The notes under the pieces were generated by a model. It made no database searches, was not told the DNA's origin, and saw only the letters and a program-made list of their open reading frames with translations. The translations under genes were made by a program, and so were the position numbers. DNA of 64,000 bases from positions 20,669-84,668 of IMG/VR virus record IMGVR_UViG_3300031746_000007; one strand, given 5' to 3'. The DNA is from a virus. Numbering within the stretch: the first letter of the stretch is position 1; each line of letters opens with the position of its first letter. Of this stretch, positions 1-64,000 are shown in pieces.

Positions 1-207
1 GTCGACCGATATTTCCTCTGGGGAGAGATCTACCGTCACCTCCCCGATCTCCCCTGTAAACTCTTTCGCGTCAGCCATTTGATCCGACGTCTTCGGTGCG
101 AACTTCTCCTTCAAACCTTCATCGAATAGGATCTGAAGATTGACCACGAGGCTAGGTCGAAAGACGGAATTTGCCGCCGCCGATCCGCTGTTGCCAGATT
201 CGCCCAT
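1..207 (-). CDS. Probable baseplate hub protein, 5' part (runs off window)
   Basis: ATG at 207, frame open to base 1 (MGESGNSGSAAANSVFRPSLVVNLQILFDE...); follows the LysM tail gene; product from synteny only. Confidence 0.45.
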   Translation of the reverse strand, partial: MGESGNSGSAAANSVFRPSLVVNLQILFDEGLKEKFAPKTSDQMADAKEFTGEIGEVTVDLSPEEISVD

Positions 208-208
208 G

Positions 209-1420
209 CTACGGTGCCCGCAGCGTACTGGCCGGCGCGGGCTGCCCCAGCGAGTTGAGTTGTGGAACGATCACGACGTCTCCCGCGATCAGCCGACTGG
301 TGTTGAAACCGTTATAGAGCATGAGCCGGATCCACTCGTCCGGCGTGCCGTAGTATTGCGTCGACACGTCGCGGAGATCCATCCCGTCTCGAGCGATGAA
401 CGTCGCGAGCGGCTTCGTCTGGTCCTGCGTCTGCGCGATCATCTCTTGCTGCCGGCGAGCCACCTCCGCCTTGAGCTTGCGCGCCGCCCGCTTCGCCTTC
501 CGTATCGCGCGCTCCGCGGCGAGCACCTCGTCTTGCGACTCGGCATTCGGGTCCACACCAGGCAACGCGTTCGGGTCGTCTACCGTCACCGACGACGAGG
601 TCACGGGGTCGAACCCGACAGCTCGCGCGATGCGCGCCGGGATATTCTCTATCGTCTTGACCAGCTCCTTGCACTGGTCGCCGATGGTCTGACACGCTGC
701 GATCATGTTGCCGGCAATTGCATACGGGGCGACGACGAGCTTCGCCGCCTGCTTCGCCAGGTCGACGAGCCCGGACACCGCCGCGACGATGTTGTCGAGG
801 ATGGTGTTGACTGCGTTGATCCAGCTGGCGATAGCTGCGAACTCAGACTTCAATTCGTTGATTGCCCCGATGAGGGAGTTCACCGCGGCGATGATCGAAT
901 TGATCATGTCGGCCAAGCTCGAGAGCACGTTGAATACGATCGGCAGCTCGTCTTCACCCTGGCTCATCCAGGTAAATTCCATCTCCCACTCGACGTCTTC
1001 GGCGCGCAGCCACGTTTGCTTGAACTTCGTGAGGATGCCCTGCCTGACGATGTCATCCCACCCAACCTCGACGAGAGACCCGCGCCGGCGGAACCCGTCC
1101 GCGAGCTTCACGAGGTCCGAGACATTGTCAACGATCGAGCCGTTGTAGTACGCCTTGCCGGTCTGCCCGAGGATCGGGATGCCGAGGTGGCTCGTCGTTT
1201 TGATGAACCGGTCCTTCCACATGCCGTTGATCGACGTCGTTCCTTCTTGTGGCCCAAGCATCTGCACGGTCGCGATTGGGTTGCCCGGGTACCACGTGAA
1301 CTCGGCCCGCATCGAACCTTCGAACGTCATCGGCCGATAGGGCAACGCGCGCCCGACCAGCTCGAGCGAGTTGCGCTCGCCTTGAAGCTCGACGATGACG
1401 AGTGAACTGGGGTCGCCCAT
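209..1420 (-). CDS. Tail tube initiator / LysM-domain baseplate protein
   Basis: Directly after tape measure; C-terminal LysM-like segment DLRDVSTQYYGTPDEW..L..YN...LIAGDVVIVP. Confidence 0.7.
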   Translation of the reverse strand: MGDPSSLVIVELQGERNSLELVGRALPYRPMTFEGSMRAEFTWYPGNPIATVQMLGPQEGTTSINGMWKDRFIKTTSHLGIPILGQTGKAYYNGSIVDNVSDLVKLADGFRRRGSLVEVGWDDIVRQGILTKFKQTWLRAEDVEWEMEFTWMSQGEDELPIVFNVLSSLADMINSIIAAVNSLIGAINELKSEFAAIASWINAVNTILDNIVAAVSGLVDLAKQAAKLVVAPYAIAGNMIAACQTIGDQCKELVKTIENIPARIARAVGFDPVTSSSVTVDDPNALPGVDPNAESQDEVLAAERAIRKAKRAARKLKAEVARRQQEMIAQTQDQTKPLATFIARDGMDLRDVSTQYYGTPDEWIRLMLYNGFNTSRLIAGDVVIVPQLNSLGQPAPASTLRAP

Positions 1421-1423
1421 CTA

Positions 1424-3304
1424 CTACCTCAAAGCGAAGGCGGGGGTGAACCCGCTCTGTAGCTTGCGCTCCCCGAGCGCGGCCAGGTCGGACGAGAACG
1501 CGAGCGCGATGCGGTCGGGGTCGAACCCTTCGGAGAACTTCTGCGTGATGTCGAACCGACTGCCGCGGAAGTCGTAGTTCGGCGCCGGCGGTCGGTCCTT
1601 GTTTGCTGCGTCTCGGTCGGCCTTCCGCTTGGCGATGAGGGCATTCGTCCGCGCGATCTCCCGCTGCCGTTGCTTCTCGTTCGTCTGGTCTTCGGTGTAC
1701 TTCCAGGCACGTCCGAGAATGCTCGGCAACCCCTCTTGGAGTGCGGCGACCGGGTTCTTCGCGATGAACGAAATCGTCTCCATGATAGTCTGCAAGAGGT
1801 GGACCTGTGCGTCGAGCACGTCCGAGAAGATCATCACGACGCCGAACACGAACTTGTGAAAGAAGCTGCCGAGCGCCGAGTCTTCGCTGAAGGTCGTGGT
1901 GAACAGGTCGGCGATGACCATGAACCGCGACACGATCTTGTCGAACGCCAGGCTCACGTGCGAGCCGATGCTGTCGACGTTGTTGCGGATGAGGTCGACG
2001 GCCTTGAGAACGGTGGCGATGACTACCGCGAGCACGACCGCGCCACCCACGAGCCGCAACGCCGTAGCCGCGAACCGCGCCATGCCGGGGAGCGCTCGCG
2101 TGAACCGGCCGAACACTCCGGCGACCCCTGGGACCTTCGGCACGGGCACTTTAGATAGCGCGGTTGGGATCCGAGCGATGGTCTTCTCCGAGAACTTGCC
2201 GAGCCCGTCGCCGTAGATTGCTTTCCCCTTGATCGCCAGAACAATGCGCGTCGTGTTCACGTTCATAGCCGTGATGATCGGGGTGTTGGCCGCCGCCTGC
2301 GAAGCCTTCTCCGCCGCCACACCAACGGCAGAAGCCGCGGCGCCGCCGACTTTGACCCCCGCCGACTCCAAGAACCCGCCGCCGAGCTTCTTGCCCCACC
2401 CGACCATGCCGGTGCCGGTCATCTTCATCAGAGAGAAGTTGAGCAGGAGCACCTTCGTGACCTGCTTCACCGTCCCAAGGTGGTCGCGAAGAAAATTCGC
2501 CAACGTCTCGCCGAACTTCTTCGCCTTCGGCAACCATTCTGTGAGCTGGTCGCTCAGACCCCGCATGAGGTCTTCGACGACTGGCAGGAGTTGGATGCCG
2601 ATGATGCGCTGAATGTTCTCCCACGTGCCTCGGATCTTGAGCCCTAGCTCCCGGATTCGCGACTGCCGGTCGATGTTCTCCTGCGTCGCAATGCCGAGCT
2701 TCTTGTACTCCGCGACCTGCTCGCGAATATGCTCCGGTCCTTTCTTGAGCAGGTTCGTAAACTTTCTCGCCGTCTCACCCTGCATTCGGAACAGGAGACC
2801 GACCTTCGCTTGATCGACCGTGCCCTTCTTCGCGTGCTCCGCCATCTTCATAATGGCTTTTTCCGGGCCTTGCGAAAGGTCGATGCCGAGCCGTTGGAAC
2901 TCCTTCCCCATGCCCTGCATGCCGCGGCGCATCCCGTGCGCCGCCATGTTCGCTCGAGCCCCCGCCTTCGACATCTGCATGAGCGCGCGAACGCCTTCGT
3001 TCCCGCTGATCCCGACCGACTCCATGGCATCTATGAGACCGCCGGCGCTGTCCGCCGACATCTTCGTGTAGTCCTGCACCTTCTTGAGCTGGTCGAGGTA
3101 CTCCTGCGTGCCCTTGACGATATGCGTGAGTGACATCGCGCCGCCGGCCACCGCAGCGATCGAACCGAACGTGCCGACAACATTCGACGCCTTGTCGAAC
3201 AATCCACTAACCCTCGACGCCGACGACGTGAGAGCCGACAACGCCGTCGCGCCCTTGTTGTTGACGACGAAATTCGTAGTGACGTTGTTGACAATGTCGG
3301 TCAT
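1424..3304 (-). CDS. Tail tape measure protein
   Basis: 626 aa, Ala/Gly-rich helical with hydrophobic segments, downstream of tube and chaperone genes. Confidence 0.85.
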   Translation of the reverse strand: MTDIVNNVTTNFVVNNKGATALSALTSSASRVSGLFDKASNVVGTFGSIAAVAGGAMSLTHIVKGTQEYLDQLKKVQDYTKMSADSAGGLIDAMESVGISGNEGVRALMQMSKAGARANMAAHGMRRGMQGMGKEFQRLGIDLSQGPEKAIMKMAEHAKKGTVDQAKVGLLFRMQGETARKFTNLLKKGPEHIREQVAEYKKLGIATQENIDRQSRIRELGLKIRGTWENIQRIIGIQLLPVVEDLMRGLSDQLTEWLPKAKKFGETLANFLRDHLGTVKQVTKVLLLNFSLMKMTGTGMVGWGKKLGGGFLESAGVKVGGAAASAVGVAAEKASQAAANTPIITAMNVNTTRIVLAIKGKAIYGDGLGKFSEKTIARIPTALSKVPVPKVPGVAGVFGRFTRALPGMARFAATALRLVGGAVVLAVVIATVLKAVDLIRNNVDSIGSHVSLAFDKIVSRFMVIADLFTTTFSEDSALGSFFHKFVFGVVMIFSDVLDAQVHLLQTIMETISFIAKNPVAALQEGLPSILGRAWKYTEDQTNEKQRQREIARTNALIAKRKADRDAANKDRPPAPNYDFRGSRFDITQKFSEGFDPDRIALAFSSDLAALGERKLQSGFTPAFALR

Positions 3305-3546
3305 CGATCCACCTTCATTGCTTCGCCCTCGTCTCGGATCAATTGGCCGACCTCAGTCGACAGGTCGCATAGATCCGAGACCGTCATGCCGAGACAGTCC
3401 TCGACGCCCTGGTGCCCGTAGCGCCCCAAGAAAGCGATCGTCTTCCAAATGTCGCGCACATGCTCTGCCACCCCGTGTCGGGCTATGCTGAGCGCGTAGC
3501 TGGCGAAATCTATTCGACCCGAACCTCTCGGCTCCCCAGAAAATCC
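3301..3546 (-). CDS. Tail assembly chaperone, -1 frameshift extension (gpGT-like)
   Basis: Frame open 3552-3301 encoding ..IWKTIAFLGRYGHQ..LGMTVSDL..; slippery GGATTTT at 3546-3540; stop overlaps the TMP ATG. Confidence 0.7.
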   Translation of the reverse strand, partial: GFSGEPRGSGRIDFASYALSIARHGVAEHVRDIWKTIAFLGRYGHQGVEDCLGMTVSDLCDLSTEVGQLIRDEGEAMKVDR

Positions 3547-3896
3547 TCGACGTCAGACTCCGCCGGCGAGTGCAGCTTCGCATGAGCTGTCATCACGAGG
3601 TTGCGAAGCATTGGGCTCATCGTGTTGAACGCCTTGTCGGCGCTCCCATCCGCGATACTGACGCGCTCGCCGTTCACCTCGGCGATCGATTGCTGCACCT
3701 GTTCATAAGCCAGCTTGATCGGATCTCCGTTAGAACGCTTCGCCGCCATCATCTCCTCGCGCGCAGTCAGCTGCACGAGCCCGACCGTCTTGAAGTCTTC
3801 GCCACCCAACGCCGAAGGCACCTTGTAGGTGTAGATCGGGCGTGATGGTTTCTGAGCCAGTGCTTCCGAAATGTTCTGAGTTGCCTTCGTCGCCAT
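3510..3896 (-). CDS. Tail assembly chaperone (gpG-like)
   Basis: Between tube and tape measure; AGGAGG RBS before ATG 3896. Confidence 0.75.
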   Translation of the reverse strand: MATKATQNISEALAQKPSRPIYTYKVPSALGGEDFKTVGLVQLTAREEMMAAKRSNGDPIKLAYEQVQQSIAEVNGERVSIADGSADKAFNTMSPMLRNLVMTAHAKLHSPAESDVEDFLGSREVRVE

Positions 3897-3935
3897 TGTG
3901 TCTCCTCCTGACACGGCACGCGCTCGCGTGCCTGG

Positions 3936-4367
3936 TTACAAGATGGTGCCGTCCGACGCTTGGAAGTCGATGCCGACCGTACCGTAGTCGGCGCGGCTGC
4001 CGAAGCTCAGCGGGATCTCGCCGAAGAACGCGTCGCTGATCAGCACGCGCGGCTTGTCGCCGTTCGGGAAGTTCAGCGTCGCCTTGATGTTGATCTGCGT
4101 GCCCGGGGTGCGCCGCTTGGCGCGGTCGACGATCGACTTGATGATGTCGAAGACATCCTGGTTCTCGTAGTGGAACTCGATGCGCCCGCGCATGCCATTG
4201 AAGATCTCGTCGTAGCGGTTCGTCTTCTCGCCGAGGTAGGCTTCCTCCTTCGTCTCGAGCTTGTAGGCGAACTCAAACGACCGGACGTCGGTCGTGGTGT
4301 CCGCGACCTCGCCGTCGACGATGAGCGAAACCTCGACCTCTTGTCCTTTGATGCGTTGGTCGGCCAC
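3936..4367 (-). CDS. Tail tube protein
   Basis: 143 aa beta-rich protein downstream of the sheath; AAGGAG RBS. Confidence 0.8.
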   Translation of the reverse strand: MADQRIKGQEVEVSLIVDGEVADTTTDVRSFEFAYKLETKEEAYLGEKTNRYDEIFNGMRGRIEFHYENQDVFDIIKSIVDRAKRRTPGTQINIKATLNFPNGDKPRVLISDAFFGEIPLSFGSRADYGTVGIDFQASDGTIL

Positions 4368-4384
4368 TGGAATCTCCTTTGCGC

Positions 4385-4431
4385 AAAAAGAAAAAAGGCA
4401 CGTGGTATCGCCGAAGCGAAAACCACGTGCC
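4385..4431 (-). terminator. Intrinsic terminator
   Basis: GGCACGTGGT-TTTCGC-TTCG-GCGAT-ACCACGTGCC stem followed by TTTTTTCTTTTT on the minus strand. Confidence 0.8.
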
Positions 4432-4504
4432 CTATCCCCGGGGGTTTAGCCCGGGTGAAGCCGTGTCATGCCAAGCCCGATACTGCACCGGGCTCAGTCT
4501 ACCG

Positions 4505-5068
4505 TCAAGCCCTGGTCACCAGGATGATGATCTCGCCGGCGACCGTGTTCTTGCTCCGACGAAGCACGAGCGTCCCGCCGGCCGGGATGACCGGCGTCTC
4601 TTGCACGATGACGCCGCCGTCGCGCCCCTTCGACGCCGTCGACGTGTCAAAGGCATCCGACAAAGCGCTTCCGCCGCCACCGGTAGCGTTGCGCAGCTGC
4701 GCCGACGATGCCGACACCGCCGTCTTGACGAGCACCATCGCGTCGAGGATGCGGAACGCATACGGGGCGTTCGCGTTGTAGAGGATGACATCGTCCGCCG
4801 TCCCGCCGACGCCAGCCGTGAACTGTTGCCGAATCACGTTCGCGACCGGGATGCTCGGGAGCGCGTCGTGAGACGTCGCCACGTCACCGCTCTTCGTGAG
4901 CGTCACGTGGAACACCTTCGCCGCCGCCGCGCCGCCGAGCGCATCAGTGAGCACGGAACGACTGGCCGCGGTCAGCACCGCGATCTCCCGGTTTGCCAGC
5001 ACACCCCGATAAGGGGCGGGCAACGCGACCGTGTCGCCCGCGATGTTCTCGACCTTGAAGAGAGGCAT
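4505..5068 (-). CDS. Hypothetical virion protein
   Basis: 187 aa ORF between sheath and tube with AGGAG RBS. Confidence 0.65.
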   Translation of the reverse strand: MPLFKVENIAGDTVALPAPYRGVLANREIAVLTAASRSVLTDALGGAAAAKVFHVTLTKSGDVATSHDALPSIPVANVIRQQFTAGVGGTADDVILYNANAPYAFRILDAMVLVKTAVSASSAQLRNATGGGGSALSDAFDTSTASKGRDGGVIVQETPVIPAGGTLVLRRSKNTVAGEIIILVTRA

Positions 5069-5078
5069 GGGTGTCTCC

Positions 5079-7058
5079 TTACGCCGCGGTGACCTTCACG
5101 CCTTCGCCGGCTTCGATCTGAAGCACGATGAAGTCGGCGGTCGCCAGCGTCCGGACCTTGCCGATGAGAACCCAGATACCCTTCGCCTCGAGATCGGGGG
5201 TGTTGCCCGACTTGTCGTCGAGCAGGTAGCCCGAGATCCGCTGCGCCGGCGGGTTGTTCTCGGAGAACAACCCGGACAAGAACGCGTCGGCCTCACTGAG
5301 GATCGCGTCCTTGAGCGAGTTGGTGAGCGGCAGTTTCGAGAAAGCCACGAACCGCTGCGCCAGGCTGTCTTCGATGAAGTCAGCCATGCGCCGGCGGTTG
5401 ATGTTCTTCTCGCCCGAGGTCAGGCTGGTCGTGATGCCGCTCTGGAAAATGGGCCCGACCGTCCGATCGATCCGCAGCGCGGCGATGCCGCTCGAGCGGA
5501 AAGCGATGTAGTCGGACATGAGCAGACCGCTCACGAGCCGCTGGAACCCGATGACCGGAGCCATCACATCCGGGACAGGCGCGGTGCCTTGGCCCGGGTT
5601 GCGCTCCGGCGGCAGATTCGAGAGCAGGCTCGCCATCCACGCATTGAGGTGCGTGTCGAGCAACCCGTCCGTGTGCACGAACCCATCGGCGCCCTTCATC
5701 TGGTAGCCGACCGCCTCGGGGACGAACGTCTGCGCGCCCGGCCAACACCAGATCACGCGCTCGTGCCGGTAGGTCGAGAGCAGCGCCGCCTGCGCCGACG
5801 CCGTGTCGACGACGGTGAGCGCCGGCGACATGACGGTGATGCGCCCGACGCCCTGGCTCGAGGCGGAGAGCACGTGCGCCTTCTGCGCGGTCCGGATCTC
5901 GGCGCCCGTGCGAGCCGGGAGCAGGATGTTGACGTCGCGCGCCGGCGACTCTTCGGTGAGCAGCGCGTCGAACGCGGTCGCGTAGAGCGCCGCAATCGCC
6001 ACGTCATACACCGCGTTGGCAGCCTGCACGGCAGCCGTGTAGGTGAGCGCGCCGCTCGGGTGCGTCCGGAGCTTCAGCCCGGTGAGCGCTTCCCACGACT
6101 TGCCATCGGTGCCCGGACCGGCCGGGACCAGCGACGGGGAGACGACGGTAGCGAGCGCCACCGTCGAGTCGAGCGGGCGAGCCGGGACGAGGCACGCGCT
6201 CGTCGAGCTGAGCGAGCCCGCACCGGACTCACCATCGCTCGCCGGGTGAACGCGCCACGCCAGAGCGATGCCGCTCGTCCAATCGAACGCGGAGCCGTCC
6301 TGCTTCTCGACGGTGAGCTGCGTCGCGGACGCGGCATCCACCGTCACGCGGTACGTGTCGGCATTCGCGCCTTGCGCCAAGGTGGCACCGATGACGCCGA
6401 GAACGAGCAGATCGCCGGCCTGAACCGGGCCGCCGTTCTTGGCAGTCAGGAAGCTGCCGGTCGCCGAACCGAATACCTGCGTCGCCGCCGGCGCCGTCGC
6501 GGTGACCGCGCCGTCGATGCCCGAGGCGAACTGACCGGTCGAGGTGAAGACGACCTGCTTCATGCTGCGGATGCGGTTGCCGCCCGACTTGAACTCGCGC
6601 CCGGCATACACGACGCCGGCGGCGAGGGTGACGATCGGAACCGCGCGCGTAGCGCTCGCGTTCGTCGGCAGCGTGCGCCACATGCGCGTCGCCTTGTCGG
6701 AAGCGAGGTTGATCGGGATGAGAACGAGCCGCGAGAACTTCTTGTTGCGCAGCGCCAGGAAGCCGCTGCCGCCGCTGATCCCGGTGTCGCCGATCGTCGC
6801 GTCGAACCCGCCGACCTTGTTCGCCAGATCTTGCCCCGAGAAGACCTCGACGGGCTGCGGCTTCGTCGTGACGGTGCCGGTCGTGTCTACCGCCACACCA
6901 TAGGTCACATCGGCGAACTCGCCGACGCAACACACCGTGCCGACCCCGACACCGTTGACCGCGCCCGGCGGCGGCAGATCGACGATGACGACACCCTCGA
7001 TGAGCGTGATGATCTCAGTGCCCGGGAAAAACTGATAGCGACGAATGAAGCCGGCCAT
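5079..7058 (-). CDS. Contractile tail sheath protein
   Basis: 659 aa; C-terminal sheath-like signature INRRRMADFI..L..F.K...VRTLATADFIVLQI. Confidence 0.9.
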   Translation of the reverse strand: MAGFIRRYQFFPGTEIITLIEGVVIVDLPPPGAVNGVGVGTVCCVGEFADVTYGVAVDTTGTVTTKPQPVEVFSGQDLANKVGGFDATIGDTGISGGSGFLALRNKKFSRLVLIPINLASDKATRMWRTLPTNASATRAVPIVTLAAGVVYAGREFKSGGNRIRSMKQVVFTSTGQFASGIDGAVTATAPAATQVFGSATGSFLTAKNGGPVQAGDLLVLGVIGATLAQGANADTYRVTVDAASATQLTVEKQDGSAFDWTSGIALAWRVHPASDGESGAGSLSSTSACLVPARPLDSTVALATVVSPSLVPAGPGTDGKSWEALTGLKLRTHPSGALTYTAAVQAANAVYDVAIAALYATAFDALLTEESPARDVNILLPARTGAEIRTAQKAHVLSASSQGVGRITVMSPALTVVDTASAQAALLSTYRHERVIWCWPGAQTFVPEAVGYQMKGADGFVHTDGLLDTHLNAWMASLLSNLPPERNPGQGTAPVPDVMAPVIGFQRLVSGLLMSDYIAFRSSGIAALRIDRTVGPIFQSGITTSLTSGEKNINRRRMADFIEDSLAQRFVAFSKLPLTNSLKDAILSEADAFLSGLFSENNPPAQRISGYLLDDKSGNTPDLEAKGIWVLIGKVRTLATADFIVLQIEAGEGVKVTAA

Positions 7059-7069
7059 GTTCTTGTCTC

Positions 7070-7744
7070 CTAGCAGTCAGTCAAAACTAGACCCGGTATT
7101 ACCACATCCGGCCCGACCGCGTCCAAGTGGAACGAGGGCTTCGCCAGCGGGTAGGTGAAGATGTTCATCACGGGGACCTCCCCCGCGATCGTGAACGCAG
7201 CCTTGCGGTAGCGCCGCATGGCATCCTGTTCGTTGTCGAGATAAGCCATCCCCTTGAGAAAGTACCGCGCGCGTGAATTGAAGTAGAACGGCAGCTCGAG
7301 AAAAAACCCACTCATGTAGTCGACCGGGTTGAACGCCGTCTCGAGCCCGGCCACGATCGCGCGCCGCGCCGGCGGGTCGTTCGCCCACACCTCGACCGTC
7401 AAATCCTGCACGAGCGCGCACGCACTCACGAGATAGCGACCGTCCGGCGGCCCGGGGAGCTTGTTGCGGCTGGTCGGCTGATCGGGCGTGAAGCCCGTCG
7501 AGTCATACGTCCCCTCGCCGATGCCGCCGACGTACGCGCGCGGGAACTTCGCCTCGTCTTCAGGCTCCGCCCACGTGTCGAGCACCTTGTTGAACCGCAG
7601 CTCGCGCCCGCCCGGGGCTTTGAATACGAGCATCGACAGGTACTCGGCGAGACCCCGCGTTAGCGCCGTGCGAGAATCCGTCTCCTGATCGCCGGTGTAT
7701 GCGATAGGGATGCCTGGCTTCGTGATGAGCGTCGCCTTGTTCAT
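7070..7744 (-). CDS. Tail terminator / tail completion protein
   Basis: Immediately upstream of the sheath; overlapping start/stop with neighbour. Confidence 0.6.
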   Translation of the reverse strand: MNKATLITKPGIPIAYTGDQETDSRTALTRGLAEYLSMLVFKAPGGRELRFNKVLDTWAEPEDEAKFPRAYVGGIGEGTYDSTGFTPDQPTSRNKLPGPPDGRYLVSACALVQDLTVEVWANDPPARRAIVAGLETAFNPVDYMSGFFLELPFYFNSRARYFLKGMAYLDNEQDAMRRYRKAAFTIAGEVPVMNIFTYPLAKPSFHLDAVGPDVVIPGLVLTDC

Positions 7745-8259
7745 CGCCGCGTCAGCTCCACATCCATCTCGTGACGAATCTCAGCATGCACCGCTTTCGA
7801 CATCTCGTCTATCCCGTCCGACATGACGTTGCGCGCTTGCAATCCTCTCTTCTCGATCGACTTGGCGATCGCCCACGCCGCGGCCTTGGCGGCATCCCCG
7901 GAGAGCTTGAGCTTGTTGTGCGCCCATCGCTCGAGGTTCACGATGCCCGACCTACCTACCGCCGCCGGGCGCCGACCGCCGTCGATCACAGGGGAGTAGG
8001 GCTGCGCGTTGAATACCTGCGCACCATTCGACAGCGGCGCGGTTTTCCAGGCTGCCTTGTAGAGACCGGTGTTGACCGCGCCCACGGTGCCGTGCTCGCT
8101 CGCAGGCGGCGCGAAATCAGTGCGACGCTGCATGATGCCGATGCACCGCATCGCCCCGGACTGCACCCCGCGGATCGCTGCCGGAAAGAACCGCGTCCCG
8201 AGCCGCTTCATGTAGGCAGCCCATTCCGGCCCGGTCATGTTGAACGTGACGGTCGCCAT
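7741..8259 (-). CDS. Neck / tail completion protein (HK97 gp10-like)
   Basis: VNTGLYKAAW...N..PYSPVID.GRRP...WA..K.I.KRG pattern; neck position. Confidence 0.65.
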   Translation of the reverse strand: MATVTFNMTGPEWAAYMKRLGTRFFPAAIRGVQSGAMRCIGIMQRRTDFAPPASEHGTVGAVNTGLYKAAWKTAPLSNGAQVFNAQPYSPVIDGGRRPAAVGRSGIVNLERWAHNKLKLSGDAAKAAAWAIAKSIEKRGLQARNVMSDGIDEMSKAVHAEIRHEMDVELTRR

Positions 8260-8792
8260 CAGAGAAGGTCCCCATTCTCTTGACGATCAGCGTGCGCCTT
8301 CTCGAGCCGTACCTGCCAGTAGAACTTTCCGGAGAAGTACATCGGTGCCGATCGGAGATAGAACCGCCGCTTGTCGCTCGAGCCATCCGACTTCGGGAAC
8401 TCGATCTCGTAGAAGACCTCTTCGTCCGGGCCCGGCTCCTTGCCGTCTTCTTTCATCGACCGGAGCTGCCCGTCCGTGAAGCGACCGCTGATCTCCGACA
8501 CCGAGATCATACCGACCTCGTCGAGCCCGATAGGCTGCACGATCTCGGTCATGGTCGTGAGATCTTGCACGAGCGGGGTCGGAAGGATGTCGAGAGCCGC
8601 CTCGATGACCGGTGTCCCGACGCCGCGCTGCCCGGAACTCCACCGCACCCGCACGACCCGGACCTTGTAGGGCCGCATGCCGAACTTCGTGAAGAGGTCG
8701 CGAACGCGGTCGGCGACGGGGATGAGCTTCTGCGCGAGCGTCTTGCCGAGCTGCAAGCTCGTCGGATCGGTGTATGTAGGGCGCGCGGGCAT
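8259..8792 (-). CDS. Head closure / stopper protein
   Basis: Synteny in the neck module; 177 aa. Confidence 0.55.
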   Translation of the reverse strand: MPARPTYTDPTSLQLGKTLAQKLIPVADRVRDLFTKFGMRPYKVRVVRVRWSSGQRGVGTPVIEAALDILPTPLVQDLTTMTEIVQPIGLDEVGMISVSEISGRFTDGQLRSMKEDGKEPGPDEEVFYEIEFPKSDGSSDKRRFYLRSAPMYFSGKFYWQVRLEKAHADRQENGDLL

Positions 8793-8795
8793 GGG

Positions 8796-9200
8796 TTAGT
8801 GCACCGGGATCGAGCCCGCCTTGACCCCCGAAAACGACCGGTACCTCGTCGAGTAGGGATAGATCGGGGCGCCGAGGATGTCGGCGAGGCGGAAGCCCCA
8901 CCGAACATACTCGCGCTCGAGCATGTCGGGCTCGTTCTCGCGGAGCTTCAAGGAGTCGAGCGCGCTCGCCGCCAGTCGATCCTGCGCCTCGACGAGCTTC
9001 GCCTCGATGTCATCCATGATCTTGAGGATGCGGCGCACTCGGTCGGTCGCCTCCTCGATGAGATTATTCAGCGACGTCTCGACGAGAAACATCGTCTGAA
9101 TCGGGCGCGGGATGCCGTACGAGATCGACGCCGCGGGTTGCACAGCCAGGTAGCCGAGGTGATACCTCGCGCGCTCCTTCTCTCGTGCATCCAACGGCAT
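8796..9200 (-). CDS. Head-tail adaptor protein
   Basis: Helical 134 aa, RARYHLGY N-terminus, shortly after the capsid gene. Confidence 0.6.
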   Translation of the reverse strand: MPLDAREKERARYHLGYLAVQPAASISYGIPRPIQTMFLVETSLNNLIEEATDRVRRILKIMDDIEAKLVEAQDRLAASALDSLKLRENEPDMLEREYVRWGFRLADILGAPIYPYSTRYRSFSGVKAGSIPVH

Positions 9201-9209
9201 CGTCGACCC

Positions 9210-9482
9210 CTACTTCACTTCTTCGATGTCCGCCCCGCTGTCGATCAGCCGCTTGATCCCATCGGCCCCGCCGTACCCGGACGAGTCGATGACGTCATCC
9301 TTGCGGAGCTTGATCGCCTGCCCGAAGAACGACGCCTTGCAGTTCGACTTCACCCGATACTTCGGGGAGACGGCTGCCACGACCGGAACAACCATCGCCG
9401 GCGAAACCGCGGAAATCTCGAGCACGGGCTCGACGCCGGTCTCCGGCAGCTGCTTCTTCTCGATCTTCTTGGTAGACGCCAT
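9210..9482 (-). CDS. Hypothetical protein (head-associated)
   Basis: 90 aa with AAGGAG RBS. Confidence 0.6.
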   Translation of the reverse strand: MASTKKIEKKQLPETGVEPVLEISAVSPAMVVPVVAAVSPKYRVKSNCKASFFGQAIKLRKDDVIDSSGYGGADGIKRLIDSGADIEEVK

Positions 9483-9497
9483 GTTCTTCTCCTTCGA

Positions 9498-9900
9498 AAA
9501 AGTAAGAGGCGCAACAGCGAAACAGCTCGATCAACAAGCCCCGATCGAAGGGGATGCAATAGTCTCCCTATTGCGCCTCTCACCCAACGCGCCCACACCA
9601 CGCCGACAAGCGACGGGGGATTCAACCGAAACAGAAGTCGCCAAGTGACCTGGATTAGAGGTCGACATTTTGACCAGCTCCGATGAGAATCCGAGGCGCT
9701 AAAAACAGCCCAGAAGCGTTGACGCTACACAAGGCAGCATCGCCGGGCTGAACGCCCACAACAGCAACTCGCAAAAGCCGTGCAGTGGGCAACTTGATCA
9801 CGCTCGCCACCCTTCGATCCTACCTACCCGGCTGCGCGGGTCAAGGCGAACCTTGACCCACGACAGCCGAGCAGGAGGAGGAGACACCCGAAGGTGTCAC
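9498..9900 (-). other. Structured non-coding region (UUCG hairpins, terminator-like stem); possible ncRNA or attenuator
   Basis: Hairpins GACACC-TTCG-GGTGTC and GGGTCAAGG-TTCG-CCTTGACCC; 14-bp stem 9568-9581/9505-9518 followed by a T-run. Confidence 0.5.
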
Positions 9901-9930
9901 CGTGCTCGATCACTCACCGTGCTCGATCAC
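9897..9930. repeat. 17-bp perfect tandem duplication over the capsid stop codon
   Basis: tcaccgtgctcgatcac at 9897-9913 and 9914-9930. Confidence 0.9.
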
Positions 9931-11322
9931 CTGGACCCGCTTGTAGCGGGCGCCGTCGCCGGTGGTCGCGTCGGTGCGGATCGGCCAGGCGCCGATGAAC
10001 TTCCACGACGTGCTCACGAGGTCTTGCAACCTATTGAGCGGCGCGCGGATGATCAGCTGGATCCGATCCGAGAACACCTCGATGCCGTTGTTCGTGATGC
10101 GCGGTTCGCCGATACGACCCGTCACGCCGGCCTCGGTGATGAGCCCGGAGAGATCCTGGTAGTATTCGTACATCGCGCCTTGGCCAACGAACAGCGGGCG
10201 GTGCACCTTCATGCCGGTCGACGGGTTGCCGTTGTTGAACAGCTCGCCGGCGAACGGATCGTCCTGCGTGAAGGTCGCGGTGAGCCCGCCTTCGACGGTC
10301 TCCGGCAACGGGCATTCGCTGTTGCGGAAGAAGACGCAGTTCAGCAACTCGCCGACCGCGAACTGCCGATACATGAAGTGATCGGGCAGCGCGGTGAGCA
10401 GTCGCTGGAACTCGTCGTCGCCGAAGATCTGCGCCTGCGACGTCGGGTCGAGGTGGCAATGGAAACGACCGTCCGGCATCTCCGGGACGTTCATCTGCCA
10501 GAACCGCGCGACCGCCGTGCGGATGGTCGCCAGATCGAGCTTGTCGCTCGAGCCGACGTCGTCGACCTTGAAGCCGCCGCCCACGCGCACCAGGCTGGTG
10601 CGATCGTCGGCGATGACGTAGGCGCGATCGGCGGTCGAGGTGAGCGCTCCGCTGAGCGTGAGCACACCCGGACCGACTTCGTCGCCCGCGGTGTCGGGCG
10701 AGAATCCGATGACGGTGTCCGCGAGAGCGGCGCCGTTATCGAACACCACGACCTTGAGCGGGTTGTTCGTCGACACGACGTCGAACCGAACGGGGCTGCC
10801 GGCGGGGAGATCCGGCCGACGAGCGCGGGTGAACCCGTTCAGCCGCTTGACGCGGAGACTGGTGCCCGACTGCGGACCGCCATCGGCGACGGTGTGGCCG
10901 GCGAGGGCAGCACCGTACAGTTGATTGCGCGGGATCCGGTTCATCGCCTGCGCGGCCGACATGCCGAGCTGGTGCGCGTTGCGCAAGAACAGGTTCGCGA
11001 TCGCCGAGATCGACGTCGGCATGTGGGTGTCGATGCTGTCGCTGTACTGGTTCAGCATCGCGGTCCACTGCTCTTCGGTGTAGCTCGAGGGCAGCGGATC
11101 GGTGCCGGGGACGAGCGGCTTCATCTTCGGCTTGATCAAGCCGACGCCGGTGAACACCATCGTGTCGCCGACGTTCGCCGGCCACAGCTGCGGCACGGCT
11201 TCGCCGCGGAACAAGAGCCGCGGGAACAGCGCGTCGTGAAAGGCGCGCTCGAGAAGGTTTTCCTGAACCAGTGCGCGGATCGCCGGGTCCTGAGTAATCG
11301 TACTAAAATCGGGCATCGCCAT
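9910..11322 (-). CDS. Major capsid protein
   Basis: 470 aa after the scaffold gene; GDTMVFT E-loop-like region, GAGGAG RBS, own promoter-like site. Confidence 0.85.
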   Translation of the reverse strand: MAMPDFSTITQDPAIRALVQENLLERAFHDALFPRLLFRGEAVPQLWPANVGDTMVFTGVGLIKPKMKPLVPGTDPLPSSYTEEQWTAMLNQYSDSIDTHMPTSISAIANLFLRNAHQLGMSAAQAMNRIPRNQLYGAALAGHTVADGGPQSGTSLRVKRLNGFTRARRPDLPAGSPVRFDVVSTNNPLKVVVFDNGAALADTVIGFSPDTAGDEVGPGVLTLSGALTSTADRAYVIADDRTSLVRVGGGFKVDDVGSSDKLDLATIRTAVARFWQMNVPEMPDGRFHCHLDPTSQAQIFGDDEFQRLLTALPDHFMYRQFAVGELLNCVFFRNSECPLPETVEGGLTATFTQDDPFAGELFNNGNPSTGMKVHRPLFVGQGAMYEYYQDLSGLITEAGVTGRIGEPRITNNGIEVFSDRIQLIIRAPLNRLQDLVSTSWKFIGAWPIRTDATTGDGARYKRVQVIEHGE

Positions 11323-11350
11323 CTCCTCTAAAAGTGAGAGTACACGTTCA

Positions 11351-11380
11351 CTACTACGACCAAAACCCTACAGTCGTCAA
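11351..11380 (-). promoter_or_regulatory. Promoter-like site upstream of the capsid gene
   Basis: TTGACG-N18-TAGTAG. Confidence 0.5.
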
Positions 11381-11411
11381 GCGTGCCCGCAACCTCTCGA
11401 GGAGACGACGA

Positions 11412-12263
11412 CTAGATATTGATACCCAGTCCCCGCTTCGCGAGCAGCGCCCTGAATTCCGTGGGCGACAACTTGGTAGCGTCCACCTTGCCATTCTGTG
11501 CGGCAGCTACTGCGGCCTCACCCGGCTTCGGAGCCGCGGGGGCTCCTGCGCCTGTGCCGGTCGTCGCCGGTTTCACAACCTCACCGAACAGGTAGGGGTG
11601 CGACGAACGCAGGTCGGCGAAGTATTTTCCGTGGTCGAACTTCGCCAGCTCGTCTTCGCTCTTGCTCTCGAGCGACCGAGTCAGGAGACGAATGGCATAG
11701 TCGGGATCCTTGATCCCGGCGATGACCGCCGACTCCCGCAACTCCATCTCCGCCTCTTTGGCATCGAGCTGGCGTTGCAACTCCTTGCGCCCGTCCGTCT
11801 CCGTCTTCACGCGACGCCCGAGATCATCGATCTGCCGTTGCAGCTGCACGCGCTCGCGATCCCACTTGTCGGTTCCCGACTTCGGGGGATTCTCGGGCGC
11901 TTGAGCCGGCGGCTTCGCCTCGGGTGTCTGCGGCTGTGCAGGATTCTTGAACCCCGAAAGGGCTCGTTGCAGATCCTCCACCGTCGTGAATCCGGAGTCC
12001 TTGGCGAACGACGACAGCGCTTCTTTCCGACCCTTCTCGCGAGCTTCGTCCTTCAATCGCTTGTAGGCCGACTGCGAGAGAACCTGAATGCGCCCGTCCT
12101 TGCCCGGGACCATCCCTTGCGGCAACGACTCCGCCGCCGGTTGAGCCGGAACTGGCGAAGGTGTGGCGACCGGCGCGGCTGGCGCCGTCACGATCTCCGG
12201 CACTGTCTGGGGTGCCGGTACCACTGTTGCTTGCGGGGGTGCTACTACCTGTGCGTCTGGCAT
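11412..12263 (-). CDS. Capsid scaffolding protein
   Basis: Pro/Ala-rich N-terminus, coiled coil, HPYLF motif, directly upstream of the capsid gene. Confidence 0.8.
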   Translation of the reverse strand: MPDAQVVAPPQATVVPAPQTVPEIVTAPAAPVATPSPVPAQPAAESLPQGMVPGKDGRIQVLSQSAYKRLKDEAREKGRKEALSSFAKDSGFTTVEDLQRALSGFKNPAQPQTPEAKPPAQAPENPPKSGTDKWDRERVQLQRQIDDLGRRVKTETDGRKELQRQLDAKEAEMELRESAVIAGIKDPDYAIRLLTRSLESKSEDELAKFDHGKYFADLRSSHPYLFGEVVKPATTGTGAGAPAAPKPGEAAVAAAQNGKVDATKLSPTEFRALLAKRGLGINI

Positions 12264-12433
12264 ATCGCTTCCTCTTGCCCGTGGGATACTCCGCTTGGTC
12301 GAACCGGCAAGTTACCGCCGCCGTCGCGTAGACGGCGAAGTTTCTGCCGGGCGCCAGTCGGCGAATCGCCAACGCTATGAAAGTCACGGCGGGGATGTCC
12401 CCGCCGCTACAGTTGCAGAACTACGACCTCGAG

Positions 12434-12859
12434 CTACGCTCGCGTGAACGCGCCGTTCATGTCGACGGCCGGACGCGGGATGTACTCGATCACGAACGCG
12501 GTGACGTCGGCAGTCGCGAAGGTCAGCGTCTTGCCGTCGTCGCTCAACTTGGCGATACCCATCGCCGCACTGGTCGCCGGAGAGACGACGGTGCCGGCGG
12601 CATCGGTGATCCCGTAGGAGCCGACCGCGGTGCCCGTGGTCGCGGCAGTGACGCGAAGCGCTACGACCGCGAGGATCGCCGGGTTGCGACCGTGAGCCGC
12701 GTCGGTGATGTCGTGCGTGGCACCGGTCAAACCGGTCAACGTGACCTTCTTCGGCGTCAACATGGTGCCGAGATCCATCTGCGCGAGCACGTCGGCGATC
12801 TTGCCCAGGCTGGCTTCGTCGAGAGCGCTCTTGAGAGTTTCCTTGAATGTCGTGGTCAT
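12434..12859 (-). CDS. Probable head decoration / virion protein
   Basis: 141 aa Ala/Thr-rich beta protein in the head module. Confidence 0.55.
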   Translation of the reverse strand: MTTTFKETLKSALDEASLGKIADVLAQMDLGTMLTPKKVTLTGLTGATHDITDAAHGRNPAILAVVALRVTAATTGTAVGSYGITDAAGTVVSPATSAAMGIAKLSDDGKTLTFATADVTAFVIEYIPRPAVDMNGAFTRA

Positions 12860-12901
12860 CTCTTCTTCTCCTTCCGATCTCTCGGAAAAATTACAATCCT
12901 G

Positions 12902-12931
12902 TGACTACCGCAGGCAGAACGGCGTTGTCAA
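12902..12931 (-). promoter_or_regulatory. Promoter-like site
   Basis: TTGACA-N18-TAGTCA. Confidence 0.4.
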
Positions 12932-12932
12932 A

Positions 12933-13313
12933 TCACGCGCGCTCGCCGAGGTAGATGCGTACCTGAGTCGGGGTCGCCGGCACGCGCGTCAGATCGATCG
13001 CGGTGATCGGCACGCTCTGCGACAGAAGGATGAAGGTCGAGTCGACCGGCACGGACTGTTGCGTCCCGTCCGCGCTCGTGATCCGAACCTTCACCTTGCC
13101 GCCGATCGTCTTCACGATGACCACGTTCGCATTCGTGACGCCACCGAACTGCACCGGCACCGGCGTGTCGACGGTGAGATCAACGTCATACTCCGTCTTC
13201 TTGGTGACGACCATCGACTCGTCCATAGGCGCGTCGACGTTCGGCGCGAGCGACGGCACCCCATCGAGCGGGGTGTTCGTGTAGCCGCCGGTCAGTGCGA
13301 ACTGGTAGGCCAC
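12933..13313 (-). CDS. Hypothetical virion protein
   Basis: 126 aa beta-rich ORF in the head module. Confidence 0.6.
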   Translation of the reverse strand: MAYQFALTGGYTNTPLDGVPSLAPNVDAPMDESMVVTKKTEYDVDLTVDTPVPVQFGGVTNANVVIVKTIGGKVKVRITSADGTQQSVPVDSTFILLSQSVPITAIDLTRVPATPTQVRIYLGERA

Positions 13314-13316
13314 GAG

Positions 13317-13529
13317 CTACCGCCCGCCGCTCGACATCGGGCCGAGGGTGAAGGGGCTCGGGTCCGGAGCCTTCGGCATCTGCGCGGTCGGGAGACGATC
13401 ATCGGTCGGCACCGAGACGATGTTGTCCTTGTAGGTCCCGACCTCCGAGTCGTAGCGCTCGGTGAAGTCCTTGAACTGCTTGTCCTGGCCGACGTTGCTG
13501 GTCTCTTCGGCGTTGGGCTTGTCCGGCAT
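13317..13529 (-). CDS. Small head-module protein (paralog of 13541-13726)
   Basis: AGGAG RBS; NVGQDK..KDF...YD.E.G.YK motif. Confidence 0.7.
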   Translation of the reverse strand: MPDKPNAEETSNVGQDKQFKDFTERYDSEVGTYKDNIVSVPTDDRLPTAQMPKAPDPSPFTLGPMSSGGR

Positions 13530-13540
13530 GGTGCTCTCCT

Positions 13541-13726
13541 CTACTTCTTCAGGTTGATCGGGCTCGGGGTGTTCGGGAGCGTCGCGGTCGACTGCGTCGG
13601 CTTGCCGCCTTCGGCGCTCTTGTACTTACCGTACTCGGCATCGTACCCGTCGACGAAGTCCTTGACCGGCTTGTCCTGCCCGACGTTGGCCGCCGCGCAC
13701 GCGTTCTTGGATCCGCTCTCTGCCAT
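13541..13726 (-). CDS. Small head-module protein (paralog of 13317-13529)
   Basis: AGGAG RBS; same NVGQDK motif. Confidence 0.7.
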   Translation of the reverse strand: MAESGSKNACAAANVGQDKPVKDFVDGYDAEYGKYKSAEGGKPTQSTATLPNTPSPINLKK

Positions 13727-13735
13727 GATGCTCTC

Positions 13736-13963
13736 CTACTTCTTGCCGCCGAGGGTGAAGGGGGTCGGCGTGTCGATCGCCGAGGCACCGCCGCCGACTT
13801 GCGGCGGCTTCTCCGCGTAGTGCTGCGTCGGCAGACCGGGCGCGATCGGATGCCCCGCCTGCGGATCGTAGTTCGGCCCGTCTTCGAAAGACTCGGGACG
13901 AGCGAACCGCAGCGCGAGCTTGCGCAAGCCACGAAACACTCCGGGGGGTCCTTGATACGGCAT
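13736..13963 (-). CDS. Small head-module protein
   Basis: AAGGAG RBS; C-terminal PTPFTLG shared with neighbours. Confidence 0.65.
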   Translation of the reverse strand: MPYQGPPGVFRGLRKLALRFARPESFEDGPNYDPQAGHPIAPGLPTQHYAEKPPQVGGGASAIDTPTPFTLGGKK

Positions 13964-13980
13964 GCTGTTCTCCTTCTGCT

Positions 13981-14009
13981 CTACTACACGACGCTTCTCT
14001 GAACGTCAA
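13981..14009 (-). promoter_or_regulatory. Promoter-like site
   Basis: TTGACG-N17-TAGTAG. Confidence 0.5.
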
Positions 14010-14466
14010 CGATCGTCTCACCAAGCGCGGTCTGACATCTCTGAAGATATCGCGCGCCTGCCTCCAAAATCGACGGGGCGTCGTTCGCCATCGCCACCAT
14101 CGTATTGCACTTGGCGCACAGCAACCCTCTAACCCTACTGCTCCGATGATCGTGATCCACGACTGGGCGTGTGGTTACCAGCGGCTTTTCACAACACGCG
14201 CAACACCCGCGCTGCTCCGACCACATTTTCTGAAAGCGGTCGAGCGTCAAACCGTATCGTCTCCGCAACGCACACGCGCGCTGCTTCTCCCGGCGAATCG
14301 GATCCGAATCTCGAGCCCGGACCTTCTCCTTGTTCGCCGCACGCCACGCCCTTGTTCTATCACTCAGCTCTTTCCTATGCGCGTGCCGATACGCGCGAGC
14401 CTCTTCTTTGTGAGCGTCGCGATACGCTTTTCGCTTTTCCAACCGCGTCTCGATCCGGTTACCCAT
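13984..14466 (-). CDS. Endonuclease VII-family (HNH-type) homing endonuclease
   Basis: RYGLT...Q.GCCACC...VDHDH....VRGLLC..CN. Confidence 0.9.
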   Translation of the reverse strand: MGNRIETRLEKRKAYRDAHKEEARAYRHAHRKELSDRTRAWRAANKEKVRARDSDPIRREKQRACALRRRYGLTLDRFQKMWSEQRGCCACCEKPLVTTRPVVDHDHRSSRVRGLLCAKCNTMVAMANDAPSILEAGARYLQRCQTALGETIVDVQRSVV

Positions 14467-15108
14467 CTACTTACGGCGTGGCTCACTCAAATGTACCGAC
14501 ATCGGCAGCCCTTGGTGAAAGCGTTGGTTGCTCATGTGCCCGATCGTTTCCGCACCGGGGTTGCTCTTGACGTAGACCTTAGCACCGGTCGCCGCGACGT
14601 AGTATCGCCCGCCTCGAGCGCCTTCTTGCACCGCCTTTGCCTCGGCAGTGTGCGCGTGGGTAGACAACTCCTGCGCCGAACGGCTCGCCTGAGATTTGAC
14701 GTCGTCGGTCTTGCCTTGGTTGTGTTTTGCCGCCGCTTCGAAATGCGACCACGCAGCGGTAGAGTGCCACGACGCCGCATCCGTGTGTCCGGCGGCGCGT
14801 AGCTGTTCGGCTTTTTCTCGATGATAGACGTGCGCTACCTCGTGATCGACCGGACCTTGTGCTTTCTCGGCGTTCTTGCCGTCCTGGCTCATCTTCGGCT
14901 CGCGGGCTTTCTTGAGCTGCTCCGCCATCTCGCGGCCTTGGGCCATGCGACCGCGGGCCCGCGCCTCTAGCCCTTCGATGCTGCCGAGCTTGCCTTCCTT
15001 GTCGCCCGGCTCCCACTTCTCGCCGTGTGACTCGGGTGTCTCTCCGCCAGCCTTCTCGGTCGAGACATACTTCCGCTGCCCGAACTTGTCTTCGTGCCAG
15101 TATCCCAC
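14467..15108 (-). CDS. Hypothetical protein with G.RGG.Y basic-adaptor-like motif
   Basis: VQEGARGGRYYVAATGAKVYV. Confidence 0.65.
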   Translation of the reverse strand: MGYWHEDKFGQRKYVSTEKAGGETPESHGEKWEPGDKEGKLGSIEGLEARARGRMAQGREMAEQLKKAREPKMSQDGKNAEKAQGPVDHEVAHVYHREKAEQLRAAGHTDAASWHSTAAWSHFEAAAKHNQGKTDDVKSQASRSAQELSTHAHTAEAKAVQEGARGGRYYVAATGAKVYVKSNPGAETIGHMSNQRFHQGLPMSVHLSEPRRK

Positions 15109-15111
15109 GAC

Positions 15112-15348
15112 CTATCCCTTCCCGGGCTTCAGCTCGAAAGGCAGACCGGGGTGCGACAGCGGCTTCGTCTCGAGCCCGGGGATCACGACCTCGCCGAGGT
15201 CGCCCTTGTCGGCGCGCTCGGGGTGCTCGGGCGGAAGCGCGAGCCACTTCGCGTTGCCGTGGTAGTCCGCTTCTCGGTGCATGACCCCGGGACGTTCCAC
15301 GATTGGAGTGTCGACCGGGATCCCGACGTTCGAATAGCTCTTTGGCAT
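15112..15348 (-). CDS. Small head-module protein
   Basis: 78 aa; ATG 6 nt after a -10 box; C-terminal LPFELK. Confidence 0.6.
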   Translation of the reverse strand: MPKSYSNVGIPVDTPIVERPGVMHREADYHGNAKWLALPPEHPERADKGDLGEVVIPGLETKPLSHPGLPFELKPGKG

Positions 15349-15354
15349 GACCCA

Positions 15355-15383
15355 AACCTACACGCGAGCGACGAGGTCGTCAA
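15355..15383 (-). promoter_or_regulatory. Promoter-like site (probably leaderless transcript)
   Basis: TTGACG-N17-TAGGTT-N6-ATG. Confidence 0.55.
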
Positions 15384-15387
15384 CCGC

Positions 15388-15906
15388 CTAGCGCTGCCAC
15401 GGTCCCTTGCCCCGCGTCTGCGCTGCGTCGTGGTGTTCGTTGTTGCCGACGTAGTGCTTCTCGCCGGACGCGGTCACGACGTACTGTCCACCGCGCACGC
15501 CGGTCTGCAAAGGCTGCGCCCCCTTCGCCGGCAGCTTGCCCTTCTGATACTTGCGGATGTCGCCCGGCGACGTGTAGCCGCCTTGATCCATCTGCTTCAT
15601 CCCGGGTCCGACGTCCCGATACTTTCCGGAGCGCACCGCAAGCTCACGCCCGATCGCTCGAGCCTCGTCGTGCGTCTGCTTCTTGAACGTCGCGAACGAC
15701 CCTTTGCCGCCAGACAGCCACGGTCGCGGTTGTTCGCCGGTTGCCCGCTCATACTCCAAACGCGCGATTGCGACTTTGTGCGGCGCCGTCGCTTCTTCAT
15801 ACCTCGCCTGGCTCATCGACCCCTTGTGCTCTTCTTCCATCATCCGCAAGAATGCACGACGCTGCGACAGATCGGTGTCGATCGACTCCGTAGATCTCTT
15901 GGTCAT
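15388..15906 (-). CDS. Hypothetical protein with G.RGG.Y basic-adaptor-like motif
   Basis: LQTGVRGGQYVVTASGEKHYV. Confidence 0.65.
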   Translation of the reverse strand: MTKRSTESIDTDLSQRRAFLRMMEEEHKGSMSQARYEEATAPHKVAIARLEYERATGEQPRPWLSGGKGSFATFKKQTHDEARAIGRELAVRSGKYRDVGPGMKQMDQGGYTSPGDIRKYQKGKLPAKGAQPLQTGVRGGQYVVTASGEKHYVGNNEHHDAAQTRGKGPWQR

Positions 15907-15909
15907 CGC

Positions 15910-16260
15910 CTACTCCTTCGCCTTCACGGTCCCGCCCATCTTCTTGAAGACGTGCGTGACGACCGCCCAATAGTCCCCGGCTTCCGCCTCGCCCTCGGGC
16001 CCGGCCGCCGCGAGCGCCTTCTCCCAGATCGGCTCCTCCGCCGGGTCGACCCACGACGGCGGGTTGCCGTCCGCCTCGGGGTCGTAGCCGTCGACGAGCG
16101 CCATGATCTCCTCGTCGCCGCCCCCGTCCTTGAGCTGTTGTCGGATCTCGTCGACGTCGATCGGCGGCAGCTTGATCTTACCCTTCACGAACGGCGGAGC
16201 GTTGGCCGCCTTCACGAACGTCGCGAGCTGCTTCGGCTTGATCTTGGCCATGACCGTCAT
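15910..16260 (-). CDS. Hypothetical protein (ChaB-like C-terminus possible)
   Basis: PSWV..E.IWEKA...YWAVVT.VFKKMGG. Confidence 0.6.
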   Translation of the reverse strand: MTVMAKIKPKQLATFVKAANAPPFVKGKIKLPPIDVDEIRQQLKDGGGDEEIMALVDGYDPEADGNPPSWVDPAEEPIWEKALAAAGPEGEAEAGDYWAVVTHVFKKMGGTVKAKE

Positions 16261-16668
16261 CTACTCCCCTCCCGACCGCTCTGACAAGGGTGGTCGGCGA
16301 AGGTTGCGCGCCTTCGTCTCATACTCGAGCCGGAGGTCAGGGTTCGCTCGCACGATGTCTGCGTCAGCCACGACGTGCGGATTCCAGAACCGCATCGCCC
16401 CGTCGCCCCCATGACCGAGCCGCACGTGACACTCGAGCGGCGACATGCAGAGCGAGACCATGTTCGACTCATCGAATTCCAGCTCGGGATAACGGTCGAC
16501 CGGCAGCACGTGATGCACCTGAACCCGATCGTCTCCACCGCACGCCGCACACCTCGAGTGCTCCTTGAGAAACCAGCGGGCCGCCTCCGCCCACTGTGCC
16601 GACCTGCGCCGGCGGAGCCACTCGTGCACACGCGACCTCGTCCACCGGTAGCGGTACCCCAGGCTCAT
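16261..16668 (-). CDS. HNH endonuclease
   Basis: CAACG...VQVHHVLP....ELEFD.SNMVSLC...CH. Confidence 0.85.
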   Translation of the reverse strand: MSLGYRYRWTRSRVHEWLRRRRSAQWAEAARWFLKEHSRCAACGGDDRVQVHHVLPVDRYPELEFDESNMVSLCMSPLECHVRLGHGGDGAMRFWNPHVVADADIVRANPDLRLEYETKARNLRRPPLSERSGGE

Positions 16669-17606
16669 CGGTCCACCCGCTCCCCGTCGACCCACTGCCA
16701 CGCCGGCACACCCCAGTGTGGGCGCCACGGTTGCAACGCCTCACGCCCATTCGGCCGGAGCACCGGCAGCCCCCGCCACCCGCGGAACCGCTCGAGCCGC
16801 TTCACCCTCTTCGGATCCCCTCCGACGACGTCGGCGAAATCGTCAGGCCACACGAACATCCCGCCGGCCGGCGCGACCTGCCCGTGCATCACGAGCGAGT
16901 CGTCGTCGACGCGATCGTCTAGCGGGTTGCCGGCGTCGTCGACGTGCTCGCACCAGCGAAGCATGAGGTCGGGCAACTCGTCTGCCGCCGCCTTCACACC
17001 ATCAGCCTGCGTCGCGGCGAACGCGGTCATCGTCTCGGTGCGTACCACGCGCTCCGCCTGCCACCATTGCTCATCCATGACGTCCATGACGCGCTCGGTA
17101 GCTTCCCCGAGTGTTTCGCCAGTCACGAGAGACATCGCGAGCGCCGACTCGGCGGCTTCGACGTTGCGCACCATCATCGCTGCCGCGTTCTGTTCGTTGC
17201 GCAACCGGAGCATTGACTCCCGCTTGCCGAGCACGCCTTCGAACCGCGACGCCTCCTCGATCGGGAGCACGACCTCGGCACCGGTGTAGCGCGCCTCGAG
17301 TTTTTTGATGTTGCCGATGAGCCCGCGCAACGCGTCCGTGCGCGCCGCCCGTCCGACCTCATGCACGTGCGACCTCATTTGCTTCGCGAGCTGCGCCTGC
17401 CCGGTCAAGATCTGTGCTTTGTAGAGCCGGAGCTGGTGCGCGGTGAACTTGTCGCTCGTCTTGCCAACGTGCGCGAGCTTTGCTTCGATCTCCTGCAACG
17501 CGCGCGTGTAGAAGTCGCGCACCTGTGCCACACCGCCGCGCTCTACCACACGAGCGAGCCGGCGGCGGCTCTCCTCGACCATGATCTCATACGGTGCGCG
17601 TGCCAC
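16665..17606 (-). CDS. MuF-like minor head (head morphogenesis) protein
   Basis: AERVVRTET..A, DDRV..DS..MHGQ, RPNGR motifs. Confidence 0.8.
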   Translation of the reverse strand: MARAPYEIMVEESRRRLARVVERGGVAQVRDFYTRALQEIEAKLAHVGKTSDKFTAHQLRLYKAQILTGQAQLAKQMRSHVHEVGRAARTDALRGLIGNIKKLEARYTGAEVVLPIEEASRFEGVLGKRESMLRLRNEQNAAAMMVRNVEAAESALAMSLVTGETLGEATERVMDVMDEQWWQAERVVRTETMTAFAATQADGVKAAADELPDLMLRWCEHVDDAGNPLDDRVDDDSLVMHGQVAPAGGMFVWPDDFADVVGGDPKRVKRLERFRGWRGLPVLRPNGREALQPWRPHWGVPAWQWVDGERVDR

Positions 17607-17609
17607 AGC

Positions 17610-18560
17610 CTAATCCGATCGCGTCCTACCGAGGTACTGCCGCGCGTAATCCTCGAGCGACGTCCCCGAATAGGTCGACTTCTTCTCCTTCTTCTCGGTG
17701 TACTCCCCGCGCTCCGCCTTCTTCGCAATCACCTCGAGCCCGCGCCCCGGACGGTCCTGAGCTTGCACGATGTCGCGCGCTCGAATTTTGATGCTCCCGC
17801 TCGTCAGAACTGTGACCTCTTGCTCGCCTTCGTTGCCCGGATCGAAGCCGCCTTTCAGGCGATGCGTCATCACGATCGATTCTCGTGGCACCGTGACCTT
17901 GAAATAGAACCCGTTCCCTTCGTCGCCTCCGGCCGACGACAGCGCGGCGAACGTCTGCGCTACTTCTGGCGACTCTGAGAACGACGACAGAACGCCGGCG
18001 TCGAGGGTGATCTCGGCGTCCGGATCCTCTTGAACAGCCTGATATGCTTCGTCGTACATATACGCGAGCGACGAGTTTCCGCGAATGCCTCGCCACAGTT
18101 CTATCTTGGGCTTGTCGTACAGAGACTGCGACACAGCGGCGACGGCTGCGATGTCCCGCCGAACACCGTCATCTGCGAGCCCTTTGTTGAACGCACGGCT
18201 AACCTGCCCGACGTACTTACCCACATCCTTCACGGCATACTCGATGTTGGCCGCCTTCTCGGCCGCGCGCGTGCTGCGTTCCAACTCCTTCTGAATCAAC
18301 GCACCGCGATCGCCGTGCACCGCTTTCGCGCACGCCGCCCGCATCGTCGCCGTCTCCGACGTCCCGGGGGACGCCCGCCAGCCATCCACCAAGCGCCACA
18401 ACCGGGTCGAGTCACCGCCGGCGCGCGCGATCGCCTTGTCCGTGTTGCCCTTCTTCACGAGCCCGCGCAGCTCCTCGGGCTTCACCCAGTAGCGTTGCTT
18501 GTGCGCCTTCCCGAGACGCTCGACCACCTTCTCGATCGCGATGAGCCCGGAGCCGGCCAT
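17610..18560 (-). CDS. ADP-ribosyltransferase (R-S-E class) with shared N-terminal leader
   Basis: LWRG / LSSFSES..VA..F / EQE catalytic pattern; GAGGAGG RBS before ATG 18560. Confidence 0.75.
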   Translation of the reverse strand: MAGSGLIAIEKVVERLGKAHKQRYWVKPEELRGLVKKGNTDKAIARAGGDSTRLWRLVDGWRASPGTSETATMRAACAKAVHGDRGALIQKELERSTRAAEKAANIEYAVKDVGKYVGQVSRAFNKGLADDGVRRDIAAVAAVSQSLYDKPKIELWRGIRGNSSLAYMYDEAYQAVQEDPDAEITLDAGVLSSFSESPEVAQTFAALSSAGGDEGNGFYFKVTVPRESIVMTHRLKGGFDPGNEGEQEVTVLTSGSIKIRARDIVQAQDRPGRGLEVIAKKAERGEYTEKKEKKSTYSGTSLEDYARQYLGRTRSD

Positions 18561-18562
18561 GT

Positions 18563-18742
18563 TTACTCCTCCTCGCGAATGTCGCGCGGGGGCCACGGAT
18601 CGTCGTCGAGGTCCGGTCCCGGCACCGGGCTCGGGGGTTCCCCGAACGGGGTCGGGAAGTCCGGACCGTCCATCGGCTCTTGCAGCTTCAGCTCGCGGCG
18701 AATGAGCGCGGCGAGCGCCTTCGCGTCAATCGGCTTTGTCAT
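18563..18742 (-). CDS. 59-aa Pro/Asp-rich protein (not in ORF track)
   Basis: MTKPIDAKALAALIRRELKLQEP...REEE; GAGGAG RBS; fills the gap exactly. Confidence 0.6.
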   Translation of the reverse strand: MTKPIDAKALAALIRRELKLQEPMDGPDFPTPFGEPPSPVPGPDLDDDPWPPRDIREEE

Positions 18743-19109
18743 TTTGCTCCTCGTGTGCGTCGTCGTGACACTCCTCGCAGACCGTCACGATGTTGCTCGG
18801 GTCGTTCGAATGCCCCTTGTTGCTGCGCAGCGCTCGACTCACGAGGTTCGGCGTCCCACCTTTGTGGTGCACGCTGAGCATCTTCTGACCGCCGCACTCC
18901 TTGCACTTCCACTCGTCCCGCCGGAACACACCGAGCACGAGCGACGGCGGGAGCCCGCCCTTACCACCGGTCGCGAGCGTGGCACCCTTCTCCTTCGCCT
19001 CTGCCTGCATCTTCGCGAGAGCCTTCTCCTCGTTCTGCGAGAGCTTGGGCTCCTCTTCTTTGGCGGGAGGTGTCCGGTTCTTCGCCAGCTTCACGACCGC
19101 TTCGCTCAT
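18726..19109 (-). CDS. HNH endonuclease (possibly packaging-associated)
   Basis: VFRRD.WKCKECG....LSVHH...SND.SNIVTVCEECH. Confidence 0.85.
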   Translation of the reverse strand: MSEAVVKLAKNRTPPAKEEEPKLSQNEEKALAKMQAEAKEKGATLATGGKGGLPPSLVLGVFRRDEWKCKECGGQKMLSVHHKGGTPNLVSRALRSNKGHSNDPSNIVTVCEECHDDAHEEQNDKAD

Positions 19110-19531
19110 TGCAGCGTCACCTTCCCCGGCATCTCCGGTACCTGGAACAACACGGGGTTCTTGTCTTCCGGCGGCGCCGAGATCTCGACGAGGCACCACG
19201 ACGGACACTTTGCCGCCGCGATCTCCGCCGCACTGCGGCAGCTGTCACACGCCCCGACGTCGGACACCTTGATCATCGGACCGTACTTCGTTGGGATCGT
19301 CGGCACCGTGCACGAACCATCCGGGTTCGACACCATGATCTGCGCGACGAACTCGGGGTTGCGCTGCACCAGCTCGTCGAGCAACACGAGCACGCGAATC
19401 CGCACCGACGCCGGTCGACCGCACTGCTCGCACCGCTTATTGAGAGCGGCGATATGCGTCTCGCGCGCTGTCATCTCGCCGCTCACGAACTTTCGAATGT
19501 GCTCCGGCGTCCGATTGTTCATCTTCTTCAT
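19106..19531 (-). CDS. Hypothetical Zn-binding protein
   Basis: CEQC and CDSC pairs; translationally coupled on both sides. Confidence 0.6.
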   Translation of the reverse strand: MKKMNNRTPEHIRKFVSGEMTARETHIAALNKRCEQCGRPASVRIRVLVLLDELVQRNPEFVAQIMVSNPDGSCTVPTIPTKYGPMIKVSDVGACDSCRSAAEIAAAKCPSWCLVEISAPPEDKNPVLFQVPEMPGKVTLQ

Positions 19532-19998
19532 CGTTTCGCTCCTCCTGCGAAAACAGGTTCACCGTAGATCTGACTCACCACTGACCAGCTCACAGCCATC
19601 GGACCGTGCCCGAGTCGCAACCCCCGATCATCGACGAACAAGTCGGCGATCGGTTTGCCTTGCGCCCCGTCGTCGATCGCATCGAACACCCCCGGCAGCT
19701 CCTTCGCGACAAAGTCGAGCATCTGTTGATAGCGCGCCTGGTTCAGAACCTTGTCGGCATCCCACGTTTTCTGGTGCACCTTTCGCACCCCCGCGCGCAC
19801 CATAGGGTCGAGCGCCGCATCCTCGCGCAGCGCTCGGTTCGCTCGAGCGGAGTACAGTAGCAGACTGTGCCCGGCCGCCTTGAGAGACGCTAGCCCGGCC
19901 TTCGCCCCGGGTACGAACATGAGCCCCGACGTGACGTCGTCGTACCCGCGCCCGTGCGCGTCGACGACGGTCCCGTCGAAGTCGACAGCGATGAGCAC
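19528..19998 (-). CDS. HAD-superfamily hydrolase
   Basis: LIAVDFDGTV motif I; YSAR; KP.ADLFVDDR. Confidence 0.8.
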   Translation of the reverse strand: MLIAVDFDGTVVDAHGRGYDDVTSGLMFVPGAKAGLASLKAAGHSLLLYSARANRALREDAALDPMVRAGVRKVHQKTWDADKVLNQARYQQMLDFVAKELPGVFDAIDDGAQGKPIADLFVDDRGLRLGHGPMAVSWSVVSQIYGEPVFAGGAKR

Positions 19999-19999
19999 G

Positions 20000-20500
20000 T
20001 CATCCCCCGAATCGCTTGTTCTTCTTCGAAGGCTTGACCTCGGGAACGATCTCCGCGTTCTTCACCACGTCCCCGCTCGTCGTGAGGATGCCGACCTCTT
20101 CGGTCGCGTCCTTGCGCGAGGTCGGGTGCGTCACCTCTTCGACCAGAACGGTCGGGACATTCTGCGCCACCGCCCGCACGACCGCCAGGAACAACCGATC
20201 CTTGACCTGTTGCTCCGCCGGCAGCTGCTCCCACGGAACGAGACACGGATGCTCGAGCGCCTCCGGTCGTTTGGCCGGTCCGTACTTCCACCCGGCCTTG
20301 AGCTTGTGCTCCATCCATTCAAAGTGACTCTGCTCCGGCGACTTGCCGGGGTCGGCGATCGCCGACGTGACGCCGGCGATCGCGCTTTCCCGCTGCCATT
20401 CCGGAGCGGCGTCCCACGACGGGATAGTGTGATCCCCGAGCGTCGTGCAGTAGGCACGGTTTGCTTCGTGAGCAATGCGCGCGATTTCTTCTGCGGTCAT
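20000..20500 (-). CDS. RyR-domain protein
   Basis: H..WM..K..AGWKYG.......HPCLVPW.QLP..QQ.KD. Confidence 0.85.
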   Translation of the reverse strand: MTAEEIARIAHEANRAYCTTLGDHTIPSWDAAPEWQRESAIAGVTSAIADPGKSPEQSHFEWMEHKLKAGWKYGPAKRPEALEHPCLVPWEQLPAEQQVKDRLFLAVVRAVAQNVPTVLVEEVTHPTSRKDATEEVGILTTSGDVVKNAEIVPEVKPSKKNKRFGG

Positions 20501-20509
20501 CGACAGCTC

Positions 20510-22261
20510 CTACTCTTCATACGACTCGGAACCAGAAGTCGGCTCCTCGGGGTACTGTTCCTCGGGGTACTGTTCGGGACCGCCCGGCACCCCCTCGCCG
20601 CCGAGCATGCCCATCGCTTGCTGCATCATCGCTTGTTGCTGCCCTTGCGCCTCGGATTTGAGACGCGCGATCAACGCCTGCACGTCTTCGACGTCGTAGT
20701 ATTCGGCGACGAACTGCACCGCGTGATCGAGGTCGAGCACACCCCCGGTGCGTGCGGCGATTGCCGCTCGAGTCGCCAGCTCGACGTCGGAGAGCAGCGG
20801 TTCGAAGTAGTGCGGCCACTGAATCGAGACCGAGCCACCCTTGCCGAGCTTCGGCTCGACGTAGCTCGTCTCGCCCGTCTCGGGGTCGATGACCTTGCGC
20901 TTCGGCAAGATCACGCCAGCGCGTACCGTCTCCCCGGTCAGGGGATCCGTGGTCTTCGTCTCCTTGAGCTTCTGAACCGCGGCGAGCATCATCTCCGCCA
21001 GAACGAGAACGAGCTTCTGCCCGTACTGCTCACGCAGCACGTCGGCCTTCGCCAGCATCGACGAGAACGCGCGCTCGATCTCCGTCGCCGTGCTCCGCGA
21101 CATATCCGGCCGCTCGAGCACGCACTGCGCACTCTCGAGCGTGAACCCACGCAACTGACCAGCCAGGTCGAGAGCTGCCTTCGGACCGGAGCCGGAGATC
21201 TCGATGTAGCTGCTACTGCTCCCGGTCGGCAGCTTGATCGCGTTGTCGCTGCCCTTCTTGACGTCGGACATTTCGGCGTCGGTGATGAGGCTCAGCGTCG
21301 GATCGCAGTTCGCCACGATGCCCTTGTTGGCTTGTGCGATGAGAGCGTCGATCGCCGCGATCATCTCGTAGACGCCGTGACAGTCGGGGTCGCCGTCGAC
21401 GTCGTCCTGCACCGGCAGGTTCTGCGCCCACACCACCGGGCAGAACCCGAGCCCGTGCTCGACTACCGTCGACCCGACCGCCGCCCAATCCGGCTCGTCG
21501 CCGTCGCCGACCGGCACCGGGTTGAAAAGCACGTCTTTCTCTTCGTCGATGATGCGCCGGTACCAGTACGCTTCCTCGCGCCACACGCCGGCAGCGTCGC
21601 GCTGCTCGACCGGGTACATGTAGCGCTTCTCGATCGACTTGAGCTTGTGCGTCATCCGGTCGGCGAACGTCGGCTGCACCCACCGGGGGTCATGCACCTC
21701 GATGACGATCCTGCCTTCGACAAACTGGAACCCGACGCACGCTGAGCCCATCGCTCCGCCGTACTGCCGCGCCAAAAGCATGAGCGCCCACAACCGCCCC
21801 GAGTCGACGAGCGCCCCGAGATAAGCCTCGGTGTCGGGGTCAGACTCGACCTTCAGAGTCGGGTGTCGCTTCTCCGAGAAGAGCAAGCCGGTGAACCGGT
21901 CGACGATGACGCGCACCAGCGGGTATGGTGCCGAGGGTCGACGGAACTTGATCGGCATCGTCGAGCCCGCGTCGTAGAACCCGGGAGGGATAGTCCCCTG
22001 CGACGCGATCGCTTCCGTCTCAATCGGATCGCAGGCAGTCCCACCATTCCAGTCCACCCGCCGACCGCTGTATGTCTCGCACCGATGCCATGCCCACAGG
22101 TAGTTCAGGCGTTGTTGTCGAGGGCTGAGCCCGAGCCGGGCAACCCGATCGTTCGTTTGCTGCGCAGTCTCGGCAGCACCTACGCTCTTCAGCGTCCGCT
22201 GCGCCAATCCGCCCAACAACCTCCGGACCAAGCCCGGCTCGTAGCTCGTGCCGCTGGACAT
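20510..22261 (-). CDS. Portal protein
   Basis: 583 aa downstream of TerL; IVDRFTGLLF, HGLGFCPVVW..N, TATEI. Confidence 0.85.
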   Translation of the reverse strand: MSSGTSYEPGLVRRLLGGLAQRTLKSVGAAETAQQTNDRVARLGLSPRQQRLNYLWAWHRCETYSGRRVDWNGGTACDPIETEAIASQGTIPPGFYDAGSTMPIKFRRPSAPYPLVRVIVDRFTGLLFSEKRHPTLKVESDPDTEAYLGALVDSGRLWALMLLARQYGGAMGSACVGFQFVEGRIVIEVHDPRWVQPTFADRMTHKLKSIEKRYMYPVEQRDAAGVWREEAYWYRRIIDEEKDVLFNPVPVGDGDEPDWAAVGSTVVEHGLGFCPVVWAQNLPVQDDVDGDPDCHGVYEMIAAIDALIAQANKGIVANCDPTLSLITDAEMSDVKKGSDNAIKLPTGSSSSYIEISGSGPKAALDLAGQLRGFTLESAQCVLERPDMSRSTATEIERAFSSMLAKADVLREQYGQKLVLVLAEMMLAAVQKLKETKTTDPLTGETVRAGVILPKRKVIDPETGETSYVEPKLGKGGSVSIQWPHYFEPLLSDVELATRAAIAARTGGVLDLDHAVQFVAEYYDVEDVQALIARLKSEAQGQQQAMMQQAMGMLGGEGVPGGPEQYPEEQYPEEPTSGSESYEE

Positions 22262-22264
22262 CGG

Positions 22265-22660
22265 TTACTCCTTCACAGGCTCCGGCACGCGACGCGCGAG
22301 CGGGCGATCCCCGAGCACGTCTGCCTTCTGCGCGAGGTCGACCGCGACCGAGGCGACGATCATCCACTTCTCGGATGACTCGGGCCGCGGGGGTTTGCCC
22401 TCGACCATTTGCTGCCCCTTCTCGTCCTTGGTGATCTTCTGATCGACCGGCTGCATCGCCAACATCGTGCACGCGCGCGCGACGTCGAGCATGCTGAGCG
22501 ATACGGTCTTCGCCAACACCGCGATCTTCTCGTCGAGCTGCCGGCCGATCGACACGATCGACACAGGGGTCTGCATCATCTCCGGCGGGATGCCCGGCAC
22601 CGCAGACAACCGCGCTGCCTGGTCGTGATTCAAAGCCTGCTTCAAGTCTTCGCCTTCCAT
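22265..22660 (-). CDS. Hypothetical protein
   Basis: AGGAGGAG RBS; between TerL and portal. Confidence 0.65.
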   Translation of the reverse strand: MEGEDLKQALNHDQAARLSAVPGIPPEMMQTPVSIVSIGRQLDEKIAVLAKTVSLSMLDVARACTMLAMQPVDQKITKDEKGQQMVEGKPPRPESSEKWMIVASVAVDLAQKADVLGDRPLARRVPEPVKE

Positions 22661-22680
22661 TGTCGTCTCCTCCTTGTGGT

Positions 22681-22709
22681 TTTCTACGCTACACTGCCCG
22701 ACCCGTCAA
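22681..22709 (-). promoter_or_regulatory. Promoter-like site
   Basis: TTGACG-N17-TAGAAA. Confidence 0.45.
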
Positions 22710-24160
22710 CGCGACGTGAGATCGACACGCCCCGTCTGCATCTTCTTCGAACCCATGCGAGCGCCTTCTCGGGCAAACCAGCTCGCCATGAGCGTGTCGC
22801 CGGTGTGCGCGTTGGGGTCGAAGAACAGCATTTCTTGAATCCACTGCGCGACTTCGGGGTGCATCACACCCCCGCCGTCGTTCGGGATGATCCACTTCCC
22901 GTTGCTCATCTCGACCGCGATCGACTCGACACCGAACTCCGGGCTCGCCTTGTTCTTGCCGGTCGTGAACGCCCGGATAGGGACCGCGCTGCCGGCGCGC
23001 GCGAACTGCAACAAGTAGTCCTGCGCCGCGTTGTTCTCGACGACCACAATCGAATTGTAGCGATGGTGTGTGTCGATAAGCCGGTTGACGATGTCCGGTC
23101 CCGCCCACTTGCCGGCGTCGATATTGATGAGCTGTCGGGATTCGTCCGGGTGCACGAAGATGGTAAACATCACCGTGCGACCGGCCGCCGCGTGCTTCTG
23201 CACCCCGAGGTCGACCCCCGTGAATGACCGCCCGCGAGTGACGCCGGCCATGATCGGCAAGAGCTTGAGCCCGCGCCCGCGCTCGAGACACAGATCGATC
23301 CAGGCTTGCTTGAACCGCGACTCGCTATCGTCGCGCGCCTGGCACATCATCTGCCGAGCGAACTCGAGCGGGCCCAGCTCGAGACGCCGCTCCTCGATGC
23401 GCGACTTCGGCCACCTCTCCGGCCAACGCGGCTCACCCGTCGAATCCATGACCGGATACCGGAGAGCCGTCCAGGTTGGTTGACGCGCGAACCGGTGCAA
23501 CGAATCGTCGGGATGATACGCGTTGCCGACAATCCACACCCGCGCGTCGCGCGTCAGTCGACCGATGAGCGTCGCGTGAATCCACTTCCAAAGGTCTTCG
23601 CGCGCCGCCGGCGTCCGACAGTTTTCATAGTCGAGGATGTCGTCGAAGATCAACAAGTCGATGCGTGCCCCGACTATGTTGCCGTGGATACCGCACGCCT
23701 GTAGCGAGGGGTCTTTGCCAACGACCGTGCGCTGCACGAACAAGTGATGCGACGTCCAGGGGTCGCCCTTCTTGAGGTGCGGGAACACCATCGCCAGCTC
23801 CGCCGAGCTTTCGATGTACTTCGCCACCGTCCGAACGATCTTCGCCGCCTGCTCGTGCGTGTTGCTGATCACGACGACGCGCGAATTCGGGTTACGCCCC
23901 AGCTCCCACAGCACGCGCCCGATCGAGACCTGTTGCGTCTTGCCGCCTTCGGTGTGGCTCCACAACAACAGTCGTCGATGCGACGACATGAGCCCTTGCC
24001 AGGCGACGTGCATCGGCGCCATCTCGATCGGCGCCCCCGTCATCTCGTCCTTGAGCACGAACTCCATGAAGGCAGAGGGGTCCACCCGCGCCGCTTGCGC
24101 GTGGATCTCCTGCGCCTGACGCAGTCGATCTAGGAACTCCTGACCGGCATCGTCGCTCAT
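22706..24160 (-). CDS. terL: Terminase large subunit
   Basis: Walker A-like EGGKT, GARIDLLIFDD Walker B, RNase H-like GVDLG, VENNAAQ, HTGDTLMA. Confidence 0.92.
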   Translation of the reverse strand: MSDDAGQEFLDRLRQAQEIHAQAARVDPSAFMEFVLKDEMTGAPIEMAPMHVAWQGLMSSHRRLLLWSHTEGGKTQQVSIGRVLWELGRNPNSRVVVISNTHEQAAKIVRTVAKYIESSAELAMVFPHLKKGDPWTSHHLFVQRTVVGKDPSLQACGIHGNIVGARIDLLIFDDILDYENCRTPAAREDLWKWIHATLIGRLTRDARVWIVGNAYHPDDSLHRFARQPTWTALRYPVMDSTGEPRWPERWPKSRIEERRLELGPLEFARQMMCQARDDSESRFKQAWIDLCLERGRGLKLLPIMAGVTRGRSFTGVDLGVQKHAAAGRTVMFTIFVHPDESRQLINIDAGKWAGPDIVNRLIDTHHRYNSIVVVENNAAQDYLLQFARAGSAVPIRAFTTGKNKASPEFGVESIAVEMSNGKWIIPNDGGGVMHPEVAQWIQEMLFFDPNAHTGDTLMASWFAREGARMGSKKMQTGRVDLTSR

Positions 24161-24675
24161 CAGAACTCGTGACCGCAGTTCGGACACGTGGTCAGCTTGC
24201 CCTCGCGTGCCGTGAACGTCACCTCGCGCGTCGCGTGCGAAGCCTCCGCCGACGCCTCGCTCGCCGTCTTCTCTGCCGCCGAGCACAGCTTCGCAATGTC
24301 GGCCGCATCGAACCCGGTGCTCTCGAGCAACCCGTCCGCGGTCTCATTGATCTCCTGTAAGAGGTCGGCGAGCTGCGGTCGGTTCCATTCCGCGGTCTCC
24401 GCGCTCCGATTGAGAGCTACCCCGAGAGCGATCGCCTTGCGGTCGTCGATGTCGAGGCGCACGATCTTGACGACCGTCCACCCCAGATCGCGCATGACCT
24501 GCAACCGACCGTTGCCGCCGATGACCCGCCCGGTCGACTTCTGCACGACGAGCGGCTCGACCTGCCCGAACTGCAACAGGCTCGCCTTGATCGCGGCAAG
24601 GTTGTTCGTCGGATGCTTCCGAGCGTTGCGCGGGTCTTCAGTCAGCGACCCGATCGGCATGACCTCGACGATCAC
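24160..24675 (-). CDS. ParB/Srx-like domain protein with C-terminal Zn ribbon
   Basis: PRNARKH...I..SL..FG.VEPLVV....VIGGNGR; CPNCGHEF. Confidence 0.85.
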   Translation of the reverse strand: MIVEVMPIGSLTEDPRNARKHPTNNLAAIKASLLQFGQVEPLVVQKSTGRVIGGNGRLQVMRDLGWTVVKIVRLDIDDRKAIALGVALNRSAETAEWNRPQLADLLQEINETADGLLESTGFDAADIAKLCSAAEKTASEASAEASHATREVTFTAREGKLTTCPNCGHEF

Positions 24676-24932
24676 GCGGCTGCCCGGCGCGGCTTCTCGA
24701 GCCACTCCTCGACCGGAATCTTGAGCTGCTTCTCGACGGCTACCGCGAGCCACAGAGGTATCGCGCGGTCACCCTTGAGGTACCGCGAGAACGCCGACAG
24801 CGACGCGCCGAGCTTCAACGCCAGCTGCTCGCACGTCAGCGCATCCTCCTTGAGCAAGAGCGTGACGATCCTCTCAGCCGCCCGCGAATCGGGCTTGAGC
24901 GTGATGTACCGCCCCGAAGTAGGTCCACCCAT
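24672..24932 (-). CDS. XRE-family HTH regulator
   Basis: LTCEQLALKLGASLSAFSRYLKGDR.IP. Confidence 0.8.
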   Translation of the reverse strand: MGGPTSGRYITLKPDSRAAERIVTLLLKEDALTCEQLALKLGASLSAFSRYLKGDRAIPLWLAVAVEKQLKIPVEEWLEKPRRAAA

Positions 24933-24934
24933 GA

Positions 24935-25294
24935 TCAACCTCCGCGTGCTTCCTGCACCCACGCTGCCAGCTGCGGCAGCCCATTGTCATCGACGAAAAA
25001 GCGCGGCAGCCCGAGCCGTCGCGCCTCCGCCTCTTCTCCTCGAGCGCCGGCGGAACCCTTCCACCGAGCCGTGAATACTACCGCGTGACACATCCGAAGC
25101 AGGTCGAGCGTTGCCTCGAGCCAGAACTGATCCGACAACGTCCGGTCATAGAACCGGTACATTGAATGCGGACACACCGGCACCGCACCCGTGAGCGCTA
25201 CGTGAAACGCGAGTGCCTCTGCCTCGCGCACGTTGCACTCGACCAGCCACCCCGACTCGGCTCGGAATGGCCCGGCTATGTAGACGCGTCTCAT
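24935..25294 (-). CDS. Nucleoside deoxyribosyltransferase-like (DUF4406/DUF1937-type) protein
   Basis: RVYIAGPF...PH....L.MC.AV.....W..S.GAR.E...A..LG. Confidence 0.75.
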   Translation of the reverse strand: MRRVYIAGPFRAESGWLVECNVREAEALAFHVALTGAVPVCPHSMYRFYDRTLSDQFWLEATLDLLRMCHAVVFTARWKGSAGARGEEAEARRLGLPRFFVDDNGLPQLAAWVQEARGG

Positions 25295-25302
25295 AACCAT
25301 AA

Positions 25303-25331
25303 CATTTACCACTCCGTTTGTCCTGAGTCAA
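25303..25331 (-). promoter_or_regulatory. Promoter-like site
   Basis: TTGACT-N17-TAAATG. Confidence 0.4.
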
Positions 25332-25350
25332 GCCCCTTGGCAAAAGAAAC

Positions 25351-26304
25351 CTACAGCCCGATCCCGTCCGCCGCGTTGTCGTCGAAGAGCCCGGCGTCGC
25401 GAATGTACCGGCGCACCATCGTCACCGACCGATGTCCAGTCTGGCCCATGATCGCGCGCTCCGACTTGCCTGCTCGAGCCGCCGTCGTCACGAGCCCGGC
25501 CCGGAGCGAGTGACCGGAGACCTTGGCCGGGTCTAGCCCGGCAGCCTTGGCCGCCGACTTGATCAGGTTCGCGATGTCCTTGCCGTCGAGCCGCAGCCCG
25601 GTCGACTTGCCATGCCTGGTCAGCCCGACGAACAGCGGGCCCGCTACGTCTCCGCGCTCGCCGAGCCACACCGTGACCGCGCGCACCGGGCAGAGCGACC
25701 CGCCGCGCGGGATGCCGACCTTCCGGCCGGCTCCTTCCTGGTCGGTCTTCGACCGCCGCAGCGTCACCGTGAGCCCATCCTCGGACGTCGCCAGGTCGAC
25801 GACGTCGAGCCCTACCAGCTCCGATCGGCGGAACGCACCGGCGAACCCGAGGAGGAGGATCGCGCGATCGCGCGTGCCCTTGAGCCCGGACGGAAGGGTC
25901 GACACCATAGCCCGGAGGTCCGACAGAACGATCGGCGCGACCTGCCGCTGAGCCGTGAGCTTCGTCCGGCGGATGCCTTGAAGCACCGACCGCACCGGTG
26001 CCGACGCTCGAGGAGAAGGATACCCGCCGGCGCGCTGCGCCTCAGAGATCGCGGCGAGAGCCCTCTCGATGGTCGCCACCTTGCGACCGGAATCGGCGAG
26101 CTTGGCAATGTAGACGGCTACGGTCTCCGGCGTCGCCGGCATGAACGAGAGATTGCGCGACCCGCACCACGCCGTGAACGCACCCCAGCTCGTGCGGTAG
26201 GCGCGTCGTGTCGCGTCCGACTTGGCCGCCTTGGCATAGGTGCGTGCCGACTCGAGCGAACGAGCTAGCGCCGCCGGTGCCGCGGGGATGAGGTCAGCAC
26301 CCAT
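25351..26304 (-). CDS. Tyrosine recombinase (Cre-like)
   Basis: RDRAILLLGF.GAFRRSEL, RSKTDQ, HSLRAG, GH.S..MV.RY: complete R-K-H-R-H-Y set; start overlaps the upstream stop. Confidence 0.93.
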   Translation of the reverse strand: MGADLIPAAPAALARSLESARTYAKAAKSDATRRAYRTSWGAFTAWCGSRNLSFMPATPETVAVYIAKLADSGRKVATIERALAAISEAQRAGGYPSPRASAPVRSVLQGIRRTKLTAQRQVAPIVLSDLRAMVSTLPSGLKGTRDRAILLLGFAGAFRRSELVGLDVVDLATSEDGLTVTLRRSKTDQEGAGRKVGIPRGGSLCPVRAVTVWLGERGDVAGPLFVGLTRHGKSTGLRLDGKDIANLIKSAAKAAGLDPAKVSGHSLRAGLVTTAARAGKSERAIMGQTGHRSVTMVRRYIRDAGLFDDNAADGIGL

Positions 26305-26635
26305 AACGCCGCTCCGATTCGCACTCGGCGCGGTACTCGTCATCCTCGGCGCACTTGCCCTCCCAGGCTTCGCGCTCCTCATCGGTCAGAGCCTTCACGT
26401 CGACGACCTTGACCTTGCCGGTGCCGTTGCACTCGTCGCAGGGTCGGTCGTAACCGCCGCGCATGTACTCGGCGAACTCGTCTTCGTCCCAGTCGCGTTC
26501 GCGGTCAGCCTCGGTGATTGCCCCGAGGTACGCACTGCTCTTGCCGTGACCGTCGCAGCTTCCGCAGATCTCCCAACGTGTCGGGAGCACCCGCTCGTTA
26601 CCGTCCGCATCCTCGATCGTGTAGTCCCGCGGCAT
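26294..26635 (-). CDS. Zn-finger (CxxCxGxG) hypothetical protein
   Basis: CGSCDGHG and CDECNGTG. Confidence 0.7.
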   Translation of the reverse strand: MPRDYTIEDADGNERVLPTRWEICGSCDGHGKSSAYLGAITEADRERDWDEDEFAEYMRGGYDRPCDECNGTGKVKVVDVKALTDEEREAWEGKCAEDDEYRAECESERRYGC

Positions 26636-26649
26636 CCTCGCCTCCTTCT

Positions 26650-26934
26650 CTAGTAGTCGCTTCCGAACCGCAACTCGCGCTCGATGTCGAGAGCGTCGGC
26701 GACCTCGTCGCCGAACATCGCGCGGTCTTCTTTCCAGCGGTTGTAGTCGGCGACGCCGGCGTTGTACTCGGCGTTGTCGCGAGCACGCTCGGGGTCACGC
26801 TCCACCGCTTCCGGCTCCGGGCAGCTCGTGTGCCGCGAACCCAGGCAGCGATCCCACATGATCTTCTCGCCAGCTTCGAAGCGCTCGTTGCACTTGCGAC
26901 ACTTGCCGGCGAACTTCGCAGTGATGATTCTCAT
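26650..26934 (-). CDS. Hypothetical Zn-binding protein
   Basis: AKFAGKCRKC..GEKI.W....H..C; first gene after repeat copy 1. Confidence 0.7.
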   Translation of the reverse strand: MRIITAKFAGKCRKCNERFEAGEKIMWDRCLGSRHTSCPEPEAVERDPERARDNAEYNAGVADYNRWKEDRAMFGDEVADALDIERELRFGSDY

Positions 26935-26955
26935 CGCCTTGCCTCCTCGATTGTC

Positions 26956-26991
26956 AGCTTCTCATTCTCCCCGTCACTTGTCAAGAGAATT
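26956..26991 (-). promoter_or_regulatory. Cassette promoter repeat 1
   Basis: AATTCTC TTGACA agtgacggg GAGAATGA GAAGCT. Confidence 0.85.
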
Positions 26992-27009
26992 CGTACCCCC
27001 GTATCCTGG

Positions 27010-27474
27010 TCACCGACCGGAGCCGCGGAGCATCGACTTCTCGGCGAAGCTCATCGTTCGCTCACCGGCGACGATCACGTGGTCGAGCACCGGGATCCCG
27101 AGAATCTTGCCGGCGTCGACCAGCCGACCGGTCAGCGCGACATCTTCGGCACTCGGTGTCGGGTCGCCTGAAGGATGGTTGTGCACGACGATCACGGCGG
27201 AGGCACCGAGCAGCACCGCGGTTCGAAACACCGTCCGCGGGTCGACCCCGACCCCGTCGATGCTGCCGCGAGCGACCTCGACGTAGCCGAGCACCCGGTT
27301 CTTGACGTCGAGCGGGAAGGCGAGAAACACCTCCTGCTCTTCACCCTCGAGCAGAGCCGCCGCGATGCTCGCCGCGTCCCGGGGCTCGCGTATCGGGGTC
27401 TCGTAGTCGACTTTGGAGTCAGCCGCCACCGGCACCCGGCGCGACCGCAGCTCGAGCTTCTTGACCGTCTTCAT
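27010..27474 (-). CDS. radC: RadC-like JAB-domain protein
   Basis: QEVF...LD.KNR...GS.....VDPR.VF..A....A..VIVVHNHPSGDPTPS.ED...LDHVI. Confidence 0.9.
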   Translation of the reverse strand: MKTVKKLELRSRRVPVAADSKVDYETPIREPRDAASIAAALLEGEEQEVFLAFPLDVKNRVLGYVEVARGSIDGVGVDPRTVFRTAVLLGASAVIVVHNHPSGDPTPSAEDVALTGRLVDAGKILGIPVLDHVIVAGERTMSFAEKSMLRGSGR

Positions 27475-27484
27475 GTCTCCTCCT

Positions 27485-27718
27485 TCAGCCACCGGCCCCG
27501 TAGGTCGTCTCGGCGAGAGCCGAGCCGGCGTCGATGGTCTCCTCGAAAGTCCGGGCTTCCTCGAGCCAGTCCCAGGTCTCGAGAGCCTTGGCGAAGGCGG
27601 CGCCGACCGGACACTCAGCCTTGTGGGGTTCGTGGGTGTCCCAGGAACCGCAGGAGCAGCGGCGACCGCGAAGCGTCGCTTTCATCAGCCGGCGAAGCAC
27701 TGAAGCGCGAGTCATCAT
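27485..27718 (-). CDS. Hypothetical protein
   Basis: AGGAGG RBS after repeat 2. Confidence 0.65.
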   Translation of the reverse strand: MMTRASVLRRLMKATLRGRRCSCGSWDTHEPHKAECPVGAAFAKALETWDWLEEARTFEETIDAGSALAETTYGAGG

Positions 27719-27737
27719 GGCGACCTCCTACGCTCAG

Positions 27738-27772
27738 AGTGTCTCATTATCCTGTACAGTTGTCAATAGAAT
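27738..27772 (-). promoter_or_regulatory. Cassette promoter repeat 2
   Basis: ATTCTA TTGACA actgtacag GATAATGA GACACT. Confidence 0.85.
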
Positions 27773-27826
27773 ATGGCACACCGCGCCCCCTGTTTTTTCT
27801 TAGTGTTTTCGTGCTAGATCTCACAC

Positions 27827-28963
27827 ATGGCCGACTTTCGCGAAGAGCTTCACCCGCGGGACCGTGGCAGATTCGCTGAAAAAGCGCGCGAAGCCGAAGC
27901 ACTTGCCACCCTCGCCGACATCAAACACACCCGGGACGCTCGCGAGCGCTCCGCCTCCCACCCCATCATGCGCGAGCCGACGACCCCGCCCCCGGGCGAG
28001 CGAGCGGCCTACGCGCCCGACATCCGACGCGACGACAACGATGACGGCATCGCCGACCGCTCTCGTGTCGGTCTCGGCGGGCGCGACACGTGCCCTCCCG
28101 GCGAGATCCCTCGCCTCCCGAACCTCACCGAGCGCGAGCGCGAGGTCGAGTCTCACTTCGCCGACGCATACGAGCGCGACCCACAGGCCAAGGTCGACGA
28201 GTACCGCGCCACCGTGAAGAACAACGTCTTCAACACCGACGACGCGAAGATGCTTTCGCCCGACTACAACCCTCCGAAGGAACTGGGCTACTCACGCGAC
28301 GCGATCAATGACATGCGCTCGCAGAACAACGTGCTCGTGCACCAGACCGCGAACGCGATCGCGAAGACCGCGTTCCTGCAACGTCTCGACGAGCTGCCCG
28401 CCGGCTCGAGCGTGCTCGTCACTGCCGGCGGCTGCGCGGCTGGCAAGGGCTACGCGATCGGACACGTCGAGCAGGCCAAAGCGCTCGAGAACATCGTGGG
28501 CGCAACCTGGGATGCGGCCGGCGAGCAGAACAGCACCGAGAACCCCTGGATCCTCGACGAGTGCCGAGCCCGTGGGCTCAAACCGATCTACACCTTCGTC
28601 GACGCCGACCCGCTCGCACGCTGGTCGAGCGACCATCCGCACGGGGTCATCGAGCGCGCCGCCGGCAAAGGTCGCATGGTCGACGCCCGGCTCTTCGCTG
28701 ACAGCTACGCCGAGGGGTCGAAGAACTTCGCCGCCTTTCACGCCGCCCACAAAGACGACGCCGACGTCGGCTTCATCCTGATCGACGCGCGCACCGACTC
28801 CGCTACCCCGCGCCTGCTCGAGAACTTCCCCGAGGTCGCGCTGCGCGCTGACTCCGACGAGATCTATGCGCAGGCGTCCCGCATCGTCGACGAGAAGCTC
28901 GACCTGAACCCGGCGATCCGCCGCGGCGCTACGGTCGGACGCAGGATCTGGGGAGCCCCGTGA
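27827..28963 (+). CDS. Zeta-toxin-like P-loop kinase with N-terminal HPRD.GRF motif
   Basis: VLVTAGGCAAGKG Walker A; IERA..KGRMV; N-terminus FREELHPRDRGRF. Confidence 0.7.
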   Translation: MADFREELHPRDRGRFAEKAREAEALATLADIKHTRDARERSASHPIMREPTTPPPGERAAYAPDIRRDDNDDGIADRSRVGLGGRDTCPPGEIPRLPNLTEREREVESHFADAYERDPQAKVDEYRATVKNNVFNTDDAKMLSPDYNPPKELGYSRDAINDMRSQNNVLVHQTANAIAKTAFLQRLDELPAGSSVLVTAGGCAAGKGYAIGHVEQAKALENIVGATWDAAGEQNSTENPWILDECRARGLKPIYTFVDADPLARWSSDHPHGVIERAAGKGRMVDARLFADSYAEGSKNFAAFHAAHKDDADVGFILIDARTDSATPRLLENFPEVALRADSDEIYAQASRIVDEKLDLNPAIRRGATVGRRIWGAP

Positions 28964-30267
28964 GCCCGGCCGCTCGCGAAGGTCTCGTCGCCGTCGAGCG
29001 GGAAGTGTCGCGCTCCACAGGCGAGACCCACACGCAGCGCTTTTGGGTACGGCGCGAAGATCTGAAAGACACCGTGCGCGCCGACCCCCGCCTTCGTGTG
29101 GTCGCGAGCAGCAACGCTCCCAACCTCACAAAGCTCACCGCTAGCGAGCGCAAACGAACATCATGGGACCGGGCCCCACCCATCGTCAAATCGGCGGCCC
29201 GCTCTCTGCTTCAAGATGCCGGCGGTTTGTCGGCAGCGCTCGAGGCGATTCAGAACTCCAAAAAAGACGACCTGCTCATCGACCCGGTATCCAAACAACC
29301 GACGACAGCCCTTCGTGTTCGCAACGCGCTCGAGGCACTGCGCCCGCAACCCCTCCCCAAAAACGAGGAGTATGTCACCGTTCACCACGCCACGGACGCC
29401 GCGAGCGCGGCGACGATCTTGAAGGACGGGCTCATCCCCGAACTGAAGCCCCACACGCTCGCCTCCGAGCGCTACGAAAAAGGCGAGGCTGCCACCTTCT
29501 CCCCGGGCTCCGGGCTGTCCCGCGGCACCTACGTCGCCGAGCCGGGCAAAGCCGAGAGCTACGGGCGGGTCGTGCTCGAGCTGAAGATCCCGAAGTCCTA
29601 TCTCGAGGTCTCTCCCGAGCAGACCACCCTCGGTGTCACCGACGCCGGCGAGTCTCTGAAAACTCACGACGGTGCGGTCATCACCAAACCGATCCCGCCA
29701 TCCGCCATCCGCGACGTGGCGGCGCCGCGATTCACCTTCGAAAAGCCGCTGCCGGCCGGGATACACGAGCCGGTTGCTGCCGCCCTGACCACCCTTCTCG
29801 ACACCTACCCGGAGATCAGCGGTCTCAAGATCAACATGAGCGAGCTGTCCGGCACTGGCGTCATGGCGCTAGGCGGGAAGACCAGCATCACCCTCAATAC
29901 CCAGATCTGGGATGACCCCGCCAAGCTCGCCGAGCATGAGAAAGCGTGGACCGGTCTAGTCATCGACGCCACCCCCGCCGGGACCGTGGTGCACGAGGTC
30001 GGTCACGTGATGTCGAAGTACGTTCACGATCAGCTCGGAGACGACGACTTCGATCGCATCATCACAAAGCACGCGCCAGACCACGGCTCTCTCTCCTCCC
30101 CCTCAGTGTATGGACAAGAGTCGCCCGGTGAATTCTTGGCCGAATCGTTCTCTGCCCGGCACTTCGGTCACCACGCGAACAGAGACACTGAAGAAATGCA
30201 GCGCTACCTTGCGGCATCGGTCTCCTTGTGGGACGAGCTGATCTCCGAAGCGAGGAAACCCCGATGA
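28960..30267 (+). CDS. Two-domain effector: ART-like domain plus zincin metallopeptidase, shared N-terminal leader
   Basis: VHHATD..ILKDGL / GTYVA / YG.VVLELKIP; VHEVGH...YG.ES..EFLAESF. Confidence 0.65.
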   Translation: MSPAAREGLVAVEREVSRSTGETHTQRFWVRREDLKDTVRADPRLRVVASSNAPNLTKLTASERKRTSWDRAPPIVKSAARSLLQDAGGLSAALEAIQNSKKDDLLIDPVSKQPTTALRVRNALEALRPQPLPKNEEYVTVHHATDAASAATILKDGLIPELKPHTLASERYEKGEAATFSPGSGLSRGTYVAEPGKAESYGRVVLELKIPKSYLEVSPEQTTLGVTDAGESLKTHDGAVITKPIPPSAIRDVAAPRFTFEKPLPAGIHEPVAAALTTLLDTYPEISGLKINMSELSGTGVMALGGKTSITLNTQIWDDPAKLAEHEKAWTGLVIDATPAGTVVHEVGHVMSKYVHDQLGDDDFDRIITKHAPDHGSLSSPSVYGQESPGEFLAESFSARHFGHHANRDTEEMQRYLAASVSLWDELISEARKPR

Positions 30268-30521
30268 TCCCCGTCACCCCGCCCCCGCACCTCCGCATCA
30301 CCGCCGACCCCGAGCCCGACGACACCGTCGTCAGCGACCCGAAGCAACCGCTCTACGACCTCGCCGAGATCCTCCGTTCGAACCTCGAGAAGAACCTCGC
30401 CGACCCCGAGACCTTCTCGATCGAGCGCGAGCTTCAAGAAGACGCGATCGAACCGAGCCCCGACCTCGGGTTCCCCGTCGAGCTACCCGACCTGAACCCG
30501 GACGGTTCGACGAAGCCCTAA
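30264..30521 (+). CDS. Small acidic Pro-rich protein
   Basis: ATGA overlap with the upstream stop; GAGG RBS. Confidence 0.65.
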   Translation: MIPVTPPPHLRITADPEPDDTVVSDPKQPLYDLAEILRSNLEKNLADPETFSIERELQEDAIEPSPDLGFPVELPDLNPDGSTKP

Positions 30522-30811
30522 CCGACGCAGATCACCGTCGCGACTTGGTACCGCTCGCCGTCCGACGACAGCTTGATCGCGACGCCGGAGAAGAACGAGT
30601 CGCCGTGAAAACCGTCGTACCCGAGCAGCGACAGGTCCCCCGTACGCATGAACTGGTCGAGGTGGTACCACGTCCCGCGGTAACACAAGAACCCGTCGAC
30701 GACCTCCTCGGGATCCTGGTAGTCGAACTCCCGCTCGAGCACCGCCGCCGGCACCTCGGTCCTGTAGGCGAACGGCTTCCACTTGTGGTCAGTCTTGATC
30801 AACGTCTTCAC
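30518..30811 (-). CDS. Hypothetical phage protein
   Basis: GGAGG RBS, GTG start; F.YRG.WY.L..FMR...DG...DSFFSG. Confidence 0.75.
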   Translation of the reverse strand: MKTLIKTDHKWKPFAYRTEVPAAVLEREFDYQDPEEVVDGFLCYRGTWYHLDQFMRTGDLSLLGYDGFHGDSFFSGVAIKLSSDGERYQVATVICVG

Positions 30812-31014
30812 GTCAGCACCTCCGCCACGGGCTCGACAGCCTTCCACACGTCGCGAGCCGTCTTGACCGTCTTGAACGCATCGATCGCGAGCGCACCCGC
30901 AGCCCCCGCCGGCGCACCGAACACCATCGCACACACGAACGCGAGCACTGCCGCAGCCGACATCACCTCCGCCGTCCGGAGCCCCTTCCCGCACGCACTC
31001 ACCAGGCTTCCCAC
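30808..31014 (-). CDS. Small membrane protein (start uncertain)
   Basis: Hydrophobic stretch; GAGGAGG RBS after repeat 3. Confidence 0.5.
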   Translation of the reverse strand: MGSLVSACGKGLRTAEVMSAAAVLAFVCAMVFGAPAGAAGALAIDAFKTVKTARDVWKAVEPVAEVLT

Positions 31015-31040
31015 GACCGCACCTCCTCACCACAATCACT

Positions 31041-31075
31041 ATCGTGACATTCTCGCCTTCGTTTGTCAAGAGAAA
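31041..31075 (-). promoter_or_regulatory. Cassette promoter repeat 3
   Basis: TTTCTC TTGACA aacgaaggc GAGAATGT CACGAT. Confidence 0.8.
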
Positions 31076-31082
31076 AGAGACG

Positions 31083-31361
31083 TCAGGCCGACATCACCTT
31101 CGACCCGTTATCCTCCGCGCTACCGGTCTCGTCCCAGTTGACCAGATCGAGCGTCCCATCCTCCCGCACCGCCGGTACCCGGTCGTATGCCTCGCGCGCC
31201 GACGACTCGAATGCCCGAACCAGGAAGTCGAGCACCACCGTCTCGCTCTTGCCCGATTCCTTGACGAGCCAGTCGACCCAATCCTTTCGGATCCGCACCT
31301 CGACCCGCCGGGTCGTTCTCACGACCCCGTCCTTGCTCATCGTCCACTTCACTCGAGCCAT
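31083..31361 (-). CDS. Hypothetical protein (RHH-like possible)
   Basis: GGAGG RBS; VEVRIRK.W...L...SGKS...V...LV. Confidence 0.65.
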   Translation of the reverse strand: MARVKWTMSKDGVVRTTRRVEVRIRKDWVDWLVKESGKSETVVLDFLVRAFESSAREAYDRVPAVREDGTLDLVNWDETGSAEDNGSKVMSA

Positions 31362-31364
31362 CGT

Positions 31365-31694
31365 TCAGCCCTCCTCCGCCATCCGCCGGCGAGCCGCGTG
31401 GAGCGCTCCCATCGGCGTCCCCTTCGTGGTGAGCAACCCGACCGACCGGCAGGCTTCGTGAGCCGCGGCGCCGCACGTCGTGCAGGGCTTCCGGCGCATC
31501 CACTCTTCCGGAGCGTACCGAAGAAAGGTCTCGGTGCCGTCCGACCCAACCCGGTACATCTCGAATCGAGTCGTTTTCTTCGACCCCTTGAACCCCTCGA
31601 CCCGCTTCACTTTGAACGTCGCACCCTCGAGCGACGTGAACGTGAAGCACCCGGTCACCTCGAGCCACCCGTAACCCCTCGTTCGCATCGTCAT
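31365..31694 (-). CDS. Hypothetical Zn-finger protein
   Basis: AAGGAGG RBS; PCTTCGA....C......H..R. Confidence 0.65.
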   Translation of the reverse strand: MTMRTRGYGWLEVTGCFTFTSLEGATFKVKRVEGFKGSKKTTRFEMYRVGSDGTETFLRYAPEEWMRRKPCTTCGAAAHEACRSVGLLTTKGTPMGALHAARRRMAEEG

Positions 31695-31705
31695 CGCACC
31701 CTCCT

Positions 31706-31882
31706 TCAAGCGGCCTTCTTCACCGGCTCCGCGTCCCCGTAGCAGGGGAGGTCGCAGAGATCTTCCGCCGCGTGTTTCCAGCAGTACCAGCTGCCCTTCT
31801 CAGCCCGGCAATCGCAACCGGGGTGCCCGCAGCTCGGTGCCCCAACCATCCGGAGCCCGCTCTTCTTCGTTCCTTTCTTCAT
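31706..31882 (-). CDS. Small Cys-rich protein
   Basis: C..PGC...A..GS.YC.KH; AAGGAGG RBS. Confidence 0.65.
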   Translation of the reverse strand: MKKGTKKSGLRMVGAPSCGHPGCDCRAEKGSWYCWKHAAEDLCDLPCYGDAEPVKKAA

Positions 31883-31906
31883 CGCGAGCCTCCTTCCCAC
31901 GATGCA

Positions 31907-31941
31907 AGTGTCTCATTATCCCGTACGAATGGCAATAGAAA
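31907..31941 (-). promoter_or_regulatory. Cassette promoter repeat 4 (TTGCCA variant)
   Basis: TTTCTA TTGCCA ttcgtacgg GATAATGA GACACT. Confidence 0.75.
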
Positions 31942-31976
31942 ACGACAAGCCGCGGTCGATTCTTTGACGCTGTGCG

Positions 31977-32276
31977 TCAGGCAGCCGCAGCGGTGAAGCC
32001 ACACACCCCGGCAGTCGAATCACCCATCCCGAGCATCGCAGCCGCGGCAGTCTCGGCAGCCTCGGCGGCAGCCACCGCAGCCTCGGCCGCCTTCTTGGCG
32101 ACGGCGAGCATGGCGGCGACCGCATACTTGGCTTTGTCCGAGCCGTCCGACTCCTCGGCAGCGGTGCCGGCGGCATCCGCGGCGAACGCCGAAGCCGACG
32201 ACGACTCGCGAGCGATGTAGGCCAGGGCTTTCATCGCCTCACCCATCGACGATCCGCTCTTCTTCTTGCCCGCCAT
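31977..32276 (-). CDS. Ala-rich hypothetical protein
   Basis: AAGGAGG RBS after repeat 5. Confidence 0.6.
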   Translation of the reverse strand: MAGKKKSGSSMGEAMKALAYIARESSSASAFAADAAGTAAEESDGSDKAKYAVAAMLAVAKKAAEAAVAAAEAAETAAAAMLGMGDSTAGVCGFTAAAA

Positions 32277-32299
32277 GACACCCTCCTTCCTACAGGCAG

Positions 32300-32335
32300 A
32301 GTGTCTCATTCTCCCGTACGATTGTCAAGAGAATT
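32300..32335 (-). promoter_or_regulatory. Cassette promoter repeat 5
   Basis: AATTCTC TTGACA atcgtacgg GAGAATGA GACACT; overlaps upstream TAA. Confidence 0.9.
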
Positions 32336-32609
32336 AGCGCTGTTGCTGGTATCCGATCGCCTCGAGCGCAGCGACCTCGAGCAGCGCCCACTCCTCCGGC
32401 GTCTCCGGTCCCTCCGGCTTGCGCAACGCCGCGAACCGGTCGTCGCCCATGAGCTTGCGCCGCATCGCGCCCGATCGGCGCGCGAGCCAGACCTCCTCGG
32501 CGTGATCGTGAATTCGCTGGAACCGAAAGTCGAGCTGGTCCCATACCGTCGTCATCCGCCCGATCGACGCCATGTTGTCGACGACCTTGTTGCCGCAGTC
32601 GCTTCCCAT
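32334..32609 (-). CDS. Hypothetical protein
   Basis: GAGGAGG RBS. Confidence 0.65.
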   Translation of the reverse strand: MGSDCGNKVVDNMASIGRMTTVWDQLDFRFQRIHDHAEEVWLARRSGAMRRKLMGDDRFAALRKPEGPETPEEWALLEVAALEAIGYQQQR

Positions 32610-32619
32610 CGCACCCTCC

Positions 32620-33105
32620 TCATCCGCTCGAGTCGTAGCTCGAGATCTCGCCGCACTTCTTGCAGCGGGTCACGTGCCAACACATCCCGAAGTGTTGCAC
32701 CCCGAGCTTCCGCGCCTCGTCCCCCGAGATCTCTTCGAAGTCGTGCTCGCATGCGAGCGTGTGCCAGCAACCCTGGCACCGCGCCGGGTCGGTCACGTTC
32801 TCGTGATCAGGCGACCCGTACTCGATCAGGTGCGCCCGGCAGCTCTTGTGCAGCCGGAGCTTCGCAGCCGCAGCCTCAAGCTCAGCCGTGACACCCTCGG
32901 GCGTCAGCGAGATCTTGCCGCTCTTCACGTCGTCGATGAACTTGCGCCACTCGTCATCCCAGCCCTCGATCCCGCGCACCCACTTGGCGCGACACGTGAG
33001 CTTGAAAAGCTCTTGCTCCTTCTGGTAGACGGCATACTCAGCCGCCCGCTTCGCCTCGAGCGCTCGTCGCTCCGCGGCTTTCATCCTCGGCTTTCGTGGC
33101 ATCAC
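32620..33105 (-). CDS. Hypothetical Cys/His-rich protein
   Basis: AAGGAGG RBS; CEHDF...CWHV.RC.KCG..YDSS. Confidence 0.7.
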   Translation of the reverse strand: MMPRKPRMKAAERRALEAKRAAEYAVYQKEQELFKLTCRAKWVRGIEGWDDEWRKFIDDVKSGKISLTPEGVTAELEAAAAKLRLHKSCRAHLIEYGSPDHENVTDPARCQGCWHTLACEHDFEEISGDEARKLGVQHFGMCWHVTRCKKCGEISSYDSSG

Positions 33106-33113
33106 ACCCTCCT

Positions 33114-33503
33114 TTAGAAGCTGAAGTCGTGATACTTGCCGCGGCGCCCGATGCTGAGCCCTTTGCCGCCGCCGCGGAGCTTATTCAGCCGGCCGGTCAC
33201 CGGGTTCTCGACCATCTCCCCCCACTTCCCGCTCGGAGCCCGCTTGAAGTAGAAGACCCGTCCGTCCGGGTTCGGGGTGAAAACGTAGTCCTGACACTCG
33301 CTCATCCCGTTTTTGTCGACCCGCTTGGCGTCATCTTCGACGACCTTGACGACCACCGAGCCCTTGTCGCGAAGGATGTCGACGATCGTCCCGGCGTCGC
33401 GGTCCGACCAGCCGCACATCGTGACCCCCATCCCGATCTCGGGCTCGGGCTGTCCGATGACGCTCCTTGAAATGATGTCGTTGGTGATGCTGCCGAAAGC
33501 CAT
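33114..33503 (-). CDS. Hypothetical phage protein
   Basis: P.IGMGVT...WSDR...G.R.KYHDFSF; GGAGG RBS. Confidence 0.75.
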   Translation of the reverse strand: MAFGSITNDIISRSVIGQPEPEIGMGVTMCGWSDRDAGTIVDILRDKGSVVVKVVEDDAKRVDKNGMSECQDYVFTPNPDGRVFYFKRAPSGKWGEMVENPVTGRLNKLRGGGKGLSIGRRGKYHDFSF

Positions 33504-33512
33504 GATGCCCTC

Positions 33513-33710
33513 CTAGTTCTTGCGGATGGTATCGACGAAAGCGCGAATCGTCTCACCGAGCACCGTGTCATCGACCCCGCCGGCGACTGCCGCCATGCCG
33601 ACTTCGAAGACCGTGCAAATGTCCATCATGTCGATCTGAATCCCCGAGCACGTCGCGTAGTAGGCTTTACTGACGCGCGCCTCGGCTGCCCTGGTTTCCT
33701 TCTTTGTCAT
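33513..33710 (-). CDS. Hypothetical protein
   Basis: AAGGAGG RBS after repeat 6. Confidence 0.7.
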   Translation of the reverse strand: MTKKETRAAEARVSKAYYATCSGIQIDMMDICTVFEVGMAAVAGGVDDTVLGETIRAFVDTIRKN

Positions 33711-33731
33711 CGCTGCCCTCCTTCGATTGTC

Positions 33732-33767
33732 ATCGTCTCATTCTCCGAGACGATTGTCAAGAGAATT
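33732..33767 (-). promoter_or_regulatory. Cassette promoter repeat 6
   Basis: AATTCTC TTGACA atcgtctcg GAGAATGA GACGAT. Confidence 0.9.
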
Positions 33768-34066
33768 TAGCGGAGGTAGGTGCCCCCGTACTCGGTCACC
33801 CCGAGCGCCCCCGTGAAGATGTTGCCGCGAGCGTGCTTCGCCGGCTTCTTCCACCCATCGGCCTTGAGCACGTCGCCGTTCGTGGTGTCGATGAAGCAGT
33901 GCACCGACCGGCTGTCGTCCTCGCGAACGACCCGGATGTAGCGCCGACCGGGGTCGAGCTTCAGCACCGGGCGCGTCAGGTTCGGATAGCGTTCGTGACC
34001 TTTGTCGACGATCGCCTGTGCTTTCGCGAGCCAGGTCTCGAGCGCCGCTGTGAACTTGGGATCCAT
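33767..34066 (-). CDS. Hypothetical phage protein
   Basis: GRRYIRVV...RSVHCFID..NGDVLKA.GWK.PAK.ARGNI; single-gene cassette. Confidence 0.8.
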   Translation of the reverse strand: MDPKFTAALETWLAKAQAIVDKGHERYPNLTRPVLKLDPGRRYIRVVREDDSRSVHCFIDTTNGDVLKADGWKKPAKHARGNIFTGALGVTEYGGTYLR

Positions 34067-34088
34067 TGTTCTTTCCTCCTCGATTGTC

Positions 34089-34124
34089 ATCGTCTCATTC
34101 TCCGAGACGATTGTCAAGAAAATT
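34089..34124 (-). promoter_or_regulatory. Cassette promoter repeat 7
   Basis: AATTTTC TTGACA atcgtctcg GAGAATGA GACGAT; 40 bp identical to copy 6. Confidence 0.9.
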
Positions 34125-34136
34125 GTCAAAAAAAGG

Positions 34137-34361
34137 TCAGTCGGTCCTGACCTGCCAGGTGATGTTGAACCCATCCTCGCGCGCGACCTTGTCGGCGAGC
34201 CGCTCGCCCGCCGGCGTGAGCTTGCCCCACTCGTCGACGAGCCCGGCTCGAGCCCACTTGCCGGTGAAGTCGGCGATCGGCAGCGTCCCGCGAAAGGCTC
34301 GCATGACGACGATCATCGATCGTTGCGTGCCGGTCAGTTTGTCGGGGTCGATGAAATTCAT
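34137..34361 (-). CDS. Hypothetical protein
   Basis: Coupled to the upstream gene (ATGA). Confidence 0.6.
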   Translation of the reverse strand: MNFIDPDKLTGTQRSMIVVMRAFRGTLPIADFTGKWARAGLVDEWGKLTPAGERLADKVAREDGFNITWQVRTD

Positions 34362-34588
34362 GGTCTACTCCCCCGTGCTTTCCAGAACGGTTCGAACGCG
34401 AACGGAATGTCGGCCCAGAGCTTGCCGTCGACCGCGCTCCTGAAATGGGTGGCGCCGTGAATCTCCCCGGAGCCGATATGCTCGGCGATGATCTTCTCGG
34501 CGATCGGCGTCGCTTCGACGTATAGGTCCGACTCGTGCGAATCGATCTTGCACCCCGCGCTCACCAGAGCTTCATACACACTTGCCAT
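34358..34588 (-). CDS. Hypothetical phage protein
   Basis: IDSHESDLYV...F.S.VDG.LW.DIPFA..PFW. Confidence 0.75.
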   Translation of the reverse strand: MASVYEALVSAGCKIDSHESDLYVEATPIAEKIIAEHIGSGEIHGATHFRSAVDGKLWADIPFAFEPFWKARGSRP

Positions 34589-34601
34589 GATCTCCCCCTT
34601 C

Positions 34602-34790
34602 TTATGTCGCCGAGAGCCAGCTCTCGGCTGCTTTCGGCGTCGTCGGAATCGGCCCGACGTCGAGGTCGATGTCGACCCCACCGCACTTCGGGCAGCCCTC
34701 GCTCGAGGCGCGCGTCGCGCCGGCGACAGTCTTGAAAACGTGCCCGCACTCGAGGCACTTGTAACCGCTGGTGTGCTTCGTGGTTTTCAT
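34602..34790 (-). CDS. Zn-ribbon protein
   Basis: YKCLECGHVF...CPKCGG. Confidence 0.7.
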   Translation of the reverse strand: MKTTKHTSGYKCLECGHVFKTVAGATRASSEGCPKCGGVDIDLDVGPIPTTPKAAESWLSAT

Positions 34791-34814
34791 CGCTGGTCTC
34801 CTTCCCACGACGCT

Positions 34815-34850
34815 ATCGTCTCATTATCCCTTCCGTGTGTCAAGAGAATT
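34815..34850 (-). promoter_or_regulatory. Cassette promoter repeat 8
   Basis: AATTCTC TTGACA cacggaagg GATAATGA GACGAT. Confidence 0.9.
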
Positions 34851-34853
34851 CGA

Positions 34854-35156
34854 CTAGACCCTCGGTGCCATCAGGTCGCGCGCGAGCATCATGCACCACT
34901 TCGACCGGTTCAACATTTGCCGCATCCGCTCCCGATCGGCCGGCGTCGAACCCGGGACCGCGACCAATTCCTGCACGTCGCTCGCGATGCTCATCGCGAG
35001 CATGACCACGTCGCGCGCGTCGGTGAAGTCGGTCATCGTGCAGCCGGTCTTGAAATCGGCGTTCGTCGCGCCGAACATCGTGCGCTCACGCGCCTGCCGG
35101 CGCTCCGCCTCGAGCGCGTCAAGCTCGTACGCCGCCACCTGTTTCTCCCGTGCCAT
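34854..35156 (-). CDS. Hypothetical protein
   Basis: AAGGAGG RBS. Confidence 0.7.
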   Translation of the reverse strand: MAREKQVAAYELDALEAERRQARERTMFGATNADFKTGCTMTDFTDARDVVMLAMSIASDVQELVAVPGSTPADRERMRQMLNRSKWCMMLARDLMAPRV

Positions 35157-35169
35157 CGTCGCCTCCTTC

Positions 35170-35508
35170 TCAGTCGCAGTTGCACATCACCAGGCACCGC
35201 GCGTAGTCGATACCCGTCTCCTCGTGCAGCGTCGCAGCCGCGTCACCGGGGCGACCGATGTCACCCGGGTCACGAGCGCGGTCGGAGAGCCGGCGGAACT
35301 CGGCGTTGTAGGCATCCTCTGCGATCTCCTCTGCCATCCGCGCCTTGATCGCCGCTGCTTTGAGATCGACGAACCGGCTTTCCGCTTTCGCGGCGACTTC
35401 CATGACCTTCTTGTAGCGCGTCTCCGCGCGGTTCATCCGCGTCCACGCCTTACCCGCTTTGCGCTCCGCTCTGTTGCGGTGCGCTTCCAACCTCTCGAGC
35501 TTCGTCAT
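35170..35508 (-). CDS. Hypothetical coiled-coil protein
   Basis: GAGGAGG RBS after repeat 9. Confidence 0.7.
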   Translation of the reverse strand: MTKLERLEAHRNRAERKAGKAWTRMNRAETRYKKVMEVAAKAESRFVDLKAAAIKARMAEEIAEDAYNAEFRRLSDRARDPGDIGRPGDAAATLHEETGIDYARCLVMCNCD

Positions 35509-35526
35509 GTTGCCTCCTCGATTGTC

Positions 35527-35562
35527 ATCGTCTCATTCTCCGTGCCGAGTGTCAAGAGAATT
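35527..35562 (-). promoter_or_regulatory. Cassette promoter repeat 9
   Basis: AATTCTC TTGACA ctcggcacg GAGAATGA GACGAT. Confidence 0.9.
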
Positions 35563-35566
35563 CGAC

Positions 35567-36037
35567 CTACCCGCCGGTGATCTTCATCCCCTTCGACCGG
35601 CGCTTCAGATCTTCGAAGAGCTTCCGGTTCGGGTGAAGCTCCCAGAGCTTCGGCTCGTTCACCGGTCCCCAGACCATCGTGCGGCAGAGGGTTTTGCGAA
35701 TCTCGTCCTTGGTGTACGTGTGGCTCTCGTGGTACTCGCCGCCGGGCGGCAGCGTCAGGTCGACGACTTTGCCGTTCCAGGTCAGCCAGGCGTGCTCGAT
35801 CGGGATCCCGAGCAGGCTCGCTCCCGAGGCATACCCCTCGTGGTACTCGATGCCGGGCAGCTCCGTGTAGAGCATGAACCGCGCGCAGTTCTCGTAGCAG
35901 CTTTTCATCTTCGGCACGAACCCGATGCGCCGAATCTCCGCCTTGATCTCCGGCGGAAGGTGCGACCACGGCACCGGACACCAGCCGCGGGTCGAGTACA
36001 ACTCGATCCGCCGGTCAGTCGTCAATCGCTTCCTCAT
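35567..36037 (-). CDS. Papain/transglutaminase-like protein (C-H-D pattern)
   Basis: K.CYENC...Y.EGY....PIEHAW....GKVVDLT. Confidence 0.65.
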   Translation of the reverse strand: MRKRLTTDRRIELYSTRGWCPVPWSHLPPEIKAEIRRIGFVPKMKSCYENCARFMLYTELPGIEYHEGYASGASLLGIPIEHAWLTWNGKVVDLTLPPGGEYHESHTYTKDEIRKTLCRTMVWGPVNEPKLWELHPNRKLFEDLKRRSKGMKITGG

Positions 36038-36060
36038 CGCGCCCTCCTTCCTACGATGAG

Positions 36061-36096
36061 AGTGTCTCATTCTACCGTCCGTGTGTCAAGAGAATT
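36061..36096 (-). promoter_or_regulatory. Cassette promoter repeat 10
   Basis: AATTCTC TTGACA cacggacgg TAGAATGA GACACT; overlaps upstream TAA. Confidence 0.9.
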
Positions 36097-37321
36097 AGGC
36101 GGCGACCGGCACCTCCTCGACCTTCCCGACCGCCTTCACCCGGGTCACCACCGTCTCGGTGATGCCGTTCCGGGTCGCGTGTTTCTTGACCGTGGCCTTC
36201 ACTTTCCAGGTCTCCCCGACCTCCCCGAGCGTCCCGCCGGCGGAGGCGAACCAGACCGCCACGTTGCCCTCGGGAGTCAGGAACCGGTGGATCCGGGTCA
36301 GCCCGTACATCCCCTCGACGTCGAAGCGGTCGATCAAGGTCAGGGTCAGGTCGAGCCGCTTGCCGGGCTCACCGAAGGCTACCGAATTCTCGAGCCGCTT
36401 GCGCTTGATCTCGTTCCCGACCTCCTTGTTGTAGGCGGAGACGATCGAGGCGGCGATCCCGCCTTCCTTGTACCCCACGTGACCGAACCGGGCGACCAGC
36501 CGCACGTTCCAGAGGTAGTCGCTCGAGGCGTTCTCGGTGAGCCCGACCGCCCACTCGGCGGCAGCCCCCGCGAGTTTCTCATCCTCGGGAGTAGGCACCG
36601 GGCGCGAACCCGGATTCTCGCGCCAGTGGCGGAGCAGGTAGCTGTCGGGGTTCAGCGTCGACCAGACCGTGTCAGCCGTCGCGGTCCGCGGAGGGTTCGA
36701 ATCCCGTGCAGCCCCTCGGCTCATCCACCCGTCCCGGCGGATGATGCAAGCGGTCATGGCCAAGAAATCGGCGAGCGGGACCACGTTGTACCCACCGCGA
36801 CCGCCGCCCCCGAAATCCTCGGCCTCGCGGCAGAGAGCGTCGATTTCGAAGAGCACCTCGGCCCCCGCCGCGAGAGCTTCCGGGCTCTTGTGGCCCAGGA
36901 AGTCTTTCAGGCAGGAGCGGCCGACGAGCTTGAAGGTCCCGTCGTCGTGGGCGACCACGAAGACCTCGAGCCGCGAGCGGGTCAGGCGGCAGTGGTCGCA
37001 GGCGATCGGCGCGGTCCGGTAGCCCTCGGGGACCTCCTCACCCGGCACCGACCGGATGACGTTGCCCTCACCGAGACTGGCGACGACGGCGATGAGGCGC
37101 CACCCTTCGAACTTGGGTGCCTTGCCCTCGACGTCGACCTCGCAGAACTTCATGCTCGGGCGTTTCTTGGTGTCCGGGTCGACCTCGCCATACTCCTTGA
37201 CGAAGGGCTCCCCGACCGTCCAGGTCGGAGGCTCGACCCCGAGCTTCGTCGCGCGCTTCACCAGCTTGCCGAGCCCGGCGACCAGGCGCGAGACGTTGAA
37301 TTCGGGAACCGTGACTTTCAT
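36095..37321 (-). CDS. Hypothetical phage protein with Zn site and C-terminal OB-fold-like domain
   Basis: CDHC...R.R....VG.SCLKDF; G..G.R...YG....F....GN...W...KATVK.H....ET.V.R. Confidence 0.75.
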   Translation of the reverse strand: MKVTVPEFNVSRLVAGLGKLVKRATKLGVEPPTWTVGEPFVKEYGEVDPDTKKRPSMKFCEVDVEGKAPKFEGWRLIAVVASLGEGNVIRSVPGEEVPEGYRTAPIACDHCRLTRSRLEVFVVAHDDGTFKLVGRSCLKDFLGHKSPEALAAGAEVLFEIDALCREAEDFGGGGRGGYNVVPLADFLAMTACIIRRDGWMSRGAARDSNPPRTATADTVWSTLNPDSYLLRHWRENPGSRPVPTPEDEKLAGAAAEWAVGLTENASSDYLWNVRLVARFGHVGYKEGGIAASIVSAYNKEVGNEIKRKRLENSVAFGEPGKRLDLTLTLIDRFDVEGMYGLTRIHRFLTPEGNVAVWFASAGGTLGEVGETWKVKATVKKHATRNGITETVVTRVKAVGKVEEVPVAA

Positions 37322-37339
37322 CTCCCTCACCTCAAGAGT

Positions 37340-37375
37340 ATCGTCTCATTATCCTGTACGGTTGTCAAGAGAATT
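37340..37375 (-). promoter_or_regulatory. Cassette promoter repeat 11
   Basis: AATTCTC TTGACA accgtacag GATAATGA GACGAT. Confidence 0.9.
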
Positions 37376-37386
37376 CGCAACAAAGA

Positions 37387-37584
37387 TCAACCCGCAGCCG
37401 GCTTCACCCTCGGCTCGACCACGGCAATGACTTCGAACACACCGCTCCCGCGGTCTACCGTGCGATAGATGCACATCGGGCAGTTGTGGAACTTGACGCT
37501 CTTGCGCGCCTCTCGGAGACACGCCGCCTTGCTCGTGCGCGGGTAGATCGAAGTACCGTAAAAGTACAACGCCTTGTTTTTCAT
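37387..37584 (-). CDS. Hypothetical protein
   Basis: Single-gene cassette; GAGGTG RBS. Confidence 0.65.
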   Translation of the reverse strand: MKNKALYFYGTSIYPRTSKAACLREARKSVKFHNCPMCIYRTVDRGSGVFEVIAVVEPRVKPAAG

Positions 37585-37601
37585 CGCCTCACCTCAAGCT
37601 T

Positions 37602-37637
37602 AGAGTCTCATTATTCGGTACGGTTGTCAAGAGAATT
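37602..37637 (-). promoter_or_regulatory. Cassette promoter repeat 12
   Basis: AATTCTC TTGACA accgtaccg AATAATGA GACTCT. Confidence 0.85.
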
Positions 37638-37643
37638 CAAACC

Positions 37644-37988
37644 TCAATCGTCGCGATCGGCCAGTCTGTGTGCGACCCGCTCCCGCAGCCACATCGGCAC
37701 CTCGCTCGCGTACACCCGCAACCGCGGTGTATTCAGCGCTCGAGCCGCGCGCATCGTGTCCCAGAACCACTCACTCGCCCACTTGCGCCCTTTGCCGTAC
37801 GTGGGATCGTGCCGGTTGATGCGGTCGTGAACCCCCTCGCGGAATTCCGCGAGCACCGTCGCACCCGTGACCGGCGCCCACCCCGTGAGCCCGTGGTCGT
37901 AGGTGCGCGCGGGGTCGACCGCTTTGACCGCGGCGACGTACGCTTTGAGCGACACCGAGTGACCATTTCCGAGTCGGATGGTTTTCAC
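37644..37988 (-). CDS. Hypothetical protein
   Basis: AAGGAGG RBS, GTG start overlapping the upstream stop. Confidence 0.7.
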   Translation of the reverse strand: MKTIRLGNGHSVSLKAYVAAVKAVDPARTYDHGLTGWAPVTGATVLAEFREGVHDRINRHDPTYGKGRKWASEWFWDTMRAARALNTPRLRVYASEVPMWLRERVAHRLADRDD

Positions 37989-38191
37989 GAAGCACCTCCT
38001 TTTTTTCGCAAAGAGTGCCCGACGCTCGGCTTCTCGCCGACCACCCTCACGACGCGGATGCCGGTCCATCCGTACGCATGCGTCAACTCGTCGACCCGTT
38101 TGCGAGCGTCGGCTTCCAGAGAATTGCCCCACACACTGTGCACCACGTTCTGCGCGTCTACGACGCAATGCCAAACACCACTCGTTCTCAT
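37985..38191 (-). CDS. Hypothetical protein
   Basis: AAGGAG RBS. Confidence 0.6.
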   Translation of the reverse strand: MRTSGVWHCVVDAQNVVHSVWGNSLEADARKRVDELTHAYGWTGIRVVRVVGEKPSVGHSLRKKGGAS

Positions 38192-38241
38192 GGGTCTCCT
38201 TCACGAACGTACCCTAAAACAGCCAGACCAATCACACCCTC

Positions 38242-38463
38242 CTAGCTGAGTGACACCGGGCGCGAATCGGTCTCGAGCATTCGGTAGTTGACCGGCTCGT
38301 CGCTCGTGAGAACGACGAAGTCCGAAGGCATGAACCATCGCATGAGCAGCTCGACTCCGGCGCGGGTCGCCTCTTCGAAGGTAGAGAACGCGCACCCGTT
38401 TGAGCACGCCGTCTCCTTCGTGCTGCCCGTACCGCCTCCGTAAACGCCAACCTTGAACGACAT
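38242..38463 (-). CDS. Hypothetical phage protein
   Basis: MSFK......N...F.T.EEA......L..RW......V..SDEPVNY. Confidence 0.75.
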   Translation of the reverse strand: MSFKVGVYGGGTGSTKETACSNGCAFSTFEEATRAGVELLMRWFMPSDFVVLTSDEPVNYRMLETDSRPVSLS

Positions 38464-38496
38464 CGCAGGCTCCTTTCCGTTTCTCCCCACGATCGG

Positions 38497-38531
38497 ATGG
38501 TCTCATTATCGTGTACGATTGTCAAGAAAAT
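38497..38531 (-). promoter_or_regulatory. Cassette promoter repeat 13
   Basis: ATTTTC TTGACA atcgtacac GATAATGA GACCAT. Confidence 0.85.
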
Positions 38532-38547
38532 AGAGACACGAATCGAC

Positions 38548-38566
38548 CGGGCTCGAGCGGAGCCCG
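38548..38566 (-). terminator. Possible terminator hairpin after the GNAT/partner pair
   Basis: CGGGCTC-N5-GAGCCCG; T-rich run only further downstream. Confidence 0.35.
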
Positions 38567-38568
38567 CG

Positions 38569-38754
38569 CTACTTGATCGGCTTCGTCAGCTTGACCAGCC
38601 GCGCAGCCGGGCTCGAGCGCCCGGGAGGCAGCGACGCCTTCAACCGCGCCGCGCTCGTGAGCACCCTCTTGCCTTGCGCGTCGTACTCGATGAACTCCCC
38701 GGCGTCAGCCAGCGACAGCAACTCGGCGCCCTCGTCGACCTGCGGCTTCGTCAT
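38569..38754 (-). CDS. Small partner protein of the GNAT gene
   Basis: ATGA overlap with the GNAT stop; MTKPQVD... Confidence 0.6.
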   Translation of the reverse strand: MTKPQVDEGAELLSLADAGEFIEYDAQGKRVLTSAARLKASLPPGRSSPAARLVKLTKPIK

Positions 38755-39722
38755 AGTCCTAGCCGTCCCTTCGCCACTTCGAACCCGGGGTCGCCGTCGC
38801 GCAACGACAGCTCGCCTTGCCACGACGTGTCACCGAGCAGGAAGTCCTTGCCGACCGGTTTGCCATCGACCTTGATCGATGCGACCTCCCACGCCCGATC
38901 GGCGTGTCGATCGGCGAGCGCCCGCGCCTCGGCCGGCGGCATCCCCGCCTGCTCGAGCACCTTCGGGAATTCCTGCCGCACCTGATCGGCGTGCTCCTTG
39001 TTCCAGTTGAACCCGAACCGCGCCCACGTGTAGCGACCGACACTCCCGGCCGCCATTGTCACCTTCGACACCCCGAGCTTGCGGTACTCCTCGAAAGCGT
39101 TGCGCGTGATCTCGGCACCGATGCCCTTGCCCTGTTGATCCTCGTCCAGAAACATCCCGACGTGGTGCACCGTCAACGCACCGGACGAATCGCGCGCGAA
39201 CTGCCGCGTGATCGTGCCGACCTGTTGACCGCTCCGATCGTGCAGCGTCGCCGCCACTAGCACCGCCGGAGAATACTCCACCGTCGACCGCGGAGCCCCG
39301 AGATTCGAAAGCGCCTGATAGCGAATCGTCTCCTCGTCCAACATCTCCTCACCAGGATTGTCGGCTGCGAACTTCGCTCGCACCGTGTCCATAGCCATGC
39401 GAACCGTGCTCTCGTCGTGCGTTACGACCACGCGCTTGTCGGCACGCTCGTCGTCGACGTGGTCTATCTTCACCGCGTAGCCGGGCGGGGGGCGCATGGT
39501 CTGCCGCAACTCCGCCGGCGTGATCTTCTTCTGGAACACGCGCTCGACGTTCTCATCGAAGTGTTCTGGAAACTCCTCGGGGTTCTTCGACTCGACCGCC
39601 GCCGAGCCCTCGCCCGTCAGCTGATCCTTGAACCCGCCTTCGCGAATCCAGAACCGCTGCGTGTGCGTCCGCCCCGACCGCGACACCTCACGCTCGACTG
39701 CGATCAAGCCTTCACGTGGCAT
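38751..39722 (-). CDS. GNAT acetyltransferase with shared N-terminal leader
   Basis: L...QQGKGIG acetyl-CoA loop; Y.KLGV..V...A..VG.Y.WARFGF. Confidence 0.8.
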   Translation of the reverse strand: MPREGLIAVEREVSRSGRTHTQRFWIREGGFKDQLTGEGSAAVESKNPEEFPEHFDENVERVFQKKITPAELRQTMRPPPGYAVKIDHVDDERADKRVVVTHDESTVRMAMDTVRAKFAADNPGEEMLDEETIRYQALSNLGAPRSTVEYSPAVLVAATLHDRSGQQVGTITRQFARDSSGALTVHHVGMFLDEDQQGKGIGAEITRNAFEEYRKLGVSKVTMAAGSVGRYTWARFGFNWNKEHADQVRQEFPKVLEQAGMPPAEARALADRHADRAWEVASIKVDGKPVGKDFLLGDTSWQGELSLRDGDPGFEVAKGRLGL

Positions 39723-39736
39723 GCTCGCAACCTACC

Positions 39737-40030
39737 TCACTCCGACTCGATCGGCCAGAGCCCGAAGTCCCCGTCGCGCCAGCCCCAGCTCGCGCCCTCG
39801 ACCGGCACGCACTGCTCGAGCAGCTCGCACGCCTCATCCTCTTCGTGAGCGTCGTCGCTCATGTCGTCTCGCAGCGCCGCCGACAGCGCGCGCACCTCGT
39901 CCTGGTGACCCGCCATCGCACAGAACGCCGCGAGCGCATCCGCGCATCGCCGGCGCGTGTGCTCGTGCCCGAGCGCCCCGTCTCCGAAACACCCGCAATC
40001 CTCTAACCCGAGCTTCGTCCACCCTGCCAT
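39737..40030 (-). CDS. Hypothetical protein
   Basis: GAGGAGG RBS; WGW.DGDFGLW. Confidence 0.7.
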   Translation of the reverse strand: MAGWTKLGLEDCGCFGDGALGHEHTRRRCADALAAFCAMAGHQDEVRALSAALRDDMSDDAHEEDEACELLEQCVPVEGASWGWRDGDFGLWPIESE

Positions 40031-40040
40031 GTTGCCCTCC

Positions 40041-40334
40041 TCACAAGCATCCGTCGTCATAGTGGTCTTCGTCGAGCCCGGCCGCCTTCGACGTCTCCGG
40101 CTCCTCCGGGAAAAGCTCCGCCGCCGTGCAGCCATCCCACGTGATCTTCGCGTCGCCGTACGCGCCCACCGCGTAGCCGAACGTCGCACTGATGTCGGGG
40201 TGCGGTCCGACGTACCGGTGAGCGAACTTGCGCGCACCCTCGAGCGTCTTGAACTTGCCCCGCTTGTGGTAGTGGTCGATCGTCGTCAGCCGCACCACGA
40301 TCTCCCTGCCCCCGGTCCCCTTCGTCTCGCTCAC
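40041..40334 (-). CDS. Hypothetical phage protein
   Basis: FKTLEGARKFA...VG.HP.I....YAV..YG. Confidence 0.7.
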   Translation of the reverse strand: MSETKGTGGREIVVRLTTIDHYHKRGKFKTLEGARKFAHRYVGPHPDISATFGYAVGAYGDAKITWDGCTAAELFPEEPETSKAAGLDEDHYDDGCL

Positions 40335-40335
40335 G

Positions 40336-40593
40336 TTAGACCTCCTTCCATGTCAACCTGTACTCCCAGAACCGACGCACCATCATCCCGGTCCCGCCGA
40401 ACAGCCCGTGCCGATTGTGCTGATGGTCGTACCGCTTGCCCTTGCGAGCCTCGACCCTGCCCTCGGCGACGAGCTTCCGGAGCACCTTGCGAGCCGCGAC
40501 CGGGGTCAGCCCCATCGCCACCGCGACCTCCTTCGTCGGGCACCATGCCCCGGCGCCAGCAAGAAACCCGAGAGCCTTCGTTCGCGCATCCAT
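40336..40593 (-). CDS. Winged-helix DNA-binding protein
   Basis: TKEVAVAMGLT..AARK.LRKLV.EGRVE. Confidence 0.7.
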   Translation of the reverse strand: MDARTKALGFLAGAGAWCPTKEVAVAMGLTPVAARKVLRKLVAEGRVEARKGKRYDHQHNRHGLFGGTGMMVRRFWEYRLTWKEV

Positions 40594-40610
40594 CGCCTCA
40601 CCTCGAGCAT

Positions 40611-40646
40611 AGCGTCTCATTCTCCCGACCGTTTGTCAAGAGAATT
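40611..40646 (-). promoter_or_regulatory. Cassette promoter repeat 14
   Basis: AATTCTC TTGACA aacggtcgg GAGAATGA GACGCT; overlaps upstream TAA. Confidence 0.9.
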
Positions 40647-41145
40647 ATCGATCTTCGACGAGCACGAGGTCGCAGTTGTAGGAATCGAAGGAGAAGAACG
40701 GCACCCCCTCCGCCTTGGCCCGCTCGCGAGCCTCGGACCCGACCGTGTCGATCATGCTGCCGTCCTTGGCGCAGTAGACCCCGTTACCCATCCCGCAGTA
40801 CGCGAAGACGCCGGCCGCGCACGGCACCGGCTTGAGAGGGGTGTTGGCGTGAATCCACCGATCCCCGTAGGGCTTCAGCATGTAGACGTCGCCCGGCTTC
40901 CACACCTTGCGCCGCGCGATCTTCGCCGCTACCGCGTCGAGCTTGGCGAGCATCGCGGCATCGACCGGCTTCAGCTCGCGCATCGCGGTCAGCGCTTTCG
41001 AGACCGCCTCGCTCGTGGCGAGCAGCGCGGAGAGCGCCCGGTGATAGGTCGCCTCGTCGACGAACTTGTCCGAGAGGTACGTGCGCATCGTGCCCTCCTC
41101 GAGCACCGGCACCCCCTTGAGATTGAACAGCACGCGCTCCGTCAT
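40645..41145 (-). CDS. Hypothetical protein
   Basis: AAGGAGG RBS. Confidence 0.7.
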   Translation of the reverse strand: MTERVLFNLKGVPVLEEGTMRTYLSDKFVDEATYHRALSALLATSEAVSKALTAMRELKPVDAAMLAKLDAVAAKIARRKVWKPGDVYMLKPYGDRWIHANTPLKPVPCAAGVFAYCGMGNGVYCAKDGSMIDTVGSEARERAKAEGVPFFSFDSYNCDLVLVEDR

Positions 41146-41168
41146 CGCACCCTCCTTTTGGTTGTCAC

Positions 41169-41504
41169 TCACGACGGGTAGAACCCGAGCACGAACCCGT
41201 TGTAGGGTTCGGCGTTCCAGCCCTCACCGCGCAGCCCGGTCGGGAACGGTCCCGGGGTCGAGTAGTTCCCCAGCTCGCCGGCGCTGATGTCGCTCCCGGC
41301 ACTCACCATCGTCCACTCGAATGGGCCCTCCTCCCAACACACCGACCAGCCCGAGCCCCAGCCGCGCTCCTTCGTCTCGGCCGGCGACCAGAGCACCGCG
41401 CCCCGCGCGTCCCAGGTCTCCGTGAGCCACGTGTGGAACCTCTTCGCCGCAGCCGCCGGCGTCTTCGCCTCGAGCACCTTCGCCGCTGTCACCTTCACTG
41501 GCAT
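41169..41504 (-). CDS. Hypothetical phage protein
   Basis: W.V.WEEGPFEW...AEPYNGFVL.FY. Confidence 0.75.
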   Translation of the reverse strand: MPVKVTAAKVLEAKTPAAAAKRFHTWLTETWDARGAVLWSPAETKERGWGSGWSVCWEEGPFEWTMVSAGSDISAGELGNYSTPGPFPTGLRGEGWNAEPYNGFVLGFYPS

Positions 41505-41514
41505 CGCACCCTCC

Positions 41515-41772
41515 TCAAGCCGTCGCCGGCTTCATTGTGAGCCCCGCACACTTCCAACCGTGGTACTGAGCGGGGGTGGTCGCGATCAACTTCGTCCCGT
41601 GGCGCTTCGTGATCAGCGTCCCGTCGTGGCCGAAGAACAAGAACAAGGGCAGCGTCGCATCCTCGGCGAGCTTGCCGAACATCGACTCGTCGAGCAGCAA
41701 CTCAAACGCCGCGGCAGCCTTGGCCGCCTTCAACGCCCACATCGCCTTCATCCGCTTGGCCGTCTTCGACAT
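41515..41772 (-). CDS. Hypothetical protein
   Basis: GAGGAGG RBS after repeat 15. Confidence 0.65.
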   Translation of the reverse strand: MSKTAKRMKAMWALKAAKAAAAFELLLDESMFGKLAEDATLPLFLFFGHDGTLITKRHGTKLIATTPAQYHGWKCAGLTMKPATA

Positions 41773-41796
41773 CCCGCACCTCCTCGCTACATGAGG

Positions 41797-41831
41797 AGTG
41801 TCTCATTCTCTGAGCCGAGTGTCAAGAGAAT
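41797..41831 (-). promoter_or_regulatory. Cassette promoter repeat 15
   Basis: ATTCTC TTGACA ctcggctca GAGAATGA GACACT; upstream ORF stops at the TGA inside TTGACA. Confidence 0.9.
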
Positions 41832-42031
41832 AGTGGCGTCAGTCGGCCCGAGACGCGCACCAGAAGATTCGCCTTGTACGCGAGCGGTGTCGGCGTGCCG
41901 CAGTGCCCGTCCCACACGACATAGACCGTGTCGGCGCAGAGACTCTTGACCGTGCCGAGATTGCCGAAGTCGTGGTCGACGTCGACCGACTGCGTCACCC
42001 GATCCCCTACCAGCATGTTCGTGTTCGCCAC
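41822..42031 (-). CDS. Small SH3/KOW-like protein
   Basis: VGDRV......GTV.......V.WD; GAGGAGG RBS. Confidence 0.6.
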   Translation of the reverse strand: MANTNMLVGDRVTQSVDVDHDFGNLGTVKSLCADTVYVVWDGHCGTPTPLAYKANLLVRVSGRLTPLFS

Positions 42032-42041
42032 GTTGCCCTCC

Positions 42042-42554
42042 TCACTCTTCGATCCGGGCCGGCGCCTTGTTGCTGCCGCGGCACTTTCGAGTCGACGAGT
42101 ACCGGGCGTAGAACCCGTACCCACCGCGGTCAGGCTCGTCGTGACTCGGGACCTTGCCGCGCTTCACCTCGAGCGCCGCGCCACAGACCTTGCAGATCCC
42201 GACCGGCGGCACCTCGGTCTCGACCGAGCCCTCGGGAGCCGGCCGCGCCGTGATGTAGAGGTAACCGTAGCTCGCGTTCGTGGAGCACGTGAACTCTACC
42301 CCGCCGATGACGACCGCTTCGACGTCAGCCCTCGAGGGTTCGAACCGGTCCTTGGCCCAGCGGATGAACTTCCGGAGCGGTCCCGCGTTCATCTTCTCGC
42401 GGAATGCCTTGCGATCCTCCTCGGTGCCGACCATGTCCTGACGGTCCGGCAGGAGATCGACGACGAGCCCCGTGTAGATGGCGCGTGCGCCCCACAGCAC
42501 CGGCGCCTCGACCCCGGCGCTCTTCAACCCGAATGCCAACTCGCTCGACTTCAT
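42042..42554 (-). CDS. Hypothetical protein
   Basis: GGAGGAGG RBS; C-terminal CKVC...H...C.GS. Confidence 0.7.
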   Translation of the reverse strand: MKSSELAFGLKSAGVEAPVLWGARAIYTGLVVDLLPDRQDMVGTEEDRKAFREKMNAGPLRKFIRWAKDRFEPSRADVEAVVIGGVEFTCSTNASYGYLYITARPAPEGSVETEVPPVGICKVCGAALEVKRGKVPSHDEPDRGGYGFYARYSSTRKCRGSNKAPARIEE

Positions 42555-42570
42555 TTGCTCTCCTCCTCCG

Positions 42571-42669
42571 TTAGCGAACCGTCATCGGCTTCATCGCCGT
42601 CTCATCCGGCGACGCCGGGAACAACAGACAACCGAGCAGCAACCCCAGAACCAGAACCATCGCGCTCAT
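42571..42669 (-). CDS. 32-aa membrane peptide (not in ORF track)
   Basis: MSAMVLVLGLLLGCLLFPASPDETAMKPMTVR; GGAGG RBS after repeat 16. Confidence 0.55.
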   Translation of the reverse strand: MSAMVLVLGLLLGCLLFPASPDETAMKPMTVR

Positions 42670-42690
42670 CGTGACCTCCCTTCGATTGTC

Positions 42691-42726
42691 ATCGTCTCAT
42701 TCTCTCGTACGCTTGTCAAGAGAATT
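42691..42726 (-). promoter_or_regulatory. Cassette promoter repeat 16
   Basis: AATTCTC TTGACA agcgtacga GAGAATGA GACGAT. Confidence 0.9.
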
Positions 42727-42732
42727 CGACGG

Positions 42733-42918
42733 TCACTCCGCCGAGCCGGCGTCGACCGTGCAGCCGCACCGGGCGCACTTGACCGACCAGTAGCTCTTGA
42801 CCCAGGCCATGCCGCGGAGCACCCAGGTCGTGAAGCACGTCGCCTCCGCGCAGCCGCAGCGCTCGCACTCCCCGATCTCGCAGCTCGCCTCCGTCACCCT
42901 CGTCGTTCTCTCTGGCAT
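42733..42918 (-). CDS. Small Zn-ribbon protein
   Basis: CERCG...CARCG; AAGGAGG RBS. Confidence 0.6.
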   Translation of the reverse strand: MPERTTRVTEASCEIGECERCGCAEATCFTTWVLRGMAWVKSYWSVKCARCGCTVDAGSAE

Positions 42919-42929
42919 CGTGACCTCCT

Positions 42930-43166
42930 TCACTTCTTCGTGAGCCCCAACTCGTACGCGAGATCCTCGAGAGTGTCGCCGTACTCGGTCGGCTTCCCCG
43001 GCGCTTCGGCTTTCCAGGCCCAGCGCGACTCTGGGAGACACCACTTGTGGCGCCCGACCTTGTAGACCGTGCCGTCCGGCCCGGTCGCCTCGTACTTCGG
43101 ACCGTAGTCGAGACCGGGGACGAACCCCGGCAGCTTCCGAAACAGTGCCATCATCGCCTTCGTCAT
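42930..43166 (-). CDS. Hypothetical protein
   Basis: GGAGG RBS. Confidence 0.65.
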   Translation of the reverse strand: MTKAMMALFRKLPGFVPGLDYGPKYEATGPDGTVYKVGRHKWCLPESRWAWKAEAPGKPTEYGDTLEDLAYELGLTKK

Positions 43167-43177
43167 CGCCGTCCCTC

Positions 43178-43426
43178 CTACTTCAACCCGAGTCGCTTGG
43201 CCGCTTTCGCGAGCGTCGTCAGGCGATGCCCGCCGCGGAAGCAGCGAAAGACCTTGCCGTCGTTCCGAACGAAGAACCGCGCTCGCGCGCGACCCTTGCC
43301 GGTCGAGAGCAGCACCCCGCCAGTCAACCAGTCGTTGATGTCGATGCCTTCCCCGTGATGCCGCGCCAGGCTCGCCGCCATCAGCAACTTTCCGGCCCCC
43401 GTCCTGCTCGTCAGTGCCAGTGCCAT
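43178..43426 (-). CDS. Hypothetical basic protein
   Basis: AAGGAG RBS after repeat 17. Confidence 0.6.
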   Translation of the reverse strand: MALALTSRTGAGKLLMAASLARHHGEGIDINDWLTGGVLLSTGKGRARARFFVRNDGKVFRCFRGGHRLTTLAKAAKRLGLK

Positions 43427-43455
43427 GACCGCCGCTCCTTTCACCCTACGATCGG

Positions 43456-43491
43456 AGTGTCTCATTCTCCCTTCCGACTGTCAAGAGAATT
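43456..43491 (-). promoter_or_regulatory. Cassette promoter repeat 17
   Basis: AATTCTC TTGACA gtcggaagg GAGAATGA GACACT. Confidence 0.9.
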
Positions 43492-43503
43492 CGACAGGTC
43501 CCG

Positions 43504-43944
43504 CTAGACCTTGAACTTCTTGTCGGCCCGGACTCGAGCCTCGGCGCCGTTCGGGAGAGTGAAGACGTTCGCCGGGTGACACACGAGGTGGTAGCGGTGC
43601 TCCTTGCTGTGCTCGTCGTACAGTGTCGCGTGCTCGTGCTCACACTCGGGGTCGATGCACTCCCCGCCTGCGACATCCGGCAGCTCCACCGTGCCGACGC
43701 TCCGCTTGGCGCCTTTCCAGGGGTTCCCGGGAGCCGGCGGCTTGACCGCCCGCTCGCGCTCGAGCTTCTTCAGACGCGCGATCTCGACCATCGCCGCCGT
43801 ATCTTTGAAGCCGAGATCCTCCGCCGTGCAGTTCTTACGCAACCCGCACCCGCAGGCGCAGGTCTTACCGTGCTGATGCTGCTCGGTCTCGTGCCGGGGC
43901 AACCCGCCCGGATGGTACAACGTGAACAAACTGAATGCCGCCAT
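43504..43944 (-). CDS. Hypothetical Cys/His-rich protein
   Basis: GAGGAGG RBS; CACGCG. Confidence 0.65.
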   Translation of the reverse strand: MAAFSLFTLYHPGGLPRHETEQHQHGKTCACGCGLRKNCTAEDLGFKDTAAMVEIARLKKLERERAVKPPAPGNPWKGAKRSVGTVELPDVAGGECIDPECEHEHATLYDEHSKEHRYHLVCHPANVFTLPNGAEARVRADKKFKV

Positions 43945-43958
43945 GACCCCTCCTCGGC

Positions 43959-44105
43959 TCACGCCCACGCGCAAGCCAAAAATGTCGTTCGCTCCCCCGT
44001 GAGAACCGCGCGCCAGCAACGCCAGTAGCAGCGCCACCCGAATCCTCGCACGATCGCCGTGGCGTCCGTGACGAGGTGCCGGGTCGTGATCACTCCTGAA
44101 AGCAT
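43959..44105 (-). CDS. 48-aa protein (not in ORF track)
   Basis: MLSGVITTRHLVTDATAIVRGFGWRCYWRCWRAVLTGERTTFLACAWA; AAGGAG RBS after repeat 18. Confidence 0.65.
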   Translation of the reverse strand: MLSGVITTRHLVTDATAIVRGFGWRCYWRCWRAVLTGERTTFLACAWA

Positions 44106-44128
44106 CGCGGGCTCCTTCCCACGATCAG

Positions 44129-44163
44129 AGTGTCTCATTCTCAGGTACGGTTGTCAAGAGAAT
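44129..44163 (-). promoter_or_regulatory. Cassette promoter repeat 18
   Basis: ATTCTC TTGACA accgtacct GAGAATGA GACACT. Confidence 0.9.
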
Positions 44164-44173
44164 ACGACGGGGG

Positions 44174-44452
44174 TCAGCCCTTCTTCTTGATCACGTGCCG
44201 CCGGTAGCAGTCCGACCCGATCGGCCAGTAGCCCATGTACCCGCCGTCGTTCCCGTCGCTGTCGTGGTCACCCCACTCGGCGCCGCCGCGGATGACGACC
44301 GCGGTGTGCGGCCAGGGATCGAGCACGGGCTTGCCGCAGATCGCGCACGGGGTCGCCGCACTGTGAGCGCCCTCGAAATTCTTGTGGTAGCGCTTCCCGC
44401 TGAACGGCTTCACCTTGAACTTCGGAGAAGCCTTGTCGCACGTCTTGCACAT
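44174..44452 (-). CDS. Hypothetical Zn-binding protein
   Basis: PCAICGKP...MG.WPIGSDC. Confidence 0.7.
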   Translation of the reverse strand: MCKTCDKASPKFKVKPFSGKRYHKNFEGAHSAATPCAICGKPVLDPWPHTAVVIRGGAEWGDHDSDGNDGGYMGYWPIGSDCYRRHVIKKKG

Positions 44453-44811
44453 CACCGACCCCCTTCCGGCACCAGCTCGATGTTGTCGCTGTTCGAACCC
44501 TTGGTGATCACGTACCCGCGACCGTCGACGACGAGCACGTCGCCGAGCTTCGCGTCGATGACGTTGCCGGCGGCGCGCTCGCGCGCGATCTCCGCCCCGG
44601 TCCCGCCATAGTTGTCGATGACCGAGCAGAGCGGGAACGCGTACGCCCACGGTCCCGGCACGAGCGGCCCCTGGTGCTCCTGCCGGCCCGACTCGCCTTC
44701 GCGTACGCACCCGACCGCGAACGCCGACACCGAGTAGCCGGCGACCTTCACGCGCGTGTAGTCGAACGGTCGCGCCTTATCGTTGTAGAGCTTCCGAACC
44801 ATCACTCGCAT
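44452..44811 (-). CDS. Hypothetical protein
   Basis: GGAGG RBS; GD...VDG..Y.I. Confidence 0.7.
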   Translation of the reverse strand: MRVMVRKLYNDKARPFDYTRVKVAGYSVSAFAVGCVREGESGRQEHQGPLVPGPWAYAFPLCSVIDNYGGTGAEIARERAAGNVIDAKLGDVLVVDGRGYVITKGSNSDNIELVPEGGR

Positions 44812-45056
44812 GCTGCCTCCTCCTTCGCAGTTCTCGCCTCGACCTTTTCGAGCGCCGCCTCGAGCGCCTTGAGCTTCGCCTCGGCTTCGCGCAGCATCGT
44901 CTTCGACGACTCCGCGAGAATGGCGACGAGCGCTCCGCCGGCGCACGTGCGCTGTTTCTTGATCAGCCGCCGGCTCTCGGCGACCACCTTGCGCCACTCG
45001 GCTACGCGCTCGCGCGCCGCCGCCACCTCACCGCACGTCTTGCACTCACAGCTCAT
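44802..45056 (-). CDS. Hypothetical coiled-coil protein
   Basis: GAGGAGG RBS. Confidence 0.6.
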   Translation of the reverse strand: MSCECKTCGEVAAARERVAEWRKVVAESRRLIKKQRTCAGGALVAILAESSKTMLREAEAKLKALEAALEKVEARTAKEEAACE

Positions 45057-45067
45057 CCCGCACCTCC

Positions 45068-45265
45068 TCACCCGCAGGGGTTCCGATTCCACCATCGTTC
45101 GATCTTCGCCGCGCGCCGCCATGCCGCGTCGAACTCCTCGCGGAGCAACCGCTTCGCTTCCGCGTACCCGGGAGCGCTCGGGCTCAGACTCATCAGCCGA
45201 TCGCGGAGGGATTCGCGGGCCCGCCGCGCCTCCTCCCTTTCAGCTAACGTGTACTTCGCAGGCAC
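45068..45265 (-). CDS. Hypothetical protein
   Basis: AAGGAGG RBS after repeat 19. Confidence 0.6.
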   Translation of the reverse strand: MPAKYTLAEREEARRARESLRDRLMSLSPSAPGYAEAKRLLREEFDAAWRRAAKIERWWNRNPCG

Positions 45266-45289
45266 CGCCGACCTCCTTCCTACACCCGG

Positions 45290-45325
45290 AGTGTCTCATT
45301 CTCAGGTACGGTTGTCAAGAGAATT
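45290..45325 (-). promoter_or_regulatory. Cassette promoter repeat 19
   Basis: AATTCTC TTGACA accgtacct GAGAATGA GACACT; 36 bp identical to copy 18. Confidence 0.9.
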
Positions 45326-45491
45326 CGACCTCGTCGGCAGGGGACACCCAGACCACCCGGAACCCGCGCGCGTGCGCCCACCGCATGACCTCGGCGCGTG
45401 CGGTCGGGATCCGCAAGAACACCCGGCGCCCCTCGCTCAGCGCGTACCCGACCCACCGACCGCCCGACCGCTCGACATAGAGCTTATCCAT
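45315..45491 (-). CDS. Hypothetical protein
   Basis: MDKLYVER...; stop is the TGA of the repeat's TTGACA. Confidence 0.6.
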   Translation of the reverse strand: MDKLYVERSGGRWVGYALSEGRRVFLRIPTARAEVMRWAHARGFRVVWVSPADEVEFS

Positions 45492-46024
45492 CACACCCTC
45501 TCCTTCCGCGGCGTCCCCGCCTTGGTGAGCGTGGCCTGGTAGTCGAGCGCCTTCCGCAGGTTGGCCGCCTTCTCCTCGGCACCCCAGCCGCGCTCGACCG
45601 GCGACCCGTGGCCGCAGACTTTCGTGCTCCGCCCGAGCTTCTCGTGCTCGGTCGTGATGTCCCGGAGGTCGGCCGGCGTCACCACCGTGAACACGTCCCC
45701 GACCTGGGAGGTCCCGCCGCCGCAGCACCGGCTCGGGGTCACGACCTCGACCACCCGAGCGAAGTATTCGAAGGGCTGGCAGCCCATCGTCATCCCGCCC
45801 ACCCGGATGAGGTCGCCCACCTTGACTTCGTCGGCCCGGCACTTGCGCAGGTTGCGCAGGAACTCGGCCGCCGCGCGACCCCGCCGGGTCAGGCGAACGC
45901 CTTTGCCGTGGCAGTCGAAGCACTTGCCGCCGTAGACCGACGTCGGGCCGTAGCGCCCATCGCCCCCGCAGCGCCCGCAGGGCTCGCGTTCGAACTTGTC
46001 CGGGCTGTTGACCACCTCGACCAC
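45491..46024 (-). CDS. Zn-finger (CxxCxGxG) hypothetical protein
   Basis: PCGRCGGDG.Y.....G.CFDCHGKG. Confidence 0.75.
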   Translation of the reverse strand: MVEVVNSPDKFEREPCGRCGGDGRYGPTSVYGGKCFDCHGKGVRLTRRGRAAAEFLRNLRKCRADEVKVGDLIRVGGMTMGCQPFEYFARVVEVVTPSRCCGGGTSQVGDVFTVVTPADLRDITTEHEKLGRSTKVCGHGSPVERGWGAEEKAANLRKALDYQATLTKAGTPRKERV

Positions 46025-46051
46025 GACCGCCTCCTTCGGGCTCCCGCCCCG

Positions 46052-46312
46052 CTAGATCTTCTCGATCTCGACCACCTCGTACCGTGCCACCCGGCGGCTG
46101 GTGTAGCTCCCGAGCTTCAGCTCCGAGAGCGACAGCCCCATCGTGCCGCAGTGCGTCTTGTCGGCGACCACGTACCAGCCGCCGCCGTACCCGAGCGCCT
46201 TGACCTCGAGCACCTTGACACTCCGGCGACCGCGGCCGGCGCCGCTCGAGGCGTAAACCGGCAACCGCTCGACCGTCACCCGGACCGTGTCACCTACCGC
46301 CAGCGTCATCAT
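46052..46312 (-). CDS. Hypothetical protein
   Basis: AAGGAG RBS after repeat 20. Confidence 0.6.
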   Translation of the reverse strand: MMTLAVGDTVRVTVERLPVYASSGAGRGRRSVKVLEVKALGYGGGWYVVADKTHCGTMGLSLSELKLGSYTSRRVARYEVVEIEKI

Positions 46313-46337
46313 CCCGGGCTCCTTTCCCTACGCTCAG

Positions 46338-46373
46338 AGGGTCTCATTCTCCTGTCCGTTTGTCAAGAAGAAT
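46338..46373 (-). promoter_or_regulatory. Cassette promoter repeat 20 (first in transcription order)
   Basis: ATTCTTC TTGACA aacggacag GAGAATGA GACCCT. Confidence 0.85.
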
Positions 46374-46375
46374 GT

Positions 46376-46540
46376 CGGGGGTATCTGGAATTTTATGACG
46401 CACCGCGTCAGAGGGCTTCACCGGCGCGTGTTCGGGAGCGAGGGGGGGTGTGTTTTCGGCCGGCGGCCGGGGGGCCCGGGGGGAGGGTAGCCCCCCCCTA
46501 TGACGCGCGAGTCAGGTGGGATCTGACAGGGGTGTCATAG
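46376..46540. other. G/C-tract region with TGAC..GTCA dyads; candidate packaging site or genome end
   Basis: G7, G6, G6 and C8 runs; dyads at 46396-46410, 46501-46514, 46524-46537; just 3' of the TerS-like gene. Confidence 0.4.
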
Positions 46541-46560
46541 CGCCCGAGAAGTGTACGTTC

Positions 46561-47325
46561 TCAGGTGCCAGTCTTGTCCTTGGCTTCGGGCTCGAGGTGC
46601 GCCTCGAGCACGCGCGCGCGTGGCGCCTCGCTCGAGAAAAGCCCTTGCGTCTTCGCGCGATCGAGGGCGCGCATTGCTGCCTGCATGCGACGATCTGCCT
46701 CCTCTTGCGTGATGTCATCCATGCGATGCACGACCCCGAGGATCTGCGTGGGCTCACCTAGCACGAGACGCTCTGACTCGATGACACCCTGTGCTGCGTC
46801 AGTGACCTGCTTCAGTGTCTGCCCCACACGTGCGAGCAGCGACACCAGGCCACGCACCTCCTGCATGGTGAGCTGCCGAGGGTTGCCCTTCTCATCCTTC
46901 ACAGCCCCGAGGCTCGAGATCGAATCAGCGACAGCGTCGCCGACTTTCGCAGCGCCTGCCGAGATCTTCACCAGGGAGGCGAGCAAGCCCGTCGTCGACG
47001 CTCGAGCCAGCCGAACCATTTGCGCCTCGGCGAGCTGCGTCTTCTCGGCGTCGTCGCGCGCGTCCTTGCGCACGCCGGTCGCGACGGCGACCTCCTCGCG
47101 CACGAGCGCCGCGCGCTTGTGCGACGACTCCTCCTCGAGCACGGTGCGGATCGGCGAGCGCGCATCGGGGAACGTCGACCAGGCGATCCCCTTCTCCCAC
47201 GCGCGCCGACAGAAGTGATAGTCGAGCCCGGTCGCTTTGTGGGCGGCATTGATGTTGCCCGGGTCCGTGCGGAATGCGGCGACCAGCGCCTGCCACTGCT
47301 CTCTGCTTATATGCCGCTTAGGCAT
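46561..47325 (-). CDS. Terminase small subunit-like protein
   Basis: N-terminal HTH-like segment, long helical middle, ERLVLGEPTQI near the C-terminus. Confidence 0.55.
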   Translation of the reverse strand: MPKRHISREQWQALVAAFRTDPGNINAAHKATGLDYHFCRRAWEKGIAWSTFPDARSPIRTVLEEESSHKRAALVREEVAVATGVRKDARDDAEKTQLAEAQMVRLARASTTGLLASLVKISAGAAKVGDAVADSISSLGAVKDEKGNPRQLTMQEVRGLVSLLARVGQTLKQVTDAAQGVIESERLVLGEPTQILGVVHRMDDITQEEADRRMQAAMRALDRAKTQGLFSSEAPRARVLEAHLEPEAKDKTGT

Positions 47326-47539
47326 CGACTACTTCCCTTGTGTGTCTCGAATCCTAGACACTGTTTTTCGAGTGTCTCGATTCCGAGACTTGAATTTCGA
47401 CCGCAACACCGACCCCTTGGCCGCAGGTTAATGTTCCGAGGGCGCTTTTTTCGGTTCCAGAGCCTGTTTTCGCCGTTATGTCGCCTTTTGGAGACACTTT
47501 TTTCAGTTCGTAAATGTTCGTTGGCATTGGATTATTGTT

Positions 47540-47959
47540 CTAACGAGAAACCTTAATCCAATCAACCGACTTCATTGCCAAGGCGTAAGACGCGACCACA
47601 ACGGCAGCCGTGACCGTGGCCACGAACCAAGGACGCTCGTAAACGGGTGGAGTCACTGCTTCCAACTGTTGACGAAGCACCTCGTCAGTCGCTCGAGCCT
47701 TGACCGTGTCGATCGCCCGCAGCTGCCGCTCGAGGTCCAGGTCGACTCGAGCAAGCGCTCGAGCGTGCTCGACCTCGAGCCCGATCCTGGCGTCGCAGAA
47801 CTGCGCCTTGAGCCCGAGGTCGACGGCGAGCGCCGGCGTGAGCAGCTGCCCGGCGAACGGAGCCGCCACCCCTTGCGTGAGCGGCGCCGAGCACTTCGAC
47901 GGGTCGGAAGGGTCACACACAGGCGTGGCCAACACGAGAACGGTGATCAGCGACAGCAT
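47540..47959 (-). CDS. Secreted/membrane protein, spanin-like
   Basis: Signal-peptide-like N-terminus, coiled coil, C-terminal TM; in lysis-like cluster. Confidence 0.5.
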   Translation of the reverse strand: MLSLITVLVLATPVCDPSDPSKCSAPLTQGVAAPFAGQLLTPALAVDLGLKAQFCDARIGLEVEHARALARVDLDLERQLRAIDTVKARATDEVLRQQLEAVTPPVYERPWFVATVTAAVVVASYALAMKSVDWIKVSR

Positions 47960-48069
47960 GCTTTTCCCCTTCCGTGCGCTCACCAGCTCACCGGAGCGCG
48001 TTTTTCAGCGCGAGTTGACGTCCGGATGACACCCCGCTCGTTTGCGGAGCGTGGCGACCCCGCCAAAGC

Positions 48070-48426
48070 TCAAAAAGGCGGCTTCTTGTCGTTCGGCTTC
48101 GGTGTGCCGCCGGCTCGCACCAGGAACTGAGCCAGTGCTACCGGGTCGTTGCGCAGCTCGTCAGCCTTGCGCTTCTGCTCGACGTCGAGCGCGATGATCT
48201 CGCTCCGGTAGGTCGCCTCGACCTGCTCACGAGCCCGCTCAGCGCCGAGCAGCTCTTGAGCCCGGCGAGCTTCGGCCTTGGCACCGATCGAGTCAAGCTC
48301 GAGCCGCACGCGCGCAGCGACATCCGCCGGCGACACACGACGCGACCAGATCGCGACGAGCACGAGCCCGACCGCGAGCACGACGAGGTACCAGCGATCG
48401 ACGAGCCAGTGCAGCGCTCGCTTCAC
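48070..48426 (-). CDS. i-spanin-like protein
   Basis: N-terminal TM then coiled coil. Confidence 0.55.
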   Translation of the reverse strand: MKRALHWLVDRWYLVVLAVGLVLVAIWSRRVSPADVAARVRLELDSIGAKAEARRAQELLGAERAREQVEATYRSEIIALDVEQKRKADELRNDPVALAQFLVRAGGTPKPNDKKPPF

Positions 48427-48914
48427 GGGGCGCCGCCGTCCGGCGGCGTCGCCGGCAGCTCGAGCCGCGAGTCCTTGCCGAGCACCGACTGCACGCCGAT
48501 CTTGTGCGACTGCCCGACCACGAACCCGAGGATGATGCCGAGCAGAATCGTGTCGGCGAGCGACGCAGTCACGTCACGCAACCCGGGGATCCACACGCCG
48601 ATCGAGCACAGCACAATCGCGAGCACCGGCTCAGCCCGAACCCACGCCTGCGACTTGAAGACCTTCTCGGGGATGAGTCGACGCGTGGTCTGAATCAGAG
48701 CCCACGTCGCCGCCATGAGCGCGACGTTTGCCTTGGTGAGAATCAGGTCCGTGAGCACACCGGCGATGCTCGAGCCGAGGTCGCCGGCGGTCTCCGGCGG
48801 AGCGACCGGCGTCGCCGGCAGAGCCGCAGGGTCGAGGTTGCCTTGCGCGAGAGCGCCGACAGCGAACACGAGCACCGCGAGCGCGAGCACCGTCCAGACC
48901 ATGAATCGTTTCAT
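48423..48914 (-). CDS. Holin-like multi-TM protein
   Basis: Start ATG 48914; about four hydrophobic segments. Confidence 0.55.
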   Translation of the reverse strand: MKRFMVWTVLALAVLVFAVGALAQGNLDPAALPATPVAPPETAGDLGSSIAGVLTDLILTKANVALMAATWALIQTTRRLIPEKVFKSQAWVRAEPVLAIVLCSIGVWIPGLRDVTASLADTILLGIILGFVVGQSHKIGVQSVLGKDSRLELPATPPDGGAP

Positions 48915-48966
48915 GCCGCATTCACTACGCGAGCGCGAGCCACGCGTCAAGATCTCGATGCGCGCA

Positions 48967-49017
48967 CCGAGCCCGCTCGAGCCGAGCCCGCTCGAGCCGC
49001 AGCTCGAGCCGAGCCCT
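48967..49017. repeat. Short tandem repeats of a CTCGAG-containing unit
   Basis: ccgagcccgctcgag x2, then ccgcagctcgagccgagccc. Confidence 0.7.
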
Positions 49018-49379
49018 TGGGCGCATACCGAATCTTCGGCGCGAAGAACTCTCCTCGAGCCGCGAGCCGAGCGACGGGATCGGGCAACCCAACGCGCACC
49101 GCGGCGAGCGTGCCGCCAGGCGCGGCTTCCCTCTCCCGGAACAGCATCGACGCGAACTTCACGCGAGCCACCTCGAGCGCGAAGAGCGCGTCGACCGCCG
49201 GCACCGAGCCGAGGCGGCGAGATTGCCACTCCGAGATGAACCAGACTCCCCACCGAATTGGCTGCATCGACCGAATCATCGGCTCACCCCACCGAAAGTT
49301 GCGTCCCGAAACCCTTGTTTGCTGGCACACCCCGGCACATTCGCCCCAAGACAAGATTTCGTTCGCCGAGTCGCGGGGT

Positions 49380-49745
49380 TAGCCCGGAAAACGCTGTCAC
49401 ACGTTATCTACTCTAAAGAGTTTTTTCTTATACACATATTCGTGATTTCACGAGAATGTTTTTTTCCAGTACAAATCCAAACGACTTTTTCTGTGACACC
49501 CAAAAACCCTTCCAAAAAACCGAATCCATTGCACTTTTTTTCGGAAACCCCTCAAAAACGCCCGTGTGCCGACCTGTGCCGACACGCTTGGCACACCAAA
49601 AACAATTCCCAGAAAATGCCCGCGAACATTCTCACGAATGCTGTCACACGCGACACACTCAAACGAGAACATTTCACACGCTCCTGAACATTCTTATTTG
49701 CGTGTGCCGCTGAGTCAGTGTCTACGCCAATCGCGCGTGGTCACG
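49380..49745. other. AT-rich non-coding region, candidate replication origin
   Basis: Many A/T tracts in a GC-rich genome; repeats gctgtcacacg x2 and tgtgccgac x2. Confidence 0.45.
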
Positions 49746-49997
49746 TCATCGATCTCTAGCAGCGCGCCGCAGCGTCCACCTCGAGCGGGCGATGACCTCC
49801 GACCCGATCGGGCCGAGGTCGACCTCGACCTGGCAGCGCACGAACGACCGAATCGACACGTCGAGCCGCCGAGGCTCGTCCGGCTCGAGCGTGAGTCGCA
49901 CCCGCGGCATCACCGCGAAGCGCACCTCGCGCGCGCCGTCGAAGTCGCTCGACCAGAACTGCACGCCGGCTTTGGTGATGAAGAGCGACTCGGTCAT
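49746..49997 (-). CDS. Hypothetical protein
   Basis: ATGA-coupled chain. Confidence 0.5.
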   Translation of the reverse strand: MTESLFITKAGVQFWSSDFDGAREVRFAVMPRVRLTLEPDEPRRLDVSIRSFVRCQVEVDLGPIGSEVIARSRWTLRRAARDR

Positions 49998-50185
49998 CGC
50001 TTCCACTCCTCCTTCGCCTTCTCGGTCCACCCACCGTCATCAGTCCAGTAGCCCTCGCGCCGCATGCGCTGCCAATACTCTCGGCAGTCGTCGCACGGCT
50101 CCCCGCGCTCCGGCGGGCACGGTCGACCGCAGTTTGGGGATTGCTCCGCCTCTTCGTCGGGCGCGTCACCGCGCGGGATAGGCAT
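49994..50185 (-). CDS. Small Cys-rich protein
   Basis: CGRPC....CDDC..YW. Confidence 0.55.
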   Translation of the reverse strand: MPIPRGDAPDEEAEQSPNCGRPCPPERGEPCDDCREYWQRMRREGYWTDDGGWTEKAKEEWKR

Positions 50186-50690
50186 TGCCCCGCCTTTTCT
50201 CGAGCAGCGCTCGCAGCCGGATACACTTCGGCGTCACGCACAGACCGTTGTCGGCAGGACACCAGCACAACCCTTGTTTCAAAACCAGGGAGTCCCACCC
50301 CGCGGCGTCGTGCAGTGCCTCCTCTAGCACGCGTCGACGCTCGACCACGCGCCTCGCCGCGTCGAGCGTCGTCTCGTCTTCGCCAGCCTCGAGCGCCGCG
50401 CGCACGAGCACGAGCGCACCGAGCCCGAGAGGTCGGTCTGCCTTCGCCCCCTCGAGCAAGAGCGCCATGTCGGCGTTGTCCTTCTTCAGCCGCGCGATCG
50501 CCGCCACGAGCGCCGAGTGTGCGCCGTCCGACCCTACCAGCCGGTGCGCCTCGACGATCTCGCGCGTCAGCCGCTCACGCTCACGGTTAGCGACCTCGAG
50601 TGATGCCTTGAGGTCGCGCACCTCACCCTTGAGACACGTCGGGCACTCGACGTGCATCGAGTTGCCGCAGTCGGGACACTGACCTGCCAT
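50166..50690 (-). CDS. Hypothetical coiled-coil / Zn-binding protein
   Basis: CPDC..CPTC, coiled coil, CWC..C. Confidence 0.65.
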   Translation of the reverse strand: MAGQCPDCGNSMHVECPTCLKGEVRDLKASLEVANRERERLTREIVEAHRLVGSDGAHSALVAAIARLKKDNADMALLLEGAKADRPLGLGALVLVRAALEAGEDETTLDAARRVVERRRVLEEALHDAAGWDSLVLKQGLCWCPADNGLCVTPKCIRLRALLEKRRGNAYPAR

Positions 50691-50693
50691 AGC

Positions 50694-51365
50694 TCACGCC
50701 CCCTTCTTGTTCTTCAAGAGCACGTCGAGGATCTCAGCCGCCGGCCCGACCCCAACCTGCGCAGGTCGCCAGCTGCCGGCGGGACCTTTGAGCGACAGGT
50801 CGTCGTCGGCGGGGTTGCGTCGCAGCACCTCGAGCATGATGTCGACCTTCGCGTGCAGGTCGTCGAGCGTGAGGTTGTTGATCAGCTGGTAGTGCCACCC
50901 GCACCAGCGCTCGAGCGCGGTCTCGCTCGCGTGCTGCCCGGTCGCGATCGAGGGCGCGTCAGGCCGCTCGATGCGTACGAGCTTCCCGCCCCACTCGTGA
51001 ATCGCCTCGCACTCATTCGGGAAGCGGCAGTCGCTCACGACCCAATCGGCGTCGACCGTCTCCGGGCTCGCCGGGTCGCGGATCTCTCGCTCGAGCGCCT
51101 TGATCCACACGTCGTCGCGGTACCCGCGCCGCAGACACTCGGTGCCGACCTTCTGAAGGATGTTGCGGGGCGTGTCATCCCAGAAGGGATCGAGTCGATC
51201 CTTCTGGTCGCCGTAGACCTGCGACTCTGTGAGCCCGAAGATCTCGACGCACGCGCGCTTGAGCGCATCGGCGAACGCGACCTCGATGAAGCCGTGCCGA
51301 CGCACGAGCCAGCTCGCGACCTCGCCCTTGCCCGTCCGCGCCTTGAAGCCCAAGCCGATGATCAT
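50694..51365 (-). CDS. Deoxynucleoside monophosphate kinase
   Basis: MIIGL...RTGK..VA, FADALK, TPR.ILQ.VGTE, VVSDCRFPNE, HASE. Confidence 0.92.
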   Translation of the reverse strand: MIIGLGFKARTGKGEVASWLVRRHGFIEVAFADALKRACVEIFGLTESQVYGDQKDRLDPFWDDTPRNILQKVGTECLRRGYRDDVWIKALEREIRDPASPETVDADWVVSDCRFPNECEAIHEWGGKLVRIERPDAPSIATGQHASETALERWCGWHYQLINNLTLDDLHAKVDIMLEVLRRNPADDDLSLKGPAGSWRPAQVGVGPAAEILDVLLKNKKGA

Positions 51366-51661
51366 GGTCTCTCCTTCAAATCGTTCGCAGTCACGCGACG
51401 CGCGACCTCTGCCTTCGATAGCCACTTGCGCTCGACGTCCGTGTGCCGCGACCAACCCGTGTGACCACACTCGAGACACCGGTACTCGTAGCGCACGTGC
51501 GCCACACGACGACCGCCACAGCTGCGTTGCGCGCCCGTCAACTGGCGCACCCGACCTGTCGCTTCGTATTCGAAGCCGTACCTCGAGCCATGACCGCCGA
51601 GCTTGCGACACCGTGCGCAACGGAAATGAACGGGTCGACCTGTGCCTGTCGAGCCTGGCAT
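51362..51661 (-). CDS. Hypothetical Zn-binding protein
   Basis: CARC...EYRCLECGHTGWSRH; GGAGG RBS. Confidence 0.65.
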   Translation of the reverse strand: MPGSTGTGRPVHFRCARCRKLGGHGSRYGFEYEATGRVRQLTGAQRSCGGRRVAHVRYEYRCLECGHTGWSRHTDVERKWLSKAEVARRVTANDLKERP

Positions 51662-51999
51662 CACTGCCTCCACCAAAGGTAGTAGGGACGCTCGCGCAGC
51701 ATCGCCGTGATCTCCGCGTCCGTGTACCCATTCGCGCGGTACGCTTCGCGCTCCCACTTCGCGCGCCAAGGGTTCACGCCGAACGGCAGCGCGAGCAGGT
51801 ATAGAAGGTGCCACACGAGCAACCCGACCCCGATCCCGTAGAGCGCCCACCGGCGTTGCTGCGCGCAGTGCACGCGCTCGTGTGTGAGGATGACCTCGCG
51901 AGCGCGCGCGGGCACGAATGGCGAGATGAAGACGAATGGCCAGACCGTGATCGCCGCAGCGCCAACGTACTCGACCAGGCTTGACTCGACGACGCGCAT
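51661..51999 (-). CDS. Zincin-like metallopeptidase (HExxH)
   Basis: AIT.WPFVF...HERVH..QQ...WEREAY. Confidence 0.75.
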   Translation of the reverse strand: MRVVESSLVEYVGAAAITVWPFVFISPFVPARAREVILTHERVHCAQQRRWALYGIGVGLLVWHLLYLLALPFGVNPWRAKWEREAYRANGYTDAEITAMLRERPYYLWWRQ

Positions 52000-52017
52000 G
52001 CCCCACCTCTATCTGGC

Positions 52018-52063
52018 ACAGTAGTATTTTCCGGTTGACTTGTCAACAGATTATTGATAGGCT
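52018..52063. promoter_or_regulatory. Overlapping divergent sigma70-type promoters
   Basis: Plus: TTGACT-N17-TAGGCT with TGn; minus: TTGACA-N17-TACTGT; the -35 boxes form GTTGAC-TT-GTCAAC. Confidence 0.75.
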
Positions 52064-52090
52064 CGTTTGGCAACCTTGAAGGAGGAGACG

Positions 52091-52342
52091 ATGGGCAACA
52101 GGAACAACGTCGGGCACCCGCGCTGCGAGGCTCACTACCCACCGGCGGGAGCCTGCGAGAAGTCGCGCGTGCGCTGCAAGAAGAAGGCGCTGCCAGGCAA
52201 GAGCTACTGCCGTGACTGCGACCCGCAGCGCGCCGACGAGCACTACGTCGCTCTGATGAAGGCGCGGTCGAATCGCGCGGTGCGTCCGTCGAAGAAGGAA
52301 CGCAGGAAGCTCGAGAAGCGTCGGGCGGCGCTATCGGCGTGA
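52091..52342 (+). CDS. Small basic Zn-finger protein
   Basis: AAGGAGG RBS; RC...RCKK.A..G..YC..C. Confidence 0.65.
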   Translation: MGNRNNVGHPRCEAHYPPAGACEKSRVRCKKKALPGKSYCRDCDPQRADEHYVALMKARSNRAVRPSKKERRKLEKRRAALSA

Positions 52343-52593
52343 CTCGCGCCGAACTCGAGCGGCTCTTCGTCAACTGTGGGCGACCCGACACGCTTGTGAC
52401 GATCGACGTGCTGCTCGACATCCTCGAGAAGACGCACGTGCTCGAGCGTCCGAAGGCGGGCCAGACGCGAGAGCCGATCTGCCCGCGCTGCAACAAGATG
52501 CGGTCGGGGTGGCCTGACGACTGGCGTTGGAGCACGGCGTGCGGTGGCTACATTTGCGGTTTGTGTGTCGTGATGACTGAGAGGGGCGGATGA
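52339..52593 (+). CDS. Hypothetical Zn-binding protein
   Basis: CPRC...ICGLC; coupled on both sides. Confidence 0.6.
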   Translation: MTRAELERLFVNCGRPDTLVTIDVLLDILEKTHVLERPKAGQTREPICPRCNKMRSGWPDDWRWSTACGGYICGLCVVMTERGG

Positions 52594-53003
52594 AAGCTCT
52601 AACGCTCCTGCGACCGTGGTCGAACGCGATCATCCGGTTCGGCAAGGACGTCGAGAATCGCACGTGGGCTCCGGCGTCCGTGATCCTCGGTCAGCGCATC
52701 GCGATACACAGTGGGCGCGAGGTCGACGAGCGCGGCGTCGGGTTCGTCATGGCGCTACTTCGCGGTGACAAGCTCGCGAGCGCGATGCACACCGACGATC
52801 TGCTCGGGCCGCCGATGAGCATCATCGGCACGGTGAAGCTCGTCGGGGTCGTGCGTCAAAGCTCGAGCCCCTGGTTCTCGGGACCGATCGGCTGGCAGCT
52901 CGCCGACCCGCGCCCGTTGCGCGAGCCTCTGTTCTGCCGCGGGATGCAGCGGTTGTGGACCGTGCCACCCGAGATCGAGGAGATCATCCGTGAGTCGCTG
53001 TGA
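52590..53003 (+). CDS. ASCH-domain protein
   Basis: MKALTL.RPW...I..GKDVENRTW...IAIH...W.L.DPR...RG.Q.LW. Confidence 0.9.
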   Translation: MKALTLLRPWSNAIIRFGKDVENRTWAPASVILGQRIAIHSGREVDERGVGFVMALLRGDKLASAMHTDDLLGPPMSIIGTVKLVGVVRQSSSPWFSGPIGWQLADPRPLREPLFCRGMQRLWTVPPEIEEIIRESL

Positions 53004-53259
53004 CTCGTGCGGTGCGGACGAGGGCGCCGTGTACCTCTTCAACATAGAGGGTGATCGACTCTGCGGCACGTGCTGCGCGTCGTTCTTGCGCAGCGCTCGC
53101 ATGATCACCGCCAGGCAAGCGGTCGACGAGGGTCTCTGGTTTCAAGTCGAGACCGCTACCGAGGCGTATCTGCAAGAGGCGCTGCGCAAGCTGCACCTCG
53201 CCGTCGCAAAAGATCGTCCGGTGTCGAATTCTGGCACGCGACGCCACAAAAAGGCTTGA
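52990..53259 (+). CDS. Hypothetical protein
   Basis: CDSC..LC..C; GLWF...TATEAYLQ.ALR.LH. Confidence 0.65.
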   Translation: MSRCDSCGADEGAVYLFNIEGDRLCGTCCASFLRSARMITARQAVDEGLWFQVETATEAYLQEALRKLHLAVAKDRPVSNSGTRRHKKA

Positions 53260-53284
53260 CGCCGTGATCTGGCTTGCGTACAAC
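53256..53284 (+). promoter_or_regulatory. Promoter-like site upstream of primase
   Basis: TTGACG-N17-TACAAC. Confidence 0.45.
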
Positions 53285-53397
53285 CGTCAGCCAATGCACT
53301 ACCGTAATCGAACAAGTTAGGCTGGCAGGGGGGCGACGCGCGGGTCGCGTGACCGGATCCCTCGCCGTAGTGGCGATGCGGGACCGCGTCTCGTGCA

Positions 53398-55872
53398 TTG
53401 GCGCGGTTCCGCGTCGCCCTTCTGTCGTACGAGCGCGACATGCCGACAACCGCCCCTCGCGATCTCTCGTTCACCTACTACGCCAACATCTACGACTCGA
53501 CCGGAGGGCAACCCTACACGTTGCCGTGGGACAAATGGCGCGAGGGTTTGTCGAAGCACGTCGTGAGGGGTTCGCCGGCGGATAGCGACAGCAAGGACGC
53601 GCTCGAGGTCGCGAAGGTCGGGCCGGCAATCGTGCTCGCCGACATCGTCGCCGGGCAGCCTCGCAAGATCGCGAGTGTCGTCGCCGTGCACGCGATGAGC
53701 CTCGACATCGAGAACGTCGACGACGAGGAGATCAAGCGGGTGTTGCAGGGCCCGCTCGCACCTTACGAATGGTTCGCGCACACGACGCACAAGCATGGCG
53801 CGCGCTGCCTCGGCGGCGCTACCCGGCTCCGAGTCATCATCCCGCTCGCCGCTCCGATCCTCCCCGCCAATTTCAAACCGGCGTGGGCCGGGCTGAACAC
53901 ACTCGCCGGCGGCATCAACGATCCGCAGACAAAGGACGCGAGTCGAGCGCTCTACCTGCCGTCGACGTTCGACCTGACAGTCGCCTGGTCGCTGCACCAT
54001 CCGGGGCAGTGGCTCTCGCCCGACGAGATCCTCGAGTCGGGGCAGTCGGCTGAGCTATCGGGACGAGCCGACGACGACGCAGTGCGATCGATGCGCCGGC
54101 GCATGAAGCGCATCGAGAACGCCGACCCGGTCAAGGACATCGCCAAGGCGGTGCTCGAGGGTCTGCCTCTCGCGAGCGCCGGCGGCAGGCACGAAGCGAT
54201 TCGCGACCTCACTTGGTGGATGGCGGGACGCGACGACAGCCTCTCCGACAAAGCGCTCGAGCTGCTCTTCACACCGTCCGTCATGGCGATGAAGGCATCG
54301 GACGCAAGCGCGCCCGGTCTGTCCGACGTCGCCACGTGCTACCACGGTGCGTGCACCCGCATCAAAGAAACGGCGGAGCAAGCGGCGCGACAGCGGCAGC
54401 AACAGGAAGCGCAGCCGGGCGAGACACCCTACGACGAAGACGACCTGGCGCGCATCGCCGCCGCGCAAGGCTGGCAGGCTGCCGAGTTGCGCAGGCGTTG
54501 GCTCATTCAAAAGGACACGACGTTCTACTTGCTCGACAAGCTCGGAGCCTACCGCGGACCGTTCGCGCAGTCAGAGGCGCGCATCAACGCGCTCGACTAC
54601 TTCGCGTGCGCGCCCGTCGTGCTTTTCGAGCCGACAGAGAACGGCTACCGTCGCCGCAACATAATGGAGATCGCCGAAGACAACGGCAGCGGCGCGAGCG
54701 AGATCGTCGCCGACTTGTGCGAGCAGTATTCGACCTTCGAAGCGCCGACCGGCGTGTTCCGCGAGGCGGTGCGACCGCGGCGCGTGCTCGAGCCGACCTA
54801 CAACCCGGAGATCGACGCGTGGCTGCGAGTGTTCGCCGGGCCGCAGTACGAGAAGCTCTGCGATTGGCTCGCGTGCGCGCCCGACCTGTCGAAGCTCTTG
54901 TGTGCGCTCTACATCGCCGGGCACCCGGGCGCAGGCAAGACGCTGCTCGCTCACGGGCTCGCTCGGATCTGGCACAAGGGACCGCCGGCAGAACTCGACC
55001 GCATCCTCACCGACTTCAACGAAGACCTCGTGCAATGCCCGCTCATCCTCGGCGACGAGGCGTTGCCGAAGCAGTGGAAGGGCACGCCGATCACGACGAA
55101 GCTCCGCTCAATCGTCTCGACGACGTCGCGAGCGCTCTCGAGAAAGTACCGGGCACCGGCGACGCTTCAAGGCTCGATCCGTCTCATCCTGACAGCGAAC
55201 AACGAATTCCTGCTCGACAGTCGCGAGGTCAGCTCGAGCCAGGATCTCGAGGCGATCGCGAAGCGGTTCATGTATATCGAAGCGCCGGCCGAAGCCGCTG
55301 GGCACCTCAATCCCGACATCGCCGACACGGTGTGGCTCGGGCAGGACGCGATCGCGAAGCACGCTCTGTGGCTCATGGTGAATCGGCAGGTCAAGCGGGG
55401 TCAGCGCTTTTGGGTGGAGGGCGAGACCAGCGACATGCACCTCATGCTGGTGTGCGGCTCACGCTGGAACGGGCTCGTCGTCGAATGGCTCGCGCGCTAC
55501 CTGATCAACCCGCAGCCGTACGAGTCGCGAGGCGAGCTGCTCATCCGCCGCGGCGAGGGGCAGCTGCTCGTGAACGACAACGCGATCCTCGACGCGTGGA
55601 AGCTCTACCTGCCGAACTGCCAGCTCGAGCCTGAGACGGCGAAGATCGGGGCAGCTCTGCGCGCCCTTTCAGGCAAGGAGACGGTGCAGGGGCGAGTCGG
55701 TGAGAAGGGGCGTCGCGTGCGCTACCGCATCGTGAACGTCGACATCGTCGCCGCATGGGCCGATCGCGCCAATATGGCCGACCGCGAGACCATCCTCGCT
55801 GCCGTGGGTGTCCTACCGGACCGGCAACCTGGGGACGATGCCGGGCAGACCGCGCTCCGGCTCGTGAAGTAA
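53398..55872 (+). CDS. Primase-helicase (AEP/RepB-like primase plus SF3 helicase); likely start 53440
   Basis: LDIE, HTTHKH, RLRVIIPL, D...KD.SR..YLP; G.PGAGKT, ILGDE, LILTAN. Confidence 0.85.
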   Translation: MARFRVALLSYERDMPTTAPRDLSFTYYANIYDSTGGQPYTLPWDKWREGLSKHVVRGSPADSDSKDALEVAKVGPAIVLADIVAGQPRKIASVVAVHAMSLDIENVDDEEIKRVLQGPLAPYEWFAHTTHKHGARCLGGATRLRVIIPLAAPILPANFKPAWAGLNTLAGGINDPQTKDASRALYLPSTFDLTVAWSLHHPGQWLSPDEILESGQSAELSGRADDDAVRSMRRRMKRIENADPVKDIAKAVLEGLPLASAGGRHEAIRDLTWWMAGRDDSLSDKALELLFTPSVMAMKASDASAPGLSDVATCYHGACTRIKETAEQAARQRQQQEAQPGETPYDEDDLARIAAAQGWQAAELRRRWLIQKDTTFYLLDKLGAYRGPFAQSEARINALDYFACAPVVLFEPTENGYRRRNIMEIAEDNGSGASEIVADLCEQYSTFEAPTGVFREAVRPRRVLEPTYNPEIDAWLRVFAGPQYEKLCDWLACAPDLSKLLCALYIAGHPGAGKTLLAHGLARIWHKGPPAELDRILTDFNEDLVQCPLILGDEALPKQWKGTPITTKLRSIVSTTSRALSRKYRAPATLQGSIRLILTANNEFLLDSREVSSSQDLEAIAKRFMYIEAPAEAAGHLNPDIADTVWLGQDAIAKHALWLMVNRQVKRGQRFWVEGETSDMHLMLVCGSRWNGLVVEWLARYLINPQPYESRGELLIRRGEGQLLVNDNAILDAWKLYLPNCQLEPETAKIGAALRALSGKETVQGRVGEKGRRVRYRIVNVDIVAAWADRANMADRETILAAVGVLPDRQPGDDAGQTALRLVK

Positions 55873-55960
55873 CCGAACGCAACAGAAAATACTTGACGCC
55901 GATACTGTGTTCGTGGCATAGAGTGACAGACCGGACAACGACTAGACCAAGGCCAATACC

Positions 55961-57253
55961 GTGTTGAAGACTGACGACCAGACTGTCGCGCTCGAGGCTC
56001 TCGACTCCGGCCAGAACGTGTTTCTCACCGGTGCCGGCGGTTGCGGCAAGACGTACACGACGAAGCAGTGGATCGAGCAGACCGGACGAAAGGTCGCGGT
56101 GACTGCCACGACCGGTGTCGCCGCTTTGAACCTCGGCGGCGAGACGATTCATCGCTTCTCCGGTATCGGCATCACACCGCGGCCGGAGCTAGCTCCCGGT
56201 GTGATCTCTCAGTGGAACCGACGCCGGTTCGGCAAGTGGCGCGACCGCGACCGCTGGGACGTGCTTCAGAGCGTCGACACGATCATCATCGACGAGGTGT
56301 CGATGCTCCGGCGCGACCAGCTCGAGCTGATCGACAAGGTGCTCCGCGGGGTGCGCGACAAAGACGCGCCGTTCGGCGGGGTGCAAATGGTGTGCGTCGG
56401 CGACTTCTTTCAGCTGCCGCCGGTCGTCACGTCAATGGATGCGTCGACGTTCCCCGACCTCGTGCGCCCGTTCTGCTTTCAGTCGAAGATCTGGGACGGG
56501 TTCGCCGACATCGAACTGACTCGGAACTGGCGCCAGTCCGACAATCACTTCAAAAGCATCCTTGAGTCGATTCGCTACGGGCATATCACGCCCGAGGTGC
56601 GCGACGCGCTCGAGGCGGCGCGCGAGAACACGCCCGACATGAACGTCGTGCCGATGCGGCTGTTCCCGTTCCGGCGCGACGTCGACGCCGAGAATCACGC
56701 GCAGCTCTCCGCTCTGCCGGGCAGCTATCGCGAGTCGATCGCTGAATTCTCGGGCTCTCCGGGGTGGGGCGAAGCGCTGAAGCGCGAGTCGCCGGCCGAC
56801 GAGGTGCTGCTCTTGAAGGAGGGCGCACAGGTGATGATGCTCGTGAACGACTGCGAGAACGGGCAGTGGGTGAACGGGTCGATGGGTATCGTGCGCTCGA
56901 TCGAGTCGGGCTCGGTGACGGTCGACCTCGCCAACGGCAACACGGTCGTCGTCGGCAAGCACACGTGGGAGAAGAACGAACAGGTGCTCGACGGCGACGA
57001 GCTTGTCACGAAGATGCTCGCCGGGCTCACACAGTACCCGCTCAAGCTCGCGTGGGCTTCGACGATTCACAAGTGTCAGGGGCTCACGCTCGACACGATC
57101 GAGACCGACCTCGCCGGGTGCTTCACGCACGGGCAAGCCTACGTCGCGTTGTCGCGGGTCAAGACGCTCAAGGGGCTCGTGCTCCGCGGCTGGTCTGAGG
57201 AGACGATCCGCGCGTCAGCCGACGTCGTGCGGTTCTACGGGGAGCGACAATGA
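55961..57253 (+). CDS. PIF1-family SF1 helicase
   Basis: FLTGAGGCGKT, TIHRF, IIDEVSM, FGG.Q...GDFFQLPPV, QYPLKLAWA.TIHKCQG, GQAYVALSR. Confidence 0.95.
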   Translation: MLKTDDQTVALEALDSGQNVFLTGAGGCGKTYTTKQWIEQTGRKVAVTATTGVAALNLGGETIHRFSGIGITPRPELAPGVISQWNRRRFGKWRDRDRWDVLQSVDTIIIDEVSMLRRDQLELIDKVLRGVRDKDAPFGGVQMVCVGDFFQLPPVVTSMDASTFPDLVRPFCFQSKIWDGFADIELTRNWRQSDNHFKSILESIRYGHITPEVRDALEAARENTPDMNVVPMRLFPFRRDVDAENHAQLSALPGSYRESIAEFSGSPGWGEALKRESPADEVLLLKEGAQVMMLVNDCENGQWVNGSMGIVRSIESGSVTVDLANGNTVVVGKHTWEKNEQVLDGDELVTKMLAGLTQYPLKLAWASTIHKCQGLTLDTIETDLAGCFTHGQAYVALSRVKTLKGLVLRGWSEETIRASADVVRFYGERQ

Positions 57254-57777
57254 CAGGCTACCGGTGTGTCATGGCTGATCCCCCCTGGTTTGAGACCGGT
57301 GGGGGCAAGATCAAGCGAGGTGCGGATCGACACTACGGTCTGATGAAGCACCCCGAGATCCTCACGCTCATGCACTCGGTGCTCGACGGCAAGCTCGACG
57401 AGAGCTGTCACCTCTGGCTTTGGGCGACCGACAACCATCTTCTCGAGGCGATCTACGTGATGCAGGGGCTCGGGTTCCGGCTCATCCGCACAATGTGTTG
57501 GGTGAAGATGCGCGAGGGCAAGTTGCAGATCGGGCTCGGGCAGTACATGCGCGGCTCGCACGAGTCGTGCCTCTTCGGGGTTCGCGGGCCGACGTGCAAG
57601 CCTCCGACCTCGCAGCGGCAGCCGTCCGTCGTGCTCGCGGCGCGTCGACTGCACTCGCAGAAGCCTGACGAAGCCTATCGGGCGATCGAGTCGACGTCGC
57701 CTGGCCCACGGCTCGAGATGTTCGCGCGCTACGAGCGCCCGGGGTGGGACCGCTGGGGCAATGAGGCGCCGACATGA
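57250..57777 (+). CDS. MT-A70-family adenine methyltransferase
   Basis: ADPPW, LWLWAT, G.G.YMRG..E, HSQKP, LEMFAR..R.GW..WGNE. Confidence 0.92.
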   Translation: MTGYRCVMADPPWFETGGGKIKRGADRHYGLMKHPEILTLMHSVLDGKLDESCHLWLWATDNHLLEAIYVMQGLGFRLIRTMCWVKMREGKLQIGLGQYMRGSHESCLFGVRGPTCKPPTSQRQPSVVLAARRLHSQKPDEAYRAIESTSPGPRLEMFARYERPGWDRWGNEAPT

Positions 57778-59318
57778 GCGGGCCCGAGATCTGGCTTTCC
57801 CCGTCGCAAGTCGCGACGAAGCGCCGGTGCTTTCGATGCTGGGGGTATCAGTACATCCTCGGGTTCAAGCCGCCGCAGACCGGCGACCAGCAATTCGGCA
57901 TCGACGGGCACCTCATCGTGCAGAGGTATCTCGGGCAGGGGATCCAACCGCCGAACGACGACGTCGGCAGGACCGCGCTGCAAGGCATCGAGCGCGGCTT
58001 CCTGCCGGCGCCCGGTCCGGGGCTGCACCTCGAGCACAAGATCAAGGCGCAGATGGCGCAGGGGTTCGTGCTGAACGGGGTCGTCGACCTCATCAATGCT
58101 CGCGACCCTATCCTGCACGTGCTCGACCACAAATTCGTGAAGAGCCTGAAGTACGCGAAGGAGCCGGCCGACGCGCTCGACGACCCGCAGAGCGTCATCT
58201 ACTGCGCCGTCGCGCTGTCGATGCGACCGGCAGCTGAGATCGACTGGTCGTGGGTGTACTACGCAGCGAAGGGCAAGGAGCGACCGCGCATCCCTTGCGG
58301 CGCGCGCAAGGTCACGCGTCGAATGACGCCGGCCGACCTCGAGCCCGGATGGCAGAAGGTGCTCGCCGACTGCAAGGAGATGGTCGACGCGAAGCGCGCG
58401 GGCACGCGACCCGAAGAGCTGCCGCACAACCCGCTCGCGTGCGACGACTACAACGGTTGTCCGTGGCGCGAGATCTGCCCGGTCGACCACGGCAAGCGGC
58501 TGAGCATGATGATCGCCTCCGCGCCGATGCCGGGCGAAAACATCTTGACACACAGTGCCAGTATATCATACAACCCGGGCTCGAGCCAGCCCGATCACGA
58601 GGAGGATGACGTGGGACTACTTGACGATCTGAAAGCAGGCATGCCGCAGGCACCGCAACCGGCCGCCGCACCGCAGTCGATGCCGGCAGGGCTTCCGGGC
58701 CCGGGGACTGTGAATCCGCCCGAAGGTCCGACGACAGCCGCCGCACCGGTTCCGCAGCCGGCGCAGACCACGGCACAGATCCCGCTCTTCAACGGGCAGA
58801 CTGCCGCACCGCCGTCGCCGCAAGTTCTCGCCGGACAGCCGACGATGTTCCAGAGCATGCCGATCGCATCGCCGCCGGTCGCACCCGCAGCCTACATCCC
58901 GCCGCCGGCGCCGCAGCCTGCCCCGCCGCCCCCGGCGCCGCCGCAGCAAGTCGTGCTCGCGATCGGCACGCCGATGCCGCCCTCGATCCCGAGTCGCAGC
59001 GGTCAACCGTTGCACGGTTTCATTGTGCTCATCGACTGCCTCAAGGCCAAAGGCGAGCAAGGCACGCAGCTGATCGACGCACTCAAGCCGATCTGCCAAT
59101 GGCTCGAGCAACAGTACAAGGTCGGGCACTGGTCGGCGATCTCCTACAACCCGCACGGGGCTCCGGGCTCGGCGTTCTTGGCGAAGGCGTTCGACGACTG
59201 GTGCCAGGGCACGAAGCCGACCGGCACCATGCTCGTCGACTCGTCGACGGCGGAGGCGCGCGCGGTCATGGAGGTGCTGCTCTCGCGAGCCGACGTCGTG
59301 ATCCGAGGCATTCGCTAG
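57774..59318 (+). CDS. Cas4-like PD-(D/E)XK exonuclease fused in frame to a Pro-rich protein
   Basis: LSPSQ...C, G.VDL, VLDHK, Q...Y, C....CPW...C; internal RBS and GTG at 58611. Confidence 0.8.
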   Translation: MSGPEIWLSPSQVATKRRCFRCWGYQYILGFKPPQTGDQQFGIDGHLIVQRYLGQGIQPPNDDVGRTALQGIERGFLPAPGPGLHLEHKIKAQMAQGFVLNGVVDLINARDPILHVLDHKFVKSLKYAKEPADALDDPQSVIYCAVALSMRPAAEIDWSWVYYAAKGKERPRIPCGARKVTRRMTPADLEPGWQKVLADCKEMVDAKRAGTRPEELPHNPLACDDYNGCPWREICPVDHGKRLSMMIASAPMPGENILTHSASISYNPGSSQPDHEEDDVGLLDDLKAGMPQAPQPAAAPQSMPAGLPGPGTVNPPEGPTTAAAPVPQPAQTTAQIPLFNGQTAAPPSPQVLAGQPTMFQSMPIASPPVAPAAYIPPPAPQPAPPPPAPPQQVVLAIGTPMPPSIPSRSGQPLHGFIVLIDCLKAKGEQGTQLIDALKPICQWLEQQYKVGHWSAISYNPHGAPGSAFLAKAFDDWCQGTKPTGTMLVDSSTAEARAVMEVLLSRADVVIRGIR

Positions 59319-59325
59319 GTCAAGG

Positions 59326-61074
59326 ATGCTCGCACCGATGACACAAGGACCCCTGCTCGGCATGGATCAACTGATCGCGGATGCGGTCGGCATGACCATC
59401 CCGCCGAACAGCAAGCTCGGGAAGCTCATCCGAGAAGGCGGGGTCGTGCGCTCGGTCGAGTTTCGCAGGATCGCCGCCCTCCCCCGGCGCGATTGGGAGA
59501 AGGATCCGCAGCTCGAGGAGTTGCGGATCCTTCTGACCCAACATCTTCGCCGGCCGGGCGGGACAATGGAGCTGAAGGCGAACCAGGCTGCCGCTCTCCG
59601 GGACCTCGCCGATCACGGCGGGCTCTTCGGGCCGCAAGCGGTCGGGGCGGGCAAGACGTTGATCACGCTGCTCGCTCCGGTCGTGCTGCAAGCTCAGCGA
59701 CCGTTGCTGCTCGTTCCGGCGAGCGTTCGCGACCAGACACTGCGCAAGGTGATGCCGCAAATGCGTAAGCACTGGCGTTTGCACCCGATGCTCCGGGTCG
59801 AGAGCTACACCGCACTCTCGCTCGAGAAGAACGCCAACCTCCTCGAGAACTACGCGCCCGACCTCATCCTCGCCGACGAGTGTCACTGCCTGGCGGGGCG
59901 CACGAGCGGGCGCACGAAGCGCGTTCGCCGCTACGTCGACGCGCACCCCGAGACGCGGTTCCTGGCAGTGTCGGGCACGGTCGCGAATCGCACGCTGCTC
60001 GCCTATGCCGAGATCGTCTACTGGTGCCTCAAGGGCAACAGCCCGCTACCGACGAACTGGCAGGAGTTGCAGGACTGGGCTCGAGCGCTCGACGAAGACG
60101 TTCCCGAAGACAAGCGGCTGCCGCCGGGCGCGCTCGCGTTGTTCTGCACGGAGCCGGGCGAGACGGTTCGCCACGGGTTCCGCCGGCGACTGTCGGAGAC
60201 GCAAGGCATCGTCGCGACTCGAGACGGCGAGCTAGGGACGTCGCTTCGCCTGCACAAGCGGGAGATCGACGCGCCGCCGCACGTGCACGCGATGATCGCG
60301 AAGCTCCGGCGCGATTGGGAGACGCCGAACGGCGACCTCATCGTCGAAGCGGTCGAGGTCTGGCGTCACGCTCGAGAGTTGGCGCTCGGGTTCTGGTACC
60401 GGTGGGATCCGCCGGCTCCGCACGATTGGATGGAAGCGCGCAAGGCGTGGAATCAGCACGTGCGCGAGACGCTCAAGAACAACCGCCGCGGGCTCGACAC
60501 TCCGCTACAGGTGTGGATGGAATGCGAGCGCAACCCGGTGCCGCTGAAGGTGTGGCGCGATTGGAAGGAGATCAAGGACTCGTTCGAACCGCGCACCGTC
60601 GCGGTCTGGGAGTCGAACTACATGCTCCGCGATGCGGCGGAGTGGCTGCAAGACGGCGAGAACGGCGGGGGCATTGCGTGGGTCGAGCACGTCGTTTTCG
60701 GCGAGCGGCTTGCTGCCGTCGCCGGCGTCCCCTACTTCGGCGGGGGCGAGAAGGCGTCGCACGACATCCTCGACGCGACCGGTCCGTGCGTCGCGTCGAT
60801 CGCGGCGCACTCGACGGGCAAGAACCTCGTGCAGTGGAATCGCAACCTCGTCACGTGTCCACCGACAGCGGGCAAGACGTGGGAGCAAATGATGGGGCGC
60901 ACGCACCGGCAGGGGCAGCTCGCCGACGAGGTCGAGAACTGGGTCTATCAACAGACCGACGAATTCCGCGCCGCGTTGTCGCAGGCGATGCGAGACGCGC
61001 GCTACTTGCGAGACACGCTCGGCGGAGCGCAGCGACTGCTCTACGCCGACGTGACGTTCGACGTTGAAGAGTAA
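59326..61074 (+). CDS. SF2 (SNF2-like) helicase
   Basis: VGAGKT, LILADECH, SGT, G.NL, EQ..GRTHR.GQ. Confidence 0.88.
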   Translation: MLAPMTQGPLLGMDQLIADAVGMTIPPNSKLGKLIREGGVVRSVEFRRIAALPRRDWEKDPQLEELRILLTQHLRRPGGTMELKANQAAALRDLADHGGLFGPQAVGAGKTLITLLAPVVLQAQRPLLLVPASVRDQTLRKVMPQMRKHWRLHPMLRVESYTALSLEKNANLLENYAPDLILADECHCLAGRTSGRTKRVRRYVDAHPETRFLAVSGTVANRTLLAYAEIVYWCLKGNSPLPTNWQELQDWARALDEDVPEDKRLPPGALALFCTEPGETVRHGFRRRLSETQGIVATRDGELGTSLRLHKREIDAPPHVHAMIAKLRRDWETPNGDLIVEAVEVWRHARELALGFWYRWDPPAPHDWMEARKAWNQHVRETLKNNRRGLDTPLQVWMECERNPVPLKVWRDWKEIKDSFEPRTVAVWESNYMLRDAAEWLQDGENGGGIAWVEHVVFGERLAAVAGVPYFGGGEKASHDILDATGPCVASIAAHSTGKNLVQWNRNLVTCPPTAGKTWEQMMGRTHRQGQLADEVENWVYQQTDEFRAALSQAMRDARYLRDTLGGAQRLLYADVTFDVEE

Positions 61075-61100
61075 GAGAACGGCGCGCATTCCGCGAGCCG

Positions 61101-61880
61101 GTGACTGAGACTACAGAGGAGACTGTCGTGTTTAGAGGAATCGAAAACGCTCAGATGTCGCGAGGTGGTAACTGGATCCAGCCGGGCAAGTTCGTGCTCA
61201 TGCTCGACTTCCTGAAGGTCCATATCAACACGGTGAAGAACGGGGAGCAGTTCATCGCCGAATTCTTCGTGCTCTACTCGACGAACCCGAACCAGCCGGC
61301 CGGGTCGAAGGTGTCGTGGTGCGCCTCGAGCTGGCACCCGAGCGCCGCTGGCAACATCAAAGCCTTCTTTGTGAGCCTGCTCGGGATTCAGCCGCAGCAA
61401 GTGACCGAGGCGGGCTGTGCGATGGCAGTGTCGCCGCAGCAACCGATGCAGGGCAAGCTCGTGCTCGCCGAAGCGTACAACAAGAAGACGCAGAAGACGG
61501 GCAGCGACTTCACCGCGATCAACTGGGGCAACGCCGACGCGTCGTGGCAACAGCGCGCGGTCGAGCTGGTCAAGACTCTCGGCATCGCTCTGACGCCGAA
61601 AGACCAGATCAACCAACCGCCGGCGCAGCCGCAGAGCTTTGGCGGCGGGCAGATGCAGCAACCGTACCCGCAGCAACCGGCCGCGCCGCAAGGCGGTTTC
61701 CAGGGGGCGCCGCAAGGCTTCCCGCAACAGCCGTTCCCGCAGCAACAGGCGCAGCCGCAAGGCTTCCCGCAGCAACCGGCTCCGCAGGGCTTCCCGCAGA
61801 TGGGTCAACCCCTGTCGGGTGGTTTTGGCCCACCGACCGGCTTCCCGCCGGCGGGCGGGCAGGGACCGACACCGTTCTAG
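61101..61880 (+). CDS. ssDNA-binding-like protein with Gln/Pro/Gly-rich tail
   Basis: Beta-rich N-domain, low-complexity tail ending PF, between helicase and polymerase. Confidence 0.55.
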   Translation: MTETTEETVVFRGIENAQMSRGGNWIQPGKFVLMLDFLKVHINTVKNGEQFIAEFFVLYSTNPNQPAGSKVSWCASSWHPSAAGNIKAFFVSLLGIQPQQVTEAGCAMAVSPQQPMQGKLVLAEAYNKKTQKTGSDFTAINWGNADASWQQRAVELVKTLGIALTPKDQINQPPAQPQSFGGGQMQQPYPQQPAAPQGGFQGAPQGFPQQPFPQQQAQPQGFPQQPAPQGFPQMGQPLSGGFGPPTGFPPAGGQGPTPF

Positions 61881-61970
61881 GTTTCAGAGTCGGACGGCAA
61901 CAGACTAGGGCTTGAACAAGGCCCGCGGCGCACGAGGAGCCGTCCCCTCGTGCGCCGCACGGATCGACCA

Positions 61971-63821
61971 ATGGACATCATCGGCATCGACACAGAGACG
62001 TTCCGATTCGTCCAAGGCAACATGAGCCCGAAGGTCGTGTGCCTGTCGTGGGCGATGGCCGGCGGGGCGGGCGTGTTCCGCCGGCAGGACGCGTTCGATC
62101 GCTTGCGCAAGATTCTCGGCGCCGCGATCGACGGGCAGGCGAAGGTCATCGGGGCGCGTATCTCGTACGACGCGCGCGTGTGCATGCGTACGTTCCCCGA
62201 GCTGGCGCCGCTATGGTGGAAAGCGTACGAGGCGGGCAACGTCGAAGACGTCCAGATCCGCGAGAAGCTGCTCGACATCGGCAACGGGGTTCACGGGCAA
62301 TTCAAAGACTCGAGAGGCTACTCGCTCGCCGCGCTCGCCAAGCAAATCCTGAACGTCGACCTCGACAAGACGACCTGGCGAATGGACTACGGGGCGCTCG
62401 ACGACCTGCCGCTCGAGCAGTGGCCGGCAGGCGCGCGCGACTACGCGACGACCGACGCCTCGATCCTCCTTCCGATCTGGCACAGCCAGGAAGAACGGGC
62501 GGGGCGGATGGGCTACGCGCTCGTCGACGGGCACCGCCAGGCGCGAGCCGACCTCGCGTTGCAGCTCGCCTCCGCTTGGGGCATCCGCACGGATGCCGAG
62601 AGGGTGCGCAAGCTGAACGACGACATCGCCAAGAAGCTCGGGGAGCTAGCCGACAAGCTCCGGCGCGAGGGCATCATGCGACCGGACGGGTCGAAGAACG
62701 TCAAGGCGATCCGCGACCGCGTCCAGAAGACATACCCGGGCGGCGAGCCGCCTCGCACCGAGGGTGGAGCCGTCTCGACCGGCGGCGAGGTGCTCGAGGA
62801 GTGCGACGATCTCGTGCTCGGCATCCTCGCGACCTACAACGGGCTCGAGAAGACGGGCTCGACGTTCGGCGCGAAGCTCTTCGAAGGCACAGTCGGGCCG
62901 ATTCATTGCGGGTTCGACGTGCTCGGAGCCGACACCGGTCGGATCTCGAGCTTCGACCCCAATCTCACGAACCAGCCGCGCGCGGGCGGAGTGCGCGAGT
63001 GCTTCGTCCCGCGGCCAGGGAGCGCGTTCATCGCTTGCGACTTCGACTGTCAGGAGATGCGGACGTGGGCGCAGGCGTGCACCGATCTGGTCGGGCAGTC
63101 GACGCTCGCCGAGTCGTTCCGGCGCGACCCCGACTTTGATCCGCACACGCTGTTCGCGTCGAACCGCCTCGGCATCACCTACGAAGAGGGCTTGAAGCGC
63201 AAGGCAGCTGACGAAGAGGTGTTGAAGACGGCGCGACAGCGCGCGAAAGCCGCCGACTTCGGGTTCCCGGGCGGCATGGGCGCGAAGACGTTCCGAGCGT
63301 ACGCGAAGAACTATGGGGTGTACCTCACGCTTCAAGAGGCGGAGAAGGTCAAAGCAGAATTCATGGGGCAGTACCCCGAGGCGCCCGCGTTCTTCAACTG
63401 GGTGTCGGCGATGGTGCCGGATGGCGGGACCGTGACCGCGCGCATGGTGCGCAGCGGTCGGTGGCGCGGCAACTGTCGGTTCACGCAGCTCGCCAACATT
63501 CAGTTCCAGGGCCCGGCGAGCGACGCGAGCAAGACCGCGATGTTCGAAGTGTCGAAGCGCTGCCACAATGAGCCGGCGTCGGCTCTCTACGGTAGTCGAC
63601 TGCTCTTGTTCGTGCACGACGAGCTGGTGCTCGAGTCACCGCTCGATCGAGTGCACGAGGCAGCGCTCGAGCTTGAGAATGTCATGGCGCGTTCGCAAGA
63701 GTTGTGGACCCCGAACGTGCCGGCTCGAGCGTCGGCGACTGCGATGCTCCGGTGGAGCAAGAAGGCGAAGCGGGTCAAGGGACCGGACGGCAGGCTGATC
63801 CCGTGGGATGAGAAAAAATGA
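61971..63821 (+). CDS. polA: Family A DNA polymerase with 3'-5' exonuclease
   Basis: IDTET, YD, YA..D exo motifs; TGR.SS..PNL.N.PR; DFD.QE.R; R..AK..FG; FVHDE. Confidence 0.93.
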   Translation: MDIIGIDTETFRFVQGNMSPKVVCLSWAMAGGAGVFRRQDAFDRLRKILGAAIDGQAKVIGARISYDARVCMRTFPELAPLWWKAYEAGNVEDVQIREKLLDIGNGVHGQFKDSRGYSLAALAKQILNVDLDKTTWRMDYGALDDLPLEQWPAGARDYATTDASILLPIWHSQEERAGRMGYALVDGHRQARADLALQLASAWGIRTDAERVRKLNDDIAKKLGELADKLRREGIMRPDGSKNVKAIRDRVQKTYPGGEPPRTEGGAVSTGGEVLEECDDLVLGILATYNGLEKTGSTFGAKLFEGTVGPIHCGFDVLGADTGRISSFDPNLTNQPRAGGVRECFVPRPGSAFIACDFDCQEMRTWAQACTDLVGQSTLAESFRRDPDFDPHTLFASNRLGITYEEGLKRKAADEEVLKTARQRAKAADFGFPGGMGAKTFRAYAKNYGVYLTLQEAEKVKAEFMGQYPEAPAFFNWVSAMVPDGGTVTARMVRSGRWRGNCRFTQLANIQFQGPASDASKTAMFEVSKRCHNEPASALYGSRLLLFVHDELVLESPLDRVHEAALELENVMARSQELWTPNVPARASATAMLRWSKKAKRVKGPDGRLIPWDEKK

Positions 63822-64000
63822 GAGTGATGGCATTCGATCCTGGCAAGCTCGCGGTCGGGTGGGCGACCGCTGACGAAAAGGGCATCATGCGGTGCGGGCT
63901 CGTGAGCGACAAAACGCAGCCCGGCCTTTTGCGCAAGCTCCGCGACATGCAGCTCGGGGTCGCGACGCAGGGCATCCGCGTCGTGATCGAGGTGCCGCAG
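63818..64000 (+). CDS. RuvC-like Holliday junction resolvase, partial
   Basis: MRVMAFDPG..AVGWA...VVIE.PQ; runs off the window. Confidence 0.75.
   Translation, partial: MRVMAFDPGKLAVGWATADEKGIMRCGLVSDKTQPGLLRKLRDMQLGVATQGIRVVIEVPQ

Follow-up and report, generated by a model that had tools for sequence, protein, structure and literature searches.

The window, a 64,000-nt stretch (positions 20,669 to 84,668) of the 84,668-bp record IMGVR_UViG_3300031746_000007, comes from an uncultured tailed phage from sediments with a genome of roughly 85 to 110 kb. The record is 78% complete by CheckV; the genome has a GC content of 64% and belongs to a lineage unrelated to T4. Copies of a short repeated element divide about 20 kb of the window into units of one to five genes, 48 in total (Table 1). 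Nucleotide-metabolism and replication genes flank this array on one side, and a recombinase gene and packaging genes on the other. Searches of Pfam and PHROGs placed the array genes mostly in no family, and no paralogues were found among them, except for a 34-aa N-terminal leader common to two proteins; the original prediction had likewise described small, unrelated genes. A related contig, L200, retains homologues of the first and third genes of the island in Table 1, without the second.

Table 1. Features of the array region; positions count from the first nucleotide of the window.
Feature	Position	Strand	Remarks
Array of 20 promoter-headed units, 48 small genes	26956..46373	-	pattern search, Pfam, PHROGs
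Copy 1	46338..46373	-	heads genes 46312-46052, 46024-45491, 45494-45315
Copy 2	45290..45325	-	pattern match
Copy 3	44129..44164	-	same sequence as copy 2 from TTCTCTTGACA through -10
Copy 4	43456..43491	-	pattern match
Copy 5	42691..42726	-	leader type GACAATCGA
Copy 6	41797..41832	-	pattern match
Copy 7, three-way mosaic point	40611..40646	-	window vs L174 vs L181
Copy 8	38497..38532	-	pattern match
Copy 9	37602..37637	-	within 37374-38230, segment replaced in L174
Copy 10	37340..37375	-	heads 408-aa phrog_2319 protein (36095-37321)
Copy 11	36061..36096	-	donor of 5' half, L195 chimeric element
Copy 12	35527..35562	-	pattern match
Copy 13	34815..34850	-	donor of 3' half and leader, L195 chimeric element
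Copy 14	34089..34124	-	matches copy 15 exactly for about 40 bp
Copy 15	33732..33767	-	pattern match
Copy 16	32300..32335	-	L106 homology begins 25 nt upstream
Copy 17	31907..31942	-	sole TTGCCA variant
Copy 18	31041..31076	-	pattern match
Copy 19	27738..27773	-	heads gene 27718-27485 and RadC-like JAB gene 27010-27474
Copy 20	26956..26991	-	heads genes 26934-26650, 26635-26294 and recombinase
Three-gene island inside array, unit 31041 to 27738	27827..30521	+	no element in own orientation
Cre-like tyrosine recombinase	25351..26382 or 25351..26304	-	PDB, Pfam, Cre alignment
Promoter-like site TTGACT-N17-TAAATG, heads ORF 24935-25312	25303..25331	-	just past recombinase stop; probably decayed element copy
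Leftward promoter, divergent control region	52021..52051	-	TTGACA-N17 layout as element, TA-type -10

A search with the pattern TTGMCA-N14-TGN-NANNNT returned exactly 20 matches, all at the predicted starts; shuffled sequence gave a mean of 0.06 matches and a maximum of 1. The copies share one orientation, as predicted, with the correction that elements and genes lie on the minus strand. The remainder of the record holds only one weak relative of the element, at 52021-52051. Twenty copies is a lower bound, because near-identical contigs run at least 6.4 kb beyond the end of the record and contain four more; these occur in both orientations, each facing genes, and include one back-to-back divergent pair. 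The predicted TTGACA hexamer, with a single TTGCCA (31907), was found, but not the layout of 17 bp followed by TGn, which gives no matches when read literally: the 17-bp spacer contains the TGn (14 bp plus TGn). Similarly, an element of 35 to 36 bp is present at the predicted positions, but conservation extends over more than 35 bp, approximately from (GTCG)AATTCTC through the -10 hexamer. One of about three leader/RBS types follows. Copies share 35 to 60 bp of near-identical sequence, and the 20 of them combine spacer types with leader types crosswise. All 20 are intergenic, co-oriented with the genes, and followed by an RBS and a start codon as predicted, with 7 to 34 nt (median, 23.5 nt) between the -10 hexamer and the start.

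When the window and its metagenome relatives are combined (57 distinct copies), the invariant columns are TTGnC of the -35 hexamer, AATG, which contains the extended -10 TG, the A at -11, and the T at -7. In the -10 hexamer, A at position 2 and T at position 6, predicted to be invariant, are so in 20/20 window copies and 57/57 distinct copies, and a 9-nt part of the spacer varies freely. Nearly all copies have G at -12, which is atypical of a sigma-70-type promoter, and conservation exceeds the sigma-70 contacts, taking in AATTCTC upstream of the -35 hexamer and GAnAA in the spacer. The only symmetry in the element is a 6+6 bp dyad, ATTCTC...GAGAAT, around the -35 hexamer, and no covariation was found in its arms. 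Conservation of this dyad and of the leader goes beyond the needs of a bare promoter.

The element fits a sigma-70-type promoter whose activity and timing are predicted from the sequence. In agreement with the original prediction, the repeats resemble promoters of the host type placed at the head of early or accessory genes. No match to a phage sigma factor was found in the record. Terminator-like hairpins were not in excess in the region (17, versus 11.9 in shuffles); one hairpin resembling an intrinsic terminator lies just upstream of copy 14. In contrast to the G at -12 of the elements, TA occupies -12/-11 in the promoters of the divergent control region. At the place equivalent to the putative decayed copy beside the recombinase gene, L200 has a recognizable element.

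The final gene of the final unit encodes the recombinase, which is 343 aa long from 26382 or 317 aa from an ATG at 26304; the latter start is more likely, and from there the gene overlaps the upstream gene's stop codon at 26294, as predicted. Its best PDB matches are to Cre (E value, 1.7e-15), and Pfam identified Phage_integrase. Arg, Lys, His, Arg, His (Trp in Cre), and Tyr align with the catalytic residues of Cre, consistent with the catalytically complete enzyme that had been predicted. The protein equals P1 Cre in length (343 aa) and is 27% identical to it; the Cre-like recombinase of the Streptomyces plasmid-phage ZL12, with which the catalytic residues also align, is 33% identical. As in P1 and ZL12, the recombinase gene lies near packaging genes; unlike in the Cre/loxP systems, no 13-8-13 lox-like site was found near the gene and no partition gene in the record. 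L194 lacks the gene at 26299-26651 and retains the recombinase, homology reaching 26298, and L200 has a homologue in the same position. Most likely, the recombinase would serve the phage DNA itself, for example in circularization, dimer resolution, or integration, and not the movement of cassettes.

Exchange at the elements was followed in relatives from at least seven samples, all of them metagenome contigs. In L195, a single element has the 5' flank of copy 36061 on one side and, on the other, the leader and gene that belong to copy 34815; 1.25 kb with three genes is missing at this chimeric element, although such a join of copies with identical spacers might be a product of assembly. From copy 40611 downstream, the window is identical to L174, and upstream it is unrelated to it; L174 in turn is identical to L181 upstream and through the element and unrelated to it past GAGACGCT; this three-way mosaic switches at both element edges. 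L174 also lacks the 520-bp gene 40647-41166, with its break at the 5' edge of the same copy, and the joint 40646/41167 is present in runs X2 and X3 as well. Indels at 45330-45501 and 46024-46339 terminate at element edges: L142 and run X2 have 18 nt in place of 45330-45501, the break being the 5' edge of copy 2, and in run X3 the first gene of copy 1 is swapped for 26 nt, the break being that copy's 3' edge. Copy 10 is the lower break of the replacement in L174 (Table 1), and Logan contigs from run X1 break at copy 14. At the copy 3 locus, L187 has another type of element immediately ahead of gene 43944-43504; L174 carries, at another position, a copy with the 5' flank of copy 4; and L156 has homologues from three different window cassettes side by side. 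L200 keeps the phrog_2319 gene, an island gene, the RadC gene, and the recombinase as anchors, with 2.4 kb where the window has 5.5 kb of array. Breaks fall variously at the 5' edge, at the 3' edge, or inside the element, and the crossover position is not fixed. On these comparisons the array region is hyperplastic, and relatives sometimes swap, gain, or lose genes at promoter copies.

Of 21 breakpoints, 5 lay no more than 15 nt from an element, compared with 6.6% under uniform placement (p 0.01), and about 10 of 14 events touch an element. Against a gene-junction null, however, the enrichment was not significant: in close relatives, gene adjacency was broken at 7/23 element junctions and 8/31 others (Fisher p 0.47), or at 11/17 and 12/28, respectively, when counted per junction (p 0.13). 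Selection for intact genes could therefore explain many of the breaks at elements. The loss of 26299-26651 and the insertions at 40015-40040 and 42556 have no element at either end, single genes within units are gained or lost at RBS-level junctions, and one break coincides precisely with a shared RBS motif rather than with an element. Since adjacency is no more broken at element junctions than elsewhere, we take the unit of change to be the gene and not the promoter-delimited cassette. The interpretation offered in the original prediction is thus partly supported: the repeats do serve as exchange points in some cases (the L195 chimera, the 40611 mosaic, and the edge indels at 40611, 45290, and 46338), but without significant excess over other gene junctions, and breakpoints expected inside the repeats fall at or inside some elements, while several events have none at either end. 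Homologous recombination, one of the two movers it had proposed, fits the pattern in relatives.

The other proposed mover was the encoded recombinase. In an integron-like array of this kind, the Cre-like recombinase would bind the dyads and excise or insert promoter-bearing cassettes site specifically, with the variable 9 bp as crossover core. Integrons (IntI, attI, attC) likewise have small unrelated genes split by one repeat and an adjoining tyrosine recombinase, and here a catalytically complete enzyme closes the array and the element contains a dyad. Recombinase and element also occur together in L194 and L200 and are both missing from the complete relatives G001 and G002; this carries little weight, because G001 and G002 have only structural genes in common with this phage and differ in the whole non-structural half. 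We consider such a mechanism very improbable. The dyad arms are 6 bp, with no mirroring beyond, compared with 11 to 13 bp in lox or dif, and do not covary; there is no single break point, copies in both orientations each head genes, and the promoter-bounded unit is not what is gained or lost, single genes changing within units. Each unit here has its own promoter, whereas the cassettes of integrons lack one and are transcribed from Pc; the repeat lies 5' of the genes and has no folded imperfect palindrome of the attC kind. The enzyme is Cre-like rather than IntI-like: its closest structural relatives are Cre and Xer, with no integron integrase among the PDB matches.

If the array were simply one of early promoters and had no special part in recombination, breaks would coincide with elements only because these lie at gene boundaries, where selection tolerates breaks, and genes would turn over through illegitimate or microhomology events at any junction between genes. 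Host-takeover regions such as that of Bacillus phage SPO1 show a similar clustering of strong host-type promoters, each driving a small early gene or a few of them. The present copies resemble one another much more closely and over a greater length, and exchange at them is documented in relatives. The equal breakage of adjacency at junctions without an element, the clean single-gene indels with none at either end, and the break on an RBS motif all speak for this account. The chimeric element at the 1.25-kb deletion junction, the two-edge mosaic at 40611, and the reticulate spacer and leader combinations speak against it, since all three need crossovers inside the element, and we think it rather unlikely. 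The repeat might instead be mainly regulatory, either a promoter read through a polymerase specificity factor that the phage encodes or modifies or an operator for one phage protein, in which case the dyad GTCnnATTCTC / GAGAATnnGAC would switch the whole set, as with the stoperators of mycobacteriophage L5. Such a site would suit the conservation of AATTCTC and GAnAA and the G at -12, set against TA at -12/-11 in the divergent control region, and its regulator could be missing from a record 78% complete. But the strictly invariant bases are exactly those recognized by sigma-70 holoenzyme at a promoter of the extended -10 type, no sigma factor was matched, and the sole helix-turn-helix match is weak and lies beside the terminase; as the main function of the repeat, this seems improbable, although it is compatible with the explanation that we prefer and does not exclude it.

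The closest known system is the promoter-early stem-loop (PeSL) cassettes of T4-type phages (RB49/phi1, T4/PST, KVP40/nt-1), for which homology-patch recombination is the proposed mechanism, here without the stem-loop; in phi1/RB49, 10/14 differential ORFans touch a PeSL, a proportion similar to that of our events (Arbiol et al. 2010, PMC2839356; Comeau et al. 2014, PMC4122927). Both have many strong sigma-70-like early promoters with Shine-Dalgarno sequences ahead of small ORFans in a hyperplastic region, and the A/T-rich 5' edge of an element often contains the stop codon of the gene before it. In both systems, elements border the indels and replacements that distinguish close relatives, and recombination gives single chimeric elements. 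The array differs in having no stem-loop or terminator component, in its 64% GC, non-T4 genome, in its extended -10 with G at -12, in the placement of 20 copies in one co-oriented block, and in that break enrichment over other gene junctions is not significant.

We favor, with a probability of roughly 0.65, promoter modules that double as homology patches for recombination. The 20 repeats would be copies of one strong sigma-70-type module, with TTGACA at -35, the extended -10 TG closing a 17-bp spacer, GAnnnT at -10, and a short conserved leader with an RBS, and each would start transcription of one to five of the small accessory genes that make up a hyperplastic early region. Because they share 35 to 60 bp of near-identical sequence, the copies could act as patches at which co-infecting relatives, or two copies in one genome, recombine, deleting, inserting, or swapping adjacent genes and yielding chimeric elements. 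Short conserved RBS motifs between genes would be further junctions in use, and the evolving unit would therefore be the single gene rather than the promoter-bounded cassette.

The virus record is 84,668 bp long with 64% G+C, and its bases 20669-84668 make up the window. IMG/VR classes it as linear, and CheckV puts its completeness at 78%, with no terminal repeat. The gene layout was obtained from codon-position G+C calling combined with family searches; the features discussed here are collected in the table.

Features of the window, in window coordinates
Feature	Position	Strand	Remark
Leader-sharing 316-aa protein	17610-18560	minus	among structural genes
Portal	20510-22261	minus	structural genes next
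Large terminase	22706-24187	minus	
Tyrosine recombinase	25351-26304/26382	minus	
Promoter array	46373 down to 26956	minus	
Three-gene island	27827-30521	plus	within one unit
Leader-sharing 435-aa protein	28960-30267	plus	weak zincin/ATLF-like match
Leader-sharing GNAT-domain protein	38751-39722	minus	
Gene starts with RBS motifs	41504, 41145, 32609, 31694, 33102, 38231		within units
dNMP kinase	50694-51731	minus	
Divergent control region	near 52040		boundary of minus- and plus-strand genes
Replication genes	from 52067	plus	primase-helicase, Dda-like helicase, exonuclease, DNA polymerase

The original prediction had listed 20 copies of a promoter-like element, and a pattern search recovered all 20 at their starts: TTGMCA-N14-TGN-NANNNT has exactly 20 matches, all on the minus strand, against a mean of 0.06 in shuffled sequence. 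Every copy is intergenic and lies within one 19.4-kb block, and the remainder of the 84,668-bp record holds no additional copy. Two metagenome contigs, L096 and L166, are 99-100% identical to the last bases of the record and extend up to 6.4 kb further (regions concerned: window 63141-64000, L096 1-4772, L166 128-6572). The extension, which matches nothing elsewhere in the record, holds four extra elements, two on either strand; two of them form a back-to-back divergent pair, and each of the four faces genes. Since these contigs run past its end, the record is incomplete and 20 copies is a lower bound. Neither megablast nor blastn matched the array DNA to any of 50,697 phage records, and exact scans of IMG/VR and 185,579 genomes with the full element gave no match.

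The elements delimit units of 1-5 genes, 48 in total. In all 20 cases a strong AGGAGG-type RBS and a start codon follow, the latter 7-34 nt (median, 23.5) from the -10 hexamer; at several copies the upstream gene ends with its stop codon inside the AATTCTC edge of the element. Neither Pfam nor PHROGs assigns a family to most of the 48 genes; matches are limited to GNAT, RadC-like JAB, DUF7717, a phage zinc-binding domain, and phrog_2319. The array proteins are mutually unrelated, save for a 34-residue N-terminal leader common to two. A similar leader of ∼27-34 residues is found in three otherwise unrelated proteins, two from the array, 71% identical in this segment, and one among the structural genes; it could be a common targeting or packaging signal. 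A 408-aa protein (36095-37321) could be labeled "RecT-like" from a single 31%-identical phage record, a label that we did not use as evidence: Pfam returned nothing, PHROGs only an unnamed family, and the ESM Atlas only unnamed clusters, and a single-sequence AlphaFold model (pLDDT 35) was unusable.

To characterize the element we built an alignment of 57 distinct copies found in the window and its relatives. Within TTGACA the first three bases and the C are invariant throughout, as are an AATG whose TG occupies the extended -10 place, an A at -11, and a T at -7; the 9 nt that follow TTGACA are free to vary. As judged from the alignment, the invariant columns correspond to the bases that a sigma-70 holoenzyme is predicted to contact on an extended -10 promoter whose spacer is 17 bp. 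The base at -12 is G in at least 90% of copies, not the T of sigma-70 promoters, and because of this G a generic promoter scan reports 0 of the 20 copies. Both promoters in the divergent control region carry TA, as is usual, at -12/-11. In that region (52020-52090), two face-to-face -35 boxes form the palindrome TTGACTTGTCAA, with a TA-type -10 hexamer 17 bp beyond each, so that the predicted leftward and rightward promoters overlap.

Besides the sigma-70 contacts, AATTCTC 5' of the -35 box and GAnAA in the spacer are conserved, and together they make up a dyad, (GTCnn)ATTCTC-N15-GAGAAT(nnGAC). The dyad does not covary (76.8% of cells paired, versus 76.3% in shuffles), and most of the 20 copies fold no better than shuffled sequence, with z-scores mostly near 0; it is therefore not a selected hairpin, and may be a protein site. 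About three leader types follow the -10 hexamer, combined crosswise with the spacer types. The region contains 17 terminator-like sites (11.9 ± 3.5 in shuffled sequence), only a few of which are next to an element. No public RNA runs were listed as matching this DNA.

Two complete genomes, of 85 and 79 kb (G001 and G002), are among the terminase relatives in IMG/VR. They have only the structural module in common with this virus, at 30-60% protein identity, and carry neither the recombinase nor a comparable repeat, and so are unusable for breakpoint mapping. A metagenome scan with the motif TTGACA-N9-GAKAATGAGAC yielded contigs with element arrays from at least seven samples in two projects. 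Contigs from sample Ga0315288 (L174, L182, and L142) cover window positions 30333-53697 at 96-99% identity; L181, L187, and L096 came from sample Ga0315283, and L106, L194, L195, and L163, with 87-93% identity, from sample Ga0209777. L200, L193, L199, L156, and L135 represent more distant forms. Gene content differs strongly between these relatives, and the array region is hyperplastic.

Several of the differences end at, or inside, an element. In contig L195, the 5' flank and -35 side of a single element match copy 36061, the -10 side, leader, and gene match copy 34815, and the intervening 1.25 kb, three genes and one element, is missing. Copy 40611 marks two separate switches: the window equals L174 downstream, starting with the element's first base, and is unrelated to it upstream, while L174 equals L181 upstream and through the element and is unrelated to it from just past the -10 hexamer. 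L174 lacks the 520-bp gene at 40647-41166, breaking at the 5' edge of the element, and this joint recurs in contigs of two further public runs. At the 5' edge of copy 45290, positions 45330-45501 are replaced by 18 nt (L142 and public sequencing run X2), and at the 3' edge of copy 46338, positions 46024-46339 are replaced by 26 nt (public run X3). L174 also carries 1,074 unrelated bases in place of 37374-38230, with one break in copy 37340 and the other exactly on an RBS motif common to several genes. Genes inside units have common RBS motifs of 10-13 nt, for example AGGAGGGTGCGATG, which may constitute a second class of microhomology junctions. Among the distant forms, L156 places homologues from three separate window cassettes side by side, and L200 retains the anchor genes, with 2.4 kb at the site of 5.5 kb of array in the window. 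Insertions, deletions, and replacements between close relatives border elements and leave chimeric elements behind.

All of the relatives are assemblies, and joints with low support (a side of <30 letters) were dropped as likely repeat artifacts. Joints at a single edge of an element cannot be misassemblies induced by the repeat; the two-copy joint in L195 could be one if both copies have an identical spacer in that strain. Logan contigs from the probable source run break at copies identical over at least 31 letters, which we set aside as an effect of assembly rather than biology.

The original prediction had proposed the repeats as exchange points, and the relatives supply clear examples, but no preference over other gene junctions. 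Five of 21 breakpoints lie within 15 nt of an element, against a uniform expectation of 6.6% (p 0.01). A fairer null allows breaks at any gene junction. By this measure, adjacency is broken in close relatives at 7 of 23 informative junctions with an element and at 8 of 31 without (p 0.47); the per-junction break figures are 11/17 and 12/28, respectively (p 0.13). With no significant excess over other gene junctions, the elements are seen to be used as crossovers, and a preference for them cannot be shown. Some events have no element at either end, namely the loss of the gene at 26299-26651 in L194 and insertions in L174 (40015-40040) and L187 (42556). Nor is the promoter-bounded unit the unit of change, as breaks within units are as frequent as breaks between them.

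These results bear on the proposal that the array is integron-like, with cassettes moved by the recombinase encoded at its end. Among solved structures the enzyme is closest to Cre (E 1.7e-15), the rest of the PDB sequence search returning XerD and XerC only, and R, K, H, R, H (for W315), and Y align in register with Cre as a full catalytic set. Pfam assigns it to the generic Phage_integrase family, its closest relatives among phages are the recombinase of the Streptomyces plasmid-phage ZL12 (33%) and P1 Cre (27%), and its position is retained in L194 and L200. Nothing ties it to the repeats, however: the dyad has arms of 6 bp, breaks occur at both edges of the element as well as within it, and copies head genes in both orientations. 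No lox-like site (inverted 11-13-bp arms, 6-8-bp spacer) was found in 24500-26400, in a genome of which ∼22% is missing. The integron analogy fares no better, since no IntI-type integrase was found beside this Cre/Xer-like enzyme, and the promoter-like repeat lies 5' of the genes in place of attC-type imperfect palindromes; unlike promoterless integron cassettes, each unit has its own predicted promoter and is not gained or lost whole. We consider it very improbable that the Cre-like recombinase recognizes the element dyad and moves promoter-bearing cassettes as circles, movement that, if real, would make the array a phage-borne, self-expressing analogue of an integron.

In P1, Cre circularizes terminally redundant DNA and resolves dimers, and a recombinase beside packaging genes is reminiscent of that situation. 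Searches for ParA and sigma-factor region 2 gave no match, and no partition gene was found. Just 5' of the large terminase (24160-24932), below-threshold matches to ParB_N (24418-24666) and HTH_3 (24702-24836) mark genes that are candidates for a small terminase or packaging nuclease rather than plasmid partition. The closest terminase relative, on contig L001 (84% identity; region concerned, 641-2083), aligns over terminase residues 84-493 only, with ∼1.4 kb between the aligned part and the upstream ParB_N-like gene; the 5' part of that terminase gene may contain an insertion, e.g., an intron or homing endonuclease. Terminase matches in only two MAGs (Myxococcales and Gammaproteobacteria) were judged too weak to name a host. 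Past the recombinase stop, a promoter-like site (25288-25331) has its predicted start beside ATG 25294 of an ORF at 24935-25312, which the G+C-based gene caller missed; the position of this start means that the mRNA may be leaderless. The sole perfect 13-8-13 palindrome (61925-61958) precedes the DNA polymerase gene, in the intergenic gap, with no T run after it; it is built like a lox site, but an RNA hairpin in the polymerase leader is an equally good reading.

Of the systems described so far, the promoter-early stem-loop (PeSL) cassettes of T4-type phages come closest. These number ∼50 copies per genome, each a strong sigma-70-like early promoter with a stem-loop, mostly located in hyperplastic regions ahead of ORFans; a PeSL borders 10 of the 14 differential ORFans, and inter-PeSL recombination has been proposed and partly shown via mini-circles (PMC2839356; PMC4122927). 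The array is likewise concentrated in a hyperplastic region, before genes mostly without known homologues, and its element would similarly join a strong, putative sigma-70-like early promoter to a Shine-Dalgarno sequence and a gene start. It differs in having no stem-loop, a defining part of PeSL, or terminating hairpin, and in belonging to an unrelated, high-GC lineage. We conclude that the array probably works like PeSL.

The PeSL principle, in which repeated regulatory modules serve as landing pads for gene exchange, is seen outside T4-like phages, in a high-GC lineage known from sediment metagenomes only and with no terminator hairpin. It lends support to the view that strong conservation is enough to let a promoter-leader module act as such a landing pad. 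That breaks are no commoner at the modules than at other gene junctions counsels caution against integron-like readings of arrays of this kind. The ∼50 unknown, presumably early genes, each credited with its own predicted promoter, are candidates for host takeover or anti-defense functions, and natural variants with single genes present or absent are available at the locus.
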